The notes beneath the pieces are model-generated. The model was not told the origin of the DNA and made no database searches. It saw only the letters and a list, made by a program, of their open reading frames with translations. This document shows, piece after piece, positions 1-64,000 of a stretch of DNA of 64,000 nucleotides. Position numbers and translations under genes: made by a program. This DNA is from a virus. The stretch is taken from the IMG/VR virus record IMGVR_UViG_3300028182_000001, positions 64,001 to 128,000 of that record. One strand, written 5' to 3'. Positions within the stretch are counted from its first letter, which is position 1. Each line of letters opens with the position of its first letter.

Positions 1-2
1 CT

Positions 3-716
3 TTAACTACTGCTTATAAAGTAGAGACAATTGCAAACTCGGCACTAGACAATCTAGGGTTCGGTAAAGGTTTCTATTTCAAAGCCAATGGTCAAGAAAC
101 AGGAATCCATCAAGACGTATCGGTTATCCCTGGTCAACCTTACACGTTAGGTTGGTACCTAAATAAGATGACGAAGGGTGCCGATACAAGCTACCGTTTT
201 TGGATTCAAATTCAGGAGTACAACGGTACAGCTTGGGTTGTTAGTAACGGAAACCAAATAGCGGATAACAGTAATGTAACGACAAATGGTTTCGAAGCCC
301 GTTATATGACGTTCACTCCTGTTAAAGACAAAGTTAGAATACGCTTTATCGGCTACCCACAAGTAGAAGCAATCGTATCAGGTATCATGCTTAACATCGG
401 AGACGTTGCCCTACAATGGACTCTAGCTACAGGGGAGCTGTACAATACAAACATCCGTATGAACATTAACGGTATCCGTGTATCACAGATTGATGGTAAC
501 GGAAGTGAAATTGGGTTCACTCAAATCACACCGTACGAGTTCGCAGGATATTACCAAAATAACGGTACATTCGAGAAAGTATTCTACTTGAATGGTGATG
601 AAACCGTAACGAAGAAGCTTCGAGCAACAAATGAGATTACACTAGGGAACATCAAAATCCTGTCTATACAGAGTGCGAACTCCACAGGTTGGGCGTTCGT
701 ACCTAACAACACTTAA
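3..716 (+). CDS. C-terminal part of a tail/tail-fibre structural protein (5' end outside the window)
   Basis: The frame of the 168..716 ORF is open back to position 3; beta-rich, carbohydrate-binding-like sequence; directly upstream of the tail fibre gene. Confidence 0.7.
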   Translation, partial: LTTAYKVETIANSALDNLGFGKGFYFKANGQETGIHQDVSVIPGQPYTLGWYLNKMTKGADTSYRFWIQIQEYNGTAWVVSNGNQIADNSNVTTNGFEARYMTFTPVKDKVRIRFIGYPQVEAIVSGIMLNIGDVALQWTLATGELYNTNIRMNINGIRVSQIDGNGSEIGFTQITPYEFAGYYQNNGTFEKVFYLNGDETVTKKLRATNEITLGNIKILSIQSANSTGWAFVPNNT

Positions 717-737
717 TAACGAACGGAGGACACATAT

Positions 738-3425
738 ATGGCAAGTGGCGGTTTTGACTTATCGACTAGTAATACCTACGTCAAAGGTAGGGTTAACTGG
801 TCTAGTACGGCAAATACAAATGAAAACTATAGTAATGTGTACGTGGAGATGCGATTCTCCCGTACCAACTCAGGGTATACAACATACGGTAGTGGTACAT
901 TCGGTATTTACGTAGACGGACAAGCAGTAGAGAATACTACAAGCTTCTCAATTACACAGAACTCTAACACACTAGTTGTAAGTGGTACAGTTCGAGTTAA
1001 CCATAATGCTGACGGTACGAAGAACTTTCGTATCGGGGCTAGTGGTTTCACAAACGTATTCAGTATCAACGAAGGTAGTACAACTGCTTATATGGATAAC
1101 ATCCCACGAGCAAGTACTATCTCGTCTAACGTAAGTTGGACCGCAGGAGTTAACAGTTTACCTGTAACGATTAACAGGGCGTCTAGTGCGTTCATCCATT
1201 ACGTAGAGTTACAAGTTAAGAACCCTATTAACGGATCGTGGGCTATTGTAGCTTCACGTTCTAACGTAGGTGACTCTGTAACATTCGATTTCAGTAAAGA
1301 CGAAATAACAAAGATGTACCAACAAATCGTAGCTTACGAGGAAACCCAAGCATGGATGAAAGTTGAGACATGGAACGGTGGAACATTTGTAGGTCGTAAT
1401 GAAAAGTATGGGACTGTATATGCCGCACCTACGGGAACTGCATCATACAACCAATGGGGTTCATTTGATATCGGTCAGAACATTACAGGTTGGGTTAATA
1501 ACCACATAAACGGATTCACTTACAACCTGACAATGAACTTCGGATCATTCTCACGTACTTGGAATAACGTACCTAAGGACTACACTTTATCGTTCTCTGC
1601 TGCCGAGATACAGACACTGTACGGGCAGACATCAACTGCGAATAGCAAGACAGGTACGATTACATGTCGAACACTCTATAACGGAGTGTACGCAGAGGAT
1701 GGGGCACCAGTAAGTAACGTTACTACATTTACACTAAATGTAAAGAGTAGTGACCCGACTTACGCAGGTGGATTTACATACTTAGATACAAACAGTACAA
1801 CTACAACACTAACAGGTAATAACCAATATATCGTACAAGGTAAATCTAAGTTACAGATTAAGTTACCTGCGGCCAATAAAGCTACGGCTAATAATGGGGC
1901 TACAATGTCTCGTTACGATGTTACAGTCAACGGGGTTACGCAGTCTGTTAACTACGCTACGACAGACCTTACGGTTAACTTTAACGAGGTAAACGCATCG
2001 TCAAATGCTACTGCAACAGTTACGGCAGTAGATAGTCGAGGTAACAAAGCATCTGCATCTTCTGTTATATTAATGCTACCTTATTCACCACCTGTTATTT
2101 CAGCTAGTGCGGATCGCTTAAACAACTTCGAGGACTCAACTACGATTAAGTTAAGTGGTTCAATATCTCCATTGACTATCAGCAGTGCGAATAAGAACTC
2201 ACTGACAGTTGTTAAATTCCAAAGAAGACAGGTAGGTGGTACATACGATAGTCCAGGAACTAACTTTACGATTACTGGGAATCCGAACTTCACTGCGACA
2301 GACGTTAAAGTAAACTTAGCTAATACTCTTGCTTGGGAGATTCTAATTACGGCTACGGACAAAGTAGGTTCTACTGTAACGTTAACACGTACGGTTCCAG
2401 TCGGTACTCCAATCTTCTTCATTGATACAGTGAAGAAAACAGTCGGAGTTAATAAGTTCCCTACTAGTGCGGCCAATGGTCTCGAAATAGCAGGTGACTT
2501 GGACGTTGATGGTATAATTAAAGCGAAAGCAGATCAGTGGATGGGTAATAGTAAAGTAGGGTTAGATATGCGTAACTCTGATATGAAAGGGCTAAACGGT
2601 CTATACTTCAATGACGCATCGGAATCAGGTGACGAAGGAATTAACTTCCTACGTTCAGGTAAAAGTGTAGGCTCTACAAATATAGCAGACTACGATAACT
2701 TCTGTCTCTATGACGGTGCATTTAGAATGAACAACCGAAATCTGTTTTGGCAAGAGGGCGGCCAAGCTTCGAACAACATCCGTTTAGCAGGAGATATGTA
2801 CTCACAAACTACAGGTGGGACTATCTTCGATGTATGGGGTAACATTAAAGGTCAGCCAACAGCAACGTCAATCAATACATGGTCAATCCAGGATGCTGAT
2901 GGACAAATTAGATTCCTCTGTGGTATCGGTAAGGGGGCTACAGCGACTACTGAGATTAGGTCGTATAATAGTGGGGGTATTAAGCTAATACATGACAACT
3001 ATTCAGTTGCTTCTTTTTGGCAACAAGGTGGAGGAAATCAACACATTATGCAACTAGGATCAGGTATACTTCAGTATTATAACAACTGGTTCGAATTTAA
3101 GGGACCTGGTAACTCAGGTTGGGGTAATGTGTATGGTAACTGGGTAGCACCTTCGTCAGAAGCTTATAAAAAAGACATCACTGTATTCGATGATAGTGCG
3201 TTATCTTACATACACTCTGTGAAACCTGTACTATACCAATACAAGGAACAAGACGAATCAGAGCCATATACACTAGGTTTAATTGCAGAGGAGTCTCCTG
3301 CAATCATTCAAGGAGCTAACGGTAAAGGTGTTAACGCCTACTCGATGATAACGTTACTTTGGAAAGCCATGCAAGAGATTGACGGAAAAGTAGAAAACAT
3401 TAACAGAAGAATAACACTAAGATAA
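738..3425 (+). CDS. Tail fibre/receptor-binding protein with DUF859-like N-terminus and C-terminal peptidase S74 intramolecular chaperone
   Basis: GGAGG RBS; Thr/Ser/Gly-rich beta repeats; C-terminal SSEAYKKDI...LGLIAEE...LLWKAMQEI coiled-coil end matches the S74 autocleaving chaperone pattern. Confidence 0.85.
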   Translation: MASGGFDLSTSNTYVKGRVNWSSTANTNENYSNVYVEMRFSRTNSGYTTYGSGTFGIYVDGQAVENTTSFSITQNSNTLVVSGTVRVNHNADGTKNFRIGASGFTNVFSINEGSTTAYMDNIPRASTISSNVSWTAGVNSLPVTINRASSAFIHYVELQVKNPINGSWAIVASRSNVGDSVTFDFSKDEITKMYQQIVAYEETQAWMKVETWNGGTFVGRNEKYGTVYAAPTGTASYNQWGSFDIGQNITGWVNNHINGFTYNLTMNFGSFSRTWNNVPKDYTLSFSAAEIQTLYGQTSTANSKTGTITCRTLYNGVYAEDGAPVSNVTTFTLNVKSSDPTYAGGFTYLDTNSTTTTLTGNNQYIVQGKSKLQIKLPAANKATANNGATMSRYDVTVNGVTQSVNYATTDLTVNFNEVNASSNATATVTAVDSRGNKASASSVILMLPYSPPVISASADRLNNFEDSTTIKLSGSISPLTISSANKNSLTVVKFQRRQVGGTYDSPGTNFTITGNPNFTATDVKVNLANTLAWEILITATDKVGSTVTLTRTVPVGTPIFFIDTVKKTVGVNKFPTSAANGLEIAGDLDVDGIIKAKADQWMGNSKVGLDMRNSDMKGLNGLYFNDASESGDEGINFLRSGKSVGSTNIADYDNFCLYDGAFRMNNRNLFWQEGGQASNNIRLAGDMYSQTTGGTIFDVWGNIKGQPTATSINTWSIQDADGQIRFLCGIGKGATATTEIRSYNSGGIKLIHDNYSVASFWQQGGGNQHIMQLGSGILQYYNNWFEFKGPGNSGWGNVYGNWVAPSSEAYKKDITVFDDSALSYIHSVKPVLYQYKEQDESEPYTLGLIAEESPAIIQGANGKGVNAYSMITLLWKAMQEIDGKVENINRRITLR

Positions 3426-3439
3426 GGAGTAAATAACCT

Positions 3440-3955
3440 ATGATATTTGATAACTTACCATTGTACGAGAGAGAACTAATCACAAAAGGTTTCGACAAGA
3501 TGGGGCAAGATTACCAAAACTCACTAATGAATGCTATCTCCCGTAAAACAGGACAAGCATTATGGCAAATCAGACCTGAGGATATCCTGAAGTACCACAA
3601 AGACTTAAAGACATCAATGCACAACGAGTTCTGTGAGTTGGCTATCGCAAGTGGGTTTATCGCTACGAACGGACACAGATACCGTACAAATGCAGACGAC
3701 CAAACGAACTTCCTTGGTAAACTGATTTTCTTAATAATGAAGCCCGAAACTACAGAAGTTGGTTGGAAAGCGGAAGACGTAGGAGACTACGTGATACATA
3801 CAAAAGAAGAGTGGTTACAAGTAGCTCTTGAAGGTTTCGCACATAAAGAGGTGCAACTAACAAAGTTCAACGAGAAGACGAAGACTATCAAAGCTGCTAC
3901 AACGCACGACCAAGTAGTGGCAGTATCTTGGAGTGGAGACGGACCGCACAAATAA
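3440..3955 (+). CDS. DUF4376-like tail fibre assembly/accessory protein
   Basis: GF...GHRY...DDQTN...WKAED pattern; immediately after the tail fibre gene. Confidence 0.55.
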   Translation: MIFDNLPLYERELITKGFDKMGQDYQNSLMNAISRKTGQALWQIRPEDILKYHKDLKTSMHNEFCELAIASGFIATNGHRYRTNADDQTNFLGKLIFLIMKPETTEVGWKAEDVGDYVIHTKEEWLQVALEGFAHKEVQLTKFNEKTKTIKAATTHDQVVAVSWSGDGPHK

Positions 3956-3976
3956 TAGAAACTAATAGGAGGAAAT

Positions 3977-4171
3977 ATGATGGAACAACAACCACAAGGT
4001 AAACCGATTAATCCGAAACACATCGTCAATGAACAGAAGGTAGTCATCTTCGACCTAATGAATGAGAACATCATGCTTAAAGCGTACGTAGCTCAGTTAG
4101 AAGAGAGTGCGGCTAAACTAGCAGAGGAGCTATCTGAGAGAGATATCGACAACGAACCACGAGAGGACTAA
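3977..4171 (+). CDS. Small coiled-coil hypothetical protein (tail region)
   Basis: AGGAGG RBS, 64 aa, operon position. Confidence 0.7.
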   Translation: MMEQQPQGKPINPKHIVNEQKVVIFDLMNENIMLKAYVAQLEESAAKLAEELSERDIDNEPRED

Positions 4172-4189
4172 ATAAGGGGGGAGTAGACT

Positions 4190-4675
4190 ATGACAAATGA
4201 ACCGATCCAATCGGCAGATGTCATATTCTATAGACCTAAGAGTTTCATAGGCTGGGTGATTAGTAAAGTTACTAACTCACCCTATAGTCATGTTGCCCTT
4301 GCTATCGACTCTAACACATTGATAGAAGCCAACAGGTTCATAAAAACAAGAGTCGTACCTATAGAGTATGACAATAAAATCACACACATTTATCGACTAG
4401 ATAATGTGACACAAGAAGAAAGAGATAGAATCGTATCTATCGCATTAAGTTACGAAGGTACGGACTATGACTACGCTCAAATATTCGAGATGTTTGTACG
4501 GATCGTATTTCGTATTAAACGTACTCTATTTAACAACCAACAGAAACTGACATGTTCTGAGGTAGTGGATAATGCTTTCTACAAAGCAGGAGTTAAACGT
4601 AAAGACCTAGAGTTCTTATACGATATCACCCCTGAAGAGTTATTGCATAAATACTCACTACATAGAGTCCTTTAA
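4190..4675 (+). CDS. Permuted papain-like NlpC/P60 amidase (YiiX/YebB family)
   Basis: ADVIF...YSHVAL (His) preceding YDY...LTCSE (Cys) and ITPEEL; permuted order of catalytic residues. Confidence 0.8.
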   Translation: MTNEPIQSADVIFYRPKSFIGWVISKVTNSPYSHVALAIDSNTLIEANRFIKTRVVPIEYDNKITHIYRLDNVTQEERDRIVSIALSYEGTDYDYAQIFEMFVRIVFRIKRTLFNNQQKLTCSEVVDNAFYKAGVKRKDLEFLYDITPEELLHKYSLHRVL

Positions 4676-4700
4676 GCCGAGGTTTCCCTCGGCTTTTCTT
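4674..4700 (+). terminator. Intrinsic terminator
   Basis: AAGCCGAGG-tttc-CCTCGGCTT followed by TTCTT. Confidence 0.85.
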
Positions 4701-4726
4701 ATATTATAAAAGAGAGGTGATAATAC

Positions 4727-5554
4727 ATGGGAATGTCAGATGGTAAAACAGTATTAACGAAGATTGCTTTCCAAGTAGGAAACCGATTCTTCCGCTTCGC
4801 TATCAACCCTGAGAACATGACTTTTGCTCGGCCGCACCGTACTACGGCACTTAAAACAAAAAGTAGGATCGTAATTGAGGACTTCCAAAGTGACATACCT
4901 ACTTACACGATTAGTGGTACAACAGGATTCAACCCCACAGGTAAAGCGTCCGACCGAGGAATTGCAAAGATAAAAGAAATGAAATCTTTCTTAGAAGACT
5001 ATGCAGAGACTGGTGGTAACGGTAAGAAATCCGCAGACGATTTTTACTTCCACAACTTTACAAACGATGAGAGCTTTATCGTCCACTTAGCTCCCGAGGG
5101 AGTTACATATACGCAAGACGTGAACGCCCCACTAATGTATCGTTACGAGATTAAATTCGTAGTACTTAGAAAGTCTACCGATCCTGCCGATGACGATGTG
5201 GTGGCACCTGAGATTGGTAATAGGTATCCAACTGTAGGTGGCGGTGGAAGTAGTAGCTCAGGAGGAAATCCTAACCAACGTCCTGACACAGATATAAACA
5301 TTGGTGGTGGGGGTCTTGTATGGAGACCTAGCCCGTTATTCCCTCCACTAGGTGGTAACTCAGGTTCAGGAAACGGAGGTAAGTACGATCCTAGTTCAGG
5401 TAATGACGACATCTACAACAAAGGTGACGGAGGTAACTACGTTCCAGGAACAGGTCGTGACCCAGTTAACCCACAAAGACCTTCAGGTGTATCTTATGAC
5501 TACGGTATGAGTGGACTAGGGTACAACATCGGTTATTACGGAAGGTGGTATTAA
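4727..5554 (+). CDS. Conserved virion/baseplate-region protein with Gly-rich C-terminal tail
   Basis: GAGGTG RBS; FAINPENM...TISGTTG tail-tube-initiator-like N-terminus; G/S/N/P low-complexity C-terminus. Confidence 0.6.
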   Translation: MGMSDGKTVLTKIAFQVGNRFFRFAINPENMTFARPHRTTALKTKSRIVIEDFQSDIPTYTISGTTGFNPTGKASDRGIAKIKEMKSFLEDYAETGGNGKKSADDFYFHNFTNDESFIVHLAPEGVTYTQDVNAPLMYRYEIKFVVLRKSTDPADDDVVAPEIGNRYPTVGGGGSSSSGGNPNQRPDTDINIGGGGLVWRPSPLFPPLGGNSGSGNGGKYDPSSGNDDIYNKGDGGNYVPGTGRDPVNPQRPSGVSYDYGMSGLGYNIGYYGRWY

Positions 5555-5558
5555 GAAC

Positions 5559-6083
5559 ATGACAATTAGAAAGCCGTTAGACCTTATCAGATTCGTCTCT
5601 AGCGTCCCTGTTCTTCCCGATGGTACTATCCCATTAAACGAGATGGGAACAACGGTACAGTACACGTCTACGCTTTACACACCATCGTTCAGTGTATCAG
5701 CATTAGCAAGACTGACGTTAGAAGATATCCAACGAAATAAAATTGAACTGATTAACGTTCCACTAGACCCGAGAACAATCGTATCTCAAGTTATGAATAG
5801 TGATTTAGCTACGTATAACCCTCGTGTGTACGTTCTAGTGTGTGCCGTAGTGCTAGAGTCTTTTGCCCTTCTATATAACCTAGAGGAGCGTAATACGAAC
5901 ATTCAGTACGTAACAAAGAAAGATATCTTGAAGATGAAACAGAACGTAAACTATATCGCAGACTACTTCGGTACCGAGAGAAAGTACCGTACGATGATTG
6001 AGACATTACGAGATATAGATATTTCAATTGGTTACTTAGAGAACCAAGTAGAGTCGGCTATGAATAAATGGGTGGTGAGATAA
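5559..6083 (+). CDS. Hypothetical baseplate-region protein
   Basis: 174 aa ORF tightly packed in the baseplate operon. Confidence 0.65.
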   Translation: MTIRKPLDLIRFVSSVPVLPDGTIPLNEMGTTVQYTSTLYTPSFSVSALARLTLEDIQRNKIELINVPLDPRTIVSQVMNSDLATYNPRVYVLVCAVVLESFALLYNLEERNTNIQYVTKKDILKMKQNVNYIADYFGTERKYRTMIETLRDIDISIGYLENQVESAMNKWVVR

Positions 6084-6832
6084 TGGCTAAGTTTAAAAGA
6101 CGTATCATCGCAGAGGGAGATACGATGCAAGCTATAGCTCAACAAGAGTTAGGGGATGTAAGTCGTTGGATAGAGCTAGTAAGATTTAATGATCTACGAC
6201 ACCCGTACATCGTAGACACTGTAGCAGAGAAGTTAACAAACCCAAACCATCTTCTAACTATCGGTGATACTCTACTAATCGAGATGTCGGAAAATTCACA
6301 AAATGAATTAATGAACGCATTGAAACGTACAACAGATTTCGATAAAGAGGAGTTATACGCACTAGCTCTAGGGAAAGATTTAGATGTTCTACCAATCCCT
6401 AAACCGTTCGGTAAAGCAGGTTGGGACTCAGACATTCTTGAAATGAAGGATGACGGACGAGGAGATATCGCTACGATCCGTGGAGTAGAGAACTTAAAAC
6501 AATCTCTATTCATTCGTCTTATCACTCCACTAGGAAGCTACATCGGTTATCCGAGGTACGGTTCTAAAGTCCATGAATACTTAGGACGTAAGAACACAGA
6601 GGAGAATGCTGCTCTACTAGACATTGAAATCGAGAGAACATTACGTACGGATGGTAGAGTACGAACAGTAGAGAAGGTTGGGCACGTTATTGATGGTAAC
6701 TCGTACTCAACTACTTTCAAAGTCTTCTCTATCGCAATGGAAGAAGCATTCCTACTAGCCCTTTCAGGTGAGTTAGGAAAAGAAGGCTCGTTAGTCCTTC
6801 AAGATAACTTCGTAGATAACATGATACGATAA
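6083..6832 (+). CDS. Baseplate wedge protein (LysM-like N-terminus plus gp25-like domain)
   Basis: GDTMQAIAQQELGD..W..L...N LysM-like motif; NLKQSL..RL.TPLGS...YP.YGS gp25 motif; ATG at 6083 overlaps the upstream TAA and follows GGTGGTGA. Confidence 0.8.
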   Translation: MAKFKRRIIAEGDTMQAIAQQELGDVSRWIELVRFNDLRHPYIVDTVAEKLTNPNHLLTIGDTLLIEMSENSQNELMNALKRTTDFDKEELYALALGKDLDVLPIPKPFGKAGWDSDILEMKDDGRGDIATIRGVENLKQSLFIRLITPLGSYIGYPRYGSKVHEYLGRKNTEENAALLDIEIERTLRTDGRVRTVEKVGHVIDGNSYSTTFKVFSIAMEEAFLLALSGELGKEGSLVLQDNFVDNMIR

Positions 6833-6845
6833 GGAGGTTTACCCA

Positions 6846-7892
6846 TTGAGATACAAACAAATGACAGAAATCTATGGACGATTAGTAGACCATACGATTA
6901 CAAATACAAATAAGATTAATGACTTCTCTATCGGTAGCGCAATCAGAGCAATCTACGAAGCTACTGCTAGGGAGATTGAGCAGTTATACATCCTAACGGA
7001 AGAGAACATTAGAGAAGCTATTGCAACAGGTGTATACTCTTCATTCGGGTTCCAACGTAAACCTGCACAACGAGCTTACGGTAAAGTGCAGTTGGTCTTC
7101 CACAATGCCGTACAACAGACTTTACCTCTTCCAAGAGGTACAAGGTTCACTTCTAGTTTATCGGACTACACGATGACGTATGAGACGGTAGAAGACTACT
7201 ATATCCCACAAGGTACAGTTACTGCCGAAGTACAAATCTACTGCACGATTACAGGAGAGATTGGTAACGTACCGAACAACGTAATTAACATTATGATGAC
7301 TCCTCTAGCGAACATCAAGACAGTTACGAATGCACAAGCTTTCCAAACAGGTCAAGATGAGGAACCGTTAGAAGAATTAAAGTCTCGTTTCCGTTCTTAC
7401 ATTGAATCTCTAAGCAAAGGAACAATTCCTGCACTAGAGTACGGCACACGTTCCGTAATAGAGATTTCAGGTGTATGGATTGATGAGCAGACAGGTATTG
7501 TTTACGTATACGCACACGACCGCAACGGAGACCTACCTGATGTTGTAAGAGATAAAGTCATCGCTACACTTCAGAACTACCGAGCAGCAGGAATCCCAGT
7601 TGTCGTTCGACCTGTAACACGTAAAGCAGTTAACATTGATGTTACAATAGTACTAACAGATAAGACTGCTATTACAAAGGCACTACAAGATAAGATAGTA
7701 GCCGAGATTTCGAGATACCTTAACAACATGCAGACTTCACAAAGCGTAATCCTATCTGACCTATCTAGTGTTATTAAAGGGATAGATAGACGATTAATCT
7801 ACGACATTACATTTAACGATCCGAAAGCAAATGTAATCGTAGCAGGTAATGAAGTTGTTCGTGCAGGTACAGTTAAGGTTACTCTAACATAG
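6846..7892 (+). CDS. Baseplate J-like protein
   Basis: TTG start with AAGGAGG; DFSIGS, G.IGNV, GQDEE..EELKSRF...LSKGT, YRAAGI motifs. Confidence 0.9.
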   Translation: MRYKQMTEIYGRLVDHTITNTNKINDFSIGSAIRAIYEATAREIEQLYILTEENIREAIATGVYSSFGFQRKPAQRAYGKVQLVFHNAVQQTLPLPRGTRFTSSLSDYTMTYETVEDYYIPQGTVTAEVQIYCTITGEIGNVPNNVINIMMTPLANIKTVTNAQAFQTGQDEEPLEELKSRFRSYIESLSKGTIPALEYGTRSVIEISGVWIDEQTGIVYVYAHDRNGDLPDVVRDKVIATLQNYRAAGIPVVVRPVTRKAVNIDVTIVLTDKTAITKALQDKIVAEISRYLNNMQTSQSVILSDLSSVIKGIDRRLIYDITFNDPKANVIVAGNEVVRAGTVKVTLT

Positions 7893-7902
7893 GAGGTACA
7901 TT

Positions 7903-8928
7903 ATGTCATTTCTAAAACATCTACATCCTGGTTGGAAGATAAGCTTACAAGACAAGACAAAGGTGAATGCGGCTATCCTAGATGCGATTGACCAAGAACT
8001 TAAAGTAACAGAGTCCGATATGATTGCGAGTAAGTTCGACTTATCTTTAGAGAGTGCAACGGGGCAATGGTTAGATGAGTACGGAGATGTATTCGGGGTA
8101 GTACGACAGGACAATGAAAATGACACGTCTTATAGAGCACGTATCATCCAGTATATCCTATTAGATAGAGGTACTATCCCTGCTATTAAAAAAGCAATCC
8201 TGGCATTCCTAGGAGACCCGAATACATACGTAAACGTCTACGAACCATTCAATAACATTTTCTTCTTGAACAAGTCGAAGCTAAACAGTAAGGACTGTCT
8301 ACTAGGAGAGTATTACACAAATGCAGTTATTGATATATTCTTCGCAAATACTTTCCCTGTAGCCGTTATTGATATCGTTAAAAAGTTTAAGCCAGCAGGA
8401 GTAACAGTATTTCTAACACGCCAACCAAAAGCGTATAACCCGACTGCACAAGTATTCACAGTGAAGCAAGGAACTGACCCTGTAGCAGAAGCTATGAAGA
8501 TGCAAGCTAATAGGGACAGTACGTACTTGTCAATTGGTGAATCTGCTATAATAGGTTATAAGAGGATTCACAAGATTATGTTAGCAAGACCTCTTAAAGA
8601 TACAGAGAATGTTAACAACCCTCCGTTCCCTGTAGTAATGTATGGGAACAAGCCGTACGTACTAGTTCCTAGAGACAACGCAGTAGCAGAAGGAGCGAAG
8701 TGGTTATACATAAACGTAGCAGTAGAGGACACAGACTTCCAAGATAAGTCGTATTCAAAAACAGGAGTGTACTTTAATCTTGTTCCGAAAGGAAGTAAGA
8801 AAGATACACTACTACCTAGCGAAGTGACTAGCGCAGGTACATCACTAGTTTCAGAGACTAGAACGTCCCAAGGTCGTAAGCTAGGACTAAAAATGGACGA
8901 ACAATTCATGATTCAATTTACAGTATAA
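7903..8928 (+). CDS. Baseplate/tail protein
   Basis: ATGQWLDEYGDVFGVVR..NE.D..YRARI and FKPAGV motifs typical of the gene after baseplate J. Confidence 0.8.
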   Translation: MSFLKHLHPGWKISLQDKTKVNAAILDAIDQELKVTESDMIASKFDLSLESATGQWLDEYGDVFGVVRQDNENDTSYRARIIQYILLDRGTIPAIKKAILAFLGDPNTYVNVYEPFNNIFFLNKSKLNSKDCLLGEYYTNAVIDIFFANTFPVAVIDIVKKFKPAGVTVFLTRQPKAYNPTAQVFTVKQGTDPVAEAMKMQANRDSTYLSIGESAIIGYKRIHKIMLARPLKDTENVNNPPFPVVMYGNKPYVLVPRDNAVAEGAKWLYINVAVEDTDFQDKSYSKTGVYFNLVPKGSKKDTLLPSEVTSAGTSLVSETRTSQGRKLGLKMDEQFMIQFTV

Positions 8929-8942
8929 AGGAGTGAAACGTT

Positions 8943-11900
8943 TTGGCAGATATCATTGATTTAAGCGGTATGCCGTATAATGACCGATTCGATTCTAAGA
9001 AAGGTCGCTCTAAGGCTCTCTTCCGTTCTGACAGACCATTACAACAAGCAGAACTAAATGAGATACAATCTATCGCAGAAGATAACTTAAAACGACTTGG
9101 GGATCGTGTATTCTCTGATGGTAACATTCAGACGGGTATGGCATTCACATTTGACAACGCAGAAACAAAAACAAAGATTACGGTAGAAGATGGTTTGCTT
9201 TATCTAGCAGGAAAGATTCGACCATTCCATAAACAAACAATCCCGTTCACAGGTGTAGGACGAGAAAACATCGGTGTAAAAGTAGTACAGAAAATCGTTA
9301 CATACAATGACGACCCTACACTACTAGACCAAACACAGAACGCACCTAGCTATCTATCTCCTGGTGCAGACCGTTTAGAGGAGCAAGTTGTACTAACGTA
9401 TAACGATGATAGCACAACTATGATTTACCGTTTTGATGATGGTAAGCTATTCATCGAACCGAACCGTCCCGAGTTCTCAGGTATCATCGAAATGATCGCT
9501 CAACGTGACAAAGAGACTTTAGGCTCATATCAAGCAGAAGGTTTCAACATGTGGACAGAGAAAGGTAGAACTCCTGACACGATTGACGCAGTTATTGATG
9601 CAGGTATTGCTTACGTAAATGGCTATCGTATCCACAAGCCTACGGCAACTCGTGTAGCAATCAAAAAGTCTAAAGACTTCCGTACCATCATCCAAGAAGG
9701 AAGCACATACAGTTCTTCAAAAGGTAAGATTACTGTAGGTAGTATCTTCGTAAAACAAGTAAACAATGTCGTAGGGCGTACTGACAGTCCTGCTGGTGGC
9801 GTTCAGCTATCAAAAGGTGTGTTAGATGGTCGAGACCCGTTACCAGCTCAATACACAAACGTAGACGCTTCTAAATTGACTGTGTACGTAGGAGCTAAGG
9901 TGTATGTGCAAGGGAAAGATTACGCACTTGTGCAAGACAGTGGTGTTCAGTACATTGACTGGAAAGGTAATCTTAATGGTGAGGAGCCTACACCAGGAAC
10001 AACTTACTTCTTGACATTCGAGTATGACCGAGTAATGAAAGCAGGTACGGACTACAAGGTTGTTAGTACACCATTAGGTGACACGATTCCTGGTTCAACT
10101 ACTGAAGTAGACTTTAACGTTGCAGGTGGAGTGAAACCGAAAGATAATGGTACGATCCGTGTGGATTACGATTACTACTTATCCCGAGAAGATATCGTGA
10201 CACTAGATGTTACAGGTAACTTTACCGTAGTGGAAGGGCAGCCTGACCGTGAAGGTCTAACAAAGCAACCTGAAAACCGTGACCCATTAACACTGAAAAT
10301 CGGTAACGTACACGTATTCCCATTCTCTGACTTTGCAGAAGCGAAGAACACTGCTGTTATGCGTTTACGTATGGAAGACTTGCAGAGAATGAAAACTCGT
10401 CTAGAGAACGTTGAATACAACCAAGCTATGATACTACTAGAAAAGCAAGCAACGAAAACACAAGACCCGTTAACATTGCGTGGTGTATTCGCAGACCCAT
10501 TCACAGACTTCTCTAAAATGGACTCAGCTATTTCAACTGTAGCCTTCTCGTTCGATGATGCTACTATTACGATCCCAACAAAAACTCCTGATGACCAAAA
10601 GGTTAAACCTAAGTTCATGGAGAACGAGTCCGTAGCAAACTCATGGGGCCGCTTAGTAACTGCACCATTCAAAGAGATTAAGGAGATTAGCCAACCACTA
10701 GCTACAGAAGCATGGAACGTTAACCCGTACATGGTTTATAACAAGCAAGGTGTACTAAAGTTAACTCCTGAAACGGATAACTGGATTGACGAGCAACGTG
10801 TAACATTGTACGAAGAAGACCATGTTACAACGAACCTAAACCGTTGGTGGATGCACCAAGGAGAGGGAGACCCAGGTGGAATCGTTAGTGACTGGAACAA
10901 AGAGTTAATCGACAAGACACAACTTGAGGGTGGCATTCAGTGGAATGAATCTTCTATCGGTTGGAGAGAGAAACAAGAAGGTTCGTTTTGGTCTTCTGCC
11001 CAAACTACTCGTAATGAAGTTATTGAATACATGCGTCAGATTGAAGTCGGATTTAGCGCAACAAACTTGAAGCCGAACGAGAACAACTTGTTCCTAACAT
11101 TCGATGGTAATAGAGTTGCAGTTAAACCTACAGGAGCTACGGCACCAGGTAGTGACGCAGGTACAGTTCGTTCTAACGCACAAGGGGAAGCTACAGGTAC
11201 GTTCATCATCCCTACAGGTGTTAGAACAGGTACACGAGAAGCTACACTACAGAATGCGAATAACCAAGCTACGGCTACATTCACTGCTCAAGGTTCTGCT
11301 AAGATTACGACAGATACGATTACAAGAACTCGTGTAACGTTCAACCTGTACGATCCATTAGCTCAATCGTTTGCATTCCCACAAGCCCGTGTAATCACTA
11401 GCGTAGGAGTTTACTTCGGTTCTAAGTCTACTAAAGATAATATCATCATGCAAGTTCGTGGATTATCTGAAGGTGGTTTACCAAACCGTACGATTTATGC
11501 CGAGCGTGTATTAACTCCTGACAAAGTTATCGTTTCTGCCGATGCTTCTAAGGAAACGAAGATTGCTCTTGACGATCCGTTAATGGTTCAACCAGGGGAA
11601 AGCTACTGTATCGTGTTCATTACGGACAGTGCCGATTACACTATGTGGTGCGCTAAAATGGGACAAAAAACATTAGGTGACAACCCGCAAACTGTAATCT
11701 CTAACCCGTATGTAAACGGTGTGTTATTCAGTTCTTCAAACGCAGTATCTTGGACAGTACACCAAGAAACAGATATGAAGTTTAATATCTACACTGCTGA
11801 GTTCGAAGAAGAAGGTATCATCGAGTTCGATACAATGACGAACATTGACTCTAACGGTATCCTGTTAATGGCTTCTTACTTAACACCTGCTAACACGGGT

Positions 11901-12437
11901 TGTATTTGGGAAGTTAAAGTCGTCAATGCTTCAGATGTTGGAACTGTATCTATTGATAGTGTACCGTGGATGCCATTGGTAAACTACGCAGGTATTGAAA
12001 CACCGTTCGTAGTAGGTCTAGCTAAGTTACGTGCTCGATTCAAGTCGAACCGTTACATCTCTCCAATGCTTGTACTTGATGATTTACTATTCGTAAACTT
12101 CGTTAGTGCAACTAAAGGTGAGTATGTATCTAAGACGGTTGACCAATCAGTAGCTCCATTCAATCAGATTACACTTTCATACGATTCAGCAGCTCCTGCT
12201 GGTACTCGTGTTAAACCTTACTACTCGTTAGACCAAGGGGCAACATGGAAAGAGTTCACAAAGGCTCCAACTACTACGAAGAGATCAGCAGAGTTTACTC
12301 GCTATACTTACGTAGAAAGACAAGCAGGATCAGCAGTAGAGATTTCGATTAAGTATAAACTGGTACTTGAAGGAGATAACCGATTCGTACGTCCGAGAGT
12401 GAGACAGTTAACTGGTATGACTACGGACGCAATCTAA
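8943..12437 (+). CDS. Large baseplate/adsorption protein (DUF4815-like)
   Basis: PYNDRFD...LFR..RPLQQAELNEIQS, PGADRL, DPLAQSF motifs; 1164 aa; last large gene of the tail module. Confidence 0.8.
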   Translation: MADIIDLSGMPYNDRFDSKKGRSKALFRSDRPLQQAELNEIQSIAEDNLKRLGDRVFSDGNIQTGMAFTFDNAETKTKITVEDGLLYLAGKIRPFHKQTIPFTGVGRENIGVKVVQKIVTYNDDPTLLDQTQNAPSYLSPGADRLEEQVVLTYNDDSTTMIYRFDDGKLFIEPNRPEFSGIIEMIAQRDKETLGSYQAEGFNMWTEKGRTPDTIDAVIDAGIAYVNGYRIHKPTATRVAIKKSKDFRTIIQEGSTYSSSKGKITVGSIFVKQVNNVVGRTDSPAGGVQLSKGVLDGRDPLPAQYTNVDASKLTVYVGAKVYVQGKDYALVQDSGVQYIDWKGNLNGEEPTPGTTYFLTFEYDRVMKAGTDYKVVSTPLGDTIPGSTTEVDFNVAGGVKPKDNGTIRVDYDYYLSREDIVTLDVTGNFTVVEGQPDREGLTKQPENRDPLTLKIGNVHVFPFSDFAEAKNTAVMRLRMEDLQRMKTRLENVEYNQAMILLEKQATKTQDPLTLRGVFADPFTDFSKMDSAISTVAFSFDDATITIPTKTPDDQKVKPKFMENESVANSWGRLVTAPFKEIKEISQPLATEAWNVNPYMVYNKQGVLKLTPETDNWIDEQRVTLYEEDHVTTNLNRWWMHQGEGDPGGIVSDWNKELIDKTQLEGGIQWNESSIGWREKQEGSFWSSAQTTRNEVIEYMRQIEVGFSATNLKPNENNLFLTFDGNRVAVKPTGATAPGSDAGTVRSNAQGEATGTFIIPTGVRTGTREATLQNANNQATATFTAQGSAKITTDTITRTRVTFNLYDPLAQSFAFPQARVITSVGVYFGSKSTKDNIIMQVRGLSEGGLPNRTIYAERVLTPDKVIVSADASKETKIALDDPLMVQPGESYCIVFITDSADYTMWCAKMGQKTLGDNPQTVISNPYVNGVLFSSSNAVSWTVHQETDMKFNIYTAEFEEEGIIEFDTMTNIDSNGILLMASYLTPANTGCIWEVKVVNASDVGTVSIDSVPWMPLVNYAGIETPFVVGLAKLRARFKSNRYISPMLVLDDLLFVNFVSATKGEYVSKTVDQSVAPFNQITLSYDSAAPAGTRVKPYYSLDQGATWKEFTKAPTTTKRSAEFTRYTYVERQAGSAVEISIKYKLVLEGDNRFVRPRVRQLTGMTTDAI

Positions 12438-12449
12438 GGAGGGAAATAT

Positions 12450-12641
12450 ATGCCAACAGAACATCGTTGTCCAAACTCAGGGGCGTTAGTATTCGTCCCT
12501 ACTTCCTCTGAAAAATCTACAATCCAAATTGCTAGGGAGTTTAAATCTAGTAAAGCGGAACTTGATAAGAAGCTTGAAGATGTGGATAAGTTAAAAGAGG
12601 AACTACTGGTTTTGATTGCTAAAGCTAAAGAAGAAAAATAG
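12450..12641 (+). CDS. Small hypothetical protein
   Basis: AAGGAGG RBS; 63 aa with C-terminal coiled coil. Confidence 0.7.
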   Translation: MPTEHRCPNSGALVFVPTSSEKSTIQIAREFKSSKAELDKKLEDVDKLKEELLVLIAKAKEEK

Positions 12642-12645
12642 ACAT

Positions 12646-12680
12646 AAAAAAAAGAAGAGGTGTTGATAGCACCTCTTTTT
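12646..12680. terminator. Bidirectional intrinsic terminator
   Basis: A-run, AAGAGGTG-ttgatag-CACCTCTT, then T-run; U-tracts on both strands. Confidence 0.8.
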
Positions 12681-12765
12681 AATTTGCCCTTATTTAATAT
12701 GTGAGTCCGTATTTGGGAAATGGAAGATAATAAGGACGGTTGTGTGAATTGTGGATGCAATCACA
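12646..12765 (-). ncRNA. Candidate ~120 nt small RNA
   Basis: Bounded by the leftward promoter and the bidirectional terminator; no RBS-led ORF; pyrimidine-rich tract UCCUUAUUAUCUUCCAUUUCCC. Confidence 0.4.
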
Positions 12766-12770
12766 AGTAA

Positions 12771-12800
12771 AGTATACTTGAGCAATGGACAACTTGTCAA
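12771..12800 (-). promoter_or_regulatory. Leftward sigmaA-type promoter
   Basis: Minus strand reads TTGACA-18 nt-TATACT. Confidence 0.65.
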
Positions 12801-12820
12801 CCACTTTTGTATATAGTTAT

Positions 12821-13068
12821 TTTTGACATATTTTAAACCGTTGTAAATAAAGGATTCTTGACTAAATAGTACACTTTTTTGTCCTATTTAAATTTTAACC
12901 TGATACGTATATTATTATTTAAATATATTTAATTAACACTAATATATAATATAAATAATAATTAATTATATATATATATACAGACCAGTTATAAATTAAA
13001 TGTGACTATATTCAAGTTGGAAAGTATGATAATCCCTTACGTATCAAGGGTTTAAAATATGACAGAAA
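12821..13068. repeat. Long imperfect inverted repeat around an extremely AT-rich core; candidate replication origin
   Basis: Perfect 13 bp arms CATATTTTAAACC (12827-12839) / GGTTTAAAATATG (13049-13061), nested weaker arms, and a nearly pure A/T core at ~12908-12980. Confidence 0.6.
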
Positions 13069-13092
13069 TTTAAAATAAGGTGGTGTATTCAA

Positions 13093-13121
13093 TTGCTCAC
13101 ACTGTAGTCTTATGGTAAAAT
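13093..13121 (+). promoter_or_regulatory. sigmaA-type promoter of the replication block
   Basis: TTGCTC-17-TAAAAT with extended -10 TG. Confidence 0.55.
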
Positions 13122-13160
13122 AGAGACATGGATATAAACTAAATCTCAAGGAGGAATATT

Positions 13161-13445
13161 ATGGATTTAAAAGGTGGGCTTAATATGTACACTTTCTTTG
13201 TCGCAGGTGAAGGACTATATAAACAAACTAGGTATGGTTCAGATGAGTCTCCATTAGGACGTAAAGTAAAATACCTTAACAGAGGTGGATGGGACGGAGA
13301 TACTGAGAGAGCTAACCAATACTTTAGCGAAGGTGAGATTTTAACAGTTAAAGAGATTTACGTTGGACGCTCAAGTTCCGAAGTAGAATTTACGGAACAT
13401 CCAGGTAAAAAGTTTAATACAGTAATGTTTGAAGATATCAAATAA
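13161..13445 (+). CDS. Hypothetical protein
   Basis: AAGGAGG RBS, 94 aa. Confidence 0.7.
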   Translation: MDLKGGLNMYTFFVAGEGLYKQTRYGSDESPLGRKVKYLNRGGWDGDTERANQYFSEGEILTVKEIYVGRSSSEVEFTEHPGKKFNTVMFEDIK

Positions 13446-13466
13446 CGAAAGGATGTAATTGAATAC

Positions 13467-15239
13467 ATGAAAGTTACAGTAGACATTATGTACACGAGTG
13501 TTGACTTTGCTGGTGACACCCTTTTACAAGAAAAGGTTCACGACATGATGCACTTAGCGATGGGGGTTAAAGAAGAAGGTGCGTTCCATTCCCGAGCATA
13601 CAAGTCAGGTCACTGGGATGGGATAACTGATTTCTACGACAAGAAAGAGGACAAGTTCCATACAGGGTTACTACCTCAATTCCTTGACGGTATGAGAGCA
13701 TTGAAGAATCAATATACGAACCTCGCATACGAGATTGATGACATAAGACCTCCTCAATTGATGCACCACGACAGTATGGATGAGAAGATTGTACTGGGCA
13801 ACGGTGATAAAGACCCTATTACTCTACGTGAATATCAATACAATGCAGTAAAGAAAGCATTAGAGTCTCAAGTACAAATTCTGAATCTTGCGACAAATGC
13901 AGGTAAAACGGAATGTGCTTCAGGGATTATGCAACAATTGCTACCACACATCAAACGTGGAGAACGTATTGCATTCTTCTGTAACTCACGAGAGATTTTC
14001 CACCAAGGTTCTGAACGTGTAAGTAAACGTTTGAATCTACGAGAGAAGGATATCGGTAAGATTGGTGACGGTAAATTCGACATCAAGAACAAGAAAGTCG
14101 TATTCGTAATGGTACCGACATTAGCAAGTGCATTGAAAGACCCGAAAAAGGGACTAAGCTTTACACCGAAGGAACGAGTCGTGAAGTTCATCGCAGAAGA
14201 GATTGTTCCGAAATTCAAAAACACTGCTAACACGAGACACCTAATGCGTAACTTTATCAAGAACTGTACACTGGATACACGAGTATGGAAGGACGCAGAG
14301 GAGCAGCTAATGTACATTGCGTACGATAACAAGTTCACTGATAAGTCTGCCCAAATGCAGTTGAATAAATACATAGTCGAGTTCGACAAAATCATGCAGA
14401 AGAAGAACAAGAAGAAGTACACGAAGTACAAAGAAGTTGAAGAGTTCATGGATTCCGTTCGAGTAGCGATCCAAGACGAAGCGCACGAAATCAATGGTGC
14501 CACTATATTCGACACTATATCTCGATTACCGAATGCACAGTACCGTATTGCATTAACAGGTACAGTAGACCAAAAGAATAAAATGCTTTGGCAACGTATG
14601 CAGTGTGTTTACGGTAACGACTTATTCAAGGTATCGAACGATTACTTAATCGAGCAGGGTGTATCGTCTCGACCAGTCATTCGTTTGTTCCCGATTAAGG
14701 AGCCGAGAGGTATTGAATTAGCAGATACATACTTAGAAGCGTACAAGCTAGGTATTGCCGAGAACGATTATCGTAATACAGTCATTGCGAAATGTGCTAG
14801 TTGGTACGTGAAGAACAAACCAGGTGGGGTACTAATATCTGTAAACCACATCGAACATGGTCTCAGAGTACAACAGATTTTGAAAGAGCAGTTCGAACTA
14901 GAAAGCGACTTTACAAACGGTAGTTTACATATGGATGACCGAAACGAATACTTACGAAGATTTAGTACAGGTGAATCAAAGATATTAATTGCTTCTAGTA
15001 TCCTTGACCAAGGGGTAGACATTCAGTCTATCGGAATGCTCCTTATGTCGGGGGGAGGTAAAAGCTTACGTGTAAACTTACAACGGATCGGTCGTGGATT
15101 ACGTCTAAACGGTATAGACGGTAATACAGTGCAGGTGTTCGATTTCTTCGACATGACACACAAGTACCTGTTAGAGCACAGTAAGGAACGATTAAAGATT
15201 TACAAAAACGAGAATTTTGACGTTCGGGTTATGGAATAG
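13467..15239 (+). CDS. Superfamily 2 (DEAH, UvsW-like) DNA helicase
   Basis: LREYQ, ATNAGKT (Walker A), DEAH, LTGT, QRIGRGLR motifs. Confidence 0.92.
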   Translation: MKVTVDIMYTSVDFAGDTLLQEKVHDMMHLAMGVKEEGAFHSRAYKSGHWDGITDFYDKKEDKFHTGLLPQFLDGMRALKNQYTNLAYEIDDIRPPQLMHHDSMDEKIVLGNGDKDPITLREYQYNAVKKALESQVQILNLATNAGKTECASGIMQQLLPHIKRGERIAFFCNSREIFHQGSERVSKRLNLREKDIGKIGDGKFDIKNKKVVFVMVPTLASALKDPKKGLSFTPKERVVKFIAEEIVPKFKNTANTRHLMRNFIKNCTLDTRVWKDAEEQLMYIAYDNKFTDKSAQMQLNKYIVEFDKIMQKKNKKKYTKYKEVEEFMDSVRVAIQDEAHEINGATIFDTISRLPNAQYRIALTGTVDQKNKMLWQRMQCVYGNDLFKVSNDYLIEQGVSSRPVIRLFPIKEPRGIELADTYLEAYKLGIAENDYRNTVIAKCASWYVKNKPGGVLISVNHIEHGLRVQQILKEQFELESDFTNGSLHMDDRNEYLRRFSTGESKILIASSILDQGVDIQSIGMLLMSGGGKSLRVNLQRIGRGLRLNGIDGNTVQVFDFFDMTHKYLLEHSKERLKIYKNENFDVRVME

Positions 15240-15249
15240 AATTTAGATA

Positions 15250-15277
15250 TTGAAATCGTTATAGTATGTGTTATACT
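15250..15277 (+). promoter_or_regulatory. sigmaA-type promoter
   Basis: TTGAAA-16-TATACT with TG. Confidence 0.5.
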
Positions 15278-15317
15278 GTAGTTACAAAGCAAGCGCAATA
15301 CACAAGGAGGAGAACCA

Positions 15318-16991
15318 ATGGAGTGCGGAGTTTACTTAGAATCGTCAGTAGTGGGTATCAAGCCTAGAGTACTAGATTTTCTAACAAAGTTAGTTGATAA
15401 AGCAAAACAGGTGAGTGATTATGCTATCTCATTCACAAAGAAAGAACTGTCTAGTGATATGGGACAGGACATACGAACAACTCATCGTTACTTACAGGAG
15501 TTGGAAAGTAAAAAAATTATCGAGTTAAAAGCGAAGAGAGGACGTGGGGGTGGAACAGTAATCATGTTCAACCCTGCTCTTATTCGTTTTGAAACATCGG
15601 ACAAAGCACTCATCAATTCAGAGGAGCGTGTAACCATTGAAGATGTTTTAGAAGAGAAGCTGCCGAAAAAGCAGAAGGAACCAAAAGAGAAAAAACGTAA
15701 TCGTAGAACAAAGCAACAACTATTCGAAGCGCAACTTCTACGTTCCGAGAAACAAAAGAATCTTGATGAGGTAAACGATAAGTTAGAGGACATGGGTAAT
15801 CACCCAAACTGGGAGTTGTTCCAAGGTACAGATAACCCAGTTGGTAACTACCGTACATACTTAATCACTCGTTTATACAATCGTTATGCAGTGCTATTTA
15901 CAGATAAGCACAACTTTAATATTGCAAACGGATTAGAAGAAGGGAATGCAGTTCCTACAGTAAGCAGTGGGTACGATGTATTACCTGAACGATTCTTCGG
16001 ATCGTCACGTTGGCAACAATTTGAAAAGTTCCGTGAGTTCTGCGAAGAAGGGGACATCGACCCTGCCGTATACTTATCTGCACAGTTCAACCGTTCTATC
16101 TTCGACAGCTCTCGTAAAGGGAACAAGAAGATGCTACCATTCACGAACGCATTAATGGGTGATACTTCTTACGATGTGTACAAGCAATACTGCTCATACC
16201 AAAAATCGTACAGTGGCTCATTCAAAGTATATCATGAGTACAAAGCGAAGTTTATGAATGACTTTGTAGTTGTAGCTATCCGTGATGCTTACGAGCACGC
16301 TGAAAAAGGAACAGGTTTACTGCAATACGGTACATCAATTAAAGAGTTCTTACGTGGAGACTTCGCAGATGACAGAGCAGATGCTTTAGTTGATTTCTAC
16401 GATATGACTAGTGAGAATCTTGTAAACAAGAAAGTATCGTTTAAAACTCGTAACACGATTAAGAAGTTCCTTGTGTTACAGTCATTAATGCAACTAGAAG
16501 GGGAGCAAGTACTTCCTCGTTATGTAATCCTTGGTTCTGAAATGGCACAAATTGCGTTAGCATCTGTTAACGACCCGTCTAAGAGCAGAGAACAAGTTCG
16601 TGAAATTAGAGAGTTCATCTTAGGTGCTCTTGTAATGCCAAATGCTACAAAAGAAAACCAAAAGAAACTTGGGTTAGACCTATACTACGAGATGGTTGCC
16701 CTCCACGAAACTCGAAACGTATTACAACTGATTGCAGAAAGAAAAGGATTGGCGTTGACATTAGCCGACCTTCGTGAAGCATTCGTTGAGTACGGTAAAG
16801 AGAAGATTCCAGTAGACGATTTCTCAATGTTAGACATTACACAAGTTGTAAGTTTCATCAATAAGGAACAATCTTATCAAGACGTAGTAGACCACAAGGA
16901 AATTACGTCTAATAAAGATTGGGAGTTAGTAGGTAGCGTACAACCGAAAGCAGATATGGATAACTTGATTGCTAACTTCTTCGGATCGTAA
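15318..16991 (+). CDS. Winged-HTH DNA-binding protein (Herelleviridae Rep-like protein/regulator)
   Basis: FTKKELSSDMG.DIRTTHRYLQELE...KRGRGGGT wHTH; lies between the two helicases as in related phages. Confidence 0.65.
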   Translation: MECGVYLESSVVGIKPRVLDFLTKLVDKAKQVSDYAISFTKKELSSDMGQDIRTTHRYLQELESKKIIELKAKRGRGGGTVIMFNPALIRFETSDKALINSEERVTIEDVLEEKLPKKQKEPKEKKRNRRTKQQLFEAQLLRSEKQKNLDEVNDKLEDMGNHPNWELFQGTDNPVGNYRTYLITRLYNRYAVLFTDKHNFNIANGLEEGNAVPTVSSGYDVLPERFFGSSRWQQFEKFREFCEEGDIDPAVYLSAQFNRSIFDSSRKGNKKMLPFTNALMGDTSYDVYKQYCSYQKSYSGSFKVYHEYKAKFMNDFVVVAIRDAYEHAEKGTGLLQYGTSIKEFLRGDFADDRADALVDFYDMTSENLVNKKVSFKTRNTIKKFLVLQSLMQLEGEQVLPRYVILGSEMAQIALASVNDPSKSREQVREIREFILGALVMPNATKENQKKLGLDLYYEMVALHETRNVLQLIAERKGLALTLADLREAFVEYGKEKIPVDDFSMLDITQVVSFINKEQSYQDVVDHKEITSNKDWELVGSVQPKADMDNLIANFFGS

Positions 16992-17009
16992 GAAGAAGTT
17001 ACAGTCTTG

Positions 17010-17038
17010 TTTACAAAGTAGGACAAGCGTGATATACT
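17010..17038 (+). promoter_or_regulatory. sigmaA-type promoter
   Basis: TTTACA-17-TATACT with TG. Confidence 0.65.
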
Positions 17039-17069
17039 ACTTCACGAAGACAATAAGGAGGAGAAAGCG

Positions 17070-17303
17070 ATGAGTAGAAAGCAATCTTACAAAGGGCCGC
17101 AGTACAAGAAAAGACAGAGAGAGAAACTAGCTAATGAACTAGAGTTAGCTATCAAAAGAGTTTTAAACCAATTCGACATAGAAGATGTAAAAGAGGAAAA
17201 GCCTGAGTCTGAATGGACTATCCTTGACCACTACATAGCTGAATACGAAAAACAACAGTACGAGATGAAAGTAAATAGAACTTTGTGGGACATGAGGGGG
17301 TAG
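17070..17303 (+). CDS. Hypothetical protein
   Basis: AAGGAGG RBS, 77 aa. Confidence 0.7.
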   Translation: MSRKQSYKGPQYKKRQREKLANELELAIKRVLNQFDIEDVKEEKPESEWTILDHYIAEYEKQQYEMKVNRTLWDMRG

Positions 17304-17309
17304 TGGAAA

Positions 17310-18773
17310 ATGGAATCACCGATTATGACTCAAATATTACGTAAGGCAATCGAGAACCCAATCTTTGCGAAAGAGGTTCTTGCGGTGGCTCCCTTGACAG
17401 TGTTCGAGGGTTCACCTGCCTATACCGAGTTAGCTAGTATTGTTAAACGGTATTACCAAACGAACAACAAGCCTTTAACAGAAGATGCGTTACTTACATT
17501 GACGGAAGAGAAACTGGACCGCATGAAAAAGGACGCACTGACACAACAAGATTATTTTGGTAAGGTTCACTACTTATACGAGGTTCGTAACAGTGGGGAC
17601 AATGAAGTTATAGATGAGAAGATTGAAGAGTACGTACGTCAGAAGATGTCGATTGACCTTCTAACTAAGGCCGCAACGAACTTGAAGAATAAAGAGTTCC
17701 TAGAGAAGTTACCTGATGAATTTAAAAAGATTTTGATGCTAAACATTTCAGGTAAACGTAATGAAATCATCAACGTATTAGATGATGCAGAATATAAGCG
17801 TACATCATTAAGCACGTTATTCCAAAACATGATTCCAACTGGCTTTAAAGATATTGACCATCTAAACGGTGGTGGATTAGCCAAAGGGGAGTTAGGTTTA
17901 ATCGTAGCTGCTTCAGGTACAGGTAAAACATTAATCCTTACCAACCTAGCTACAAACTATACGAAGAATGGTTACAACGTATTGTTCATTGCATTAGAGG
18001 AATTAGAAAACCGAATGATTCTAAAGTTCGAACAATCGTTACTACGACAAAACAAAAGTACGATCCTTACAGGTAGTGTACTTAATAATGAGCAGTTCGA
18101 TAAGAGACAAGCTTTCATTCAACAACACCGTAAGCATTTCGGTAACTTGTACTTCGCTCGTTACTCTCCGCAAGCAGTTACACCTGCTAAGATTGAGCAG
18201 TTAATTTCTGACTTAATGATCCGTGAAGGAGTCCAAGTAGACGCAGTTGTTGTCGATTACCCTGAGTTACTTCGTAATCCACGTAGTTCAGGTAATGAAG
18301 CAGATGATGGTGGTAAACTATTTGAAGAGATGAGACGTATTGCCCAAGATTATAACGTGGTAATGTGGACGGCCGCACAGATGAACCGTACTGCATATTC
18401 TGCTTTAGTTCGTACTGCCGAGCACATGGAAGGTTCTCACCGTAAGAAGAATGCGGCCGAGCTTGTATTAACAGTTAACCAAACTCCTGAAGAGTATCAA
18501 GCAGGGTTCATTCGTCTATATGCGGATAAAGTACGTAACCCTCCTGAAGGACAGTATAATAGAATGCTAGGTTTCAAGGTTGTAGGTAGTGCCCAAACCG
18601 TACGAGACTTTGAAAGTGAGCAGGAGCGCAAGGAACATCAATATGTACTGGAAGCTGCCGATGAAGCACGAGAAGCAATGTTCAAGTCAAAGCGTAGGGA
18701 TGGTAAGGACAATACACCTAAGATTGACTACGCAGGTGAAATAAACCAAGCCTTACATAGTATGAGGGGGTAA
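17310..18773 (+). CDS. dnaB: DnaB-like replicative helicase
   Basis: IPTGF..ID...GGG...GEL, ASGTGKT Walker A, VVVDY, AAQMNR motifs. Confidence 0.92.
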   Translation: MESPIMTQILRKAIENPIFAKEVLAVAPLTVFEGSPAYTELASIVKRYYQTNNKPLTEDALLTLTEEKLDRMKKDALTQQDYFGKVHYLYEVRNSGDNEVIDEKIEEYVRQKMSIDLLTKAATNLKNKEFLEKLPDEFKKILMLNISGKRNEIINVLDDAEYKRTSLSTLFQNMIPTGFKDIDHLNGGGLAKGELGLIVAASGTGKTLILTNLATNYTKNGYNVLFIALEELENRMILKFEQSLLRQNKSTILTGSVLNNEQFDKRQAFIQQHRKHFGNLYFARYSPQAVTPAKIEQLISDLMIREGVQVDAVVVDYPELLRNPRSSGNEADDGGKLFEEMRRIAQDYNVVMWTAAQMNRTAYSALVRTAEHMEGSHRKKNAAELVLTVNQTPEEYQAGFIRLYADKVRNPPEGQYNRMLGFKVVGSAQTVRDFESEQERKEHQYVLEAADEAREAMFKSKRRDGKDNTPKIDYAGEINQALHSMRG

Positions 18774-18777
18774 GTGA

Positions 18778-19131
18778 ATGGACAATATAGCTATTGTAGT
18801 GGGTCACATATGGGACGATTACAAGATTGGTAAAGGTATAGAAATCATTTCAACGGCTAATGACGACTACTTAGGTACCGACATCTTTTGTGATATGGAG
18901 AATGCGTTACTGGATAACATTAACACAAACGGTGAAGAGGACTTCGACTTCATTGCAATTGTCAGAGCCAAACATGTTAAAAGCGAAGGTGGTTGGTGGG
19001 GTACCGAAGAGTGGGAATCCGAGTACGAAGTCCTACAGATTGACGATGACAACCTCCAAGAAGCAATCGACATCTACAACAAAGAGAAACGTGAAGAACC
19101 GACAATGGGGGACTTTAAACATGAATCCTAA
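18778..19131 (+). CDS. Acidic hypothetical protein
   Basis: 117 aa ORF coupled between dnaB and sbcD. Confidence 0.65.
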   Translation: MDNIAIVVGHIWDDYKIGKGIEIISTANDDYLGTDIFCDMENALLDNINTNGEEDFDFIAIVRAKHVKSEGGWWGTEEWESEYEVLQIDDDNLQEAIDIYNKEKREEPTMGDFKHES

Positions 19132-20209
19132 AAAGAAGTATGTTGTTTTCGGAGATTATCATTTACATAACTTCGCAGATTATGCGAAACCAATGACTGC
19201 GACATTGTACGGACAGGAATTAGAAGTTACGGATCGTTTAGTGGCTCACGTCCAAACGATAGACAAGCTATTTGAAATTGCTCATGAAAACGATGCAGAT
19301 GTAATATTCGTAGGGGACTTCTTCCACTCCCGTTACAGTATCCCAACCTTGGTATTTAACCTAGGGTTCGATGCTATTTACGAGAACATGCAGAAGTATC
19401 CGAATATGAATATGTACATGATTGTAGGGAACCATGACCAAAAGGACAACTCACGATTCCCTGTACATAGTTTACGATCCTTTAGAACGATTGATAGAGT
19501 ACATGTACTAGACGACTTCTACCCAGTGGATGTTGGCTCTTGTGTACTATACCCTGTGTCTTACTCCGACGATGTAGCTTATCTGAAACAACGTATTGTA
19601 GACTTTGCTCAAGATGCAGAACTGATGGACAAGCCGACTCTACTACTAGGTCACATCGGGATAGACGGTAGTGAGACAGGTAGATACAGCCACCGATTAG
19701 AAGGGGCATTTAAGGTAGGGGATTTATTCCCTCATATCTTTACATATGGTTTATTCGGTCACTATCATAAGTGGCAGTTCCTTGGTGGTACCGACAATAT
19801 GCTTTATACAGGAAATACAATCCAAACCAGTTTCTCCGATGAGGGACAAGATAAAGGTGTATGGCTTGTAGATGTGGAGAACATCGGTAGGCCGCAGTTC
19901 ATTCCGATACAGAATAAAAAGTTCATTACACTAACAACGATTCCTGACAATGCACAAGAGATTATCGACAATAACTACGTACGTTTTGTCGTTCCTCAAT
20001 CAGTAGCTACAGAGATAGAAGTGTTCAAGGAGAGCACAGACAACATCCGAGTAGAGGTGCAAAAGGAGTACAAATCAGAGCTACGTATTGACATCGAAGT
20101 AGGATCGGACGAGAACACAATCGTGGAGACATACACGAAAAAGATGTATCCACATGTGACAGCTATAGCACTGGATATACTAAAAGAAGCCAAGCTTCGA
20201 CAAGCATAA
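19121..20209 (+). CDS. sbcD: SbcD/Mre11-like metallophosphoesterase nuclease subunit
   Basis: GDYH, GDFFH, GNHD, GHYH motifs; start better placed at ATG 19121 than at 18890. Confidence 0.9.
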   Translation: MNPKKKYVVFGDYHLHNFADYAKPMTATLYGQELEVTDRLVAHVQTIDKLFEIAHENDADVIFVGDFFHSRYSIPTLVFNLGFDAIYENMQKYPNMNMYMIVGNHDQKDNSRFPVHSLRSFRTIDRVHVLDDFYPVDVGSCVLYPVSYSDDVAYLKQRIVDFAQDAELMDKPTLLLGHIGIDGSETGRYSHRLEGAFKVGDLFPHIFTYGLFGHYHKWQFLGGTDNMLYTGNTIQTSFSDEGQDKGVWLVDVENIGRPQFIPIQNKKFITLTTIPDNAQEIIDNNYVRFVVPQSVATEIEVFKESTDNIRVEVQKEYKSELRIDIEVGSDENTIVETYTKKMYPHVTAIALDILKEAKLRQA

Positions 20210-20215
20210 ACCATG

Positions 20216-20244
20216 AGGGTTAGGTCTACGGACTAACCCTTTTT
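20216..20244 (+). terminator. Intrinsic terminator
   Basis: AGGGTTAGGTC-tacg-GACTAACCCT followed by T-run. Confidence 0.75.
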
Positions 20245-20248
20245 GTCG

Positions 20249-20277
20249 TTGACATAACACGCTCTAAATGATACAAT
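20249..20277 (+). promoter_or_regulatory. sigmaA-type promoter
   Basis: TTGACA-17-TACAAT with TG. Confidence 0.8.
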
Positions 20278-20317
20278 GAGGTTACAGAAAGGTATACACT
20301 AAGAAGGGAGAAGAAAT

Positions 20318-22210
20318 ATGCAGTGGGATACATTAATCGTGAAAAACTTCCTAGCCATTAACGAAGCTAGGGTGCAGTTGCATAACCAAGGGTTAGTCCT
20401 GATTGACGGTATTAACAAGAGCGATCCGAAGTTTAAAAGTAATGGTGCAGGTAAAAGTACGTTAATTCCTGATGCTTTATCATACGCTCTATACGATATC
20501 ACAACTAAAGGGGATAAAGCAGACGATGTTATAAACAACAAAGTAGGTAAGAATACAGAGGTAATTCTTATTGGCCGCAAGGGTGAAGATACATACAGAA
20601 TTGAACGTTACAGAAAACATACGAAACATAAGAACAAGGTAAAGCTATTCCGAAACGATACGGAGATTACGGGTAAGTCGGCAAGTGTGACAAACAAGTT
20701 AATCGAAGAACTAATCGGGGTAGAGTATAACACATTCATTAACAGTATCTTGTTTGCACAGAAATCGGACGGACTCGGATCGTTCGCAGTACTGCCTGAT
20801 TCACGTAAGAAAGAAATTCTCGATAGTCTACTAAACTTAGATATTTATTCGTTAGCACAAGAGATTGCAAAAGAACGAGTAAAGAGTAAGGAACGTGAGA
20901 TGGATGAGAAGAGACGTGAAGGGGACAAGCTCGAATGGGAGTTAAGCCAAGTCGATGTACTAGAAGAACAAGAGAAAGCGCAGTATGAAAATACTCGTAA
21001 CCTGATTAGACAGGAGCAACAAAATTTAGCTGATACAGTGAAGCAGTTAAACGACTATCCTGCTAAGTTCTTCCCAGTTGTGGACAAGTGCCGAGAAGAA
21101 GTGGTAAGGCTTACGAAGGAACGAGAAGAGATGAACACAGTCAATATCTCGGAGTATCAGAATGACGTAAACCAAAAACAACAACTTGTAATGGCTACGA
21201 AAGCTGAGATTAATAGATTGGTGAAAGAGAAGGCAAGTATCGTTACGAACTACAAAAAAGTAGAGATGAGCAAGACTTGCCCAGTATGTGGTAGTGAGAT
21301 GGACAGCACACATCGTGAACAGGAATTAAACTCACTAAAGGATCAGCTACGCCAAGTACTTATCTCAGCTCAATCATTGGAGCCAATCCTACAACAACAT
21401 GAAACAGAGTACCAAGCATCGTACGAAGTGTTCTCGCAACATAAGGACATACAGAACCGAGCGATGGAAGAGTACCGTAACATCTCAGTTCAGATTCAGA
21501 AGAACGAGCAAGCGGTCCAACATTACGAAACAAACCTGAAAGCACTCAAGGATAAAGTACAACACATCAACACAACGTTAAAGAAGCTTATGAGTATCCC
21601 TGAGCCACAGAAAAAAGATTCCAATAGAGAAGCTATCAAAGAAAAGATAACGGCTCACAAACACTCTCTCGTGGCTTTAGAGAAAGAGAAGCAGACGTTA
21701 GAAGACGCAGTTAAGGTTTACTCGAATGAAGGAGTTAAATCTCACGTACTCGACCTTATCACACCATTCCTTAACGAACAAGGAAATACATATCTTGCTA
21801 AACTAGCAGGAAGTAACATGGAGCTAAACTTTAGTACACGTACACCGAAGAAAGATGGTGGGTACTCAGAAAAGTTTGATGTGCAGTTAATCAACCGAGC
21901 AGGTGGAGACAAGTACAAGTCTAACTCAGGTGGAGAACGTAAACGAGCAGACTTAGCTATCTCTCTAGCATTACAAGATTTAGTACTAGGTAGCACGAAC
22001 TTAATCGTATACGATGAGGTATTCGATGCACTGGACGAGGTAGGCGTAGAAAACGTGGTGGCGTTATTAAAAGAACGAGTAAAAACCATCGGTTCAATAT
22101 TCGTAATAACACACAACCAACACTTTAGTAATCTATTTGAAAAACGAATTACAATTGTAAAAGATACGAACGGTATCTCAACATTAAAAGAAGGGGAAGG
22201 AAAATCATGA
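20318..22210 (+). CDS. sbcC: SbcC/Rad50-like SMC ATPase
   Basis: NGAGKST Walker A, coiled coils with CPVC zinc hook, SGGE signature, YDEVFD Walker B, ITH. Confidence 0.93.
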   Translation: MQWDTLIVKNFLAINEARVQLHNQGLVLIDGINKSDPKFKSNGAGKSTLIPDALSYALYDITTKGDKADDVINNKVGKNTEVILIGRKGEDTYRIERYRKHTKHKNKVKLFRNDTEITGKSASVTNKLIEELIGVEYNTFINSILFAQKSDGLGSFAVLPDSRKKEILDSLLNLDIYSLAQEIAKERVKSKEREMDEKRREGDKLEWELSQVDVLEEQEKAQYENTRNLIRQEQQNLADTVKQLNDYPAKFFPVVDKCREEVVRLTKEREEMNTVNISEYQNDVNQKQQLVMATKAEINRLVKEKASIVTNYKKVEMSKTCPVCGSEMDSTHREQELNSLKDQLRQVLISAQSLEPILQQHETEYQASYEVFSQHKDIQNRAMEEYRNISVQIQKNEQAVQHYETNLKALKDKVQHINTTLKKLMSIPEPQKKDSNREAIKEKITAHKHSLVALEKEKQTLEDAVKVYSNEGVKSHVLDLITPFLNEQGNTYLAKLAGSNMELNFSTRTPKKDGGYSEKFDVQLINRAGGDKYKSNSGGERKRADLAISLALQDLVLGSTNLIVYDEVFDALDEVGVENVVALLKERVKTIGSIFVITHNQHFSNLFEKRITIVKDTNGISTLKEGEGKS

Positions 22211-22779
22211 AACTAATTAATATTTCAGAAAAGGAGATTCTGTTAGAACTGAAAACAACAGACAAGAAGCTAGAAGAAATTTGTCTGCCCAAAGAGAACA
22301 TTCATTTTTGGTATCCGTTTAACATCAATTTCTATTACAAGCATTCAAGCGCAAAGGGGTATATGTACTTAGTCCAGGATAAGCATTATGAAGGAACAAA
22401 CCATTATGATACTACGATCCTGAAACGTACAAAGAAGTTAATGAAGCACGAAGGTGTACCGTTAAACTTACCAGTGTACGAAAGAAATACATACATCATG
22501 AGTAAAGCATTTGAGTTAGGTATTCCAACGATTGCACAGAGTTACACAAGTGAAAGTGTCCAACACGGCTTCGACACGTTAGCTGCTATTATGGGTGATT
22601 TACAAAGTGAGATTGAAGAACGGTATGTGGAAGCATCGGGTAAATCTCAACCACCTATAAATACAGAGAAGTGGGACAAGGAGATGTATAAGCACGCTAC
22701 AGAAGAAGAATTATCTGAACTTCAAGAGTACGGTGAAATGTACACGATGTTATCTATTATGAGAAAATTATCTCAATAA
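22207..22779 (+). CDS. Hypothetical protein; positional equivalent of the kayvirus anti-sigma factor gene
   Basis: 190 aa between sbcC and primase; function suggested by synteny only. Confidence 0.4.
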   Translation: MKLINISEKEILLELKTTDKKLEEICLPKENIHFWYPFNINFYYKHSSAKGYMYLVQDKHYEGTNHYDTTILKRTKKLMKHEGVPLNLPVYERNTYIMSKAFELGIPTIAQSYTSESVQHGFDTLAAIMGDLQSEIEERYVEASGKSQPPINTEKWDKEMYKHATEEELSELQEYGEMYTMLSIMRKLSQ

Positions 22780-22791
22780 GGAGAAGGTACT

Positions 22792-23865
22792 ATGTTTATA
22801 GACTTACTAGAAGAGGAATTAGGTGAATCTAAGCCAGCAGGTAACGAGACAAGGTTTAATTGTCCATTCTGCTCAAATACAAAACATAAACTCTACGTGG
22901 AGAACGCAGACCTAGGGCGTTGGATATGCTTTAAATGTTCCAAGTCAGGAAACCCTGTATCATTCGTTATGGCATATTACCACGTAGACTTTGAAGAAGC
23001 CAAGGAAATTCTACTAACCTACGATTACGATGTAGAAGAGTTCAAGAAACAACGAACATCCTTCTCAGGTTACGGAGCAGGAGGACTCACGGAGGAGGAG
23101 AGACTGCTCTTATACATCACACGAGGAGGAGAACCGTTAGAGGAGGAGGTTAAGATTACATATACGTGTCCAAGACCTCCAACGAACTGTAAATCACTAA
23201 TGGAGAACTTCAATAATCCTGAAGCATTTATATTCTTCCAGTACCTACAAGGTCGTGGTGTAACACTCGAACATATTAGAGACCACAATATATCATATGT
23301 TACGTACGGAGAAGTAGAACTAGTGGATGGACGAAAGATGAACTTAATCAATCATCTCGTGTTCTTTACATTCGATGAGAACGGATACCCTGTATATTGG
23401 AATACTCGTAGCATAGACCCGAATCCGTTTATTAAATCATTCAATGCTCCTGCAAAGACGACAGAATATTCTAAAAATAATACGGTTTTCAATCTAAACA
23501 GAGCACGGTTTTATGATAAAATAGTAGTTACTGAGGGTGTATTTAACGCACTGACTGTAGGGTATCATGGAGTCGCAACCTTCGGTAAGAAGGTTACAGA
23601 GGAACAGGTTAAGATGATGTTAGATGCCACAGAACAGTTTAAAACCCCAATATATTTGTTCCTAGATAAAGATGCCTGGAAAGAGATGATACAGTCTGCT
23701 CATACGATCCACCGTATTGATCCTACTAGACCAGTGTACTACGTAAACAGTCCAACGGATGAGGATGCGAATGACATTGGTACAGAGAGATGTTATGAAT
23801 GGATTTCAAATGCGTTCTTAGCAGATGCTCAAGGAGACTTACAGTTACAATTACTTAATATGTAG
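22792..23865 (+). CDS. DNA primase
   Basis: CPFC...CFKC zinc finger; TEGVFNAL and FLDKDA TOPRIM motifs; DAND. Confidence 0.92.
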   Translation: MFIDLLEEELGESKPAGNETRFNCPFCSNTKHKLYVENADLGRWICFKCSKSGNPVSFVMAYYHVDFEEAKEILLTYDYDVEEFKKQRTSFSGYGAGGLTEEERLLLYITRGGEPLEEEVKITYTCPRPPTNCKSLMENFNNPEAFIFFQYLQGRGVTLEHIRDHNISYVTYGEVELVDGRKMNLINHLVFFTFDENGYPVYWNTRSIDPNPFIKSFNAPAKTTEYSKNNTVFNLNRARFYDKIVVTEGVFNALTVGYHGVATFGKKVTEEQVKMMLDATEQFKTPIYLFLDKDAWKEMIQSAHTIHRIDPTRPVYYVNSPTDEDANDIGTERCYEWISNAFLADAQGDLQLQLLNM

Positions 23866-23877
23866 GAGGGTTTGCTA

Positions 23878-24024
23878 GTGGTGAATCTACGAGCACGAGA
23901 CTTTTACAAGAGAGAAAACTATGAAACGTTTTGGCGCTTCTTATTGGGGATGGTTATATGTACGTTCATACTGTTTCCGATAGCGTTCTTTCTTAAATTG
24001 GTTGACAAAATAACTGGTAACTAA
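23878..24024 (+). CDS. Small (48 aa) membrane protein, not in the ORF track
   Basis: AGGAGG RBS, GTG start, FWRFLLGMVICTFILFPIAFFL hydrophobic segment, TAA at 24022-24024. Confidence 0.65.
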   Translation: MVNLRARDFYKRENYETFWRFLLGMVICTFILFPIAFFLKLVDKITGN

Positions 24025-24038
24025 GAGGAGGAGAACAA

Positions 24039-24311
24039 GTGAAACACAAATTTAAAATGTACGATTGGGACGAAGGTTGTTACTATATCATTCCGAAAGA
24101 AAATATTGTAGACGCAATACACTACGCTTGGAATTACGAGTTCGATGTCTACGACAGAGAATCAGGGGAGTTAATCTTCTCAGGACAAGAAGACGATGAC
24201 TTCAATTCAGAGATGCTAGAACCTTACGGGGTACGAGTTATTGAAACTGAGAAGCATCGCTGCTTGCAAACTATCGAGACAGGTGAAATTCACTTAGCAG
24301 AGTGGCAATAA
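24039..24311 (+). CDS. Hypothetical protein
   Basis: GAGGAGG RBS, GTG start, 90 aa. Confidence 0.7.
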   Translation: MKHKFKMYDWDEGCYYIIPKENIVDAIHYAWNYEFDVYDRESGELIFSGQEDDDFNSEMLEPYGVRVIETEKHRCLQTIETGEIHLAEWQ

Positions 24312-24314
24312 TGA

Positions 24315-24343
24315 TTGACAGTAACTATTCTGTATGCTAGAAT
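24315..24343 (+). promoter_or_regulatory. sigmaA-type promoter
   Basis: TTGACA-17-TAGAAT with TG. Confidence 0.8.
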
Positions 24344-24380
24344 ACTAGTTAGAAGTTAAGATATTAGGAGGAATAAATAA

Positions 24381-25193
24381 ATGGATACGTTGAAACCAGT
24401 AGAAGAATTGGAAGTATTATATATTGCACCACCAGGATTCGAACCTGAGAATGCTCACGGAGACGACTTCTGTGAAGATATCCGAGCATTAGAGGGCCGC
24501 TTAGTACCACAAGGTACATTTAAGTCGGTATTAGTACCGACAGGACTAAAGACTGCTTTTGCAACATCACACGGTATGAAGTTGAATACACGCAGTGGTT
24601 CAGGGTACCATACACCTCTTATCCTTTCAAACTCAACAGGTATTATCGAAGGATCGTATCGTGGTTATGTGGGAGTTATATTACGTAACACGTACCAAGA
24701 TAACTCGGTGGTAGACTTCGTATTCACAACAAAAGGTGAACGAGTTCCGTTATCTGAAGTACCTGAATCGGTATTAAAGAACGCTCGTGATTTCTATGAA
24801 GAAGATACAGTAAACTTAGGATACGATAAACCGAAGACAATGGAAGACTACGAAATCGAATTTGAAGCATGGGAAAGACGTTGGCATGGTGTTGATATCC
24901 ACGGGGCTATCTCAGGTATCTCAGCTAAGTTACAACGTGGAGAGATGTTAACAAAAGAAGAAGCAGACCTGTGGACAGATAGAAATGCTCCTCAACCTGC
25001 AATTCAACATCGCTTATTCGTAGACTTAGTTCCACGAGGAACTATCTACGTACAAGAGGGAGAGCGTATCGCTCAGATTCACTTCCAACCACGAGTAAAA
25101 CCAATTTGGAATAAATCTGAAGATGGTACACTACCTGATAGTGTTCGAGGAGAAGGCGGCTACGGTTCTACTGGTACTCACGAAAAGGAGTGA
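24381..25193 (+). CDS. dut: Trimeric dUTPase with a large insertion
   Basis: VPTGL, RSG (II), GIIEGSYRG (III), GERIAQ (IV), RGEGGYGSTG (V). Confidence 0.88.
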   Translation: MDTLKPVEELEVLYIAPPGFEPENAHGDDFCEDIRALEGRLVPQGTFKSVLVPTGLKTAFATSHGMKLNTRSGSGYHTPLILSNSTGIIEGSYRGYVGVILRNTYQDNSVVDFVFTTKGERVPLSEVPESVLKNARDFYEEDTVNLGYDKPKTMEDYEIEFEAWERRWHGVDIHGAISGISAKLQRGEMLTKEEADLWTDRNAPQPAIQHRLFVDLVPRGTIYVQEGERIAQIHFQPRVKPIWNKSEDGTLPDSVRGEGGYGSTGTHEKE

Positions 25194-25198
25194 AGTAA

Positions 25199-25531
25199 AT
25201 GAGCCACACACCTAATAAGGTATTAGAGTATATAGAAGACATCATACATCTCAAGCGTAACCACGATGGACAAGGCTTACTAGCCCTTCAACGGGAAGGG
25301 AAAGAAAAGCAAGTATCGTTAGAAGAAGTGGGTTTTGCATTCATATCTGTTATGGATGACTTTACCCACTATGTTGATGCTTCCCAAGGATTAATGGAGA
25401 TGCGCTTTAAAGCGCTCGTAGACTCTCTAGACGAGGAGACGAAGGCTGAGGTACTCCAACAGTTCGAAGAAGCAGGAGACGACCTATTAAACACTATAAA
25501 GGAGACTGAAGAACATGGCGAAGGAAACTAA
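25199..25531 (+). CDS. Hypothetical protein
   Basis: AAGGAG RBS, 110 aa. Confidence 0.7.
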   Translation: MSHTPNKVLEYIEDIIHLKRNHDGQGLLALQREGKEKQVSLEEVGFAFISVMDDFTHYVDASQGLMEMRFKALVDSLDEETKAEVLQQFEEAGDDLLNTIKETEEHGEGN

Positions 25532-25901
25532 AGCAGTAGCATTAACATTAACAGATGAGGAGTTAGAGCTTTATGCTAACTACGTATTCTCAGGTAAAGT
25601 AGAAAAAGAAGAAGATGAGAAAGTAATCGAGGAATTACAACAACGTTCTGTTACATTAGGTGATGCGACTAATATTGCAAAAATGTTAGCAACACAGGTA
25701 GCACAACAACTAACTCACCAAATGGTAAACATCATGGAACGAGTACAAATTCAAGAAATCGTTCTTGAGAAGTTAGGCGCAAACGGTAAAACGAAAAAAG
25801 ACGCAAAAGTTAAATACAAGAAGCAGATCGAAGAACAGAAAGAGAAGCTTATCAAGTTACAGTCTGAAATGGCTGAAACATTAGAGAAAGAAGAAGAGTA
25901 A
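25515..25901 (+). CDS. Hypothetical coiled-coil protein
   Basis: 128 aa, overlapping neighbours. Confidence 0.7.
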   Translation: MAKETKAVALTLTDEELELYANYVFSGKVEKEEDEKVIEELQQRSVTLGDATNIAKMLATQVAQQLTHQMVNIMERVQIQEIVLEKLGANGKTKKDAKVKYKKQIEEQKEKLIKLQSEMAETLEKEEE

Positions 25902-26164
25902 TGACTAGGTATCGGAAGAAGCCTGTTATCGTTGAAGCGGTCCAGTGGTTTGAAGGGATGCAAGTTGACGGAGTTATGGACAAGGCAATGCTATCAGAGG
26001 TTTGGTTGGACAAGACCTCCTCTGATGGACGATACGTTATTCCAACATTAGAGGGTTACATGACAGTTAGTAACGGTGATTACATTGTTACAGGTACGAA
26101 GAATGAAAAGTATCCAGTTAAACCCGACATCTTTGAAGAAATCTACGAAAGGGTTGAGGATTAA
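25901..26164 (+). CDS. Small conserved phage protein (KKPV..EA / TLEG / GDYIV / YPVKPDIF family)
   Basis: Motif string recurrent in phage proteins; translationally coupled on both sides. Confidence 0.7.
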   Translation: MTRYRKKPVIVEAVQWFEGMQVDGVMDKAMLSEVWLDKTSSDGRYVIPTLEGYMTVSNGDYIVTGTKNEKYPVKPDIFEEIYERVED

Positions 26165-26733
26165 TGGCATCAACTGGTAGAGGTAGTAAAACAAAAGGGT
26201 CAGGCTACGAGTTAAAAACAGCCAAGACTCTAGCAGCTTGGAGTGGGGAACAGGTACACAGGGTTCCTCAATCAGGTGCAGGAGGACATACATGGGGTAG
26301 CGATAGCCGTATGAACGGTGACATTGTATTCCCTGTAGGAAGTAAAAATCCTTTTGTATACGAATGCAAGAAGCGTGAAGGATGGGAAATGCACCACTTA
26401 CTCCTAGGGATCGGTCAAATTAAAGTATGGTGGGAACAAGTTGTTACAGATGCTCGAAGAATGAAAGAGCACGGTATGGCTCCTTGTCTCATCTTCTCTA
26501 GGAACCGTGATAAGGACTACGTGTTAATTCCTTATATTCCTGAAGTATTTAATACTCTATTAATAAATAAACACCCAGTATCGTTACAACGAGTACGTTA
26601 CGATGACCTCCGTGGAGAAGAACAAAACTTTGATACGATTCTAACTACGTTAGACGGATTCACTTCTTTTGCTCCTCAGGAATTATTCGCACTGTATCAA
26701 GGTATGAACTGGGATATACATAATGCAAGTTAA
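26164..26733 (+). CDS. Holliday junction resolvase (Hjc-like PD-(D/E)XK)
   Basis: KGSGYE...RVPQSGA...GDI...ECKK motifs. Confidence 0.85.
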   Translation: MASTGRGSKTKGSGYELKTAKTLAAWSGEQVHRVPQSGAGGHTWGSDSRMNGDIVFPVGSKNPFVYECKKREGWEMHHLLLGIGQIKVWWEQVVTDARRMKEHGMAPCLIFSRNRDKDYVLIPYIPEVFNTLLINKHPVSLQRVRYDDLRGEEQNFDTILTTLDGFTSFAPQELFALYQGMNWDIHNAS

Positions 26734-26764
26734 TACGTAAGTTTGAAAGGGGCAGACATAGAAA

Positions 26765-29104
26765 ATGGCAGATGTACAAATTATTAACCGAGGTAATATC
26801 ATTGAGTTCTACGATCCGAAGAAGGTAGAGAGCTATCTTCGCAGGTACACTCCCGAAGGAGTAAACGTTAATAGCATTGTAGGAAGTGTAACAGAGTTCG
26901 TAGAGTTAGAGGAAAACGTAACGAGCCTGAAAATCCAACAAGAACTATACTCTATCGCAGAGGGTTTAATCTCCGTACGTGAATCGTATTGGCAGGACGT
27001 AGCAGGATGTATTAAAGCAGACATCCTACGCAAAGAGGTATACAACAACCGTGGCTTTGAGAAAGGTTTAAAACGAGTACTAGAGCTAGGTTACGAAGGA
27101 GAACAATATACAAACTTCTTCGATAAATACTCTGACGAAGAAATTGCAGAGTTAGAGAAACATATTAACGAAGATAATGACTATTTCGTTAACCATGTAG
27201 GTGTACATATTGCTTATGACCGTTACACAACTTCAGTACCTGTTAAGAAAGAACATAACGGTAAAGAAATCACTGTAGGCGTTAAGAAGGTTGAAACTCT
27301 TCAAGAGCGTTACATGGTTGTCTCGATGTTCCTACACCAAAATGAAACAAAGGATCGTATTGCAAAAGTTATTAAAGGTTATAATCTTACAGGTGCTACA
27401 GACTTCACACCTGCAACACCGACCTTCATGAATAGCGGCCGACCGAATGGTAACTTATCATCTTGTTTCGTTGGTATGACTAATGACTCATTAGACGATA
27501 TCTACCGTGAAGCAGACCAATTTGCAAAGGTTTCTAAAAATGCAGGTGGTTACGGATTATACTTCGGTAAAGTTCGTTCATTAGGTTCTAGTATTCGTAA
27601 GAAGCCAGGTCTAAGTTCAGGTGCAGTACCATTCATGAAACTATTTGATGTAACCGCAGGTACAGTAGACCAGCAGTCAAAACGTCCAGGAGCAGTTACA
27701 ATCACATTAGACGTATGGCACCGTGATATTAGTACGTTCCTAAAAACACCTTTAGATAACACAATCCTAGAGAAGCAAATGCATAAAATCTTCCTAGCAG
27801 TATCTATTCCTGACTTATTCTTCCGTACGTTACAGAAGAACGAAGAGTGGTACCAGTTCGATCCGAAAGAAGTACAAGACATCATGGGATGGGGCTTAGA
27901 GGACAGTTACGATGAGAGAGAAGATGGTGGAACTTTCTCAGAACGCTATAAGCAATGTGTACAAGCATACAAAGCAGGTCACTTACAATTAGTAAACGTT
28001 ACAAACCCACTTACGATCCTAGCAGAGATTAACAAAACACGTATTGAAAAAGGACATCCGTTCCTATTCTTCCGTGACGCAGTTAACCGTGATAATGCGA
28101 ACGGTGGTATGATTTATTGCTCTAACTTATGTACGGAAATTGCAATCCCAATGTCAACTCCTACAATCGTTACAGAGGTTGTTAAGAAAGACGGAGAAGA
28201 CATCATGGTTCAGTACACAAGACCAGGAGATATCCCGACTTGTAACTTATCTTCTACTAACCTTAGCAAACTAGCGAAGGTACGTATCGCAGGTGGAGAT
28301 TGGAAAGCATACCTAGCAGACCTTATTCCAGTTCAGTACCGTATGTTAGCTAACGTAGTATTACTAAACGAGCAGGACGAAATGCCACAAACGAAGATTA
28401 GTTCTCTTCGTAAGCGTGAAGTAGGATTAGGTACGATGGGTCTAGCTCACGCACTAGCAATCTCTCACATTGCTATCGACAGTGAAAAAGCTCTCGAATG
28501 GCAAAATGAAGTATTCGAAGAAATTGCTTACCAAACAATTAAAGCAAGTATGGAACTAGCGAAAGAAACTGGTGACATTGCTCCTCATTTCCCTAAAACG
28601 AAATGGGCAGACGGTAGCTATATTGAAGGTAAGTTTAAAGCACACAGTGAAGATAAAGAACGTTGGGAAGAGTTAAAGCAAGATATCATTAAATACGGAC
28701 TGTATTCTACAATCCATATGGCTACGGCACCAACTGAAACTATCTCTTACATTGCTAATACAACGGCAGGTTCTGATCCTATCTACGGTAAAGAGTTTAC
28801 GTTAGAAAAAGCAGGAATCAAAACGAACATGGTGGCTCCTGGAATCGGTATGGATAACATCTTCTACTACAAAGATGCGTTCATCATCAAGAAGGGTATG
28901 TTCCTAAAAGGTGTTGGTATTCGTCAACGTTGGATTGACCAGTCTATCTCAACTAACCTATACTACATCAAGGATAACCTACAAGCATTCGATATGATTC
29001 AAGATTATATCACTGCTTGGAAAGAGGGAGCTAAAACAATCTACTACCACCGTTCACAAACAAACAAAGCTTACGAGCTTGCTTGTGAAAGTTGCGCAGG
29101 ATAA
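26765..29104 (+). CDS. nrdA: Class I ribonucleotide reductase alpha subunit
   Basis: ATP-cone-like N-terminus, PATPTFMNSG, LSSCF, SNLCTEI, TCNLSS, APTETIS, KTIYY, C-terminal CESC. Confidence 0.95.
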   Translation: MADVQIINRGNIIEFYDPKKVESYLRRYTPEGVNVNSIVGSVTEFVELEENVTSLKIQQELYSIAEGLISVRESYWQDVAGCIKADILRKEVYNNRGFEKGLKRVLELGYEGEQYTNFFDKYSDEEIAELEKHINEDNDYFVNHVGVHIAYDRYTTSVPVKKEHNGKEITVGVKKVETLQERYMVVSMFLHQNETKDRIAKVIKGYNLTGATDFTPATPTFMNSGRPNGNLSSCFVGMTNDSLDDIYREADQFAKVSKNAGGYGLYFGKVRSLGSSIRKKPGLSSGAVPFMKLFDVTAGTVDQQSKRPGAVTITLDVWHRDISTFLKTPLDNTILEKQMHKIFLAVSIPDLFFRTLQKNEEWYQFDPKEVQDIMGWGLEDSYDEREDGGTFSERYKQCVQAYKAGHLQLVNVTNPLTILAEINKTRIEKGHPFLFFRDAVNRDNANGGMIYCSNLCTEIAIPMSTPTIVTEVVKKDGEDIMVQYTRPGDIPTCNLSSTNLSKLAKVRIAGGDWKAYLADLIPVQYRMLANVVLLNEQDEMPQTKISSLRKREVGLGTMGLAHALAISHIAIDSEKALEWQNEVFEEIAYQTIKASMELAKETGDIAPHFPKTKWADGSYIEGKFKAHSEDKERWEELKQDIIKYGLYSTIHMATAPTETISYIANTTAGSDPIYGKEFTLEKAGIKTNMVAPGIGMDNIFYYKDAFIIKKGMFLKGVGIRQRWIDQSISTNLYYIKDNLQAFDMIQDYITAWKEGAKTIYYHRSQTNKAYELACESCAG

Positions 29105-29292
29105 TGAAAGCTATTAAAAAGGAAGACATGCTCCGCATCATTGCACATAACTTTGATGACGGAGAAGTCATCTTTAAAGATAGCAGTAGACTGGAACAGA
29201 TGTGGGAGCAGCTTGGGGACGATTGGTACATAGTTGATGGTCGATGGCAATTAACCAAAAAGAACGAGAAGTTAAACCCACAAAATAAATAA
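29104..29292 (+). CDS. Small hypothetical protein between the RNR subunits
   Basis: ATG at 29104 overlaps the nrdA stop; 62 aa. Confidence 0.55.
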   Translation: MKAIKKEDMLRIIAHNFDDGEVIFKDSSRLEQMWEQLGDDWYIVDGRWQLTKKNEKLNPQNK

Positions 29293-29374
29293 GAAACACC
29301 TTGTACAGACTTGCTTATAAAGTGAGTCTGTATTATACTATAACTGTGACTATATACATAAAGGAGCTAGAACC

Positions 29375-30505
29375 ATGACAGTAGAAAACAGAAAGAAAAT
29401 TAAATTATTACAACCAAAACAAAGTATGTTATATCCTAGTAAAATCTTAGCGAATGACGGAGTTAATAGTCTGAACTGGAATGATATTCGTTTCCCTCAG
29501 TTCCACACATTCTATGACAAAATGTTGGCTAATTTTTGGCGTGCAGAATCAGTTAAAATGAGCAAGGACGACCTTGACTATAAATCAGCACCTGAGAAAA
29601 TTCGTAAAGCTTATAACTTAGGACTGGGTAACTTAACGGCAATTGACGTTGTACAGACCCGTATGGCAAACATTCTATCGTTAGCTATCACAGACCCTTC
29701 TATTAGCGCTTGTTACGCAGTAGCAGGACAACAAGAAGCAGTACATACCCAATCTTACTCGTACGCTTTACTGGACAAGCTAGACAAAGCAGAACAGAAC
29801 CGTGTACTACGAGAAGCAGTTGCCGATCCTGTAGCACAAGAACGTAATAGTTTAGTAATCGCAGTCCTAGAAGAGATGGAAGATGCTTATAAGCTCTATA
29901 CGTTCAACGAGATTACGGCTCAAGAGTTCTCTAAATACTTAGCACGAGGGCTAGTAGCGATGTCAGTACTAGAAGGAGTAAACTTCTACTCTACGTTTAT
30001 GATGTTCTACTATATCCAACATCGTTATAGTATCCTAGATGGTACAGTAAGTATCATTCGTTACATCCATAAAGACGAGTTCCAACATACTTATCTGAAT
30101 GGTCATACACACCGTGCTCTATTAACGGACTACAAGATGACTGAAGAGGAAGAAGCAGAACACATTGAGTGGGCTACTAACTTCATTAAAGAGAACGTTA
30201 AACGTGAGATTAACTACGGAATTGATTTATTCACTACAATTAACGTACGTCCTTCTGAAATTGAAACATATATTACTTGGTTAGGTAATGTACGTGCTCA
30301 ATCACTAGGTCTACCGTTACCGTTCCCTGATGAGAAGTTCGCTGCTAATGAGAATCCGATCCCTTGGATGAAAGCATTTGATGATAGCCGTTTAGACGCA
30401 GGACAGAAGCAGGACTTCTTCGAGAAGACTGTAACTCAATACGAGCAATCAACAGCTGAGAACACAGAGATGAACCTAGCAGATTTATCTAAACTTCAGT
30501 TCTAA
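29375..30505 (+). CDS. nrdB: Class I ribonucleotide reductase beta subunit
   Basis: NFW, D ligand, EAVH..SY (radical Tyr), LEGVNFYSTF, DEFQH, DFFE. Confidence 0.93.
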   Translation: MTVENRKKIKLLQPKQSMLYPSKILANDGVNSLNWNDIRFPQFHTFYDKMLANFWRAESVKMSKDDLDYKSAPEKIRKAYNLGLGNLTAIDVVQTRMANILSLAITDPSISACYAVAGQQEAVHTQSYSYALLDKLDKAEQNRVLREAVADPVAQERNSLVIAVLEEMEDAYKLYTFNEITAQEFSKYLARGLVAMSVLEGVNFYSTFMMFYYIQHRYSILDGTVSIIRYIHKDEFQHTYLNGHTHRALLTDYKMTEEEEAEHIEWATNFIKENVKREINYGIDLFTTINVRPSEIETYITWLGNVRAQSLGLPLPFPDEKFAANENPIPWMKAFDDSRLDAGQKQDFFEKTVTQYEQSTAENTEMNLADLSKLQF

Positions 30506-30510
30506 ATTAG

Positions 30511-30541
30511 AGAAGAGGAAAATTCCTCTTCTTTTTTTTTT
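30511..30541 (+). terminator. Intrinsic terminator
   Basis: AGAAGAGGAA-aa-TTCCTCTTCT followed by T-run. Confidence 0.85.
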
Positions 30542-30547
30542 GTATAA

Positions 30548-30580
30548 GTTGTTGACTTATAGGAAACAATGATATAAGAT
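30548..30580 (+). promoter_or_regulatory. Phage early-type promoter (GTTGTTGACT -35)
   Basis: TTGACT-17-TAAGAT. Confidence 0.7.
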
Positions 30581-30604
30581 AACGTTAACGATATAAGAGA
30601 GGGC

Positions 30605-31261
30605 GTGTTGATGATGAAACATGATATTGAGAAGTATGACAGAATAACGGTAACACAAGAAGACGTGGAGCGTTTATTTGCTTGGAGAGATAAGAACAAA
30701 GAGTTAGTTCGAAACTTTAGTCCAGTATTGGAAGAAGGTGTTATCATAAACTCTGTAACACCACTTGTAAGGTACGTGTTCAAGAAAGAGGGGGATAGAT
30801 ACCTATATAGTATCATTAACAAGTCCGATGACGTAGTATTGCACGCATTAATATGGGATTATACTACAGGTGAAGGTGTAACTGCCCACACAATACTGGA
30901 TAACAGTCAAGCAAAAGACTACAACGAAACACTTATCTCCTTACATGCATCTTTAATGGCATACATGGAGCACTACCAAGATAACGAAGAGTATGTACGC
31001 AGACAGACGAACTCCGTTGTGGTAGGTCATAAGAAGCATAAGAAGTCCAAAAAGAAAACACCGATTAAGATACGTAGGAAGGTTTACTCACTTACAATTA
31101 CAGAGGAGAGCTTAAACGAAGTTACACGATCCTACGAACGCCAAATTGATAAATGGACTGTAAGAGGTCATTGGAGAAAAACAAAGAATGGTCAAGTATG
31201 GATTAAACCTCATGTCAGAGGAGAAGGGAAAGAAGTTACACCAAAAGAATATAAGTTGTAA
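30605..31261 (+). CDS. Hypothetical protein with C-terminal VRGHWR...WIKPHVRG motif
   Basis: 218 aa, Lys-rich linker, basic His/Trp motif; exact start uncertain. Confidence 0.65.
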   Translation: MLMMKHDIEKYDRITVTQEDVERLFAWRDKNKELVRNFSPVLEEGVIINSVTPLVRYVFKKEGDRYLYSIINKSDDVVLHALIWDYTTGEGVTAHTILDNSQAKDYNETLISLHASLMAYMEHYQDNEEYVRRQTNSVVVGHKKHKKSKKKTPIKIRRKVYSLTITEESLNEVTRSYERQIDKWTVRGHWRKTKNGQVWIKPHVRGEGKEVTPKEYKL

Positions 31262-31265
31262 AAAA

Positions 31266-31299
31266 GTTGTTGACTAAAAGACAACCTACATGCTATAGT
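31266..31299 (+). promoter_or_regulatory. Phage early-type promoter
   Basis: GTTGTTGACT-18-TATAGT with TG. Confidence 0.7.
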
Positions 31300-31323
31300 A
31301 AGTACAGAAGTTAAGAAAAGGAG

Positions 31324-31557
31324 ATGTTACAAATGAAAATAAACGAAACAGTTTATGTGAATGGTAACTTAGAGTACGCATCTGAGGATGGTGCAATCTA
31401 CGTAGTTATTGAACACGGTACAGGAGACATAATAGGTTTGGAGTATAATGACGCTACTGTCCACACTCTATACTCATTCATGTCAAAAGTAAAGTCTGCG
31501 TACAATAGACGTGCAACAAAACAAGCATTAGAAAATATATCAATAGGAGGAGAGTAA
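31324..31557 (+). CDS. Hypothetical protein
   Basis: AAGGAG RBS; start may be the second ATG. Confidence 0.65.
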   Translation: MLQMKINETVYVNGNLEYASEDGAIYVVIEHGTGDIIGLEYNDATVHTLYSFMSKVKSAYNRRATKQALENISIGGE

Positions 31558-31558
31558 C

Positions 31559-31837
31559 ATGAGATACACGTTAAAGAAAGCTTTAGTTGCTAGTAGAACT
31601 TCAAGTAGTGGACGAGTTGGTACTCCGATTCTAGGGTACTCTTTGCTAGATAGCGAAACAGGAGAAGTGAGTATCTATAGTAAATATGACGCTTACCGAT
31701 TCGTAAAGTACCACAAAGCTACAAACTGCGAAGCAAAGACACGTACGATGGTGGTAGACGGGGAAAGTGAAACAATCTATTACTTAAAACCAAATGACGG
31801 AACAAAAATGAACGAATATCTATTATCAGTAGAATAG
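31559..31837 (+). CDS. Hypothetical protein
   Basis: AGGAGG RBS, 92 aa. Confidence 0.7.
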   Translation: MRYTLKKALVASRTSSSGRVGTPILGYSLLDSETGEVSIYSKYDAYRFVKYHKATNCEAKTRTMVVDGESETIYYLKPNDGTKMNEYLLSVE

Positions 31838-31849
31838 GAGGAGAATAAT

Positions 31850-32164
31850 ATGGCTAAAAGACGTTGGAGTTGTGAAAATTGTGGGTACAACGAGATAGTT
31901 GATGCTCACGCAACATTTGTATTATGTCCTGAGTGCGACTCAATAAGATTCGACCACGGTAGTATCATCGAAGATTACGATAATCTAGCCGATCCTAACA
32001 CTACGTTTGAGGACGAGTTCGGAGCAAGGTTGGTAGTGGTTAACGATATAGATGACGAAGGTGACATTAACATACTACCTTCGGATAATAACATGTTTTT
32101 TAGTAGAGAGAACGCTATTGCATTAGCAAAACATATTTTAAGAGTTTGTGGGGAGGAAGAATAA
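31850..32164 (+). CDS. Zinc-ribbon protein
   Basis: CENC...CPEC; AGGAGG RBS. Confidence 0.7.
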   Translation: MAKRRWSCENCGYNEIVDAHATFVLCPECDSIRFDHGSIIEDYDNLADPNTTFEDEFGARLVVVNDIDDEGDINILPSDNNMFFSRENAIALAKHILRVCGEEE

Positions 32165-32165
32165 T

Positions 32166-32288
32166 ATGGTTGAGAAAGTTAAAAAATTAATTAGAGATTA
32201 CGAGAGTGGTCAAACAAGATTGAATATTTACGACTTAGCTTTCATGTTAAAAGAAATCGCAGAAGATAAATTGAAGGAGGAAGAATAA
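32166..32288 (+). CDS. Small 40 aa protein, not in the ORF track
   Basis: GGAGG RBS; MVEKVKKLIRDYESGQTRLNIYDLAFMLKEIAEDKLKEEE fills the gap exactly. Confidence 0.65.
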   Translation: MVEKVKKLIRDYESGQTRLNIYDLAFMLKEIAEDKLKEEE

Positions 32289-32289
32289 A

Positions 32290-33075
32290 ATGAATAAAGC
32301 AATGGCACTTAAAAAAATGCAAACTGTACTAGCGGAGATGACGTTCCCTTGGGTATCAGAAAGAACGATCCTATTACTACCTTATGGAAGCCGCTTGTAT
32401 GGAACTGACACACTTGAGTCTGACTGGGACTTCAAAGGGGTGTGTATCCCTCCTAAAGATTTCTACTTAGGACTGAATACGTTTAATGAATTTAACAACA
32501 CTGGTGGAAAGACATTTAAAAATACCAAAGAAGATGTAGATGTAAACATCCTACATATCAGTAAGTTCGTTAAGGACGCTATGCAAGGTGTACCTAACAA
32601 TATCGAAATGCTATTTGCTAGACCTGAAGACTATATCAAAGTGACAGAACTTGGACAAGTCCTGCTAGATAACCGTCATTTATTCCTATCTAAACAAATC
32701 ATGAGAAAATTTGGCGGGTATACTACATCCTTAGTGAACAAGCTGAAAAATGGTGCAGGGCGTACCGAACTAATTGAAGCACATGGATATGACACAAAGA
32801 ATTTTATGCAAGGTGTTAGACTGTTAATCTCTGCAATCGAAATCTTAGAAACTGGTGATTACAGCACATACCGTACTGAGCAAGATTTCTTACTAGGTTG
32901 CCGAGGTGGAGATTACACGCTTAGACAAGCGCTAGGTGTCATCGAATACCATGAGGAAAGACTACAAGAAGCTTATGAGAAATCTGAGCTACCTGATAAA
33001 CCTGATTATGATAAGGTTAACAACATGTTAATGGGGATCAATGAAGACGCACTAAAATTCGGTATCCACCAATGA
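32290..33075 (+). CDS. Pol-beta superfamily nucleotidyltransferase (YcgL/RlaP-like, RNA-repair-associated family)
   Basis: YGSRLYGT...SDWDFKGV motif, PNNIEML, GYDTK, helical C-terminus ending LPDKPD. Confidence 0.85.
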   Translation: MNKAMALKKMQTVLAEMTFPWVSERTILLLPYGSRLYGTDTLESDWDFKGVCIPPKDFYLGLNTFNEFNNTGGKTFKNTKEDVDVNILHISKFVKDAMQGVPNNIEMLFARPEDYIKVTELGQVLLDNRHLFLSKQIMRKFGGYTTSLVNKLKNGAGRTELIEAHGYDTKNFMQGVRLLISAIEILETGDYSTYRTEQDFLLGCRGGDYTLRQALGVIEYHEERLQEAYEKSELPDKPDYDKVNNMLMGINEDALKFGIHQ

Positions 33076-33314
33076 ACACGATGTACGTATGGGAAATACT
33101 ATACAAACAAGGGGAGAAAGCAAAGTCGGTCACACTAAATGGGATTAATCCTATTAAAGTAGTAGAGACATTACAACGTATACAGTACGATAAAAGTATG
33201 AGGATAGTAGTTTACTGCGTGGATGCAGTAGGGCACATCAATAAATCGACTGGTGAGATTGTAACACTACCGCTAATGTTCGAAGGTAAGAAAGCAAAAT
33301 ATAGTACTAAGTAG
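33072..33314 (+). CDS. Hypothetical protein
   Basis: ATGA overlap with the upstream gene. Confidence 0.65.
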   Translation: MNTMYVWEILYKQGEKAKSVTLNGINPIKVVETLQRIQYDKSMRIVVYCVDAVGHINKSTGEIVTLPLMFEGKKAKYSTK

Positions 33315-33342
33315 AGCAGGTTTCCGCAACCTGTTCTTTTTT
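33315..33342 (+). terminator. Intrinsic terminator
   Basis: AGCAGGTT-tccgc-AACCTGTT followed by CTTTTTT. Confidence 0.75.
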
Positions 33343-33417
33343 CTGTTTATGGTATAATTAAGGTAACGGTATACCAATCATTGTTGTGTCTGAAAATTCA
33401 GAATTGGAGAGATAAAC

Positions 33418-33465
33418 ATGGAATATACAAATTGGCAAGAAGAAATTGGACGAGGTGAAATCTAA
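33418..33465 (+). CDS. Candidate 15 aa leader peptide (MEYTNWQEEIGRGEI)
   Basis: GGAGAG upstream; its TAA overlaps the ATG of the next gene (TAATG). Confidence 0.35.
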   Translation: MEYTNWQEEIGRGEI

Positions 33466-34223
33466 TGGCTAGAAAGAAATCATTAAATATCTTTAATACA
33501 GATAGAGCATACAATATTAACTTAACTACAGTACAAGAGGAAGGTAGTTTCATTAAAGTTACAAAATTGAACGAAGAAGAAATCGAACAAGAGATGGATC
33601 AGTTAAAAGAAGAATCGGTTCGATTTAATATGCGTAACGATAAAAGGTACCTCCTATTTAAACAGCGATACGCTAACGATACATTACACGAGAAGATTAT
33701 TAATCACGGTGGCTACATTAAATATTACAGTGACGGTAGAGTGCCGATCCCTGTAATCAATCAGTTATCCAGTGTACCACAATCAGAAGTAATTTACTTA
33801 TGTAAGAAAGAGCATACAATTGATGACGTATTGAATGTGCAACTAGCATCTATGGCAACGAGTGTCGTAGTAGATGTACCGATTGTACTTCCCGATATCA
33901 ACGTGTACGATTATCTATTCTCGTTGTATCCACTACGCTATCATGTGGACAAGGTTAGAATTTCCTTCCCTCCTTTACGAGAAGATGAGATACAGGATCG
34001 ACATAAAAAGTTCTACACACTTTATAATGGTATGTATCATCTCAAAGCAAAATACAAATACCAATGTTTCTGCTACCTACAGGAGCCACTATCAACATGG
34101 AAAATGAATATTTGGCTTACGTGTGATTCTCAGAAAGATAAGAAGATGGTAGAGGACTTAGTACTAAAAGATAATAAGCGTTTCAGACGTATGGAGAATC
34201 CTTTCGTAACGGAGGGAAACTAG
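33465..34223 (+). CDS. Conserved hypothetical protein
   Basis: GAGGTG RBS; 252 aa preceding the HU-like gene. Confidence 0.7.
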   Translation: MARKKSLNIFNTDRAYNINLTTVQEEGSFIKVTKLNEEEIEQEMDQLKEESVRFNMRNDKRYLLFKQRYANDTLHEKIINHGGYIKYYSDGRVPIPVINQLSSVPQSEVIYLCKKEHTIDDVLNVQLASMATSVVVDVPIVLPDINVYDYLFSLYPLRYHVDKVRISFPPLREDEIQDRHKKFYTLYNGMYHLKAKYKYQCFCYLQEPLSTWKMNIWLTCDSQKDKKMVEDLVLKDNKRFRRMENPFVTEGN

Positions 34224-34224
34224 T

Positions 34225-34524
34225 ATGACGGTGAATAGAAAAGAGATTGCAAGACGTGCGGCCCACATCGGTAACTACGATATCGGTGGGACAGAAGAAC
34301 TAACAAAGATAATCGAAGATGTTATCGTTAGTGCCCTAGCAAACGGGGAAAGTGTGAAGTTCGGTAAAGTATGTAAATGGGATATCGAGGAAGTACCTGA
34401 GAAGAGAGCATACGATGGTCTAAATAAAAAGTATTTTACTAGACCAGCGAAGCGCATACCGAAATACAAGCCACTAAAACGACTTACAGATATTGAGCTG
34501 CCAGTACAAAAGAAAGAGGAGTAA
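34225..34524 (+). CDS. HU/IHF-like DNA-binding protein (TF1-like)
   Basis: NRKEIARR...ALANGESVKFG...PAKRIPKYKP..L fold signature. Confidence 0.8.
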   Translation: MTVNRKEIARRAAHIGNYDIGGTEELTKIIEDVIVSALANGESVKFGKVCKWDIEEVPEKRAYDGLNKKYFTRPAKRIPKYKPLKRLTDIELPVQKKEE

Positions 34525-34540
34525 CGATCCTCTTTTTTCT
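34513..34540 (+). terminator. Intrinsic terminator
   Basis: AAAGAGGA-gtaacga-TCCTCTTT followed by T-run. Confidence 0.75.
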
Positions 34541-34550
34541 TTGTAATTTA

Positions 34551-34582
34551 TTGTTGACTTATAGACAAAGTTACAGTAATAT
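34551..34582 (+). promoter_or_regulatory. Early-type promoter of the methyltransferase pair
   Basis: TTGTTGACT-17-TAATAT. Confidence 0.7.
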
Positions 34583-34625
34583 TATCTACAGATACAGAAT
34601 ACATTATTAAGTTGAGGAGGTAATC

Positions 34626-35648
34626 ATGGACGAACTAAGAGTAGTAGAACTGTTTGCAGGATACGGTAGCCAATCAATGGCACTGAAACGAGCAAACATC
34701 AATTATAAAACTGTAGCGATTGCAGAGATTGATAAGGACGCACTGGTTTCTTATGAAGCAATCCACGGCAAACCAAATAACCTTGGAGACATTACCAAGG
34801 TAAGAGGAGAAGACGTTCCTGACCACGACTTCATGACGTATTCATTCCCTTGTACAGACATCTCTGTATCAGGTGCGATGAAAGGTCTATTGGAAGGTTC
34901 AGGTACAAGCTCTAGTACGTTATGGGATGTAAAGAGAGTAATAGAAGCGAAGAAACCTAGATTCCTAATGATGGAAAACGTAGACAACCTTGTTATCAAA
35001 TTCATGGACGACTACCTACTATGGTTAAAGTACCTAGAATCACAAGGGTATGCTACATCGTGGAAAGTTATTGACGCATCTCCTTACGTACCACAAAGAC
35101 GTAAACGTGTTATAGCAATCTCTCGATTAGATGGACAGGCATTCCCGTTCCCTGAAGACCCTACGGAGCGTACATATGATTTAATAGACGTGCTAGAGGA
35201 GTTCGATGATGCAGAAGCATTAGAGAGCTTTAAAGACCCTACAGTGCGAAGTGCTACAGTAGACCCTGTTACATATTATAACCCGAATTCAGATTACTAT
35301 AAACTGCAACCTGAGAATAGTAGAGCATCATTCATTGGATACATAGGGAACCAACCGAAACAGGCTACACGAGTATATGAACCTATCACGGCTTCAACGT
35401 TGACTGCTAATGGTGGCGGCCAAGGTGGGAAGACAGGTCTGTATCACCTAGGTACGCATATCCGAAATCTTAGTCCGTTAGAAGCGTGGCGCATCATGGG
35501 TGTGAGTGACGAGGACTTCTACAAGGCAAAAGCAACAGGTATCAAGAAGACCCAACTACTACGTCAAGCAGGGAACTCTATCGTAGTTGATATCATGGTA
35601 CCAATATTTGAAAAGCTCTTTAAAGATTATATGAAGGAGACAAAATAA
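34626..35648 (+). CDS. DNA (cytosine-5) methyltransferase 1
   Basis: ELFAGYGS (I), SFPC (IV), MENV (VI), PQRRKR (VIII), variable region, R.LSPLEAWRIMG (IX), QAGNSI (X). Confidence 0.93.
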   Translation: MDELRVVELFAGYGSQSMALKRANINYKTVAIAEIDKDALVSYEAIHGKPNNLGDITKVRGEDVPDHDFMTYSFPCTDISVSGAMKGLLEGSGTSSSTLWDVKRVIEAKKPRFLMMENVDNLVIKFMDDYLLWLKYLESQGYATSWKVIDASPYVPQRRKRVIAISRLDGQAFPFPEDPTERTYDLIDVLEEFDDAEALESFKDPTVRSATVDPVTYYNPNSDYYKLQPENSRASFIGYIGNQPKQATRVYEPITASTLTANGGGQGGKTGLYHLGTHIRNLSPLEAWRIMGVSDEDFYKAKATGIKKTQLLRQAGNSIVVDIMVPIFEKLFKDYMKETK

Positions 35649-35649
35649 T

Positions 35650-36315
35650 ATGACAAAGAAGAAACTAAAAGTACTAGAATTATTTGCTGGCACGAGGTCA
35701 GTAGGTAAAGCATTCGAAGCACAGGGACACGAGGTATATAGTGTTGAGTGGGATCAGAAACATCCAGGAATCCATTGGTACGCAGATATATCGAAAATCA
35801 CTGCACAGGAAATCATCGAACGCTTTGGTAAACCTGATATCATTTGGGCTAGTCCTGATTGTACAAGCTACTCAGTAGCAGGTATCTCGCATCACCGTAG
35901 AAAGGATGACGATGGTAACTTACGTCCTATTAGTGAGTATGCCCAATTCTGCGACACTACAAACCAACACGTAGTAGATTTAATTCGAGAACTTCAACCG
36001 AAGTACTACTTCATTGAGAATCCTCGTGGTGGAATGAGAAAGATGAACTTCATGCAGGATGACGCATTACCGAATGGTGGTAAACGTTACACAGTTACAT
36101 ATTGCCAGTACGGGGACACTCGTATGAAGCCAACTGACTTATGGACTAACCATCCTGAGCCGAAGTTTAAAGAGCCTTGTAAAAATGGTATGCCTTGTCA
36201 CGTAGCTGCCCCTCGTGGAAGCGCAACAGGTACACAAGGTATAAAAGGGTCTGTAGACCGTTCACGCATCCCTGAGGAGCTATGCAACCACGTAGCGAAG
36301 ATTTCTGAAGAGTAA
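35650..36315 (+). CDS. Short DNA (cytosine-5) methyltransferase-like protein 2
   Basis: ELFAGTRS (I), WASPDC (IV), IENP (VI), YCQYG...KPT, C-terminal RSRIP; only 221 aa. Confidence 0.8.
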   Translation: MTKKKLKVLELFAGTRSVGKAFEAQGHEVYSVEWDQKHPGIHWYADISKITAQEIIERFGKPDIIWASPDCTSYSVAGISHHRRKDDDGNLRPISEYAQFCDTTNQHVVDLIRELQPKYYFIENPRGGMRKMNFMQDDALPNGGKRYTVTYCQYGDTRMKPTDLWTNHPEPKFKEPCKNGMPCHVAAPRGSATGTQGIKGSVDRSRIPEELCNHVAKISEE

Positions 36316-36321
36316 AAGATT

Positions 36322-36348
36322 GAGAGGTGTAACAACCTCTCTTTTTTT
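36322..36348 (+). terminator. Intrinsic terminator
   Basis: GAGAGGT-gtaaca-ACCTCTC followed by T-run. Confidence 0.8.
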
Positions 36349-36360
36349 GTGTCTATTATC

Positions 36361-36392
36361 TTGTTGACTTATAGTGTATGATATAGTACTAT
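36361..36392 (+). promoter_or_regulatory. Early-type promoter
   Basis: TTGTTGACT-17-TACTAT. Confidence 0.6.
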
Positions 36393-36425
36393 TATAGAAG
36401 ATTATATGGAGGAGGAGAGGACATT

Positions 36426-36584
36426 ATGCCAAAGTTTTTGCAACTTGTTTTATGTGGATTACTTTTAGCAGGAGGGACAGACGACTGGATTAAAGATAGT
36501 ATCCCGTCCGCCGTGTTCTTCTATGTTGTAGGTATAGGGCTACTGATTCATTTGTTTTTCCGATTCCTAGATGAACAGTACTAA
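36426..36584 (+). CDS. Small (52 aa) membrane protein, not in the ORF track
   Basis: GGAGGAGGAGAGG RBS; two hydrophobic segments; TAA at 36582-36584. Confidence 0.65.
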   Translation: MPKFLQLVLCGLLLAGGTDDWIKDSIPSAVFFYVVGIGLLIHLFFRFLDEQY

Positions 36585-36599
36585 TAAGGAGGACGTAAC

Positions 36600-39500
36600 T
36601 TGAAAGCATTATTTCTACAAGAGTTTGTAAGAGAAAGTCACATGCAACGACAGAATGATGGATCGTTTAAAAACATATTCCTCCAAACTAACGGAGGAAA
36701 GCTGCTAAAGAAACTAATCCATGAAGGGTTAGAGCTAACGAAGAATGACTACTACATCGACTATGCGTTCTTCAAAGTACCTGAGGTTATTACTCGGGAT
36801 AATCGAGATAGAGCCATTAAGTACAAACCACCAACTGCAAAAGAATCGAAACCTGAATACGAGAACTTATACAAACGTATCGTACAGGACAAGCCTGACA
36901 TTATCATTCCTTCAGGTAAACTTGGGTGTAAAGCTCTACTGAATGTAGCAGAGATTTCTAAGCTACGAGGAGTACCACAACAAGTTACAATCACTGCAAA
37001 TATTGAAATGTTTGATGAGAGCGCAGTTGTTGAAGGTGTAGATAACTCAGGTTGGATTACAGAAACGTATACACATACATGTTGGGTTATGCCTATATAC
37101 AGTATGGAATACATGCTTGTTAATCCGAAGATTCAGAACTTAGTAGAAGCAGACTTCGGTACATTGAAGAAGTACGTAGAGCAAGGTGACAACGCATTTA
37201 TTGCGAAGGATGTAAAGTACGAAGATGTTACAACTATTGAACGTGTACGAGAAATCTTCACCAAGATAGTAAAAGAAGCTCCTATCGTAGCGTGGGATTT
37301 AGAGACCAATACGTTAGAAGCCGATAAAGCAGGTTCTAAACCACTAGTAATCTCTCTTTGTTGGAAAGAGGGTACAGGTGTAACCATTCCGTTAGAACAT
37401 AAGGACTGGACATGGCTTCCTGGTCACTTAGCTGAGATTTACAACTACATAAAAGAATTTGTTGCCGATCCGAAGATTGTTAAAGTCGGACACAACATCA
37501 AGTTCGATATCAGGTTCCTACGCTTATCTAGAGGGTTTACAGAGTTCAATAACCATCGTGATACAAAAACAATGTACTACCTACTTGTAAACCAGGATGT
37601 AAAAGGTTCATTACGTCTATCCGACTTAACATTCGAATTTACAGATATGGGTGGATATGATAGAGCGCTAGAGGACTTTAAAAAGGATTACAAAGAGAAC
37701 TACAAGAAGAACGAGAAAGAACGTATTGCAAAACTAAAAGAAGAATTTAAAGCGCAATGTGCAAAAGAAAGAGCAGAAGTACAACAGCAAGTGAAGGACG
37801 CAAAAGCAGAATTACGTTTACTCAAGAAGGAATCTCCAACGACTGAAATTCTTAATAGAATAACAGAGTTACAGGAGATTGCACAACGTAAGTATGTGAA
37901 ACCTTCGATGCCTGACTTTGGGACCGCAGGTTCACCAGTCAATCCTGTAGACGGATCGGACTTCTGTTATGAGTGGATTCCACTATTCGAAATGCTTTCT
38001 CCGTACGCTAGTGGTGACGTAGACGTGTGTTTACGTATCTATAACCAACTAGACCAAAGATGTCAGCAAAAAGGCTTAGAGCACATTAGAGAGCTTTATA
38101 CGAATCATTATCCACAACTATCTGCAACACTTGCTAAAATCGAAGCAACGGGAATCAAGTTAAACATCCCGTACGTACAAGCACTAGCAGATGCGTACCA
38201 AAAGGAAGAGGATCGTTTAACGGCAATCATCCGTAAGTTCCCTGAAGTAAAGCAAATGGAAGACGAACATCGCCAGCTTTACCAAATGGGATTAAACGAA
38301 CTTGCAAAGCCTGTAGCTGAGAGAGACAAGAAGATAGCGGCCTTACGTGATAAGTACAAGGACAAGCTAGAGTTTAACGCAAACTCTCCTGACGACAAGA
38401 AAGAGGTACTGTACAAGATTACAGGCATTCGACTACCGTTCGATAAAGAGCGTCTAGTAGACTCTGTATTCGAGAAGGGACTAAAAGAGGAAGAGATTGA
38501 ATGGTGCCATTACAAAACGAATACTGCGAACTTGGAGTACATCGCCAAGGAGTATCCTGAGTACAAGGAACTAGCAGAAGTTATGATCCATCACTCACTC
38601 GTTAAAACACGTAAGCAAAGTTTCACGTACAAGTTCCTTAGTATGGTAGATATGAACGATATCTTGCACGGTACGTTCAACCCTGAAGGTACAGAAACAT
38701 CTCGTCTATCGTCAAAAGACCCGAACTGTCAGAACTTCCCTCGTAAGACGGAAGATGTAACACGGTTCGACTATCAGCACCCTATTAAACGAATGTTCGT
38801 AAGTAGATTCACAAACGGAGCACTACTACAACTCGATTACTCTTCACTTGAATCTCGTATCATGGCTTTAATTGCATACGATGAGGAAATGATTGAAGCG
38901 TTCTTAACGAAGAAGGATGTACATACGCACACTGCTTCACTGGTATTCAAAAAGGCAGAAGAAGATGTAACAGGTGATGAACGTACGGCCGCTAAACGGG
39001 TAACATTCGGACTAGCGTACGGAGAAGCACCATTCTCGTTCGCACCTAAATACAACATGACAATCCAAGAAGCAGAGAAACTATTTGATGACTACTTCAA
39101 GAACAAACCGAAGATTAAAACGTACATTGATGAAACGAAAGAGAAAGCTAGACAGACGGGTTATATCTCTTGTATGCAAGGTTTCACTCGTAACTTACGA
39201 GATGTGTATTCGCAAGATAAACAGAAACGTAATGGTGCGTTACGTCAGTCTGTAAATACACAGGTACAGGGATCGGGTGCATTCTTAACGAATAACTCAT
39301 TAATCTACATCAACAACATTATTGAGAAGCAGGGACTACGTTCTCGTATCGTTCTAACTGTACACGATAGTATTGTTATAGATTGTCCACCCGAAGAAAT
39401 TCACATCATGGCTCACATCGGTAAAACAGTAATGGAGAACTTACCGATCCCTTGGTTACACATCGAGTGGAAAGGTGAAACAATTCGATTCCCTATTACG

Positions 39501-39716
39501 GCAGATGTGGAGATTGGTACAACATACAACGATATGGTTAACTACGATAAGGACGAACTAAACACGTTCCAAAAAGTAGAGAACTACTGTAAGTATCATA
39601 TGGACTTAAAGAGCGTGAAGCATTACAAAGAGTCAGGTATCATCACAGAAGAGAAAGCAAAAGAGCTAAAGGCTACGATTGAATCCAAAAAACAAGCGTA
39701 CCAAACGGCTGTATAA
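36600..39716 (+). CDS. polA: Family A DNA polymerase with N-terminal uracil-DNA-glycosylase-like domain and 3'-5' exonuclease
   Basis: WDLET, GHNIKFD, YASGDV exonuclease motifs; TSRLSS.DPN.QN, DYSSLESR (A), RTAAKRVTFGLAYG (B), VHDS (C); uninterrupted ORF. Confidence 0.95.
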   Translation: MKALFLQEFVRESHMQRQNDGSFKNIFLQTNGGKLLKKLIHEGLELTKNDYYIDYAFFKVPEVITRDNRDRAIKYKPPTAKESKPEYENLYKRIVQDKPDIIIPSGKLGCKALLNVAEISKLRGVPQQVTITANIEMFDESAVVEGVDNSGWITETYTHTCWVMPIYSMEYMLVNPKIQNLVEADFGTLKKYVEQGDNAFIAKDVKYEDVTTIERVREIFTKIVKEAPIVAWDLETNTLEADKAGSKPLVISLCWKEGTGVTIPLEHKDWTWLPGHLAEIYNYIKEFVADPKIVKVGHNIKFDIRFLRLSRGFTEFNNHRDTKTMYYLLVNQDVKGSLRLSDLTFEFTDMGGYDRALEDFKKDYKENYKKNEKERIAKLKEEFKAQCAKERAEVQQQVKDAKAELRLLKKESPTTEILNRITELQEIAQRKYVKPSMPDFGTAGSPVNPVDGSDFCYEWIPLFEMLSPYASGDVDVCLRIYNQLDQRCQQKGLEHIRELYTNHYPQLSATLAKIEATGIKLNIPYVQALADAYQKEEDRLTAIIRKFPEVKQMEDEHRQLYQMGLNELAKPVAERDKKIAALRDKYKDKLEFNANSPDDKKEVLYKITGIRLPFDKERLVDSVFEKGLKEEEIEWCHYKTNTANLEYIAKEYPEYKELAEVMIHHSLVKTRKQSFTYKFLSMVDMNDILHGTFNPEGTETSRLSSKDPNCQNFPRKTEDVTRFDYQHPIKRMFVSRFTNGALLQLDYSSLESRIMALIAYDEEMIEAFLTKKDVHTHTASLVFKKAEEDVTGDERTAAKRVTFGLAYGEAPFSFAPKYNMTIQEAEKLFDDYFKNKPKIKTYIDETKEKARQTGYISCMQGFTRNLRDVYSQDKQKRNGALRQSVNTQVQGSGAFLTNNSLIYINNIIEKQGLRSRIVLTVHDSIVIDCPPEEIHIMAHIGKTVMENLPIPWLHIEWKGETIRFPITADVEIGTTYNDMVNYDKDELNTFQKVENYCKYHMDLKSVKHYKESGIITEEKAKELKATIESKKQAYQTAV

Positions 39717-39732
39717 TTTCTGTAACTTTTTG

Positions 39733-39761
39733 TTGACACACAGAATAGGATAGTGTAATAT
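39733..39761 (+). promoter_or_regulatory. sigmaA-type promoter followed by a 5' hairpin
   Basis: TTGACA-17-TAATAT; AAGAGAAGAGAC-aagca-GTTTCTTCTCTT immediately downstream. Confidence 0.7.
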
Positions 39762-39820
39762 ACTAAGAGAAGAGACAAGCAGTTTCTTCTCTTTAGTTTA
39801 AAGGATAGAGGTGAGAGTAT

Positions 39821-40360
39821 GTGCTAGATGTTAAAGTTGACAGCATAGATTTTCAGGAGCTTAGAATCATTGATGAAAACGGAGAGTATATCATGTTCGA
39901 CATGCGAGAAGAGTTAAAGGTGAATGAAGCCAACCTTCTCCAAGAAATGTTACATCAACCTTCGAAGTACATCTATTGGTCTTCTATTCTTGAAAAAATC
40001 AAATTCTTCCAAGAGAAGACAGAAATGCAGTTAGAGCTTGTTGTTGCAAAGTTTGATTCCGAAGCACGAGAGGAAATCAAGAAGAACGGGGACAAGCCTA
40101 CAAAGGATAGCGTAGATGCTTACATAAAACAAAAGCAAGAATACGTAACTGCAAGAGAGCAATGTCACTATTACGAGTACATTGCAGGAAGACTTGCACG
40201 GATCGTAAAAGCATTTGAACAACGTAAAGATATGTTACAGTCTTATGGTAAGCAAATTGCCGAGGATAAAACATATGGAGCAGGTGCAGGTTCTCGTATT
40301 GAGCAGACACAGTTTCCTGTACCAACACAACAAACGCAGTATTGGGGAGGTCATCAATAA
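39821..40360 (+). CDS. UvsY-like recombination mediator (helical)
   Basis: QPSKYIYW...KPTKDSVDAYI...AFEQRKDMLQS pattern; upstream of SSB and RecA. Confidence 0.55.
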   Translation: MLDVKVDSIDFQELRIIDENGEYIMFDMREELKVNEANLLQEMLHQPSKYIYWSSILEKIKFFQEKTEMQLELVVAKFDSEAREEIKKNGDKPTKDSVDAYIKQKQEYVTAREQCHYYEYIAGRLARIVKAFEQRKDMLQSYGKQIAEDKTYGAGAGSRIEQTQFPVPTQQTQYWGGHQ

Positions 40361-40695
40361 TGTTAGAAGGAATTAAAAAAGCGTTCACGGCTACTTCATA
40401 TGAATCTGAGCAAGCACCTGTAGAAGTTAACCCAATTGACGATGCAGTAGCTGCTAAACTAGGTTATAAAGTAGCAGAAGGGCAATACAAAGAGTTACAG
40501 ATTGATTTAGAGACTGGTGACGTATTCGTACTTGACGAATTACTTGTCGCTACACCACCTGAGTTCTCAAAGGATATTTTCCTAGTAAACTTAATGGCAG
40601 ACTATGCGAACGCTAACGGAATACAACTTCCGAAGTGGACGAATGAACCATTAAAGATTGCAAAAGCCGTAGCAGATTGGGAACCACAAAATTAA
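40360..40695 (+). CDS. Hypothetical protein
   Basis: ATG at 40360 overlaps the upstream TAA and follows GGAGG. Confidence 0.7.
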   Translation: MLEGIKKAFTATSYESEQAPVEVNPIDDAVAAKLGYKVAEGQYKELQIDLETGDVFVLDELLVATPPEFSKDIFLVNLMADYANANGIQLPKWTNEPLKIAKAVADWEPQN

Positions 40696-40801
40696 AAAAA
40701 AATAGTCTCTAACTCATAAAAAATGATAGACATATGATATAATATATGTTAGACTGTTTATAGAGTTAAAAATTAAGAGATAACTAGGAGGAATTAATAG
40801 T

Positions 40802-42100
40802 ATGTCATTTGCTGATATCATTAACCAAGAACACAAGAACTTAGAACAAAATAGCGGTAACGACAAAGTTGAGTACCCGAAAACGAAACAGAAGCGTTTA
40901 TTCTTTGAACAGAACCAACGTGAGGTAATTATCCAAGTGTTACCTGATGCTGCTATGGTAGGTCACTTCTTCGTTCCGATCCGTAAAGTATACTTAACTG
41001 CTAAAAGCTCTAGTGGTAAAGATGTTAACTCTAACTTCGTGTTAGACGCTGATCCTAACCCAGGTTCATTGTTAGAGCAAAAGATTACTGAGTGGGCAGG
41101 ATTGGGTATTATCCCTAACGGTTACGGTGGACAAGCATCACCAAGACGTACATACCTAGTAAACGCAGTACGCATCATTCAAGACCCTGTATCACAACAA
41201 TGGGTACAAGAACGAGATGCAAATGGTCAGTTAGCAACACGAGTATTCGAAATGACACAATCTGCTTTCGCTAACTATGCAGAGAAGTTAAAAAATCCGT
41301 TATTAAACACGACAGGTTCAGGAATGTCATTCATGGACATTAACCGTCCAAACCCAATCCAAATTACTAAGCCTGAGAGAAACAGTAACTCTAAGGAGTA
41401 CAAGGTAGATGTGTACAGTAGCATCGTCTTACCTCCATTAGGTGCAGGTTGGGAAAATACATTAGAGGACTTACAAGCACAAGCAGTTCCTACAGAGCGC
41501 TTAGTTAATGGTGATAAATGGGTACAAGCTTTCATCGACATGAAAGAAGGTCGTAAGCCAAACCAAGGTAATGCAGGAGCACAACCAACTGCACCACAAC
41601 CTACATCTAATCCATTCGGATCGTTCCCTGGTCAAACTGGACAACCAGTAGCGCCACAACAACCAATGGGACAACCTGTAGGGCAACCGATGGGACAACC
41701 TGCTCCAATGCCAGGGTATCCTGCACAACCAACGGCTCCAATGCCTACATACCAACCACAGGGACAACCAGCGCCAATGCCTAGTTACACGGCACCTGCA
41801 CCCCAACCTGTAGCACCTGTACAACCAGTGATTACAATGCCTACGGGAATGGATGCAGGAGCAGGAGAACCTGACCCATTCAATATCGGTGTAGAAACTG
41901 ACTTATCTCAGAATAACGGACTTGGAGCACAGCCTACTCAACCAGTAGCGCCAACGGCACCAACGACACCTGCACCTACATATACGGCACCTGCAACACC
42001 TGCACCAACTGGTGAGCCAACGATTCCTGCACCATCACACGCAACTGGTGGAATGCCTAACATCGAAGACTTGTTAAAGACTGAGTTAGGTGCTCAGTAA
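40802..42100 (+). CDS. ssb: Single-stranded DNA-binding protein (gp32-like) with long Pro/Gln/Thr-rich tail
   Basis: Position before recA; folded N-terminal ~255 aa, disordered tail, short acidic/hydrophobic end (IEDLLKTEL). Confidence 0.65.
   Translation: MSFADIINQEHKNLEQNSGNDKVEYPKTKQKRLFFEQNQREVIIQVLPDAAMVGHFFVPIRKVYLTAKSSSGKDVNSNFVLDADPNPGSLLEQKITEWAGLGIIPNGYGGQASPRRTYLVNAVRIIQDPVSQQWVQERDANGQLATRVFEMTQSAFANYAEKLKNPLLNTTGSGMSFMDINRPNPIQITKPERNSNSKEYKVDVYSSIVLPPLGAGWENTLEDLQAQAVPTERLVNGDKWVQAFIDMKEGRKPNQGNAGAQPTAPQPTSNPFGSFPGQTGQPVAPQQPMGQPVGQPMGQPAPMPGYPAQPTAPMPTYQPQGQPAPMPSYTAPAPQPVAPVQPVITMPTGMDAGAGEPDPFNIGVETDLSQNNGLGAQPTQPVAPTAPTTPAPTYTAPATPAPTGEPTIPAPSHATGGMPNIEDLLKTELGAQ
41640..41830 (+). 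repeat. Degenerate in-frame repeats (QPMG/QPVG, QPAPMP)
   Basis: caaccaatggga caacctgtaggg caaccgatggga caacctgct and related units. Confidence 0.7.
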
Positions 42101-42129
42101 TACAGTAAAAGAATAGTAGATTCCAAGTT

Positions 42130-42152
42130 ACCTAGCCATCCTGTGGCTAGGT
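42130..42152 (+). terminator. Hairpin between ssb and the Tad1-like gene
   Basis: ACCTAGCCA-tcctg-TGGCTAGGT; weak U-tract. Confidence 0.45.
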
Positions 42153-42196
42153 TGACTTAGGTTATATAATCATTATTGACTAGGGGGCAACAACAA

Positions 42197-42577
42197 ATGG
42201 AAGAAGTTAAAATGACAAAAGAAATGGTAAAGGTAGAACACGATTTATTAACAGAACGAGTTACAAAGGTATATCGTGAAAAGGAATCAAGTTTCCACGC
42301 ACCACACTTATTCACTGTAACATCTGCTGAGGACGACAAAACATTAGCAGTTATCCACTTCCAAGAGGGCGCATTAAACGTTGCAGGAGTTAACGGAGTA
42401 ATGAATGAAGACTTACTAGTTATGATCCTAACTCGATTACAAGGCTTCCAAAATAGTGAGTTTGCTTGTAAAGAGAATGCAATGGCAATTACGAAGATTG
42501 AAGAAGCGTTACTATGGTTACGTAAACGTACAATGGGACGAGAGAAACGTGGCGTACTAGGAACACACACGAAGTAG
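42197..42577 (+). CDS. tad1: Tad1-family anti-defence sponge for cyclic nucleotide signals (Thoeris gcADPR; CBASS signals in homologues)
   Basis: IHFQEG...NGV.NEDLL...RLQGFQ...FACKENA.AITKIEEALLWL..RT..RE.RGVLGT matches the Tad1 consensus as recalled; AGGGGG RBS before ATG 42197. Confidence 0.8.
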   Translation: MEEVKMTKEMVKVEHDLLTERVTKVYREKESSFHAPHLFTVTSAEDDKTLAVIHFQEGALNVAGVNGVMNEDLLVMILTRLQGFQNSEFACKENAMAITKIEEALLWLRKRTMGREKRGVLGTHTK

Positions 42578-42639
42578 TTACAGCCTTCAATACATAACGG
42601 TTAAAGAATTACATATACATATTAGGAGGAAATATACAT

Positions 42640-43851
42640 ATGGCAAAAGCAAAAACAAAGAAAGCACCTGCAAGCGTGGATTTAGACTTATCGGCTTTAA
42701 ATTTAAGTGGCGGCCTAGTCTTACTGAGAGATTCAGATTATGCGAAGGTATTTGACAGACTTCCTCTATTCTTACCGAAGATTGATAAAATCCTAGGTGG
42801 CGGCCTACCGTTCGGACGAATGATTGAGGTTGCAGGAGTACCATCGGGTGGTAAATCAACTTTCACTCACCACGTAATGCGTGTAGCGACTGCTCTAGGT
42901 TGCATTTGCGTATTGATTGACGTAGAGGGTACGTCAGATAATGAACGTTTATCTTCGCTAGGTATTGACACAAGTAAAGTATTAGTGAAGCAACCTGATC
43001 CTGATAAAGGTACTGCACTAACGGTTGAAGAGGTTGGACAGACAGTAGAAGAAACGTTAAAACTATTCGGAGAGAAATATCCTCACGTACCTGTAGTGTA
43101 CGTATGGGACTCTGTAGGTTCTACACCTTCTATGGTAGAGTTAGAGAAAGACTTTGGTGAACAGAACGTTGGGGCTAGAGCTAAGGCTATCACACAGTTC
43201 GTAACAAAGGTTACACCAATGGTATCTCAATCTAAATCACTGTTTATCGGTATCAACCAAGTACGTGACGATATCGGTGGAAATCCAATGTTCAAAACAT
43301 ACAAGGTTCCAGGTGGTAAAGCATGGGAGCACGCTGCTACACTTCGATTAGAGATTAAAAAGAAATCTTCTATCTTCAAAGGATCAGGAGCTAACAAGGA
43401 ACGTCTAGGACATATCATGGGTGTTAAAACTCAGAAGTCTAAAGTATCTCGACCATTCCAAGAAGCAGACGGGACGTTACTAGCAGATACAGGTATCGAC
43501 TACGAGTACAACCTAGCTAAAATGGCAGAGGATGTGAAAGTCCTAGGTACAACTGGTCAAAGCTATGAGTACATTGATGCTTTAGGAGTTAACTACAAAC
43601 AGAAGAAAGAGAACTTCATCGAGTGGTTACGTGACGAAGGTAGTCATGTCCGCCAAGAACTACTAAACAAGTTGATTCAAGTAGAGTTCCCTGAAGGGTA
43701 CACTGCATTGAAGAATGAAACATTAGATATCTCAGGTTGGATTGACCAAGTAGTTCCAGTGGTATCTCCTGAATTTTCGCAATCTTCCGATAATTCAGAC
43801 AATATCGAGGACTTACTAGCAAAAGAAGCAGAAGACATTTTAAAAGGTTAG
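42640..43851 (+). CDS. recA: RecA/UvsX recombinase
   Basis: GGGLPFGR.IE.AG..SGGKST, IDVEG, WDSVG, INQVR, PGGKA motifs. Confidence 0.95.
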   Translation: MAKAKTKKAPASVDLDLSALNLSGGLVLLRDSDYAKVFDRLPLFLPKIDKILGGGLPFGRMIEVAGVPSGGKSTFTHHVMRVATALGCICVLIDVEGTSDNERLSSLGIDTSKVLVKQPDPDKGTALTVEEVGQTVEETLKLFGEKYPHVPVVYVWDSVGSTPSMVELEKDFGEQNVGARAKAITQFVTKVTPMVSQSKSLFIGINQVRDDIGGNPMFKTYKVPGGKAWEHAATLRLEIKKKSSIFKGSGANKERLGHIMGVKTQKSKVSRPFQEADGTLLADTGIDYEYNLAKMAEDVKVLGTTGQSYEYIDALGVNYKQKKENFIEWLRDEGSHVRQELLNKLIQVEFPEGYTALKNETLDISGWIDQVVPVVSPEFSQSSDNSDNIEDLLAKEAEDILKG

Positions 43852-43894
43852 GGGGGATTTCCCTCTAACCGTATTATTATAAGGAGGGTTTAGC

Positions 43895-44245
43895 TTGTAT
43901 AAGGACACATATGGAGACGTAGTAGCGAACACATTGCAACACTATAGAGAGAGAACACAAAGTAACGATACTGTATCACCGACACCGTACAAAGATATTA
44001 AAGGTATGTTACAGAAGACGATGGAAGAAGGAAAACGTGTATTACTGGATATCAAAGATTCCTACAATACACAAACTGTAGTTGTCCGTTTTGAGAAGGT
44101 CTACGATAGATGGGCAATGGGGACTGCGACTTGTTATTTTGAAGGTGAAGAAGTGAAAGTCCCATACACGATCCACTATTCCGACATCCTATGCAAGCAT
44201 ATAAACATCAAGGTGATTATAGAGGGGGCTAATCCTTTTGCCTAG
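43895..44245 (+). CDS. Conserved hypothetical protein
   Basis: AAGGAGG RBS, TTG start; between recA and the sigma factor. Confidence 0.7.
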   Translation: MYKDTYGDVVANTLQHYRERTQSNDTVSPTPYKDIKGMLQKTMEEGKRVLLDIKDSYNTQTVVVRFEKVYDRWAMGTATCYFEGEEVKVPYTIHYSDILCKHINIKVIIEGANPFA

Positions 44246-44876
44246 AAATGTCGAGAAAGAGCAAGAACAAATTTGGAACGGTAATCGGTTTATGGTAAGT
44301 ACAGAAGAGACAACAGGAGTATTTATACGAGACGTAGATAAATTGTTCCATCAATACAGAAACTTACGAATGAGTGTCTATAACACGTACAAGGGTTATC
44401 TATCTGCCGACCCTGTAACACAAGACGAACTTCGTAGCTACATTGATGAACAATTTATACGTCTTGTCAAGGAGTATGACATTGGTTCGGATGTGGATTT
44501 TCCTGGATACATCAAGATTAAGTTACACTCTAGAGTAAAGAACTCATTCATCAAATCAGTATTCCGAGATAAACAACGAGTATTTGTAACAAAGAACTCG
44601 TTTGACGTGTCTAACCTCATCGAGCAGAACCCTTGTAACGATGAGGAGCTAGACTACTATGTTGTACTTGAATACGCTATTGGAGGGTTTAACCTCACTC
44701 ATATCGAAAAGGAAGTGTTATACTACTTACTACAAGAACTAACAGACCCTCAGATTGAAAGAGAGATTCGAGAACTACATCCAAGAGAGCGTTTAAGCTC
44801 TGCTACGATCCGTGAAATCATCAAGGATATGCAAGATATCCTAAAAACAAAGTTGCAAGAATCGTTAAAAAACTAA
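44238..44876 (+). CDS. Phage-encoded RNA polymerase sigma factor
   Basis: Region-2-like DEL.SYI...F..LVKEYD....VDFPGYIK..L and C-terminal HTH; position typical of Herelleviridae. Confidence 0.75.
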   Translation: MPRNVEKEQEQIWNGNRFMVSTEETTGVFIRDVDKLFHQYRNLRMSVYNTYKGYLSADPVTQDELRSYIDEQFIRLVKEYDIGSDVDFPGYIKIKLHSRVKNSFIKSVFRDKQRVFVTKNSFDVSNLIEQNPCNDEELDYYVVLEYAIGGFNLTHIEKEVLYYLLQELTDPQIEREIRELHPRERLSSATIREIIKDMQDILKTKLQESLKN

Positions 44877-44884
44877 GTAGTTAC

Positions 44885-44894
44885 TGTTATATTA
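44885..44894 (+). promoter_or_regulatory. Candidate late promoter (TGTTATATTA) upstream of the holin
   Basis: No sigmaA -35; related TATATTA cores precede other genes (4697, 59572, 62000). Confidence 0.5.
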
Positions 44895-44927
44895 ATAGGA
44901 GAACTATTAAGTGAAAGGATGATAATA

Positions 44928-45227
44928 ATGGAAGACAATAAACAACAAGTATTTGTGCCTGTAGAGGTGCCAAAGGTTGAGCCAATGATGATTGTGCGTT
45001 TACTTGTGTTCGTACTTGCATTAGTGAATGCAGTTGGAGCTATGTTCGGTTACGACTTGAACCTGTCAGTGGACCAGCAAAACGTGTATGATATCGTATC
45101 TGCATTGTTCTTACTGGGATCAGGATTCCACGTAGCATGGAAGAACAACAACATCTCGAAGACCTCTCGTGTGAAAGCACATGTCGGAGAGCAAGTAACA
45201 GTTGATACGAAAGGGGAACAGAAATAA
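44928..45227 (+). CDS. Holin (SPP1-family-like)
   Basis: Two TM helices, IVRLLVFVLALVN and AWKNNNIS motif; start could be 44919. Confidence 0.75.
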   Translation: MEDNKQQVFVPVEVPKVEPMMIVRLLVFVLALVNAVGAMFGYDLNLSVDQQNVYDIVSALFLLGSGFHVAWKNNNISKTSRVKAHVGEQVTVDTKGEQK

Positions 45228-45703
45228 TGGCTAAATTAGCAGATGTACTAAAGCAAGCAACAGTAACTTTAAAAGTAGGTGACTACTTAGCAGCGTTCAC
45301 TCGTCCTGAAGGTTACGTTCCTTCTATTAAAGGGACAACTTCACTTCACACTGGAAAATACCTATTCAAAATCGTAGGTGTTGGTACAGCAGAAGGTGAC
45401 GGATCGTACAAGAAAATGAACATCGTACCTGTAGTACATAAAGCAGACCAAAAAGGATACGAAGACAAGTTAAAAAGTCCAATCGTAATCGTGGAACCGT
45501 TAAAAGTGACACACGCAACTGGCCGCAATGACAATGAGTACAAGGACGTTTACCACGGTAACTCGTTCCACACTCACACAGTGAAAGCAGGAGAAGAAGG
45601 ACGTTCAGCGTTACTTGCATTCCTTGAGTTCACGAAAACTGAATATTCATTAACTGTGAATGACTTCATGGTTGGTGGAGAAGAACTTATCGCAGGTGCG
45701 TAA
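45227..45703 (+). CDS. Hypothetical protein, possibly virion-associated
   Basis: Coupled to the holin; codon usage typical of highly expressed genes. Confidence 0.6.
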   Translation: MAKLADVLKQATVTLKVGDYLAAFTRPEGYVPSIKGTTSLHTGKYLFKIVGVGTAEGDGSYKKMNIVPVVHKADQKGYEDKLKSPIVIVEPLKVTHATGRNDNEYKDVYHGNSFHTHTVKAGEEGRSALLAFLEFTKTEYSLTVNDFMVGGEELIAGA

Positions 45704-45716
45704 GGTGGAATACAAG

Positions 45717-45744
45717 AGGGAGCAGAGATGCTTCCTTTTTTTTT
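45717..45744 (+). terminator. Intrinsic terminator
   Basis: AGGGAGCA-gaga-TGCTTCCT followed by T-run. Confidence 0.8.
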
Positions 45745-45775
45745 ATGCAAAAAACTACTAAATTATGCTAGTTTT

Positions 45776-45807
45776 TTGTTGACTGTTACGAAACATGATG
45801 ATAGAAT
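45776..45807 (+). promoter_or_regulatory. Early-type promoter
   Basis: TTGTTGACT-17-TAGAAT with TG. Confidence 0.75.
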
Positions 45808-45861
45808 GATAGTACAGTTGTTATACACTGTACATTTTTATAGGATACAAGGAGGGATTGA

Positions 45862-46821
45862 ATGTTCAATAAACAAGACGGAGAGACCCCCACACGGTTG
45901 AAATTGTTCGTGTCGCCAACGTTCGAAGGTGTAACTAGTGTAGCAGTTATAGAGGAGATTTTACAAGACGATATAGTTCTCGAAACTGTATTCACAAACA
46001 CACTGGATTTTAGGGAACACGAAAAATTTAAAGACGCAGACATGATACTTGTGTTAGGATTAGCATACCGAGGGTACACGCTGCCCACGGAATTTTTCAT
46101 TAACGCAGACGTACCGTTTGTGGATTTCGTTCATATCAGTACATACGGAAATGCGATTGAAGGTAAACATATCATATCGTTCGTAGACGAACACACCGAT
46201 CCAATTAAAGTGTTGTACAACATACTGACAAATATGTCAAGTTCCTTAAATTTATCAAAGTACGTGAAACTTACCGATAAAGCGATGTATATGGTAGAAG
46301 CAGTTAACTCCTACCGTACATGGACGTGGGAAGGTAACAACACGACACGTATGTTACTAGCGCTATATCACGCTAGTTATAAGCGTCTTCCTAAGCTCCT
46401 ACACGGGCTTTCATTGCAGGAGGTAGTAAAAGCTAACGCACCTGTTATTAAAGGTCAGTTGGAGAAGCTAGAGGATTATATAGAGAGAAAGAGCCAACAG
46501 GTTCAATCACGTCAGGTTACAATTGACGGACAAGAATGCGTTATGAAACTTGTGTACGCAGAAGAATACATAAATGAGCTTGCGAACGATATCCTTCACC
46601 AAGAAGACATAGCGGTACCAGTTATCGTATGTGTAGGGAGAACCACAAAATCGAATGATATTTTTTCTGTACGGACTAAAGGGGTCAATGCAGGAAGAGT
46701 GGCAGAAGTGATTAATGGTGGGGGAGGTAAGGAGAACGTAGCTACATTCTTCTCCTCACTGGGGTATGCAACACTTATGGCAAATGCAACCGTAACCAGT
46801 ATAAATAATGGTGCGTTGTAG
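45862..46821 (+). CDS. DHH/DHHA1 phosphoesterase-like protein with degenerate catalytic motifs
   Basis: Layout (VNSYRTWTW, YAEEYINELAN, FSVRT, VAE..NGGGGKENVA) resembles the DHH family, but DxDG, DHH and GGGH are replaced. Confidence 0.55.
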   Translation: MFNKQDGETPTRLKLFVSPTFEGVTSVAVIEEILQDDIVLETVFTNTLDFREHEKFKDADMILVLGLAYRGYTLPTEFFINADVPFVDFVHISTYGNAIEGKHIISFVDEHTDPIKVLYNILTNMSSSLNLSKYVKLTDKAMYMVEAVNSYRTWTWEGNNTTRMLLALYHASYKRLPKLLHGLSLQEVVKANAPVIKGQLEKLEDYIERKSQQVQSRQVTIDGQECVMKLVYAEEYINELANDILHQEDIAVPVIVCVGRTTKSNDIFSVRTKGVNAGRVAEVINGGGGKENVATFFSSLGYATLMANATVTSINNGAL

Positions 46822-46872
46822 ATATCACAACTTAGTAGTGTGATATAATAAAATTCGGAGGGGATTTTTTAC

Positions 46873-47127
46873 ATGATTAAAGCAAAGGCATTCGAGAAAT
46901 GGATGGACACAAGTGGTCTTGTTTCCGATCCTGAATTTGGTAAACTTACTGACTTGCTTAGTAAACTACCAGTTGTTGATACAGGAAGCAGTGGAGGACT
47001 AATCTTCGCATCCGAGACAACGGTATATGCGACAGCAGACGAGCAGTACTTACGATTAACATACCAAGTACGAACACCTAAAACACCGATAGGGATAAAA
47101 TACACTTACTACTTTGGTCAAGCCTAA
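46873..47127 (+). CDS. Hypothetical protein
   Basis: GGAGG RBS, 84 aa. Confidence 0.65.
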   Translation: MIKAKAFEKWMDTSGLVSDPEFGKLTDLLSKLPVVDTGSSGGLIFASETTVYATADEQYLRLTYQVRTPKTPIGIKYTYYFGQA

Positions 47128-47149
47128 TAATTACATGGAGTGAGTAATT

Positions 47150-48457
47150 TTGGCTAAAGAGAAATTAACGGTTCAAGAACAAGAATTAATTAAACAAGAG
47201 ACAGGCGCATATGTGGTAGTTATGGGTTACTTAAAACGAGAACGTGGACAAGTAGCCCCGTCTGTTTTCAACAAGATTATTGTCGAACTGGGTTATGATA
47301 AAGTAAAGAAGAACGATTTAATTGCAGTAGCACAAAAGATTGAGAAGAATGACGTGTTAGCAAGTCTGTATAAGAAGTCTTACTTAGGTGAGATTACAAT
47401 AGATGATATTCCACACGCTTACGAAGAGGAGTCGGAAGTGAAAGAGGAAAACATATTCTCCTATGTAACGAACTACTTAATGGACAAAGAGGACAACACT
47501 GCTAAACTACGAGAATACAGAAAATTACAAAAAGACGGAACTCTTATGGCTCTACTAATGAAAGACTTGAAGAAGCATTTAGTAGAGGAGTTAAAAGGTC
47601 TACCTCGTGCGAAGTACTTAACGTCAACACCGTACACACCTGTAAAAGGGGATAAGACGTTAATCCTAGCACTATCAGACTGGCATGTAGGATTTATCAG
47701 TCACGATATGCACACAGGAGACTACAATTTCGAAAGACTGCAAACGTCTATTCAAGAGATTGTATCGTACACGATCCGTACAGTGCAAGAGAGAGACATT
47801 AAAGAAGTTCACGTGCTGTTCTTAGGAGATTTAGTAGAAAACTTTGCAATGCGTTCTACACAGTCATTCGATTTAGAGTTTACCTTCGCAGAACAAATCG
47901 CAAAAGGGCAACAGTTACTAATAGATGTACTACTTACTCTTTCTAAATTTGTTCCAGTTACATTCAGTATGGTAGCAGGGAACCATGACCGATTCGAGAC
48001 TGACAAGAAAACTGCTATCTTTAACAACTCTGTGGCATACACTGTATTAGAGAACCTAATCATGTTACAAGAGAAGATGGGGCAGCTTCCTAACGTTACG
48101 ATTACGGACAATCGAAAAGACGTGTACCGATTCGATGTAGATATCGCAGGTCAAGGTATCGCAGGTGCTCACGGAGACCACTTAGCAAAGTCTAGTGAAA
48201 AGATTCCTGCATTCATGACGCATGGTAGAAAAGTAGATATCCTGTTTACAGGACACTTACATAACTTTAGAATTGCACAGGAGAGCTTTACACGATTACA
48301 TCTTCAAGTAGGCTCTACTATTGGAGAAAACTCATACTCTCGTCAAGGTAACTATCCGACAACAACACCGTCACAACAAATTGTTATTTTGACTGAAGGT
48401 TCTAAAATACCTGAACTGATCCCGTTGTGGTTAGGTACAGACGGAAAGTTACTATAG
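47150..48457 (+). CDS. Calcineurin-like metallophosphoesterase with N-terminal helical extension
   Basis: SDWHVG, LGDLVE, AGNHDR, HGDH, GHLH motifs. Confidence 0.85.
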   Translation: MAKEKLTVQEQELIKQETGAYVVVMGYLKRERGQVAPSVFNKIIVELGYDKVKKNDLIAVAQKIEKNDVLASLYKKSYLGEITIDDIPHAYEEESEVKEENIFSYVTNYLMDKEDNTAKLREYRKLQKDGTLMALLMKDLKKHLVEELKGLPRAKYLTSTPYTPVKGDKTLILALSDWHVGFISHDMHTGDYNFERLQTSIQEIVSYTIRTVQERDIKEVHVLFLGDLVENFAMRSTQSFDLEFTFAEQIAKGQQLLIDVLLTLSKFVPVTFSMVAGNHDRFETDKKTAIFNNSVAYTVLENLIMLQEKMGQLPNVTITDNRKDVYRFDVDIAGQGIAGAHGDHLAKSSEKIPAFMTHGRKVDILFTGHLHNFRIAQESFTRLHLQVGSTIGENSYSRQGNYPTTTPSQQIVILTEGSKIPELIPLWLGTDGKLL

Positions 48458-48470
48458 GGAGGAAAAGAAA

Positions 48471-48854
48471 ATGACTGCATATGAGATTGTATTAGTTACA
48501 CTGTACATGGTGGTAGCTGTAACATTCGTTACGAATAACATTCAGCTATATAAAGAGTCTGCTAGACTGAAAGAGATGGGACAAACCCCTCTAACGGGTC
48601 GCAACCTATCCGTAGTGATTGTGGCATTCGTTGCCGAGATGTTGACCGTAGCAGGAATTATGTGGTGCTTCCAAGCGCTAGATACCCCTGTAAACTCTTG
48701 GACTGTATCCTGTATGTTTATTGTAGGTTACTTACTACGTAACGTAGGCTCCTACTCTTCTGCGTGGTTACTGTGGACTGTATTCGTTCGGATCGACAAA
48801 GGCAAAATGAAACACGAAGTGGAAAAAGAAGTTAGTGGTGGGAAGGCTCTGTAA
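48471..48854 (+). CDS. Membrane protein
   Basis: Three to four hydrophobic segments; GGAGG RBS. Confidence 0.7.
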   Translation: MTAYEIVLVTLYMVVAVTFVTNNIQLYKESARLKEMGQTPLTGRNLSVVIVAFVAEMLTVAGIMWCFQALDTPVNSWTVSCMFIVGYLLRNVGSYSSAWLLWTVFVRIDKGKMKHEVEKEVSGGKAL

Positions 48855-48875
48855 TAGAGTCTTTCTTTTTTTTTA
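48844..48875 (+). terminator. Intrinsic terminator
   Basis: AGGCTCT-gtaat-AGAGTCT followed by a long T-run. Confidence 0.7.
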
Positions 48876-48890
48876 TTTTTTTTTATAAAT

Positions 48891-48960
48891 GTTGTTGACT
48901 TTAGGAAAACATGTATGGTAAATTAAGTACAAGAGATAACGAACAACATATCGAGGAGGA
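48891..48960 (+). repeat. Promoter-leader module copy 1 (promoter, GATA-N10-TATC, RBS)
   Basis: GTTGTTGACTT...ATGGTAAATTAAGTACA..AGATA-N10-TATC-GAGGAGG. Confidence 0.75.
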
Positions 48961-48966
48961 AACGAA

Positions 48967-49161
48967 ATGAGCTTATCAAAAGCAGAATTAATCAAAATGT
49001 TACAAGAGGATAAATCACCAATGGGTATACCAGTTCAGGTATGTCTAGCTTGCACAAACAATGATGAGAATGTGATTAGCTTATCAGTTACACATATCGG
49101 ATATAGCAAAGATTTCGGATGTTTGTTTATCGAAGGTACTTACGAGGAGGATGAATTTTAA
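48967..49161 (+). CDS. Hypothetical protein
   Basis: GAGGAGG RBS. Confidence 0.7.
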   Translation: MSLSKAELIKMLQEDKSPMGIPVQVCLACTNNDENVISLSVTHIGYSKDFGCLFIEGTYEEDEF

Positions 49162-49345
49162 AATGAAACGATGGATATATGAAGTAACGTATACAATGAA
49201 AACTTGCCCAATGCTAACGCTTAGATTGGATGACTTGTACGAAGACAGGAGCATAGCAGAGTTCGAAGCAGAAAAGTTAAAGAGAGAACTAGAAGGAGAG
49301 TACGCAGTAATTGATGTACGACCTAGAAAGTTGGTGCTACGATGA
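49151..49345 (+). CDS. Hypothetical protein
   Basis: Overlapping small ORF; start may be the later ATG. Confidence 0.6.
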   Translation: MNFKMKRWIYEVTYTMKTCPMLTLRLDDLYEDRSIAEFEAEKLKRELEGEYAVIDVRPRKLVLR

Positions 49346-49533
49346 TTCTACACCTACAATTGTGGTGGGCCGCAGATGGAACAGAAGATTACGGGCAAGC
49401 AATTCGGTGGCTCTATCTTTACGGTGTTATAAGTGAAGCACGAATGAAAAAATTAGATAGTAGAAACTATAAGAAGTGGAATAAGCGCAATAGTAAATCG
49501 TTCGATGACTATTTAAAAGTAGCGAGAGTATAA
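49342..49533 (+). CDS. Hypothetical protein
   Basis: ATGA overlap with the upstream gene. Confidence 0.55.
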   Translation: MILHLQLWWAADGTEDYGQAIRWLYLYGVISEARMKKLDSRNYKKWNKRNSKSFDDYLKVARV

Positions 49534-49549
49534 ACTATAATAAAGGGAG

Positions 49550-50065
49550 ATGTTTTACATGAAATTAGATTACGGATCAGGAAGACAACCAAAGCAAGGA
49601 TTCAAGTCATCGGACTTTATCGGTACACCGTGTTACGACTTCTACATCAAGGATTACAGAGTACTAGACTTAGCAGATAATACGTGCGATGTTATTCATT
49701 GCCGTAACGTGATTCACCACATTCCAAAGGAAGACTTACCGATCCTATTCGGAGAGTTCAAGCGTTTATTAAAGCCAGGTGGACAATTAATCATCTCAGA
49801 GCCACGAGAAGAGTTCCACGAACAAAACTTATTGCTGGACCTTATTTGGTACCGTTGGGTGAACTACGATACAAACATTATGATTCCTTACGAGTATGTA
49901 AACTATAAGAAGTATCTAACGGACTTCACGCTGCTTGATACAGTGGATGAGTATAACAACGAGATTCTTACATACGTAGTAAATAAACCAGTACAAAAAA
50001 TTACACGTAGAACAGGAGTGTTAGTATGGTCATCGAACTCAAAACGATCTCTTATTACGAACTAG
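49550..50065 (+). CDS. Class I SAM-dependent methyltransferase (Methyltransf_11-like)
   Basis: LDYGSG, D.IHCRNVIHHI, RLLKPGG.LII.EP motifs. Confidence 0.8.
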   Translation: MFYMKLDYGSGRQPKQGFKSSDFIGTPCYDFYIKDYRVLDLADNTCDVIHCRNVIHHIPKEDLPILFGEFKRLLKPGGQLIISEPREEFHEQNLLLDLIWYRWVNYDTNIMIPYEYVNYKKYLTDFTLLDTVDEYNNEILTYVVNKPVQKITRRTGVLVWSSNSKRSLITN

Positions 50066-50295
50066 AAGATATCATGAACGAAATGGAAGCAAGAGGGTTT
50101 ATGTCTAAGCGTAAGTTTTGGCAGGACTATGCAACTGAATTTGGTGTTAACCGAGGTGCGATAGCGTGGTTTGGTTTCGACTACTACGAGTACACGGATA
50201 AAGCAGAGATATACGATATATACTTTGCAGAAGTTAAACGTATGTTAGGATTACCTGAGAAGACTAGTGGTATTATAGTTAAAACGGATTGGTAG
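50026..50295 (+). CDS. Hypothetical protein
   Basis: AGGAG RBS within the upstream gene. Confidence 0.65.
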   Translation: MVIELKTISYYELEDIMNEMEARGFMSKRKFWQDYATEFGVNRGAIAWFGFDYYEYTDKAEIYDIYFAEVKRMLGLPEKTSGIIVKTDW

Positions 50296-50312
50296 AAAAT
50301 AATTTTAATAAA

Positions 50313-50380
50313 GTTGTTGACTTATAGAAAACAACATGGTAAATTAAGTACATGAGATATCAAACAAATTATCGAAGGAG
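50313..50380 (+). repeat. Promoter-leader module copy 2
   Basis: GTTGTTGACTT...ATGGTAAATTAAGTACA..AGATA-N10-TATC-GAAGGAG. Confidence 0.75.
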
Positions 50381-50869
50381 ATGTTAATTATGAATACAAC
50401 AACATTAAATACGGATCAGTTACAAGTGGTATGGGAGCAACTAGACGGAGCGTGTGAAGCTCTAGAACGTTTACAGGAGAATGGTATTAGCACAGGAATG
50501 GTAGACTTCTCTTCCGTAGTAGCGTTAAAGAATGAAGTAGAAGAGTTAATGCAAAAACAAGGTAAGGCACTTTCATTTAAAGACATCGTAGAAACAAATA
50601 AAATCCCGTTCAACTTAGAAGCAGTAAAGCGTGAGCTAAGGGAAGTAATAGACGGGAAGTTCATGGTACGGCAGTACAAAGGGTACAGAGGGTTAGATAG
50701 ACAAGGAATCCATACTTACTATGTTTACTTCGATACTCCGACACCTCGAAACAAAGACGGTATAACGGTAACATTGGAAGCACTTGGTTTAGAACCAACG
50801 AAAATGCGTGTTACTAGTGGATCGTACGGATATATAATCTCATTTAAAGTGAAAGAGGAGGGCAAGTAA
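50381..50869 (+). CDS. Hypothetical protein
   Basis: Follows module 2; start probably ATG 50390. Confidence 0.65.
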   Translation: MLIMNTTTLNTDQLQVVWEQLDGACEALERLQENGISTGMVDFSSVVALKNEVEELMQKQGKALSFKDIVETNKIPFNLEAVKRELREVIDGKFMVRQYKGYRGLDRQGIHTYYVYFDTPTPRNKDGITVTLEALGLEPTKMRVTSGSYGYIISFKVKEEGK

Positions 50870-50870
50870 G

Positions 50871-51224
50871 ATGATTAACAGAGAAAAAATTGCAGTTGCC
50901 GCAAAATTACTAGAGCTAGTTGTGAACCACAAAGATACGCAAAGCGTGGAAGGTCATATAGAGATGTTTGAGAATTGCAGAGAGCAGGGTTATAGAATCT
51001 GCTTACACACGTTTGGTGGGGATAGAGTAAAAACAATCGCATTCAGTGAGCACCGTAGTAGCGATGATATTGTAGTGTATCACAGTATGGATCATGAGGA
51101 GTACGCATTCGGATACTCTGAAAAGTTTTGGGAGAGTTCGAAGCACTTCAGATACAACGACTACGAAGGCGCTACTGAGTACATTATAGACTTACTTAAC
51201 TACAGAGAAGGAGCAGAGGGCTAA
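50871..51224 (+). CDS. Hypothetical protein
   Basis: GGAGG RBS, 117 aa. Confidence 0.7.
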   Translation: MINREKIAVAAKLLELVVNHKDTQSVEGHIEMFENCREQGYRICLHTFGGDRVKTIAFSEHRSSDDIVVYHSMDHEEYAFGYSEKFWESSKHFRYNDYEGATEYIIDLLNYREGAEG

Positions 51225-51225
51225 T

Positions 51226-51516
51226 ATGGGTGATTTAGCAGATGACGCAGTAGAGTGGGCAATGAGAGAGTACTATGATTTTAGAGAAGCGAGGAAGGAG
51301 GAAGTGTATGCTTGGAAAGACCGAGCTACACGCCTCCTCTCTACTAAAGACGATGGACAAGTAGTAGAGGAAGTTGAGAAAGTGTTAAAGCGTGGTTCGT
51401 ACAACAAAGAGTATCTAGACCAGCAACTATCAATGATAGCTTACTATATGATGTATAGAAGATTAACAGAGAAACAAAAGTGGGCAATGTGTTTGTTCGC
51501 TACAGAATACGAATAA
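51226..51516 (+). CDS. Hypothetical protein (MGDLAD-type N-terminus)
   Basis: 96 aa, operon position. Confidence 0.7.
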   Translation: MGDLADDAVEWAMREYYDFREARKEEVYAWKDRATRLLSTKDDGQVVEEVEKVLKRGSYNKEYLDQQLSMIAYYMMYRRLTEKQKWAMCLFATEYE

Positions 51517-51520
51517 AAAA

Positions 51521-51588
51521 GTTGTTGACTTAAAGACAACATCATGGTAAATTAGGTACATAAGATAATTACTAACATATCAGGAGGA
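51521..51588 (+). repeat. Promoter-leader module copy 3
   Basis: GTTGTTGACTT...ATGGTAAATTAGGTACA..AGATA-N10-TATC-AGGAGG. Confidence 0.75.
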
Positions 51589-51595
51589 ATTAGAA

Positions 51596-52330
51596 ATGGA
51601 TAAATTCGGGAACCGCATGAAAGGTTATGAAAATGCTTATAGAATAAAGTTACCACAGAGAATGCCAGTAATCGTGCGTATTGATGGTAAGGCGTTCCAC
51701 ACTTATACAAAAGGTATGAACCGACCATTCGATTCAACACTAGCATACGCAATGTGGGAAACTTGTAAATACTTAGTGAAGAACGTTATGGGTTGTAAAC
51801 TAGCATACACACAGTCTGACGAAATTAGTCTACTAATCACAAACTATGAAAAGCTAACAACTCAATCATGGTTCGATAATAACCTACAGAAGATCGTTTC
51901 AGTGGCCGCATCGCTCGCTACAGCGAAGTTTAACGAGGTTATGAGGGAAACATACCCTGAGAAGGAACTAGCTCTATTTGACGCTAGAGCGTGGGTCTTA
52001 CCACAAGATGAGGTAAACAACTACTTCTTATGGAGACAACAGGACGCTACAAAGAATAGTATCTCAATGGTAGCACAAGCAAACTTCCCACACAAATCTC
52101 TGCAAGGTCTAAATGGAAGACAGTTACAGGATAAGTTAATGCTAGAAAGAGATGTTAACTGGAATGACTTACCTGTATGGCAGAAACGTGGAGTATGTAT
52201 CGTAAAAGAAATCTACACAAAGAACGGAGCATTACGATCCCGTTGTGCAGTAGATGAGAGCACGCCAGTATTCTCACAAGATACGGATTATATTAATGGG
52301 TTAGTATACCCAACTAAGGAGGAGAAGTAA
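51596..52330 (+). CDS. thg1: Thg1-like (tRNA-His guanylyltransferase family) 3'-5' RNA polymerase
   Basis: RMKGYE, VRIDGKAFH, YTQSDEISL, FDAR, YFLWRQQDATKNSI, W.KRG motifs. Confidence 0.93.
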   Translation: MDKFGNRMKGYENAYRIKLPQRMPVIVRIDGKAFHTYTKGMNRPFDSTLAYAMWETCKYLVKNVMGCKLAYTQSDEISLLITNYEKLTTQSWFDNNLQKIVSVAASLATAKFNEVMRETYPEKELALFDARAWVLPQDEVNNYFLWRQQDATKNSISMVAQANFPHKSLQGLNGRQLQDKLMLERDVNWNDLPVWQKRGVCIVKEIYTKNGALRSRCAVDESTPVFSQDTDYINGLVYPTKEEK

Positions 52331-52331
52331 G

Positions 52332-52715
52332 ATGGAAAAAGATACAATTTACGCATTTGTATTCACATTAAAAGGTGACGTAGTAGGAACGAAGTCTTGG
52401 TTCTATGACAGTGAGAAGGAAGCAGCGTTATCGGCTAAATCGGCAATGCCTACATACAAAGCAGATGAGGTATCTATCCATCGCTTTGACGAGGGAACAG
52501 GGGAGTTCTTAAAGAATAGTGTTGTTCGCCAACGAAACGATATCAAATGGAAAGAGGTATATAACGCTCAGAATATGTTCGGTAAGGCATTTCACTACTG
52601 CCAAGAGGTTGCTGAAAACGTAGGGTATAAGTATCTCTTATTCAATGGAGTAGTGTACAGTGTCAACGGGACACTTAATCAAGGACTTTGTGAAGAGAAA
52701 GATTTAATCGTCTAA
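52332..52715 (+). CDS. Hypothetical protein
   Basis: AGGAGG RBS. Confidence 0.7.
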   Translation: MEKDTIYAFVFTLKGDVVGTKSWFYDSEKEAALSAKSAMPTYKADEVSIHRFDEGTGEFLKNSVVRQRNDIKWKEVYNAQNMFGKAFHYCQEVAENVGYKYLLFNGVVYSVNGTLNQGLCEEKDLIV

Positions 52716-52728
52716 GGAGGGACAAGCT

Positions 52729-53007
52729 ATGAATCTATACCGACAAATTACTGCCCAAGAGTTACGAGATGAGATTTCCGTAATGTATAGTCACGCCTTG
52801 ATACGAGACGAGAAAGACCAAGAGGAGGTACTGCACGCTATTAAAATGATGAGTCGTAGGGAAGCGAAGCAAGCGATCCGAAAGTACTTCAAAGGTGATG
52901 TCGGATGTGCTGTCTTCTATAACAGAATTAAGAAGCTTTACTTCGCTCTAGAATGGGTTCAATCAGGTACCCCAGTTTACACAGATTTAATGAGGGAGGA
53001 TGATTAA
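52729..53007 (+). CDS. Hypothetical protein
   Basis: AAGGAGG RBS. Confidence 0.7.
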   Translation: MNLYRQITAQELRDEISVMYSHALIRDEKDQEEVLHAIKMMSRREAKQAIRKYFKGDVGCAVFYNRIKKLYFALEWVQSGTPVYTDLMREDD

Positions 53008-53359
53008 AATGGGTTGGAGAAAGAAATTAGGTACAGGTGTTATAGTGGACGAGCAGGTGGACGAGTACTTAAAGGGTAACGGTTTCTACGAATCAACGTT
53101 AAATCCTCGATTCCTGAATGACTGGTCGTTTGTAGACCACATTAAGGAACACGGAGCACCTTGCTTACGACTAGATACTACGGATCGTGACCGTGGTAAT
53201 CCTGAATACACTCTACGTGTATTCGTAGCAGCCAATGAGCTATATATGGAAGTACAAACAAGTTGGGGTAGCCTTGACAGGTCGTATCATGTTCATGCAC
53301 AATATGGTATTACGATGGATAATATTGACGAGCTTATGGACGAATTAATTGATTACTAG
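53000..53359 (+). CDS. Hypothetical protein
   Basis: Overlapping ORF, GGAGG RBS. Confidence 0.65.
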   Translation: MIKMGWRKKLGTGVIVDEQVDEYLKGNGFYESTLNPRFLNDWSFVDHIKEHGAPCLRLDTTDRDRGNPEYTLRVFVAANELYMEVQTSWGSLDRSYHVHAQYGITMDNIDELMDELIDY

Positions 53360-53370
53360 GAGGAGATAAC

Positions 53371-53583
53371 ATGCACAAGAGTAAACTGAATATCTCGGAC
53401 ACATTGCGATCCGAGATTAAACAACAAGAAACTACAACACGAAAACTAGCGTCTGACGTTGGGTTACACCAACCACAGATCAGTAAGGTACTAACAGGTA
53501 CCAACTACCAAATTGATACGCTCATCAAAGTGCTAGACGGGTTAGGACTAGAGATACAATTAACTAAGAAGGGTGGAGAATAA
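53371..53583 (+). CDS. XRE-family HTH protein
   Basis: TTRKLASDVGLHQPQISKVL.G...QIDTLIKVLDGLG. Confidence 0.85.
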   Translation: MHKSKLNISDTLRSEIKQQETTTRKLASDVGLHQPQISKVLTGTNYQIDTLIKVLDGLGLEIQLTKKGGE

Positions 53584-53584
53584 A

Positions 53585-53983
53585 ATGAAGAAGAAACTAA
53601 TTGCAGGTTTGATGTCTATTATGGCAGTGATAGGTTTAGCAGGTTGTAGTACAGAAGCAGATGTAGTTTCAGAAAATTTATCTAAGTCAGCAGATTCGTT
53701 TGAGGTTCAACGAAGAGTAGTGTTCTTCAATGGTATAACGGATAAGTACCTTTTAAGTATTGAGGGACTATGCGCTTTAGATGCTGGTGACGGGAAAAAG
53801 ATAACTGTAACTTGTAAGACTGGTGATGGTAAGTATAAGAAGCACTACCTTGGATTAAGTGACAATGTAAGTTACTTTATCGAACAAACAGACGCTAAGT
53901 ACGAAGATGCGTACCATTACAAAGTACTGTTTAGACCTGAAGAGATTATTCCTGATATCAAGTTACAGACAAGCAACAAATAA
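53585..53983 (+). CDS. Phage lipoprotein
   Basis: MKKK signal peptide with LAGC lipobox; ADVVS.NLSK.AD.FEV.RRVVF.NGITD motif common in phage lipoproteins. Confidence 0.8.
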   Translation: MKKKLIAGLMSIMAVIGLAGCSTEADVVSENLSKSADSFEVQRRVVFFNGITDKYLLSIEGLCALDAGDGKKITVTCKTGDGKYKKHYLGLSDNVSYFIEQTDAKYEDAYHYKVLFRPEEIIPDIKLQTSNK

Positions 53984-54011
53984 ACTACTTTTATAAGAAG
54001 GAGGAATTAGG

Positions 54012-54302
54012 ATGAGTGGAGGAAGTTTCAATTACTTATGTTATAAACAAATACATGAACTGTTTGACGAGGAGAATTTAGTAGAGTTAGAGAATATGGC
54101 AACTAGTCTGATTGAGTTAGGTCATAAAGATGCGGCCCGAGAATTACTAAACATGAAATATACGATCGAGCAGTCTTTAGTACGTGTAGAGACTATGAAA
54201 GGTAGATTACATGATGTTATGCACGCAGTCGAGTGGCATGTTAGTGGAGATAGAAGTAAGGAAGCAGTCGCAGAAGCCGTAAAACAGTATAGAGGTGAAT
54301 AA
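54012..54302 (+). CDS. Hypothetical protein (MSGGSFNY family)
   Basis: AGGAGG RBS, 96 aa. Confidence 0.7.
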   Translation: MSGGSFNYLCYKQIHELFDEENLVELENMATSLIELGHKDAARELLNMKYTIEQSLVRVETMKGRLHDVMHAVEWHVSGDRSKEAVAEAVKQYRGE

Positions 54303-54303
54303 G

Positions 54304-54468
54304 ATGGATTACACAAATAACTTCAGTAAATTGGTTAGGCACATCGAGAAAAAGTTGATGGATGGTTATGAGTCCATTGATATCTACGAAGAGTTAGAGA
54401 AAGAAGGAGACTGGGCACCCGATAGTCTCCACGATGCTTACTATATCGCTAAGAAAAATTTAGAGTAG
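54304..54468 (+). CDS. Small 54 aa protein, not in the ORF track
   Basis: GAGGTG RBS; MDYTNNFSKLVRHIEKK...AKKNLE. Confidence 0.65.
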   Translation: MDYTNNFSKLVRHIEKKLMDGYESIDIYEELEKEGDWAPDSLHDAYYIAKKNLE

Positions 54469-54548
54469 ATTTATGAATTTAAATAGTTACAGATGATACT
54501 TTATATTGTATAATAGAGGAGGAATACAAGTTAGAGAGGGGTTACAGT

Positions 54549-55106
54549 ATGAATCCATTCGAGAATGGAGATTTAATTAAGATTTCAGCAAGTGATTTAA
54601 CGTACCGTAAGCAGGGAGTTCTCTACGTAGAGAAACGTCCCTACTACATAGTAGAACTGATTAAGGAGCCTGACACGGCGCTGTATGCAGTTGTATACGC
54701 AGTAGAGCCAGGTACAGAGAAGAAGCCGAAGAAACGAGCTACACCCATTATCAACAACGCAAACCGATTCAGTGGAGAAACAAGATTGGGGCAGATTGCA
54801 AACATGATGTTCCCCGTAAAGAAGACCACAGGATGGAAAGAGAATCCACCACTATTCGTATCACCTGTACTTAGCGGCCGAGTGGCTACACTAACAGGAG
54901 TGAACGAAGACGGATTCTTTGAACGTACACCTGATAGATGGACTTCCGTTGCAGGTACGAAGAAGTTAGAGCATGGTAAACCGACAGGAGTATTCATTGG
55001 GCTATCGACAATTGAGTGGGATACAATTACACATATCCCTGTAGACTCACTTGTACAAGCTATGATCCGTAATAAGCAAACGAGTGAATTCTTCGATTTA
55101 TCTTAA
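54549..55106 (+). CDS. Hypothetical protein
   Basis: 185 aa, GAGGGG RBS. Confidence 0.7.
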   Translation: MNPFENGDLIKISASDLTYRKQGVLYVEKRPYYIVELIKEPDTALYAVVYAVEPGTEKKPKKRATPIINNANRFSGETRLGQIANMMFPVKKTTGWKENPPLFVSPVLSGRVATLTGVNEDGFFERTPDRWTSVAGTKKLEHGKPTGVFIGLSTIEWDTITHIPVDSLVQAMIRNKQTSEFFDLS

Positions 55107-55128
55107 TAGTTTACTAGGAGGGAAAGTT

Positions 55129-55587
55129 ATGAACAGAGCAGAGCAATTAGCATTAGAGATTGAACGTAAGCAAAGGGAGTTAGCAAAACTACTGAAGGAA
55201 GAGGAAGATAGAAAGAAACCGATTCCTTTTGATCCTGAAGGTACATGGAAAGTAACTACTGAAGGTGACTGTGAAGGGCGCAGTACTAAGCAGCTAGGTA
55301 CATATGAAGGGCATATCTTAGATGTAGTGCGCCAATTGGCAGGACAAGCTTACTACCAGTTAACGTTCGAACGTGTACAAGCTCAGAGAGCTACAAAGCT
55401 TACTAAAGGATCAAAACGATGTGTACAGTTCCATGTTACAGCAGGAGATAGAGAAACACGAGAGAAGTTACCTTCAGGAGATAGCAACGCACAGTTCAGA
55501 GCATTAGCGCAACATCTGAGAGATGGGGAGTCACTTAAAGAAGGTAATTACTATAACGCAGTAGAATTAACTTGGGAGGTAAAATAA
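55129..55587 (+). CDS. Hypothetical protein (WKVTTEGDCEGRSTKQLG motif)
   Basis: AGGAGG RBS before ATG 55129. Confidence 0.7.
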   Translation: MNRAEQLALEIERKQRELAKLLKEEEDRKKPIPFDPEGTWKVTTEGDCEGRSTKQLGTYEGHILDVVRQLAGQAYYQLTFERVQAQRATKLTKGSKRCVQFHVTAGDRETREKLPSGDSNAQFRALAQHLRDGESLKEGNYYNAVELTWEVK

Positions 55588-55588
55588 T

Positions 55589-55939
55589 ATGAATAAAACA
55601 ACAGACTTTGTGCTTAAATGGTTCCTACCAATATGTATAATCATTATCGGGTTATCAGGTGCAGGGCAGATAGTGTACGGTTCCGTGACTGTAGGTTTAA
55701 TTCAAGTATTCACAGGGTTCTATGTCGCAACTATGATTACACCTATGAAAATGGAACGAATGGTTAAGCGTTATGCTATTTGGTTAGGGATACTAACTGT
55801 AGGTATGATTGTTTGTCTTATAACTTTACTATTCTTAGGGAACTACTTTGGAGCGCTCAGTACCGCATTAGTTACTATTGCAGGAGCTTTCAATATCTAC
55901 GTTCTACATTTCAAACATGGTAAGGAGGAGCAGGAATGA
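55589..55939 (+). CDS. Membrane protein (about 4 TM)
   Basis: Hydrophobic segments; GGAGGT RBS. Confidence 0.7.
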   Translation: MNKTTDFVLKWFLPICIIIIGLSGAGQIVYGSVTVGLIQVFTGFYVATMITPMKMERMVKRYAIWLGILTVGMIVCLITLLFLGNYFGALSTALVTIAGAFNIYVLHFKHGKEEQE

Positions 55940-56241
55940 TTATACATAAACAGGAACTGAAAGAGACCATCAAGGTATTCCATAACAGTCGTGAAGAGAT
56001 GCAGAAGAACTTAGTTAAGTTAAAGTTAGACGGTTGGTCAGGAAATACTCGTGTCAGTGTTGTAGGTTTGGTTTTAGTTCGACAAGAGTTAAGCAACATG
56101 GACATTGAGTGGTTAAACGAGAACCACCCTGATTTAACGATACATGAGCCTGAAACGGATAACTTCCTATATAGCCAACCGTACGTATTCTACACAGAAC
56201 ACGAGAAAATTATCAAGGAGGAACATAAAAATGTTAGATAA
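55936..56241 (+). CDS. Hypothetical protein
   Basis: ATGA overlap, GGAGG RBS. Confidence 0.65.
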   Translation: MIIHKQELKETIKVFHNSREEMQKNLVKLKLDGWSGNTRVSVVGLVLVRQELSNMDIEWLNENHPDLTIHEPETDNFLYSQPYVFYTEHEKIIKEEHKNVR

Positions 56242-56440
56242 ATTCGGAGGTATTTTTCAAATTACTGCTACTTTTCTTTTAGGATGCACAATCACATTTA
56301 ATTTATGTGTAGGAGCACCTGTACTTGGATGGGTATACATTGTCTTTGTAGTCAGTTTCATTTGGATGCTAGTAGGTAATCCAACGTTCACAGAGAGGTT
56401 CCCATACTTTAAAAACTTACTGAAACGTAAGGGGGAATAA
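56231..56440 (+). CDS. Small membrane protein (2 TM)
   Basis: AAGGAGG RBS before ATG 56231. Confidence 0.65.
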   Translation: MLDKFGGIFQITATFLLGCTITFNLCVGAPVLGWVYIVFVVSFIWMLVGNPTFTERFPYFKNLLKRKGE

Positions 56441-56442
56441 AC

Positions 56443-57195
56443 TTGGGGAGATGGAAAGATAGAGTTTGGTTCCATAAGTCTAAGGAGACGACAGGTATTC
56501 GTTGCTGGTTACACTGGGGAGAAGCAGTATGGCACTACGAAGGATATACCTTTAAGAACGCAAACAAGTTAGGTATTAGTATGGACGTAGGTGGCGATGA
56601 AAATGATATCTCCCTCGGTGTCGGTATTAAAGGACTATTCACAATGTACTTTGGTGTTGACGGATTACTACCTCGTAAGTGGAAGTACAAACATCTACCT
56701 GATACTCGTAACTACGGTATTAGTGCGTTTGATGACTACATAAGCATCGAGTTCCACCGAGACGACTACGGTTATGGTAAAGGGTGGAGAGGGTTCCACA
56801 AGATGATTAACTGGAAAGACATCCTCTTTGGTAAAGCTAAGTACACAGAAGAAGAAATACATACAATGCGAGGGTACGTTAGAATGCCTGAAGGTGACTA
56901 TGCGGCCACGATCCGAGCTTACAACGCCACATGGACTCGTAAACGCTTTGTAGACCCTATGACCATCACTCGTTACGAGATTACACCTGATACACCTATC
57001 CCTGAACCAGGTAAAGGGGAGAACGGTTGGGATCAAGAGGACGATGCTACATTCTGTACGACTATCAGAGCAGATAGTGTATCCGATGCACTATTCCGTA
57101 TGGCACAAAGTATTATGCGTACACGGGAAAACAGAGAAGGTAAGAACTGGGTACCTGACGCAGGATTCTCGGACAAGCTAAACCAACCATTGTAA
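56443..57195 (+). CDS. Hypothetical aromatic-rich protein
   Basis: TTG start, AGGGGG RBS, 250 aa; PGKGENGWD motif. Confidence 0.65.
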   Translation: MGRWKDRVWFHKSKETTGIRCWLHWGEAVWHYEGYTFKNANKLGISMDVGGDENDISLGVGIKGLFTMYFGVDGLLPRKWKYKHLPDTRNYGISAFDDYISIEFHRDDYGYGKGWRGFHKMINWKDILFGKAKYTEEEIHTMRGYVRMPEGDYAATIRAYNATWTRKRFVDPMTITRYEITPDTPIPEPGKGENGWDQEDDATFCTTIRADSVSDALFRMAQSIMRTRENREGKNWVPDAGFSDKLNQPL

Positions 57196-57201
57196 AAAGG
57201 A

Positions 57202-57229
57202 GAGAATGCTATAACAGGCATTCTCTTTT
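57202..57229 (+). terminator. Intrinsic terminator
   Basis: GAGAATGC-tataacag-GCATTCTC followed by TTTT. Confidence 0.7.
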
Positions 57230-57249
57230 CGTTAGAGAGGGGATACATA

Positions 57250-57966
57250 ATGAAACGATTTTATGAACAAGATATAAAAGACCTTATCCTAGAGAAGCAA
57301 CATCTATTCGTGTCGAATACAGACTCATCTACAGTTGTATTCGAGAAAGGGATTGTAATTGGTTCTACGATTGCAGACTGTTTGATATTCTCACGAGAGA
57401 AAGGTATAATCGGTATAGAGATTAAAACAGAGAGGGATTCAACACGTAGGTTAAATAGTCAGTTAAAGAACTATAGTCTTGTATGTGATTGGGTTTATGT
57501 TATGTGCCATGATAACCATGTAGAGAAGGTGGAAGATATTCTAACTAAAAATGGTTATCATCATGTAGGTATCCTAGCATATACTGAGTTTAGAGGGGTA
57601 GCAATTCTAGGTGAGTATAGAACTCCTAAGCGATCCCCATACAAGAAAGTAAGTGTAGCGTATCAGATGCTATGGAAAGAAGAGATTAACAATATCCTCG
57701 GGAGCTTTAAAAGACAGGTGAAGACGTTAGAAGAGTTTGGAATGAAAGTGGATACAGCCGAGAGTAGGTCAGGAGGATTGAACGGTCTCTATGTACAGTC
57801 AAATGCTTCTAAGAAGTATCTAAAGAAGTCTGATATGATTAACATGATTATAGGAAGACTTGGTGAGACACAAGCAAATACATTGCTCTGTAACATCTTT
57901 ATATCAGGTAAAATGCACCCCGATAAACAATTGTCCTTCCACCACTTCAAAAGAAAAGATATATGA
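57250..57966 (+). CDS. PD-(D/E)XK nuclease-like protein (sce7726-like)
   Basis: FE......IADCL...GIEIKTERDS..RL..QL..Y...D.VYV. Confidence 0.75.
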   Translation: MKRFYEQDIKDLILEKQHLFVSNTDSSTVVFEKGIVIGSTIADCLIFSREKGIIGIEIKTERDSTRRLNSQLKNYSLVCDWVYVMCHDNHVEKVEDILTKNGYHHVGILAYTEFRGVAILGEYRTPKRSPYKKVSVAYQMLWKEEINNILGSFKRQVKTLEEFGMKVDTAESRSGGLNGLYVQSNASKKYLKKSDMINMIIGRLGETQANTLLCNIFISGKMHPDKQLSFHHFKRKDI

Positions 57967-58004
57967 TACAATAGAGAGGAGAATAAACGTAAAGGGGAAT
58001 TGTT

Positions 58005-58775
58005 ATGGCAAAGAAAATTGAAGCGGTAGAACGAGTAGGTACAGTAGGGGTAAATAGTCACGGGTCACGGATGGTAGTAGTATGGTACGAGAACAGTAAG
58101 AAAGTTATCGTACAGTTTGAGCAAGGTAACGTTGTACAAACTAGTTGGCAGCTGTTCATCAAAGGATCAGTAAAGAATCCGTACGACAAAACACTTCTTG
58201 GTGTAGGATACATGGGGTTAGGCCGCTATAGCTCTAAGACGGAGGATGGAGAAGATAACCCCATCTATTACACTTGGCTTCGTATGATGAGACGTTGTTA
58301 CGATGAGAATACACACAAAAGACAACCTGCGTATATTAACTGTATAGTTGATCCTGATTGGCACAACTTCCAAAACTTTGCAAAGTGGTACGAGGAAAAC
58401 TATTATGAGGTTGACGGAGAGACTATGTGCCTTGACAAAGATATACGTATTAAAGGTAATAAAGTATACTCACCTGATACATGTATCTTTGCTCCGACTC
58501 TCATTAATAACCTGTTTATAACAAACGATAGTAGAAGAGGGGAGCTACCTGTAGGAGTCGTATACGATAAGAAACACGACAAATACATAGCGCAATATAG
58601 AACTCCTCAAGGTAAACATTGGATAGGAAGATTCAAAACGGCAGAAGAAGCTTTCCTTGCTTATAAAGAGTTTAAGGAAGTTTATATAAAGAAGGTTGCA
58701 GAGGAATATAAGGGTAAAATACCACATACACTCTACAATATAATGATGACGTACAAGATAGAGATGACTGACTAA
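58005..58775 (+). mobile_element. Free-standing HNH-type homing endonuclease with AP2-like C-terminus, copy A
   Basis: W..MMRRCY, WHNFQNF, CLDKD...KGNKVYSP..C.F....IN, LPVGV, IGRF.T.EEAFLAYK. Confidence 0.8.
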
Positions 58776-58815
58776 CTTTCCATCATTTTAGAAAAAAGTA
58801 AGAAAAAAGTGGAAA

Positions 58816-58954
58816 TAGACTTCTAAAAGTATGTATGATATCATAAAGATAGGAGTATACTATAACTACAAAGTTATCGGATATACTCCTTTCCTCCTTA
58901 CATCGGAGGTTGGAGTAGAGACAGGAGACAACTAAATCTAAGGAGGAATTTATA
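58816..58954 (+). promoter_or_regulatory. sigmaA promoter plus ~105 nt structured 5' leader with anti-Shine-Dalgarno
   Basis: TAGACT-17-TATCAT with TG; hairpin 58851-58890; TTCCTCCTTA (58891-58900) is the exact reverse complement of the RBS TAAGGAGGAA (58939-58948). Confidence 0.7.
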
Positions 58955-59506
58955 ATGACAGTTAAACAGTTAAGCTTAGTAAAATATGCAGGTGAATATT
59001 TTTGCACATTGGCAGACTATACGGAAACAAGAAGCACAGAGGGTTACTCAGATAGCGCATCGGTAAAATCAGCAGTTAGAACATTCGTAGTGAAATCAGA
59101 TGCAACAAAATATATCTCTTTTAGAGGGGAAGCACAATTAAAGAATATCATCCAAGAGAATAAAGATAACCCTCACTTCCACGAAGAAGACTTCCGAGGG
59201 ACTAGAATGGGTATCATCGCTTGGGATATGTTAGAGCCTTTAAATAACCGTTTCAAAGAGAATAAAGAATATAAAAAAGCATTTGCTCAGTTCATGAAAG
59301 AAGCTAATGATTATATAGAAGGACAACAAAGTAAAGAATCTTCAGATGCTAATGAAACTAACGACCCTACAGAGAGTCGTGCTATAGTAATACGTACATT
59401 ACGATCCGAGTTAAACCGAGTTGATAAAGAGATAGAAGTTCGTCAAATAAATAGAGAAAAGATTCTTCAGGCTATTAACGCATTGGAGAGTTTAGAAGTC
59501 GAATAA
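58955..59506 (+). CDS. Hypothetical protein, possible antirepressor-like DNA-binding N-terminus plus coiled coil
   Basis: LVKYAGEYFCTLADY start resembles ORF6N/Bro-N-like domains (weak); C-terminal heptads. Confidence 0.55.
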   Translation: MTVKQLSLVKYAGEYFCTLADYTETRSTEGYSDSASVKSAVRTFVVKSDATKYISFRGEAQLKNIIQENKDNPHFHEEDFRGTRMGIIAWDMLEPLNNRFKENKEYKKAFAQFMKEANDYIEGQQSKESSDANETNDPTESRAIVIRTLRSELNRVDKEIEVRQINREKILQAINALESLEVE

Positions 59507-59544
59507 AAGTAAAAGATTATGGTATAATTGAATAGTTACAGAAT

Positions 59545-59575
59545 AGGGTTGCATTTTATGGTGCAACCCTTTATT
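59545..59575 (+). terminator. Hairpin/terminator
   Basis: AGGGTTGCA-ttttatgg-TGCAACCCT followed by TTATT. Confidence 0.65.
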
Positions 59576-59610
59576 ATATTACTTATAGAGGGAGTTAAAG
59601 GAGGGTTACA

Positions 59611-60381
59611 GTGGTAGCTAAAAAAGGATTGAAGGACGAGAAGGTTGGCGTTAAAGTAGTTAGTACAGAAGGTTATACAATGGAGTGCGTTGACTACAAT
59701 TCGTATACTGATATCACCGTTCGATTTGAAGATGGTCACGAAGTTAAATCTACTTGGCATAACTTCACGAAAGGAAGTATCAAGAACGTATATCACAAGT
59801 CTGTATATGGTGTTGGTTACATAGGTGAAGGTGACTACTCTTCAAAAGGTTACAGGACTCCGAAGTTTCCTATGTATCGGTCTTGGATATCTATGATGCG
59901 AAGATGTTACAGTGATACAGATAATCCTAGAGATAGAGCATATAAACAATGTAGCGTTAACTCTATATGGCATAATTTTCAGAACTTCTGTCTATGGTAT
60001 GAGTATAATTACTATGAGATAGAAGGAGAGACTATGTGTCTCGATAAAGATATACTGGTTAAAGGTAACAAAACATATGCACCGAAGACTGCTGTGTTTG
60101 TTCCTGAGTCAATTAACAAACTGTTCCTAACACGTAAGGACAAGAGAGGTCACTTACCTATAGGTGTGTACGAGAGACCAAATGGAAAGTTTGGAGCTTA
60201 CCTGAGTAAGGGTGATAAGAGAGTACATCTAGGGTATTTCGGTATACCTCATGAAGCTTTCCTAGCCTACAAAGAAGCGAAGGAACAGCACATAAAGGAA
60301 GTAGCAGAAAAGTACAAGCACCATATTCCTATCAAGTTATATGACGCATTACTACGTTATGAGGTAGAGATGGATGACTAG
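59611..60381 (+). mobile_element. Free-standing HNH-type homing endonuclease with AP2-like C-terminus, copy B
   Basis: Same motif set as copy A; also 256 aa; GTG start with AAGGAGG. Confidence 0.8.
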
Positions 60382-60913
60382 AAAGAAGACAGGTAAACCG
60401 AACTCTGTAACCCGATCAATAGCTAGGGGTGCCGCTGCTCGGGGAGACGGAGTTAATGGTGTTCACGAAAACGGGAAAGATGCCTATAAGCGCTCTAGGC
60501 AAAGCACAAAAGGTAACTATCGTATAGCGTTCACCGAACTATTCGAGAAGGTTACAGAGCGTGATTTAAGCCTTAAACATACATATGCAAAAGATTTACT
60601 CTCTAACTACCTGAAAGTCCCTGTAGATATGATTACATTAAAGGTAAAGAGGAAGCCACAACAGACTCTAACCAGCGTAGACGAAGTATTCTATGTGAAA
60701 GTAGGATCGGATATCTACGGTAAAGTATCTATACGGGTTCAACGTGTATTAAGAGGTAACATGCTTATATTCGTCTTCCAAGAGAAGAAGGCTGCGCTTA
60801 AACCACCTACTAAGTCTTACAGCAGGAAGACTGGATTCAAGAAGAAAACATCCAGTCAAATAAGTCAGACGAAACGAAAGTCTTACCATTCACGACAAGG
60901 AGGAACAAATTAA
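60374..60913 (+). CDS. Basic hypothetical protein
   Basis: GAGGT RBS, K/R-rich termini. Confidence 0.7.
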   Translation: MTRKKTGKPNSVTRSIARGAAARGDGVNGVHENGKDAYKRSRQSTKGNYRIAFTELFEKVTERDLSLKHTYAKDLLSNYLKVPVDMITLKVKRKPQQTLTSVDEVFYVKVGSDIYGKVSIRVQRVLRGNMLIFVFQEKKAALKPPTKSYSRKTGFKKKTSSQISQTKRKSYHSRQGGTN

Positions 60914-61767
60914 TGCAGATTCCAAACTTACCAACAAAACAAGGTTCACTAGAAATGTTACAAGGGCTGTTAAAGGATAAACGAAAGAGTGTATACGGTG
61001 TATTCTATACGAATGATTACTTCAGTCAACGTTACCTTTGCCGTAACCACGTATTAGCCGATGAGGTGAACATTGAAGACAAGACAGTTAAACTAAAGAT
61101 TGCTACACGAGTAGAGCACGCAGGTCTATGGGAACTAGAGAATACGTTAGATGCTTTAGTTCATTTCGAAGCAGGAGACATTCCTGGATACGATTATACA
61201 GACGAGAACGCTACGATCCCTACAGTACCTGAACCGATATCTGTAGTAAAGAGTCTATTCAGTATCGACCTAGTATTGATTATGAAAGAACCGTCAATTA
61301 CATACCAATCATTCGAAATTGCGGGAGCTAAATTCCTGTTAATGAATATCCATCTTGTACTAGAGGATAGCGAAGGAGACTTTGAACAACAAGTTACACT
61401 ATTGTTCGGGGACTCAGGAAAGTTAAGCTTATTCTCTCACTTCTACGACAAGGAACTAGAGTATGAGGATATCCGTACGCTGCTACATCTAATCATGGAT
61501 AAGAACATCACAGGTAAAGCTATCCTAGGTGTGCAGTCTATCAGTAAATCAGGAGCGATGTGTTCACTAAGTCCTGATAACGAGCAGATTAGTTCATGGG
61601 TGACAGCAGAAGACCAGTATACATTCGGTTCAGGTCTAAGCTTCATTAGTATCCCTTACATGACACTGAAGACATATAAGCTAAAGCTTGATTCAAGTAT
61701 CACGATGGGGTACCATTTAGAACTAACAAACGATGAGCATAAATTAGAAATCTTCATGGAGAACTAG
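60913..61767 (+). CDS. Hypothetical protein
   Basis: AAGGAGG RBS, 284 aa. Confidence 0.7.
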   Translation: MQIPNLPTKQGSLEMLQGLLKDKRKSVYGVFYTNDYFSQRYLCRNHVLADEVNIEDKTVKLKIATRVEHAGLWELENTLDALVHFEAGDIPGYDYTDENATIPTVPEPISVVKSLFSIDLVLIMKEPSITYQSFEIAGAKFLLMNIHLVLEDSEGDFEQQVTLLFGDSGKLSLFSHFYDKELEYEDIRTLLHLIMDKNITGKAILGVQSISKSGAMCSLSPDNEQISSWVTAEDQYTFGSGLSFISIPYMTLKTYKLKLDSSITMGYHLELTNDEHKLEIFMEN

Positions 61768-61788
61768 GGACTATCCCTAGTTTTTCTT
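61762..61788 (+). terminator. Intrinsic terminator
   Basis: AACTAGGGA-cta-TCCCTAGTT followed by T-run. Confidence 0.8.
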
Positions 61789-62093
61789 TATATTTACGAT
61801 CCTACAGAGCCATTTTAAGTAGAAAAAAGTACACTACTTAGTACAGTTAAATTTGGGGTTCTAAACTGATTTTTCGGTACCAATCGTAAACGACCTGATT
61901 TCGTACAAGATATTCCACATTCTTAAACGATAAAAAAGTATACAACGTAGTGGAACTTTTAAACTATTTACGAAAAAGTTTAAAATTCACTGTATGATTT
62001 ACTATATTATACGTAGACGTTGATACAACAGTATTCGAGGGACAATTTCCCCTATTTAAGATGTGAATATATTCGAAAGGGTTGGGATTTAAA

Positions 62094-62816
62094 ATGGCAG
62101 GAAACGATAAAAAGAAATTAGGATCAAGTAGTGTATTAGTGCAGTTGTATAAGAATAAAAAGTTATGTACGAAAGTAGATAACATGCTAGATGAGGGACT
62201 AACATACGACTATATCATAGAGTTCTGTAACGATAATGACTTCAGTATTTCGAAAGCTTCATTAACAAACTACAAAAAGAAACGTGAAGAAGCAATCGAA
62301 AAAGGAGTACCACTACTTCAGTTACTGGACAAGCGTGCAAAGGATAACGTCACATACATTTCAGATAAACAAGTAAATGAATTTTGGAAGTCACCTGAAG
62401 ACGGATCGGAAGAGTCTATGTCAGTTGCTTCAGTTACAGACATGACTAAAGTAGGTACAATCTTTAACGATTTAGAACTACTAGATGAGATTATTAAAAA
62501 GGGTGCAAAAGGGTTACAGGCTTTTGACGTGGTGGATACACCGTTGGCGATGAAAGCTATCGAACTGAAAGCAAAGATTACGAATAACCAATTATCAGGT
62601 CTATCTATTGCAGGTCTACGTGAGATTAAATTACGTCAAACTGCAAAAGAAACGGCAATGATGCAAGTCATCATGAGTTACGTTTCCGAAGATAAGCATG
62701 ACCAGTTATTTGAAGACTTAGACCTTGCGGAGAAAGAGTTCTACGAGAACTTAGACCTTACTGAGGAAGACAAACGTATCAGTAAAGCACTTGAATCTGC
62801 TGGTCTAGGAATATAA
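62094..62816 (+). CDS. HTH protein, DUF3486/Mu-gp27-like (possible terminase small subunit)
   Basis: VDNMLDEGLTYDYIIEFC....FSISKASLTNYKK HTH followed by a helical oligomerisation-like region. Confidence 0.5.
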   Translation: MAGNDKKKLGSSSVLVQLYKNKKLCTKVDNMLDEGLTYDYIIEFCNDNDFSISKASLTNYKKKREEAIEKGVPLLQLLDKRAKDNVTYISDKQVNEFWKSPEDGSEESMSVASVTDMTKVGTIFNDLELLDEIIKKGAKGLQAFDVVDTPLAMKAIELKAKITNNQLSGLSIAGLREIKLRQTAKETAMMQVIMSYVSEDKHDQLFEDLDLAEKEFYENLDLTEEDKRISKALESAGLGI

Positions 62817-62830
62817 GGAGGGAATAGCCA

Positions 62831-63310
62831 ATGAGTGGAGTAGTTGATGTTACACAGTATGAGAAGATTGACTACGTGGCGTACACATCGTTACGTGATA
62901 AGTTAGAAGCGCTTCTGAGGGGAGAGGTGCTTCTTGTTAAAAACTTCGAGCGCAGAATGAATCTTGATGTACTCATTCGAGTAGTGGATAAACGATTCAC
63001 TGTAACGCAGATGACGTACGATATCGTAGAAGACCCAAGCAATGCGAGATACTGGGTTACATTTAATGTAGGGATCAATGACTTATCGTTATTCTCTGTC
63101 TTCAAATTCGAGGATAAAATCTTCAGTTATACGAATAAGTTCAGAATAGACGACCGAGTGGATTACATTAGTGCTACAGGTAAAAAGGACGCGGCCATTG
63201 TAGAAGAAGTATACATATCCAAGACCGATCCTGAAGTGTTTGCTTACAAACTATCCAGGGAAGATAACTTATATGAAGAGAAGGATTTAATCGCAATCCG
63301 TCCTATGTAA
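62831..63310 (+). CDS. Hypothetical protein
   Basis: AAGGAGG RBS, 159 aa. Confidence 0.7.
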   Translation: MSGVVDVTQYEKIDYVAYTSLRDKLEALLRGEVLLVKNFERRMNLDVLIRVVDKRFTVTQMTYDIVEDPSNARYWVTFNVGINDLSLFSVFKFEDKIFSYTNKFRIDDRVDYISATGKKDAAIVEEVYISKTDPEVFAYKLSREDNLYEEKDLIAIRPM

Positions 63311-63343
63311 TACAGAGTCTAAAAAACTCTGTATTTTTTTTTT
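63309..63343 (+). terminator. Intrinsic terminator
   Basis: AATACAGAGT-ctaaaaa-ACTCTGTATT followed by T-run. Confidence 0.85.
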
Positions 63344-63350
63344 GTTTATT

Positions 63351-63383
63351 TTGTTGACAGTAGGACAACCTATATGATATTCT
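63351..63383 (+). promoter_or_regulatory. Early-type promoter
   Basis: TTGTTGACA-18-TATTCT with TG. Confidence 0.65.
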
Positions 63384-63428
63384 TTGGTTACAGAAGTTAT
63401 TACAGTTTTTTGAGGAGGAAAGAAAGTC

Positions 63429-64000
63429 ATGAGTAAAGTTGAAAAGCTAAACACCGAGACAGACTTTAGAGAAGAGGATAGTCTCTTCCAACCAACACTA
63501 CATACAGTAAGTCAGCAAGAAGAAAAAATCGCAAAGGACTACCAAAACGGTTTAGGGATTACTGACCTAACGAAGAAGTACGATGTATCAGTTGGTACAG
63601 TGTACAACGCACTACGTAGACAAAAGGTTACACTTCGAAAAGGGATGTACAATTCACGAGCAGGTAATCGTTTGCTCACAATGACAACTTTAGAGAAAGA
63701 TAGTTTAGTAGAAGATTACTTATCAGGTATGGCAATGACTGCAATTTATAAAAAGCACCGTATCAATAAGCATGGCTGCTACACGATCCTAGATGAGCGC
63801 AGTGTCGCAAGACGAGGTGGTTCACGAATGGGAGCAGGTAAGAAGGTTGAGAAGGAACAAGATAGTGAGCAATTAGATTTACTCCTCGATGCGTTAGAGA
63901 CTGGTAAGATTCGAGATATAGAAGCTCACATCGAGGGTGAGACACTTCATGTGAAAGTTACAGTCATTCCTACGGTAAAGTTAGAGAGCATCAATGTAGT
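63429..64000 (+). CDS. Tandem-HTH protein (3' end outside the window)
   Basis: GAGGAGG RBS; DYQNGLGITDLTKKYDVSVGTVYNALRR and DYLSGMAMTAIYKKHRINKHGCYTILDE repeats. Confidence 0.75.
   Translation, partial: MSKVEKLNTETDFREEDSLFQPTLHTVSQQEEKIAKDYQNGLGITDLTKKYDVSVGTVYNALRRQKVTLRKGMYNSRAGNRLLTMTTLEKDSLVEDYLSGMAMTAIYKKHRINKHGCYTILDERSVARRGGSRMGAGKKVEKEQDSEQLDLLLDALETGKIRDIEAHIEGETLHVKVTVIPTVKLESINV

Follow-up and report, generated by a model that had tools for sequence, protein, structure and literature searches.

The window analyzed here is a stretch of 64,000 nucleotides (positions 64,001 to 128,000) of the virus record IMGVR_UViG_3300028182_000001, a sequence present only in soil-metagenome contigs. 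The 158-kb genome is that of a Bcp1/Deep Blue/Bc431v3-like myophage of the Bacillus cereus group. Just upstream of the DNA polymerase gene lies a putative two-gene cassette of orphan C5 cytosine methyltransferases (MTases), designated P0002 and P0001. The positions of the two genes and of the short words discussed below are given in Table 1.

Table 1 Methyltransferase genes and context-bound restriction-type words in the window
Feature	Position	Strand	Remark
C5 DNA methyltransferase, 340 aa (P0002)	34626..35648	+	proposed GRCCGC enzyme
Compact C5 methyltransferase-like protein, 221 aa (P0001)	35650..36315	+	proposed GGATCR enzyme
Set of 27 GGCC in GGCCGC/GCGGCC and 6 of 9 GGWCC in GGACCGC/GCGGTCC	1138..63196	.	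proposed methylated word GRCCGC
GGCCGC, 13 sites	4830, 10647, 17095, 17669, 18371, 19890, 20573, 24495, 38987, 45521, 49368, 51904, 58221
GCGGCC, 14 sites	1869, 2469, 2758, 18453, 27435, 34258, 35416, 38337, 42710, 42800, 54132, 54874, 56902, 63191
GGACCGC, 4 sites	1138, 3941, 17516, 37921
GCGGTCC, 2 sites	21512, 25937
GGWCC exception GGACCTGG	3102..3109	+	overlaps CCWGG; class recurs in relatives
GGWCC exception GGACCAGC	45071..45078	+
GGWCC exception GCTGGACC (site 49837)	49834..49841	-	reads GGTCCAGC on - strand
Sole CGCG, inside CGCGGCC (GGCCGCG on - strand)	63190..63196	-	exact count

P0002 matches PF00145 over its full length (E 1.4e-51, profile positions 2-324) and carries the C5 motifs I (FxGxG), IV (PC), VI (ENV), VIII (QxRxR) and X (GN), which read FAGYG, PC, ENV, QRRKR and GNS in the translation. 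Its best solved relatives are M.HhaI (1.8e-30, with an alignment spanning the variable region) and M.MpeI. The protein is found with 86-95 % identity in all 21 Caeruleovirus-type records, is accompanied by P0001 in every one of them, and is absent from the outgroup. The match of P0001 to PF00145 is N-terminal only (profile positions 1-113, E 3e-8), and its motifs are FAGTRS, SPDC and ENPRGG together with a conserved Cys/His cluster, the motif IV SPDC and motif VI ENP being invariant in 24 homologues. An AF2 model of P0001 (pLDDT 76, low-confidence stretches 152-159 and 180-204) resembles the catalytic domains of DNMT3A/B, M.HaeIII and M.HhaI (TM ~0.47-0.5), and a classical target-recognition domain (TRD) was not seen. 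These two PF00145 matches are the only DNA MTases in the genome, with no matches to PF01555, PF02086, PF05869 or PF02384. The paper on Bc431v3 stated the effect of that phage's two C5 MTases as unknown.

A first-pass annotation had claimed that every GGCC of the window lies in GGCCGC or GCGGCC. Exact counting gave 27 GGCC (13 within GGCCGC, 14 within GCGGCC and none elsewhere), agreed with every coordinate quoted in that annotation, and extended the rule beyond what had been claimed, to 72 of 72 GGCC in the genome and 303 of 303 across five related Caeruleovirus-type genomes. In a codon-preserving shuffle of the whole genome (300 replicates), used as the null model, the mean share of GGCC within GGCCGC was only 13 % and the maximum 26 %. 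GGCCGC and its complement occur 72 times against 9.1 ± 2.6 expected (z = 24), and the impression that the word exceeds the expectation from composition was likewise correct in the window (27 versus ~8).

The genome also shows restriction-site avoidance, in that words of host enzymes lie far under the codon-preserving expectation: 0 CCGG against 123 expected, 5 CGCG against 130, 26 GGWCC against 56, and 292 GATC against 518. The window contains no CCGG, as had been annotated, and 6 of its 9 GGWCC are in GGACCGC (4) or GCGGTCC (2), which is the proportion estimated earlier. The other three are listed in Table 1; across the five genomes GGWCCAGC makes up the majority of such exceptions, and these are left unexplained by the GRCCGC/GGATCR model developed below. 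Beyond the GGCC and GGWCC pattern there is a second footprint, in which 92 % of GATC lies in GGATCR (268-298 of ~300 GATC per genome, versus 27 % in controls). Among the surviving CGCG, 27 of 32 read GGATCGCG, and 7 of 32 fall in CGCGC contexts, without enrichment. The CGCG at 63190 is indeed the only copy in the window and overlaps GCGG, but it is not evidence for protection by CCGC: the orthologous sites in four relatives carry T and read ATGCGGCC, without CGCG, so that the CGCG there looks like a recent lineage-specific change.

Comparison was made over a syntenic 43-kb region of four B. cereus-group genera in which the P0001/P0002 cassette was not found. GGCC is absent from this region in all four, GGCCGC included, and GATC and GGWCC are absent in three of the four; in the same region of this phage 21 of 21 GGCC lie in GGCCGC and 71 of 76 GATC in GGATC. 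The same bias in MTase-less relatives, which had been named beforehand as contrary evidence, is thus absent from the four genera, and their complete lack of GGCC agrees with the earlier proposal that the survivors are protected by an overlapping phage-specific modification. Judged from these word patterns, it is likely that the context-bound survivors are the footprint of the phage's two orphan C5 methylases, which would shield those copies from host restriction. If there were no phage methylation, the hosts of the clade would instead need extended or context-dependent GGCC-, GGWCC- and GATC-type enzymes that spare GGCCGC, GGACCGC and GGATCR. A common host set is conceivable for the MTase-bearing genomes, which form one clade, and genera of the Bastillevirinae do differ in their purging (for example, GATC persists in BCU4 and CCGG in vB_BcgM and Abinadi). 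This explanation is nevertheless very unlikely: phages of the same subfamily from B. cereus, B. thuringiensis, B. anthracis and B. mycoides have zero GGCCGC and mostly zero GGATC, which indicates selection against these words within that host group, and a B. paranthracis siphophage (L095) also has zero GGCC and zero GGCCGC. Several unrelated host enzymes would be required, each sparing words that begin with GG-, and the very genes suited to the task, two C5 MTases, are what the clade has in addition. The pattern is restricted to this clade; as the MTase-bearing genomes are one clade, the correlation of cassette and footprint represents a single evolutionary event, and some other clade-specific factor may lie behind the footprint.

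The first-pass annotation took the asymmetric 4-mer CCGC as the recognition sequence, so that a single AciI-type phage enzyme methylating every CCGC/GCGG would allow GGCC and GGWCC to survive at any overlap with CCGC. All GGCC survivors of the genome and 20 of its 26 GGWCC survivors do overlap CCGC, and the methylated base would be the same, namely the first C of CCGC, as in the 6-mer model preferred here. The flanking bases tell against the 4-mer, which predicts that GGTCCGC is as safe as GGACCGC, yet GGACCGC outnumbers GGTCCGC by 89:1 in the five genomes (7:11 in controls) and GACCGC outnumbers GTCCGC by 198:6 (roughly 1:1 in controls). Under the 4-mer, HGCCGC should likewise escape GCNGC enzymes as well as GGCCGC does, yet 72 of the 99 GCSGC in the genome are GGCCGC. 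CCGC is preceded by GG 60.6 times and by GA 39.6 times per genome, and after other dinucleotides it is scarcer than in the MTase-less relatives, in most cases by a factor of 2 to 26, with the smallest deficits after TG and CT. Judged indirectly from the surviving sites, CCGC is therefore not equally safe whatever its flanks, and the 4-mer, as first annotated, is unlikely to be the recognition sequence. The best-fitting word would be the 6-mer GRCCGC, comprising GGCCGC and GACCGC. The purging of GTCCGC far beyond what lack of protection demands (6 copies against 198 of GACCGC) counts against the GRCCGC/GGATCR model. The methylated base of GRCCGC is probably the first C of CCGC, as had been proposed, since CGCG is untolerated in GGCCGCG and tolerated in GGATCGCG. 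GGCCGC is followed by G in just 2 of 303 cases versus 24 % of cases for GGATCGC, which argues against the CpG cytosine of GGCCGC as the protected base.

Shielding of GGCC in GGCCGC by a GCNGC or GCSGC methylase (phi3T/rho11-type or NgoFVII-type), with a separate activity shielding GGACCGC, appears highly improbable. Gm5CNGC within GGCCGC would hit the inner C of GGCC, and like specificities are known in the Bacillus prophage enzymes BAMTA208_6715 and M.BceSV, but GCWGC is itself depleted (~2.7-fold relative to MTase-less relatives and 4-fold relative to the outgroup), as is GCSGC without a preceding G (~2.6-fold). These depletions uphold the earlier rejection of GCNGC methylation; moreover, GGACCGC has no GCNGC, and the genome has only two MTases, one of which is already required for the GGATCR footprint. 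Avoidance of GCNGC bears on the abundance of GGCCGC as well. Ala-Ala (GCN GCN) always contains the avoided word, and its only protected spellings would be GCG-GCC and G-GCC-GCN, into which the avoidance would funnel Ala-Ala and thereby raise GGCCGC. The excess (72 versus 9) is mostly Ala-Ala spelled in these two ways. Ala-Ala codon pairs account for 50 of the 72 sites, with GCG-GCC seen 28 times against ~1.3 expected and GCA-GCA 5 times here against 58 in the outgroup, and the orthologous spellings in relatives are GCTGCT, GCTGCC and GCAGCC. The frequency of Ala-Ala is halved as its spelling is changed, Gly-Pro occurs 2-7 times versus ~100 expected, and Trp-Pro is ~0. A positively selected DNA signal, for example a Chi-like recombination site or a sequence to which a phage protein binds, would fit both the 8-fold excess of GGCCGC over the codon-preserving shuffle and the retention of ~55 % of sites among relatives. 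It is still the least probable of the alternatives: strand bias was not found relative to the genome (32:40) or to the coding strand (coding 34 versus template 36), spacing is near random (CV 0.88), the sites turn over freely into synonymous Ala-Ala spellings, Ala-Ala pairs under GCNGC avoidance account for the excess, and the total absence of GGCC outside GGCCGC would be left unaccounted for.

In the proposed methylase mechanism, the hosts would carry restriction enzymes against GGCC, GGWCC, GATC, CGCG, CCGG and GCNGC-type words, all of them targets that the phage would have purged. B. cereus is known to possess BceSII (GGWCC) and BceSIV/Bce14579I (GCWGC), whose cognate marks are GGWCm5C and Gm5CWGC (PMC3459991, PMC3526280). 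The cassette enzymes would methylate the asymmetric words GRCCGC, with the first C of CCGC as the likeliest target, and GGATCR, at the one C it has. Where the critical cytosine of a restriction site lies inside such a word, the site would be at least hemimethylated and left uncut by the host enzyme, and shielded copies would be tolerated with all others selected away. GGCC would accordingly survive only as GGCCGC, GGWCC almost only as GGACCGC, GATC as GGATCR, and CGCG as GGATCGCG. As an asymmetric word acted on by one monomeric C5 enzyme would receive hemimethylation only, it is assumed that hemimethylation blocks the relevant host enzymes. That methylation does the protecting, which words and which base carry it, and how enzymes and marks pair up are all inferred. 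GRCCGC is tentatively assigned to P0002 and GGATCR to P0001. In unrelated elements that carry a P0001-family gene without P0002, GGATC makes up 74 % (L099) and 96 % (L101) of GATC against 38 % expected, and rescue of GGCC as GGCCGC was not found (0/7 and 1/8); a GGATC bias was not found in the P0001-family elements L076, L078, L095 and L100. The near absence of a TRD in P0001 sits uneasily with a 6-bp specificity, and the variable region of P0002, similar to those of the CpG methylators M.HhaI and M.MpeI, seems at odds with the non-CpG first C suggested by the footprint.

With somewhat less than even confidence, it is suggested that two small methylases with asymmetric 6-bp words (GRCCGC and GGATCR), probably leaving one-strand marks, may neutralize at least five host enzyme classes (GGCC, GGWCC, GCSGC, GATC and CGCG), and only by way of a genome rewritten, down to the protein level, until each such site falls within a methylated word, P0001 being a compact, nearly TRD-less, GGATC-directed anti-restriction methylase. 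If this is true, P0001 would be the first characterized representative of a family of such methylases that is very large (more than 8000 sequences) and is spread among Firmicutes phages and plasmids.

Anti-restriction by phages is already known, and the present case would be a new form of it. The older multispecific C5 MTases of Bacillus phages are those of SPR, phi3T, rho11s and H2. M.BceSV/BCE_0393 of B. cereus ATCC 10987 and BAMTA208_6715 are multispecific C5 MTases of Bacillus prophages (PMC3459991, PMC3526280). Like the enzymes proposed here, the multispecific Bacillus enzymes are orphan, phage-borne C5 MTases that pre-empt host restriction at GGCC, GCNGC, CCGG and GGWCC, but they methylate their targets in all contexts and have several target-recognition modules in 440-500 aa, whereas the present proteins have 340 and 221 aa, and the larger of them has just one variable region, as long as that of HhaI. 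There is no general tolerance of GGCC here, and shielding appears confined to asymmetric 6-mers, so that the genome must still purge every other copy. Multispecificity of the SPR/phi3T/M.BceSV type was considered for P0002 and rejected, with GGCC outside GGCCGC at 0/303 and a variable region that aligns one-to-one with that of M.HhaI. AciI-type modification is similar in that its asymmetric word includes CCGC and the probable methylated base is the first C, and is set apart by the surviving words, in which the dinucleotide 5' of CCGC makes a difference (GG and GA tolerated or enriched, GT nearly absent, most others depleted). P0002 shares all catalytic motifs with M.HhaI (GCGC) and M.MpeI (CG), and its variable region aligns with theirs, including the Gln/Arg loop and the Gly-rich loop; methylation of GCGC or CpG would, however, rescue CGCG in CGCGC or everywhere, which was not found (7/32), and the footprint points to a non-CpG cytosine. 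As in the classical restriction-site avoidance of Bacillus phages, short palindromes of host enzymes are lost completely or nearly so, and the MTase-less relatives, with GGCC 0 and GATC 0, are a textbook case. Unlike classical avoidance, the loss in this phage is conditional on context and the protected form is gained, GGCCGC rising from 0 to ~60 per genome and GGATCR doubling.

By exact count, all 27 GGCC in the window lie in GGCCGC (13) or GCGGCC (14) and none in any other context, and GGCCGC likewise holds 72 of 72 GGCC genome-wide and 303 of 303 across five Caeruleovirus-type genomes that include this phage. GGACCGC or GCGGTCC holds six of the nine GGWCC in the window, where CCGG is absent and CGCG occurs once, at 63190. 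The figures given for GGCC, GGWCC, CCGG and CGCG in the first-pass annotation, which had read the surviving GGCC and GGWCC as the footprint of a CCGC/GCGG methyltransferase, agree throughout with the exact counts. When synonymous codons were permuted within genes over the whole genome (230 ORF-called genes, 300 replicates), GGCCGC accounted for only 13% of GGCC (maximum 26%), and GGCCGC with its complement numbered 9.1 +/- 2.6 against 72 observed (z = 24). Observed counts fell below those of the shuffle for CCGG (0 vs 123), CGCG (5 vs 130), GATC (292 vs 518) and GGWCC (26 vs 56). The pattern is therefore real and far past chance, and the excess of GGCCGC is genuine. The window GGWCC outside GGACCGC are at 3102, 45071 and 49834, and the sole CGCG contains a lineage-specific C that is T in four relatives. 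The GGWCC exceptions in the five genomes are mostly GGWCCAGC (14) or GGWCCTGG (5), which hints at an additional protective context, though the genome has just two methyltransferases.

The GGACCGC:GGTCCGC ratio is 89:1 in the five genomes and 7:11 in controls, and for GACCGC:GTCCGC the five genomes (788 kb) give 198:6 and controls about 80:104. The near loss of GTCCGC/GCGGAC is confined to this clade, the word being as frequent as GACCGC in the relatives that lack methyltransferases and in the outgroup. GGCCGC supplies 72 of the 99 GCCGC/GCGGC in this genome, where ~22% would be expected. Per genome, CCGC follows GG 60.6 times and GA 39.6 times, both at or above control levels, and after most other dinucleotides it is 2- to 26-fold below the methyltransferase-less relatives (~1.6-fold down after TG and CT). 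GGCCGC shows no preference for the base on its 5' side and is followed by A, T or C, almost never by G. Plain CCGC, originally proposed as the methylated 4-mer, fails on these four sets of counts, being contradicted by the 89:1 bias and the context depletion, and is revised to GRCCGC, a predicted protected word that accounts for all of the context counts.

GGCCGCG makes up 2 of 303 GGCCGC, whereas G follows 24% of GGATCGC, a difference that argues against methylation of either the CpG cytosine of GGCCGC or its opposite-strand partner; by elimination, the methylated base would be the first C of CCGC, as had been supposed from the start. M.HaeIII-type enzymes modify GGm5CC, at the same position as the first C of CCGC within GGCCGC. 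The same C in GGCCGC occupies the Gm5CNGC position, the cognate GCWGC mark of B. cereus (PMC3526280), and one methyl group on the C shared by GGCC and GCNGC would block both GGCC- and GCSGC-type enzymes. Protection would rest on hemimethylation if the opposite strand of each word carries no mark of its own.

Ala-Ala codon pairs make up 50 of the 72 GGCCGC sites (28 as GCG-GCC, 22 as xxG-GCC-GCN), and coding for Ala-Ala always includes GCNGC. The GCWGC-cutting enzymes BceSIV and Bce14579I are documented in B. cereus (PMC3459991, PMC3526280); in the clade, GCWGC is ~2.7-fold below the methyltransferase-less relatives and 4-fold below the outgroup, and GCSGC lacking the GG context is ~2.6-fold down. 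Ala-Ala dipeptides are halved, 28 GCG-GCC are present where codon usage predicts ~1.3, GCA-GCA is found 5 times compared with 58 in the outgroup, and orthologous sites that differ in relatives are usually GCTGCT, GCTGCC, GCAGCC or GGTCGC. The spelling of Ala-Ala under GCNGC avoidance thus makes GGCCGC a refuge spelling; a Chi-like or polar signal, the other explanation considered for the excess, was rejected because the sites have no strand bias and near-random spacing. Restriction avoidance also shows at the protein level, through depleted dipeptides. In the predicted proteins of this genome and its relatives Gly-Pro occurs 2-7 times against ~100 expected and Trp-Pro 0-1 times against 18; three of the four methyltransferase-less relatives have 0 of about 25 Gly-Pro and the fourth, phage Abinadi, has 7/21, and Pro-Gly is almost absent in phages Anthony and Abinadi. 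Further words are purged in the five genomes relative to genomes G005-G007, namely GAGGC/GCCTC (10 vs 416), CGWCG (19 vs 340), CGCCG (14 vs 221), CCCGC (39 vs 241), CTTAAG (1 vs 138), GAGCTC (0 vs 77) and GCAGGC (1 vs 129), which probably reflects additional host enzymes.

GATC survives in a second context. GGATC/GATCC accounts for 92% of GATC in the five genomes and 27% in controls, and GGATCR for 268-298 of the roughly 300 GATC per genome, with 268 of 292 in this genome and 99 of 109 in the window (GGATCR/YGATCC, e.g. at 1234, 1543 and 2112). AGATCR and YGATCR are 12- to 20-fold reduced, RGATCY is essentially absent, and GGATCC and TGATCA are absent. The surviving CGCG of the five genomes lie in GGATCGCG in 27 of 32 cases, a context that would make the C of GGATC the modified base (m5CGCG). 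GGATCR is accordingly read as a second candidate word beside GRCCGC, the predicted footprint of a second methylase; a single motif GGAYC(R) for both was rejected, since GGACC requires a following GC and GGATC requires only R.

The virus record from which the window (bases 64001-128000) derives is 158,403 bp long with direct terminal repeats, and over 10 kb it shares 84-88% identity with the Bacillus phages BM15/Hobo, Deep Blue, Bcp1 and JBP901, which belong to Herelleviridae, Bastillevirinae, Caeruleovirus. In public runs the sequence was present only as soil-metagenome contigs, and IMG/VR scans found few loci outside the clade. Two DNA methyltransferase genes, and no more, are recognisable in the genome; they lie side by side in a cassette (see table), and family profile searches of the genome found no N6 or N4 methyltransferase. 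Both are present in all 21 Caeruleovirus-type records (P0001 at 76-98% and P0002 at 86-95% identity) and missing from three Agatevirus-like outgroup genomes.

Methyltransferase genes of the cassette, in window coordinates
Gene	Length (aa)	Position	Strand	Description
P0002	340	34626-35648	+	full C5 methyltransferase
P0001	221	35650-36315	+	C5 profile matched in its N-terminal half only

The key control was the syntenic ~43 kb of four Bastillevirinae genera on the B. cereus group (vB_BcgM, Anthony, Abinadi and BCU4), in which no cassette separates the HU-like gene from the polymerase. GGCC and GGCCGC are both zero in all four, and GATC and GGWCC are both zero in three of the four; in the syntenic region of this phage, GGCCGC holds 21 of 21 GGCC and GGATC 71 of 76 GATC. 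The zero counts indicate that unmodified GGCCGC and GGATC are selected against in B. cereus-group hosts, and the two words reappear only in the cassette-bearing clade. The first-pass annotation had named the same bias in relatives with no methyltransferase as an outcome that would speak against phage methylation; the four genera do not show it, and the proposed mechanism, in which phage methylation would protect overlapping restriction sites, is well supported by this comparison with methyltransferase-less relatives; all cassette-bearing genomes form one clade, so that the correlation of cassette and footprint represents a single evolutionary event. A third C5 methyltransferase varies among relatives: Deep Blue has a 419-aa paralogue (L001:5330-6589) upstream of the 340-aa gene, sharing the catalytic core of the 340-aa enzyme (57-59% identity) with a longer variable region, and Bcp1, BM15 and JBP901 have one of ~330 aa downstream of the 221-aa gene. 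Comparing the k-mer counts of genomes that differ in this third enzyme gave no clear signal apart from CCWGG (142 in Deep Blue vs ~80 in other genomes).

P0002 has all C5 motifs and, at 340 aa, can accommodate a single specificity. The variable region can be aligned to the one in M.HhaI, yet the predicted target is a non-CpG cytosine; GCGC or CpG specificity disagrees with the CGCG contexts and was rejected. The family of P0001 comprises >8000 proteins at 70-85% identity, spread over the phages, prophages and plasmids of Firmicutes, with PDC in place of PC in motif IV. Invariant in the family alignment (A1) are SPDC, ENPRGG and a Cys/His cluster (C177, C183, H184, C212, H214), possibly a zinc site substituting for the TRD. 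The structure model shows a C5 catalytic domain of compact form, nearest to DNMT3A/B, M.HaeIII and M.HhaI, and we infer that this nearly TRD-less enzyme reads six bases.

The assignment of words to enzymes was approached through word contexts in elements that carry a P0001-family gene and lack P0002. In two distantly related plasmid-like phages, L099 and L101, GGATC makes up 74% (p 8e-7) and 96% (p 4e-10) of GATC, and rescue of GGCC as GGCCGC was not seen (0/7 and 1/8). GGATC enrichment was weaker in L077, L102 and L103, and none was found in L076, L078, L095, L100 and L091. The B. paranthracis siphophage L095 encodes a P0001 homologue of 78% identity; its 20.7 kb contain neither GGCC nor GGCCGC, and at the density of this clade ~8 GGCCGC should fall in that length. 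These contexts are suggestive, short of proof, of P0001 methylating GGATC(R) and, by elimination, P0002 methylating GRCCGC. L095 (~33 kb) is a case of extreme multi-site purging within the same host group, with GGWCC, CCGG, CGCG and GCSGC also at zero, three GCWGC, and CCGC at 1.6x expectation. In L098, a phage on an ENA metagenome contig with a P0001-family gene, GATC reaches 1.5x expectation whatever its context, GGATCC and AGATCT included, and GGCC, CGCG and GCGC are absent. Homologues of both methyltransferases bear only generic names, and their neighbourhoods show phage or prophage orphan methyltransferases that have no nuclease gene beside them from which a specificity could be deduced by association. 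Two further guides were set aside: P0008, the nearest P0002 homologue outside the clade (46% identity), differs in its variable region, and the tandem 345+211-aa pair of L100 is just 29% identical to P0002.

The anti-restriction suggested by these footprints would be mixed, combining partial methylation with conditional site avoidance, and its price can be read in the usage of codon pairs and dipeptides. The contexts in which a few restriction sites survive make the specificity of uncharacterised phage methylases readable, giving two predicted words, GRCCGC and GGATCR, for enzymes of all Caeruleovirus-type phages, which are B. cereus biocontrol candidates, and, if that of the 221-aa enzyme is confirmed, a function for a methylase family of thousands in Firmicutes mobile elements. 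No account of these footprints, or of what these enzymes recognise, turned up in the literature searched. The Bc431v3 paper reports two C5 methyltransferases, whose effect its authors call unknown, and poorly digestible DNA (PMC3601020); the two words predict which restriction enzymes would cut the DNA of these phages and which would fail to, and the poor digestion of Bc431v3 had been unexplained. The footprint, orphan methylases combined with site avoidance, is a variant of known phage anti-restriction.

Follow-up and report, generated by a model that had tools for sequence, protein, structure and literature searches.

In the Bacillus cereus-group phage studied here, which belongs to the clade Caeruleovirus, GATC is confined almost entirely to GGATC. 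About 300 sites survive, more than tolerance alone would give, and their spacing is also more even than it would produce. Among the B. cereus-group myophages compared, only Caeruleovirus keeps GATC confined in this way. GGATC is most likely protected by one of the phage's own cytosine methylases, to judge from sequence comparisons, and stabilising selection acts on how densely the protected sites are placed. The stretch analysed (the window) comprises 64,000 nt, positions 64,001–128,000 of record IMGVR_UViG_3300028182_000001; the phage genome is 158 kb. The runs holding the phage are soil metatranscriptome contigs.

GATC survives in one context and exceeds expectation there

The window contains 109 GATC, 99 of which (91%) are GGATCR/YGATCC. 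This unstranded site set, at 1233..63790, consists of 71 GGATCG/CGATCC (27 and 44) and 28 GGATCA/TGATCC (17 and 11); its first hexamer starts at 1233, with GATC at 1234, and the mean GATC gap in the window is 579 bp. The ten unshielded hexamers are AGATCA (three), AGATCG (two) and one each of TGATCT, TGATCG, CGATCT, CGATCG and CGATCA; the first, an AGATCA, lies at 2531..2536 (unstranded), and the others start at 6190, 9493, 12282, 25825, 50045, 51891, 53477, 54163 and 60413. GGATCC, AGATCT, TGATCA and GGATCT/AGATCC are each absent from the window, and the first three are absent from the whole 158-kb phage. The original prediction, made by eye, had put the total at about 100–110 GATC, about 90% of them GGATC/GATCC with some ten exceptions, and had seen none of these absent words; the counts agree with it, while the coordinates given there are one base off those of GATC. 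In the whole genome, 268 of 292 GATC are in the GGATCR context. The extended consensus is (C/A)GGATCG(T/G).

All 16 NGATCN contexts of the whole genome were compared with a null of 300 synonymous-codon shuffles. Only GGATCG (80 observed, 33 expected, z 9.7) and CGATCC (105 observed, 38 expected, z 16.7) were in excess, at 2.4–2.8 times expectation; GGATCA and TGATCC matched expectation, and the remaining 12 contexts all stood at or below 0.14 times expectation (z −3.8 to −7.4). GGATCG occurred equally in the sense (81) and antisense (85) orientation of genes, in all three frames and in intergenic DNA (19). Since the word is found in all frames, both orientations and intergenic DNA, its excess is not a codon-pair effect. 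An artefact of codon pairs or amino acids in one reading frame could appeal only to the general frame bias of any coding genome; it is already refuted by this distribution, by the z of 10–17 under the codon-shuffled null and by methylase-free relatives that have the same proteins without the pattern, and has virtually no chance of being right.

Sites in the GGATCR context were divided between the strands of the whole genome (126 plus, 142 minus), and neighbouring sites had the same orientation about half the time, whatever their distance. Polarity of the Chi or KOPS kind, looked for as strand or orientation bias among the sites, was not seen. Of the roles proposed in the original prediction, that of a recombination signal is thus unsupported in its polar version, because site orientation is random.

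Confinement to GGATC coincides with a methylase cassette

GATC is severely selected against in phages of B. cereus-group hosts, as the 0–1 sites left in four other genera show. vB_BcgM, Anthony, BillyBob, Kida and Abinadi have 0–1 GATC per 160 kb, with GGATC purged too, and Listeria phage A511 and Staphylococcus phage Team1 have none. In five whole Caeruleovirus-type genomes and PK16, 87–92% of GATC is GGATCR, and two methylase genes, M1 and M2, adjoin the family A DNA polymerase gene (polA). In the methylase-free G005, G006, TsarBomba, MarvelLand, SBSphiJ1 and Goe7, and in Eldridge, which has an unrelated split match to PF00145, GATC is spread over contexts and RGATCY is absent. Footprint and genes co-occurred in 6 genomes, while 14 without an M1/M2-type match, and Eldridge, were without the footprint, all of these genomes being related rather than independent samples. 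The mean number of GGATCG per genome was 190 in the clade against 50 in far outgroups and 38 in TsarBomba. TsarBomba has about 340 GATC, and a search for a methylase found none; either its hosts are without GATC restriction or it has another protection.

In the window, M1 (34626..35648, plus strand) encodes a predicted C5-cytosine DNA methyltransferase of 340 aa matching PF00145 over its full length (model positions 2–324 of 324; E 1.4e-51; 176 bits, cut-off 22). Its translation reads FAGYGS, FPC, ENV, QRRKR and GNSIVV at the catalytic motifs FxGxG, PC, ENV, QxRxR and GN(S/A). The nearest solved structures are M.HhaI (GCGC) and a cytosine-specific methyltransferase of 395–403 aa (4dkj, 8c56); the alignments span the whole length including the target-recognition region, that with M.HhaI covering residues 4–325. 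M2 (35650..36315, plus strand), a compact C5-methyltransferase-like gene of 221 aa, starts 2 bp after M1, and polA (36600..39716, plus strand) follows directly downstream and anchors the cassette.

M2 matches only the N-terminal 113 model positions of PF00145 (1–113; 33.8 bits, cut-off 22), and phrog_757 'DNA methyltransferase' over its full length. At E 1e-5 it has at least 8,000 scored candidate homologues; the best 120 of these are 209–286 aa long and 69–96% identical, several coming from named Bacillota. An AF2 model built with an alignment (pLDDT 81.7; residues 186–197 of low confidence) gave M.HaeIII, DNMT1/3 and M.HhaI as top Foldseek matches (E 6e-8), and C71 in SPDC and E123-N124-P125 were invariant among 26 homologues. 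M2 accordingly has the C5-methyltransferase family fold in its model, and a conserved catalytic cysteine. Its translation has no recognisable QxRxR or GN(S/A)V, and at 221 aa there is room for a minimal recognition module only.

Relatives carry two, three or four methylase genes in this same place. In the phage collection, copies of M1 at 85% identity or more, and copies of M1 and M2 at 76% or more, occur only in this clade's 21 records. The presence or absence of a third methylase leaves no footprint, and small phages with M2-family genes (62–78% identical) show no confinement to GGATC. Neither M1 nor M2 is assignable to GGATC.

A tolerated CGCG points to a modified cytosine

RGATCY is zero in every related genome that retains GATC, and TGATCA is zero in the nearest methylase-free relatives too. 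Both words are avoided outright, as had been foreseen. Because RGATCY is missing with or without methylase genes, the R of GGATCR is an older, separate avoidance. A shielding modification specificity, as in the original prediction, fits the clade-limited confinement and the CGCG pattern below when it covers GGATC. The shielded word would not be GGATCR, whose R stems from an avoidance common to methylase-free relatives. RGATCY, TGATCA, CCGG and CGCG show classical palindrome avoidance, being far under expectation in all contexts and frames; this is not true of GATC overall, of which one context survives.

CGCG, otherwise purged, is retained almost only as GGATCGCG, in 30 of 36 sites in five genomes and 4 of 4 in PK16. 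The chance of GGATCGCG per CGCG site is 0.007 (P ~1e-58 with related genomes counted as independent). The window's sole CGCG (63190..63193, unstranded) overlaps GCGGCC, and the genome's other four are GGATCGCG. The first C of the tolerated CGCG is the C of GGATCG, and its retention almost only there points to a modified C in GGATC, an independent, indirect sign of a modified base. A second footprint stands beside it: all GGCC is GGCCGC in the whole genomes of G000 and PK16 and in the 15–24-kb polA loci of the other clade genomes. CCGG numbers 0–2 in clade genomes with M1 and M2.

These observations bear on a reading without any shield, in which host GATC endonucleases cut poorly after G, so that their effective site is HGATCD and GGATC is invisible rather than methylated. 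The avoided set minus RGATCY is exactly HGATCD, and the shield is itself deduced from sequence statistics. However, this reading leaves unexplained the survival of CGCG only as GGATCGCG, the coincidence of confinement with the methylase cassette and the purge of GGATC to zero in five other B. cereus-group phages, and it faces the parallel GGCC-only-in-GGCCGC footprint in the same genomes; we consider it quite improbable.

Sites are created anew and replaced nearby

Between relatives, the core was lost in 153 cases and GGATCA arose in 35, whereas a flank-only change to AGATCG was found in just 3; this rarity speaks for selection that keeps sites from being exposed. Of 158 aligned sites, no more than 28 fall on a GATC in TsarBomba. 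Site codons kept their amino acid as often as the background (0.746 versus 0.735) and differed synonymously more often (58% versus 41%), and 242 of 1174 positions able to encode the word synonymously were occupied (~20%). GGATCG sites are created anew through synonymous changes. Individual sites are only modestly conserved (divergence 0.099 versus 0.139 in flanks), and turnover is compensatory, lost sites being replaced nearby.

The commonest single-step gain was T to C at the fifth position (5 of 13), and the commonest core difference was GGATCG to GGATTG. Both would be expected if T:G to C:G repair of the very-short-patch type, linked to GAT5mC, kept making GATC that survived only where shielded, the methylation-linked repair bias once suggested for this motif. 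Against it, a search for Vsr (PF03852) in the phage found none, GGATTG and GGATTA are enriched 1.4–1.8-fold (GGATTG 1.4-fold) rather than depleted, half of the gains need at least two changes while the rest follow varied paths, and the spacing described below is left unexplained. Such repair is a very improbable source of the sites.

Spacing of GATC and GGATC is the most even in the genome

Gaps between GATC or GGATC sites had a CV of 0.62–0.71, whereas the median over some 680 other words was 1.04; no other words of the genome were spaced so evenly, and GATCC ranked lowest in G000 and G003. In the window (CV 0.62), 4 gaps were shorter than 100 bp where 17 were expected, and 2 exceeded 1500 bp where 8 were expected. 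Coding sites had a CV of 0.857, compared with 1.03 ± 0.06 in random draws from encodable positions. Pair correlation in successive 100-bp bins was 0.31, 0.66, 0.74 and 0.93, so that sites avoid one another within about 300–400 bp. The CV was 0.67 for both orientations pooled versus 0.79 per strand, indicating that the two orientations avoid each other. Unshielded sites fall in the gaps, at a median of 259 bp from the nearest shielded site versus 159 bp at random (p 1e-9, five genomes). The pair correlation did not overshoot 1, and the spacing could therefore be pure repulsion together with a separate site-making force. Sau3AI is known to loop DNA between two sites, short loops being favoured (PMC1474071). 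As far as the literature was searched, no description of a genome-wide spacing footprint of two-site endonucleases was found. To our knowledge, even spacing with compensatory turnover is an undescribed constraint on restriction-type words in a phage genome.

The claim that GGATCG is positively maintained is upheld by its excess, its fresh creation through synonymous changes and its kept spacing. These features, the compensatory turnover and the extended consensus would also suit a word that serves chiefly to be bound or cut by a protein of the phage or its host and is required at intervals of about 0.5 kb. Examples would be a nick site for recombination-dependent replication or the target of a nucleoid-type protein. 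Methylation would then be secondary or absent, and restriction avoidance of the ordinary kind would have purged other GATC. In the methylase-free Tsarbombavirus phages TsarBomba and MarvelLand, GATC(A) is spaced in the same way (CV 0.75–0.78, rank 1 of about 360 words). On the other hand, no GATC-specific nuclease or reader was found, searches for MutH and RE_AlwI being negative and clade-specific ORFs having no informative domains; sites are individually only modestly conserved, GATC is wholly missing from sister genera and the CGCG evidence still requires a modified C. We regard a signal of this kind as unlikely.

Slightly less doubtful is that the GATC pentamers (GGATC in Caeruleovirus, GATCA in Tsarbombavirus) are a distributed, strand-independent cis-signal needed every ~0.5–1.5 kb, the methylase shield having evolved to keep that signal in GATC-destroying hosts. 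Since sister genera live with zero GATC, any positive use of it is not general. Candidate processes for such a cis-signal are nick-primed or recombination-dependent replication, clamp loading and a protective protein lattice.

Discussion

The account that we favour, and hold to be fairly probable, is a composite of restriction pressure, a phage-encoded shield and selection on site density on top. Avoidance of RGATCY (including GGATCC) in all GATC-keeping relatives, and of TGATCA in the nearest, forms an older, methylase-independent layer. B. cereus-group phages face severe selection against GATC, from which the clade may have escaped through a C5-methyltransferase, M1, M2 or the pair acting on two strands, whose target would be the cytosine in GGATC, an asymmetric word (GGAT5mC). 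Enzymes of the Sau3AI type, for which the cognate protecting methyl group sits at C5 of this cytosine, would be blocked, and all GATC outside GGATC would be purged. At the weakest step of the account, sites may keep apart at short range because a two-site GATC endonuclease that loops DNA still poses some risk where they are neighbours, and the excess with gap-filling may reflect a positive, strand-independent use of GATC every ~0.5–1.5 kb. Methylation of GGATC on one strand only would leave half of the daughter duplexes briefly unprotected, which makes the site excess harder to explain.

From sequence alone, a target open to testing, GGAT5mC, can be proposed for an uncharacterised methylase of the phage, next to the GGCCGC footprint. 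A methylase that recognises a narrow, asymmetric word would here dictate the restriction sites kept by a 158-kb genome. Closely related B. cereus-group phages appear to answer one host weapon in three ways: they purge GATC totally, retain it under a shield or retain it in a manner so far unexplained. The regular gaps and the compensatory turnover point either to a footprint of two-site endonucleases or to a GATC function still hidden. Where phages are engineered against B. cereus, the results indicate words that must stay out.

The closest parallel is phage K and Sau3A, alike in target word, kind of host enzyme and phage family, Herelleviridae; the absence of all GATC from phage K has been put down to Sau3A, an enzyme with a C5-specific methylase (PMC6532042). 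The complete purge of the phage K type is matched by the sister genera of this phage, whereas here the purge is conditional, about 300 sites being left in one asymmetric context, above expectation and evenly spaced.

A GGCC/GCNGC/GDGCHC C5 enzyme is among the orphan methyltransferases of Bacillus phages and prophages (PMC3459991). Those of SPbeta, phi3T, SPR, rho11 and H2 resemble the present case in being phage-borne, in having no partner nuclease and in protecting against host Type II enzymes. SPbeta-type enzymes are multispecific proteins of 440–500 aa that cover whole palindromic targets, and their phages therefore need not purge sites. In contrast, the enzymes here are small. Their probable words, GGATC and GGCCGC, would cover GATC and GGCC only in part, and it is to these words that the genome has been refitted.

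Methylation that overlaps a restriction site (Dam, Dcm, CpG) can block the restriction enzyme, an effect familiar from enzyme catalogues as a bench nuisance. The likeness is that a site gains protection from an overlapping methyl group set by an enzyme whose word differs, is longer or is shifted, of which GGATCGCG would be an example; the difference is that here the overlap appears as an evolutionary force deciding which sites are retained. Sau3AI and other two-site endonucleases of Type IIE/IIF act on GATC independently of orientation (PMC1474071). They interact over tens to a few hundred bp, which agrees with the range of mutual site avoidance, but looping of this type alone cannot explain the GGATCG excess.

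In a search of the phage for MutH and Dam, neither was present. Distributed coverage signals include Dam-GATC for MutH-directed repair and Chi for RecBCD/AddAB. In both, as perhaps here, no point may lie too far from a copy of a short word, and long gaps are therefore selected against. Unlike Chi, the sites of this phage are randomly oriented, and their two orientations avoid each other.

GATC contexts in the phage genome

The phage genome is complete (158,403 bp with terminal repeats, the window being its bases 64001-128000) and shares 84-87% DNA identity with Bcp1, BM15/Hobo, JBP901, BCP8-2, Deep Blue and Thurquoise, B. cereus-group myophages of Caeruleovirus (Herelleviridae, Bastillevirinae). 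For comparison, whole genomes were fetched for the relatives. Window positions 30000-39900, including both methylase genes described below, were nearly complete in contigs from 24 soil runs of 24 studies (2018-2019), 23 of them recorded metatranscriptomes, so that this phage, or one nearly identical to it, is common in the soils sampled.

GATC was found 109 times in the window, 99 times within GGATCR/YGATCC, and 268 of the 292 sites in the whole genome shared this context, confirming the confinement proposed in the original prediction. GGATCC, AGATCT, TGATCA and GGATCT/AGATCC, described there as absent, all had zero counts in the window. Under a null model of 300 synonymous-codon shuffles, GGATCG was present at 2.4 times (z 9.7) and CGATCC at 2.8 times expectation (z 16.7), in agreement with their predicted over-abundance; GGATCA plus TGATCC were at expectation, and the remaining twelve NGATCN contexts reached at most 0.14 of it. 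Since GGATCG was detected in every frame, equally in sense and antisense, and also in intergenic DNA, a codon-pair explanation is excluded, and these occurrences together with the codon-shuffled null rule out a codon or frame artefact. The extended consensus around the site was (C/A)GGATCG(T/G).

Avoidance of RGATCY and TGATCA

RGATCY was absent from every relative that keeps GATC, namely the two far outgroups G005 and G006, the B. subtilis-group phages SBSphiJ1, Goe7 and Eldridge, and TsarBomba and MarvelLand of Tsarbombavirus, the nearest sister genus. All of these except Eldridge lack a C5-methylase gene. In Tsarbombavirus and Eldridge, TGATCA had no copies either. Systems of this kind exist in the genus: B. 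amyloliquefaciens has a recorded m4C methylase for RGATCY and TGATCA (PMC3459991). Because RGATCY is missing from relatives with or without a methylase, the R of GGATCR lies outside the protected word. The shielded word first proposed is thus retained for GGATC and abandoned for its R: the protected word is GGATC, not GGATCR.

A predicted methylase shield over GGATC

Five B. cereus-group myophages spanning four other genera or lineages (vB_BcgM, Anthony, BillyBob, Kida and Abinadi) contained 0-1 GATC per 160 kb versus 520-620 expected, and Listeria phage A511 and Staphylococcus phage Team1 contained none. The loss of GATC from phage K has been attributed to Sau3A, and the Sau3A methylase acts at C5 of cytosine (PMC6532042). 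Among the genomes compared, GATC was restricted to GGATC in Caeruleovirus only, and close copies of both adjacent C5-methyltransferase genes immediately upstream of polA were likewise found only in Caeruleovirus within the phage collection. Between relatives, flank-only changes exposing a site numbered three, versus 35 changes from GGATCG to GGATCA and 153 core losses.

CGCG was also depleted, with 5 copies in the phage genome versus 93 expected. Five genomes together retained 36 CGCG, of which 30 lay in the context GGATCGCG, for which chance gives 0.7% per site, and in PK16 all four did so. The first C of CGCG in GGATCGCG is the C of GATC, and the survival of CGCG in this context is an independent sign of a putatively modified C in GGATCG. 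Most likely, one phage methylase, or the two window methylases M1 and M2 acting on two strands, would make GGAT5mC. Judging from these sequence patterns, we consider it quite likely that the predicted shield, in which methylation of the GGATC cytosine would protect GATC, exists.

Other words were avoided as well. CCGG was zero in the genome versus 161 expected. All 72 GGCC of the genome (27 in the window) were GGCCGC/GCGGCC, with no NotI site, and GGWCC (26 copies) was GGWCCGC in 20 cases and GGWCCWG in the other six. GGCC was zero in every methylase-free relative examined. We read the GGCC pattern, too, as a probable trace of a methylase. Versus distant relatives, GAGGC, CGACG, CGCCG, CCCGC, CTTAAG, GCAGGC, CTCCAG and GAGCTC were nearly absent and CAGC was lowered 3.5-fold. 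By these counts, the genome shows what would be a very broad restriction-avoidance landscape.

Methylase genes upstream of polA

M1 (34626-35648, 340 aa) is, by sequence, a complete C5-methyltransferase with all motifs present, nearest to M.HhaI and a 395-403-aa cytosine-specific methyltransferase (4dkj, 8c56). M2 (35650-36315) encodes a compact protein of 221 aa with a modelled C5-methylase fold and a minimal recognition module. At least 8000 candidates pass E 1e-5 for the M2 family, whose members are ~210 aa long and very conserved, with an invariant Cys/His-rich C-terminus. The best 120 of these relatives showed 69-96% identity, several of them from named Bacillota (Enterococcus, Mammaliicoccus, Oceanobacillus, Heyndrickxia and Bacillus). 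No description of the target word of the M2 family was found in the literature. In other phages, none of the five loci carrying M1 or M2 relatives (L064, L065, L186, L188 and L189) showed a GGATC footprint by which the word could be assigned to M1 or M2. Profiles for N6_N4_Mtase, D12, Dam and TGT gave no matches in this phage and Tsarbombavirus.

This phage and BCP8-2 have two methylase genes in the cassette upstream of polA; Bcp1, BM15 and JBP901 have three, and PK16 has four. The variation was noted at ~8730-9720 of loci L006, L007 and L009 and at 86642-90623 of PK16, and no k-mer footprint of the additional genes was detectable when presence and absence were compared across relatives. The family A DNA polymerase (36600-39716) has a weak N-terminal match to the uracil-DNA-glycosylase superfamily (residues 32-176, E 0.0015, below cut-off). 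An RlaP-like (Pol-beta superfamily) nucleotidyltransferase gene is located 1.5 kb upstream of the methylases (32290-33075) and, among 16 related genomes, is common to Caeruleovirus and Tsarbombavirus only, the two genera that keep GATC. Matches of a clade-specific 171-aa ORF (49550-50065) to generic class I SAM-methyltransferase domains (Methyltransf_23/11/25) are confined to the C-terminal part of these domains. Outside the window, a 678-aa protein without a Pfam domain (genome positions 144426-146462; L068:16426-18462) belongs to phrog_1735, of unknown function; TsarBomba has a 76% identical copy, and ten other Bastillevirinae genomes have none.

Excess, turnover and even spacing of sites

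GGATCG averaged 190 per genome in the clade; the far outgroups had 50 and TsarBomba had 38. Flank mutation of ancestral GATC was rejected as the source of this excess, given that, of 158 alignable sites, only 28 fall on a TsarBomba GATC and that the expected flows favour GGATCA. In codons under sites, the amino acid was kept as often as elsewhere and synonymous differences were 58% versus 41%; of 1174 positions where the proteome permits a synonymous GGATCR, 242 were occupied. A methylation-linked repair bias, one of the causes first suggested, found no support: Vsr is absent, GGATTG is not depleted and sites are gained by varied paths.

The sites are evenly spaced. The gap CV was 0.62-0.71 in six genomes versus a median of 1.04 for ~680 words of like abundance, and random draws of encodable positions gave 1.03 +/- 0.06. 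GATCC was the lowest-CV word in both genomes so ranked. Gaps below 100 bp occurred at 0.2-0.3 of expectation and those above 1500 bp at ~0.4, with none above 3 kb. The pair correlation was lowered up to 300-400 bp and lacked periodic peaks, which rules out a lattice-like periodicity, and sites were uniformly distributed within genes, which rules out a per-gene signal. Neighbour orientation was random, and both orientations pooled were more regular than either strand. Because of these orientation data, polar or strand-specific signals are excluded, both a polar form of the recombination signal put forward earlier and primase- or Chi-like spacing. An opposite-strand nick model was also rejected, close pairs being equally rare in the same and opposite orientation. 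GGCCGC sites did not take part in this spacing.

Of the sites private to this phage, 26-43% had a relative-private site within 200 bp, versus 16-23% by chance. New sites avoided shared ones, and the few unshielded GATC fell in gaps. Compared across these genomes, site turnover is compensatory.

The B. thuringiensis phages TsarBomba (NC_028890.1) and MarvelLand (MN013089.1), together loci L073-L089, carry ~340 mixed-context GATC, and their sister genera none; a DNA methylase or TGT-type gene was looked for in both and not found. These ~340 sites of the methylase-free Tsarbombavirus are of roughly neutral abundance and also have the most even spacing of any word there, namely in their GATCA/TGATC subset (GATCA CV 0.64-0.66). 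Far outgroups showed at most a faint trend to even spacing.

Discussion

We think that selection on site density and spacing is demonstrated. Cleavage by Sau3AI-type enzymes requires two sites, between which the DNA is looped (PMC1474071), and since short loops are favoured, such looping fits the short-range, orientation-free avoidance. A two-site enzyme cannot lift GGATCG above neutral abundance, nor can it fill long gaps, and the spacing may reflect the footprint of such an enzyme together with a separate site-making force. A hidden use of GATC, positive and independent of strand, at intervals of 0.5-1.5 kb would explain the spacing and would also account for the excess, for the filling of gaps and for the closeness of the totals in both genera (~300 and ~340), but zero GATC suffices for sister genera and no candidate reader or nuclease was found. 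Searches for a GATC nuclease of the phage with the profiles MutH and RE_AlwI gave no match, the RE_AlwI result being a weak negative as its control matched nowhere, and clade-specific genes and those shared with Tsarbombavirus only included nothing nuclease- or reader-like (Pfam, PHROGs). Taken as a whole, an explanation composed of restriction pressure, the shield and density selection seems to us somewhat probable.

Complete GATC purging is textbook knowledge, and so are orphan phage methylases. In the literature, we found no earlier account of GATC confined to GGATC or of an even GATC spacing in phages, nor a description of any of the following four points. We regard as new a conditional purge built around an asymmetric methylase word, the localisation of the presumed modified base through a second purged word (CGCG), the contrast between three strategies in closely related phages, and even spacing with compensatory turnover.

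Follow-up and report, generated by a model that had tools for sequence, protein, structure and literature searches.

The replication module of a 158-kb genome from a virulent Bacillus cereus phage of the Caeruleovirus type contains a cassette that runs from a promoter-like site through genes for a 340-aa C5 methyltransferase (MTase) and a 221-aa MTase to a terminator. Coordinates are those of the window, the whole stretch of 64,000 nucleotides that was analysed, and the features given with coordinates here lie on its + strand. The promoter-like site (34551..34582) consists of TTGACT (34554-34559), a spacer of 17 nucleotides and the -10 element TAATAT (34577-34582), and matches the consensus at 9 of 12 positions. 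Its extended -35 word, the 14-mer TTGTTGACTTATAG (34551-34564), is present in four exact copies on the + strand of the window, at 30549, 34551, 36361 and 50314, a count matched by none of 100 shuffles; from this repetition at four sites it follows that the cassette owns one copy of a phage promoter family. The long orphan C5-MTase gene (34626..35648) has the ribosome-binding site GAGGAGG (34614-34620), and its TAA stop ends 1 nt ahead of the ATG of the short gene (35650..36315; "mini-TRD" family, phrog_757), which is served by its own AAGGAG (35634-35639). An intrinsic-terminator-like element (36322..36348), with a hairpin at 36322-36341 (7-bp stem, 4 GC pairs) and a T-run, closes the cassette, while a terminator-like hairpin 3' of the HU-like gene (34509..34542), with one CGATCC word inside, insulates it on the 5' side.

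The neighbours of the cassette are an HU/IHF-like DNA-binding protein (34225..34524; PF00216, 8.9e-10), phrog_1054, a 52-aa membrane protein and DNA polymerase I (36600..39716), which is uninterrupted in the present genome. Pfam and PHROG matches showed no nuclease gene among these neighbours, and the annotation of relatives agrees; the endonuclease gene that adjoins the MTases in type II/IIS restriction-modification systems is thus absent, and the cassette is an orphan. A promoter of its own, a terminator after the second gene and the lack of an adjacent restriction endonuclease, all part of the original prediction, are borne out at this locus. The pair accounts for every DNA-MTase gene found in the whole 158-kb genome, which yields two PF00145 matches, and none to profiles of other MTase classes (PF02086, PF01555, PF05869, PF02384). 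In the MTase-less relatives vB_BcgM, Anthony, Abinadi and BCU4, small ORFs separate the HU-like gene from the polymerase downstream, which identifies the cassette as an insertion between the HU-like gene and the polymerase gene. Public relatives already have annotations for both genes; the effect of the pair was stated as unknown in the paper on the relative Bc431v3 (PMC3601020), and our literature search found no papers on the specificity of either enzyme.

Two dissimilar C5 methyltransferases

The 340-aa protein is the canonical C5-MTase that it had been taken for. It matches PF00145 end to end (1.4e-51, 176 bits with a cut-off of 22, profile positions 2-324) and TIGR00675 of NCBIfam over its full length (1.8e-48, 165.9 bits, cut-off 100.65), and it aligns with M.HhaI across residues 4-325 (1.8e-30) through all motifs, which follow each other in order: I (FAGYGS), IV (FPCTD), VI (ENV), VIII (QRRKR) and IX/X (...GNSIVV). 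Tandem TRDs are absent, and the protein has one HhaI-sized variable region, in 1:1 correspondence with the mono-specific M.HhaI (327 aa). Among 5.8 billion proteins the TRD (residues 165-300) is shared by only 8, of which Caeruleovirus accounts for 4, and no TRD relatives with enough flanking DNA were found in IMG/VR, GTDB genomes or JGI metagenomes. The enzymes of BMBphi and 1_ICo-2020 had to be set aside as guides to specificity: they are 41% identical overall, but their TRDs differ.

The 221-aa protein matches PF00145 in the N-terminal third only (residues 6-127, 3.2e-8, 33.8 bits, cut-off 22). It has the catalytic residues of a C5-MTase, namely the SAM-binding motif I (LFAGTRS), the motif IV Cys (Cys71, in SPDC) and the motif VI Glu (E123-N-P); among 50 diverse family members C71, E123, N124, P125 and H184 are invariant and G14 is nearly so. 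The comparison of predicted structures that had been proposed with the original prediction gave a clear match: the model (pLDDT 96.5, pTM 0.92) shows the full C5-MTase catalytic fold, its residues 4-221 superpose on M.HhaI 10-320 with Z 15.9 and rmsd 3.0 over 185 aligned residues, and the catalytic domains of DNMT3A/B align too (Z 15.4 for DNMT3B). As modelled, the short protein is a complete catalytic domain and not a fragment. A conventional TRD between motifs VIII and IX is absent, and about 35 residues (167-200) without secondary structure are found instead. The classical TRD is therefore missing as foreseen, while the supposed lack of motif X is contradicted by the equivalent of the C-terminal motif-X helix in the model. 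A Cys/His loop occupies the TRD position, and its conserved residues C152, C177, C183 and H184 may form a zinc site.

The short family is mainly viral and, with >2300 clusters at 50% identity, very large; its genes overwhelmingly stand alone, in most phages, and are practically absent from plasmids in a plasmid search. It was earlier described as poorly characterised, and as far as we searched the literature and databases no characterised member was found. Homologues are 60-77% identical, with a mini-TRD loop that is almost invariant from Caeruleovirus to distant phages. In the APRGS-x-TGTQG loop of the Caeruleovirus enzymes, nonetheless, residue 192 is Ala and not the Arg/Lys of relatives, and 4-6 residues are inserted at 138-145, sequence changes that would be compatible with retargeting.

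Orphan anti-restriction C5-MTases are familiar from the temperate Bacillus phages SPR, phi3T, rho11s, SPbeta and H2, where they methylate the phage's own DNA against host type II enzymes, GGCC- and GGWCC-specific ones among them; they are about 440-500 aa long, contain several tandem TRDs and methylate palindromic host sites. The cassette is likewise phage-borne, of the C5 type and without a cognate nuclease, and so is BCE_0393, a multispecific MTase from a prophage in B. cereus ATCC 10987 (PMC3459991). Unlike SPR/phi3T-type enzymes, however, it belongs to a virulent myovirus and is made up of two small enzymes encoded separately; the long protein, at 340 aa and with a single HhaI-sized variable region, lies outside the multispecific class, so that the contrast drawn earlier with multispecific palindromic MTases holds. 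The inferred targets would also differ in being asymmetric and merely overlapping host sites, with contextual protection combined with purging of the other copies. Among type IIS systems, paired C5-MTases are known as M.HgaI-1/-2 and M.FauIA/B, and the type IIS recognition sequences of AciI and AlwI/BinI are CCGC and GGATC, respectively. The cassette resembles HgaI/FauI-type pairs in that two C5-MTase genes adjoin each other and the words are asymmetric and 4-5 bp long, but it has no endonuclease gene and one partner is without a conventional TRD.

Together with M.HhaI, the catalytic domains of DNMT3A and DNMT3B match the fold of the short protein best (Foldseek E 1e-9; VIA Z 15.4-15.6 over residues 1-221). 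In these domains, too, the catalytic core is complete and the recognition element very small; unlike them, the short protein has the phage Cys/His loop in the position of the DNMT3 TRD loop and no partner domains, and identity is 13-16%. The pattern of site avoidance in the genome is incompatible with a CpG-like 2-bp specificity. The match to N-terminal PF00145 motifs only is reminiscent of the M.AquI-type N-terminal subunit. In contrast to such a split MTase, whose subunit is devoid of motifs IX-X and needs a C-terminal partner, the short protein models as complete with a C-terminal helix and is solitary in most genomes. The profile NF045953 of the M.AquI N-terminal subunit matches the long protein weakly (24.5 bits, cut-off 93) and the short one not at all.

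Context-specific exemptions from site avoidance

Every one of the 72 GGCC sites in the 158-kb genome lies within GGCCGC (about 8% would do so by chance), and 20 of the 26 GGWCC sites have GC directly after them. GGCC and GGWCC together count 6 observed versus 373 expected outside the CCGC context, and 92 versus 32 inside it. GATC occurs 292 times, with 268 sites within GGATCR and 24 in the remaining contexts, where about 456 are expected. The protected words exceed the numbers predicted from composition by a factor of 2.4-3.6 (GGATCR 268 observed, 114 expected; GGCCGC 72 and 20). They are spread evenly along the genome, on both strands, in all reading frames, sense and antisense, and in intergenic DNA too, which makes them a DNA-level signal and rules out a coding artefact as their source. 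Both footprints are real and far beyond chance: GGCC/GGWCC and GATC are avoided almost totally, and the predicted words, CCGC and GATCC/GGATC, form genuine exemptions that are asymmetric and bound to context. GCNGC was rejected as the protecting word in favour of CCGC, because the surviving GGACCGC/GCGGTCC have CCGC and no GCNGC. GGATCC and GGATCT are absent from the genome though both contain GGATC, so that an extra assumption is needed, that of an RGATCY-type host enzyme insensitive to the mark. CCWGG, present here and absent in three MTase-less relatives, was considered as a third exemption and dropped, since CCWGG also occurs in MTase-less BCU4 and may just as well reflect a different host landscape.

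The MTase-less comparison covered 43 kb each of vB_BcgM, Anthony and Abinadi (Bastillevirinae, B. cereus-group hosts), which have no PF00145 match genome-wide and contain neither GATC (~150 expected) nor GGCC (~58 expected), with 0 GGATC and 0 GGCCGC. Both footprints are found with near-identical counts in the present genome, Bcp1, BM15, JBP901, BCP8-2, Deep Blue and PK16, that is, in all Caeruleoviruses checked, whether they have 2, 3 (Deep Blue) or 4 (PK16) MTases. All 21 public records have the long and short genes as the constant core of the cassette; in BCP8-2 a homing-type HNH gene sits between the two. The accessory MTases of Deep Blue and PK16 add no exemption, and no k-mer of 4-6 bp is much commoner in these two phages than in the present genome, leaving no distinguishing k-mer through which specificities could be assigned. 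BCU4, without a C5-MTase, tolerates GATC and has no GGATC bias (GGATCR 24, 30 expected). Avoidance profiles vary among genera by host, and one IMG/VR phage (L017) shows the opposite pattern, with 99 GATC and 0 GGATC, which makes GGATC itself a contested word. Across Bastillevirinae, the exemptions occur in every cassette-bearing genome and in no genome without the cassette. Support for linking the footprints to the cassette is good and of a correlative kind, with host range as a confounder: BCU4 tolerates GATC, and the three relatives that have no GATC grow on different members of the host group.

Phages with the short gene only give a different picture. In 17 short-only loci that avoid GGCC and GGWCC, the CCGC-context exemption is represented by 2 observed sites with 21.8 expected, and in 13 short-only loci that avoid GATC the GGATCR exemption amounts to 27/102, with most loci having none; one locus with a broken gene was left out of the set. 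A phage whose enzyme is 70% identical to the short enzyme has GATC at 3/46, with 0 in GGATCR. When 77 short-only loci were screened for 25 sites, read on their own and not against a matched control set, GCNGC, TGCA, GTAC and GTNAC were never strongly avoided. With no consistent exemption among loci, the specificity of the short enzyme could not be derived from these phages, and the usual specificity of the short family is probably neither CCGC nor GGATCR, as far as genome sequences tell.

Proposed strategy and division of labour

How might the cassette bring about the exemptions? We consider it likely that it methylates CCGC and GGATC words and so shields the host sites that overlap them, sites elsewhere being purged. 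The orphan, self-transcribed pair would methylate both words, the second of them seen as GGATCR, in replicating phage DNA, host enzymes cutting GGCC, GGWCC and GATC would be blocked where their site overlaps a methylated word, and selection would purge each copy outside the protected words. Methylation would then be the cause of the exemptions. Given the known m5C sensitivity of Sau3AI-, HaeIII- and AvaII-type enzymes, the modified base is probably the C that follows GGAT and, in CCGC, either the first or the second C. The original prediction gave each enzyme one footprint or, alternatively, both enzymes the two strands of one site; the co-occurrence of cassette and footprints sustains its core, whereas both allocations are conjectural. 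The absence of footprints from phages with short-family homologues leaves one long enzyme of mono-specific size to account for two words, unless the short enzyme changed its specificity. Given the lineage-specific loop changes in the Caeruleovirus orthologues, one footprint per enzyme could still hold, and we lean slightly towards a long enzyme that sets the CCGC mark and a Caeruleovirus-specific short enzyme that sets the GGATC mark, because the private TRD of the long enzyme has a HhaI-like frame and CCGC differs from GCGC in only one of 4 bases.

Alternatively, the long MTase alone might produce the visible footprints and the short enzyme keep another family motif, probably a short one, for instance against a defence that leaves no k-mer trace. 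The near-invariant mini-TRD loop, the lack of either exemption in short-only phages, the near confinement of both the long-enzyme TRD and the footprints to Caeruleovirus, and the extra MTases of Deep Blue and PK16, which show that an MTase can be present without a footprint, would all fit. We nevertheless regard this as unlikely, as a single HhaI-sized variable region in 340 aa leads one to expect one word, CCGC and GGATC have no obvious common core, and Ala192 with the 138-145 insertion fits a retargeted short enzyme. That each enzyme methylates one strand of a single asymmetric word (e.g. GGATC / GATCC), in the manner of the HgaI or FauI pairs, the second footprint arising from relaxed or dual recognition, seems to us distinctly improbable: there are two footprints and two core enzymes, marking both words on both strands would take four specificities, short-family genes overwhelmingly occur singly, a restriction endonuclease partner is absent, and the HNH gene of BCP8-2 indicates that tight coupling is not required. 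These points stand against the asymmetry of both exempt words, with cytosines on both strands, the constant adjacency and co-transcription of the two genes, and the ease with which single-strand marking by the short enzyme would explain exemption-free short-only phages.

The footprints might also have nothing to do with phage methylation, and reflect host-enzyme specificities or positive selection of GGATCR and GGCCGC as functional words, with the MTases unrelated. The excess of these words over neutral expectation in the present genome (for GGATCR, BCU4 is close to it), the genus avoidance profiles that follow the host and the inverse pattern of L017 agree with such an origin. It would, however, call for a contrived set of enzymes that spares exactly the GGATCR and NCCGC contexts of GATC, GGCC and GGWCC, the exemptions are seen in all cassette-bearing genomes and in none of the cassette-free ones, and no strand or positional bias points to a cis-acting role, so that we consider it very improbable.

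Methylation by the cassette, our preferred reading, amounts to a prediction of m5C at CCGC and GGATC for two uncharacterised enzymes, made from the genome sequence alone. It implies a mixed counter-restriction strategy, near-total purging of targets with contextual rescue of the copies that overlap methylated asymmetric words, which departs from the textbook multispecific MTases of Bacillus phages; contextual asymmetric-site protection appears undescribed. The Caeruleoviruses Bcp1, Deep Blue, JBP901 and PK16 are under study for B. cereus biocontrol, and the host range of the genus is likely shaped by the cassette. The context of residual sites could serve to infer MTase specificities in other phages as well.

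Finally, the 2.4-3.6-fold excess of the protected words means that simple tolerance is insufficient as an explanation. A speculative extension, which we rate as doubtful, is that a mini C5-MTase of ~220 aa with only a 35-residue Cys/His loop for recognition came to read the asymmetric 5-bp word GGATC here after two small loop changes, and that the methylated words are positively selected. If so, the m5C marks of the phage would do more than block restriction, for example by marking phage DNA as self or non-self.

Surviving restriction sites and their contexts

The window covers bases 64001-128000 of a complete phage genome of 158,403 bp with terminal repeats, and this genome is under extreme restriction-site avoidance: 32 of the 64 six-base palindromes occur at 0.12 of expectation or less, 23 have zero copies, CCGG is absent and CGCG is found 5 times. 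All 72 GGCC sites lie in GGCCGC, and 20 of the 26 GGWCC sites are directly followed by GC. GCNGC was considered as the protecting word and rejected, since the surviving GGACCGC contains CCGC and lacks GCNGC; the protecting word is therefore CCGC, as originally predicted. Unprotected GGCC and GGWCC sites number 6 against 373 expected from composition, whereas 92 stand in CCGC context against 32 expected. CGGCCG, with 16 copies against 10 expected, is the only exception among the GC-rich palindromes, because every copy sits within GGCCGC. As for GATC, 268 of 292 sites read GGATCR (185 CGATCC/GGATCG and 83 TGATCC/GGATCA), RGATCY, TGATCA and CGATCG are essentially absent, and other asymmetric contexts amount to about 20 in all.

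Both strands carry the protected words, which fall in all reading frames as well as in intergenic DNA and are evenly spread along the genome; they are a property of the DNA and not of the encoded proteins. GGATCR stands at 2.4 times and GGCCGC at 3.6 times the composition estimate, whereas GGATCR reaches 0.8 in the GATC-tolerant phage BCU4. Stand-alone CCGC is depleted (218/506) compared with about 1.0 in relatives without a C5-MTase, and avoidance of CCCGC, CCGCG and CCGCTC accounts for part of this depletion. CCCGC has 6 and CCGCTC 2 copies genome-wide. Some asymmetric 5-mers are also nearly missing from the whole genome (CCAGA 1 copy, with about 120–228 expected; CGACG 3; GAGGC 3); CCAGA and GAGGC are nearly missing from BCU4 too, but not from Anthony, Abinadi or vB_BcgM. 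Such rare asymmetric words probably reflect the B. cereus host pool, as type IIS/III sites or half-sites of type I enzymes.

The two cassette genes are the only PF00145 matches in the genome, and profiles for Dam-type, N4/N6-type and type I/IIG MTases gave no match to it. Both exemptions are present in every cassette-bearing genome examined, at nearly identical counts: PK16 has 302 GATC sites, 276 as GGATCR, and 61 GGCC sites, 61 as GGCCGC; Deep Blue has 305 and 274, and 52 and 52. No C5-MTase was found in genome-wide searches of vB_BcgM, Anthony and Abinadi, members of sister genera within the Bastillevirinae (hosts B. mycoides, B. thuringiensis and B. anthracis), and over 43 kb each these phages contain no GATC (~150 expected), no GGCC (~58 expected), no GGATC and no GGCCGC; they follow an alternative strategy of pure avoidance. 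CCWGG is likewise at or near zero in these three. Co-occurrence across genomes thus ties the cassette to both footprints in a correlative manner. BCU4, a Tsarbombavirus without C5-MTase, has many avoided words in common with this genome, yet tolerates GATC and has no GGATC bias, so the host landscape differs among lineages. One IMG/VR locus (L017) has the reversed pattern, with 99 GATC against 65 expected and 0 GGATC against 17.5 expected; some hosts evidently restrict GGATC itself.

A self-contained and variable methyltransferase cassette

The cassette comprises a promoter-like site (TTGACT-17-TAATAT, 34554-34582, + strand), a long C5-MTase ORF of 340 aa (34626-35648, +) and a short one of 221 aa (35650-36315, +), each with its own Shine-Dalgarno sequence and separated by a single base, and a terminator with a GC-rich hairpin (36322-36341, +) followed by a T-run. 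The upstream HU-like gene closes with its own terminator; together with the cassette's own promoter and terminator, this bears out the view of the cassette as a self-contained transcription unit. No nuclease gene was found among the neighbours, and the absence of an adjacent restriction endonuclease is likewise upheld. The 14-mer TTGTTGACTTATAG, which includes the cassette −35 region, has exact + strand copies in the window at 30549, 34551, 36361 and 50314, each at a gene start, a count reached by no shuffle; this extended −35 region marks a putative phage promoter family. Near-copies are found at 31267 and 51522. Two genes upstream of the cassette lies an RlaP-type nucleotidyltransferase gene (PF10127, 9e-16; 32290-33075).

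At the DNA level, 34225-36600 is 81–93% identical to 21 public records, mostly Bacillus cereus-group myoviruses such as Bcp1, BM15, Hobo, JBP901, Deep Blue, PK16 and BCP8-2; all those inspected belong to the genus Caeruleovirus (Herelleviridae, Bastillevirinae). MN364664.1, 'Xanthomonas phage Xoo-sp15', is 86% identical to B. cereus Caeruleoviruses across the cassette, and its host label looks doubtful. In Bastillevirinae without C5-MTase, a few small ORFs lie between the HU-like gene and the polymerase gene downstream of it, which identifies the cassette as an insertion at that point. Both core genes (340 aa and roughly 221–228 aa) are found in 21 of 21 records, while the Caeruleovirus island ranges from 2 to 4 C5-MTase genes: two in this phage and Bcp1, three in Deep Blue (L001 3391-6340) and BC-VP, with an additional 419-aa C5-MTase upstream, and four in PK16 (L135 317-4316), with a further 327-aa C5-MTase downstream. 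No extra k-mers of 4–6 bp were found that the third and fourth MTases of Deep Blue and PK16 allow and that are avoided here. In BCP8-2 an HNH gene separates the two core genes. The DNA polymerase I gene (36600-39716, 1038 aa) is unbroken here and is interrupted by an inserted ORF of I-BasI/HNH type in Deep Blue (L001 6626-9616), JBP901, Anthony and others.

Two dissimilar enzymes and their predicted target words

The long enzyme matches PF00145 and TIGR00675 over their full length, far over the cut-offs. M.HhaI aligns with residues 4–325 (E 1.8e-30), and this alignment takes in the TL...GGG...KTG frame within the variable region; in size and alignment the long enzyme looks like a mono-specific one. 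Its variable region (165–300) is nearly private: when 5.8 billion proteins were searched with a word index, it turned up in only 8, namely 4 Caeruleovirus orthologues and 4 longer metagenomic MTases (51–66% identity).

The short enzyme has a Pfam match limited to motifs I–VI and is assigned to phrog_757, 'DNA methyltransferase'. A word search gave more than 8000 matches, many 70–80% identical in Enterococcus, Mammaliicoccus, Oceanobacillus and Heyndrickxia, and exhaustive phmmer searching (E up to 0.001) gathered 2308 clusters at 50% identity; the closest ESM Atlas clusters are 83–100% viral. Across 50 diverse aligned members, C71 (the catalytic residue, in SP[PD]C), E123-N124-P125 (motif VI), K160, T162, H184 and P208 are invariant, and C152, C177 and C183 nearly so. 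The AlphaFold2 model is very confident (pLDDT 96.5, pTM 0.92) and can be superposed from end to end on M.HhaI (Z 15.9), the prophage C5-MTase 3g7u (Z 15.7) and the DNMT3A/B catalytic domains (Z 15.4–15.6). The short enzyme therefore models as a complete catalytic domain, in contrast to a fragment or an M.AquI-type subunit, both of which are ruled out. The original prediction was right that a classical TRD is lacking, as a ~35-residue loop without regular secondary structure takes its place in the model, but motif X, which it also listed as absent, has a structural counterpart in the C-terminal helix. The conserved Cys3-His set in this loop suggests a zinc site. The enzyme belongs to a very large, uncharacterised mini-TRD family. 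Inteins usually occupy functionally critical points of important proteins; in this family, inteins with LAGLIDADG domains occupy two insertion points, directly before Cys71 in three members (P0121, P0123, P0125) and near residue 162 in another (P0124).

Which enzyme makes which footprint? The original prediction of one enzyme per footprint finds its main support in the presence of two footprints and two core enzymes genus-wide, but site-avoiding loci with a short-family homologue mostly exempt neither word, so the evidence is mixed. Among 78 IMG/VR loci with a short-family homologue (45–77% identity), only 4 contain a further C5-MTase-like match at a distance of up to 10 kb. In 17 loci with a homologue of at least 60% identity and GGCC+GGWCC avoidance as strong as in this phage, 2 such sites stand in CCGC context against 21.8 expected. 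GGATCR is mostly avoided in 13 GATC-avoiding loci (27 against 102 expected); one case with a 70%-identical homologue (G001) has 3 GATC against 46 expected and 0 in GGATCR, and a complete 34.5-kb phage (G002) has mixed GATC contexts. Since the mini-TRD loop is moreover almost unchanged across these proteins, the family's usual specificity is probably neither word. The same observations speak for the long enzyme alone causing the visible footprints, which we nevertheless regard as unlikely, because a single HhaI-like variable region would hardly read two unrelated words. Caeruleovirus short enzymes do differ from the family at two points: within the APRGS-x-TGTQG loop they carry Ala192 where other members have Arg/Lys, and at 138–145 there is a 4–6-residue insertion; either difference could alter recognition. 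That the two enzymes instead serve opposite strands of the same asymmetric word, also raised originally, seems to us rather improbable. We lean weakly, at little better than even, towards CCGC for the long enzyme and, by elimination, GGATC for the short one, given that the long enzyme's TRD frame is common to a GCGC enzyme (M.HhaI), that its TRD is restricted to the footprint-showing genus and that the CCGC negative in short-only phages is the cleaner one.

Proposed protection through asymmetric words

Orphan phage MTases are well known as anti-restriction devices, and public relatives annotate the pair as 'C-5 cytosine methylase I/II'. In the relative Bc431v3, the effect of two C5-MTases was called unknown (PMC3601020), and we found no paper on the specificity of either enzyme or on contextual exemptions. 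While orphan self-methylation and the gene pair are already known, the cassette would differ in relying for protection on asymmetric words overlapping the host targets, with all unprotected copies purged, and in that one of its enzymes is drawn from a mini-TRD family both very large and uncharacterised. Known systems of B. cereus strains recognise GGWCC, GCWGC and ACGGC, and such strains also have a multispecific prophage MTase (PMC3459991).

The position beside the polymerase gene and behind a recurring phage promoter suggests that the enzymes would act on replicating phage DNA. GAT(m5C) blocks Sau3AI-type GATC enzymes, GG(m5C)C blocks HaeIII/BsuRI-type enzymes and m5C in the CC blocks AvaII-type enzymes; on these sensitivities, the likely modified bases are the C of GGAT-C and, in CCGC, the first or the second C. 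Top-strand methylation of either word would mark a single strand of the host site, so protection requires either that a hemimethylated site resists cutting or that the other strand is modified too. To explain why GGATCC and GGATCT are missing, one has to assume a host enzyme of RGATCY/BamHI type that is unaffected by the mark. BCU4 lacks RGATCY too, which fits a mark-ignoring RGATCY-type enzyme in a shared host pool.
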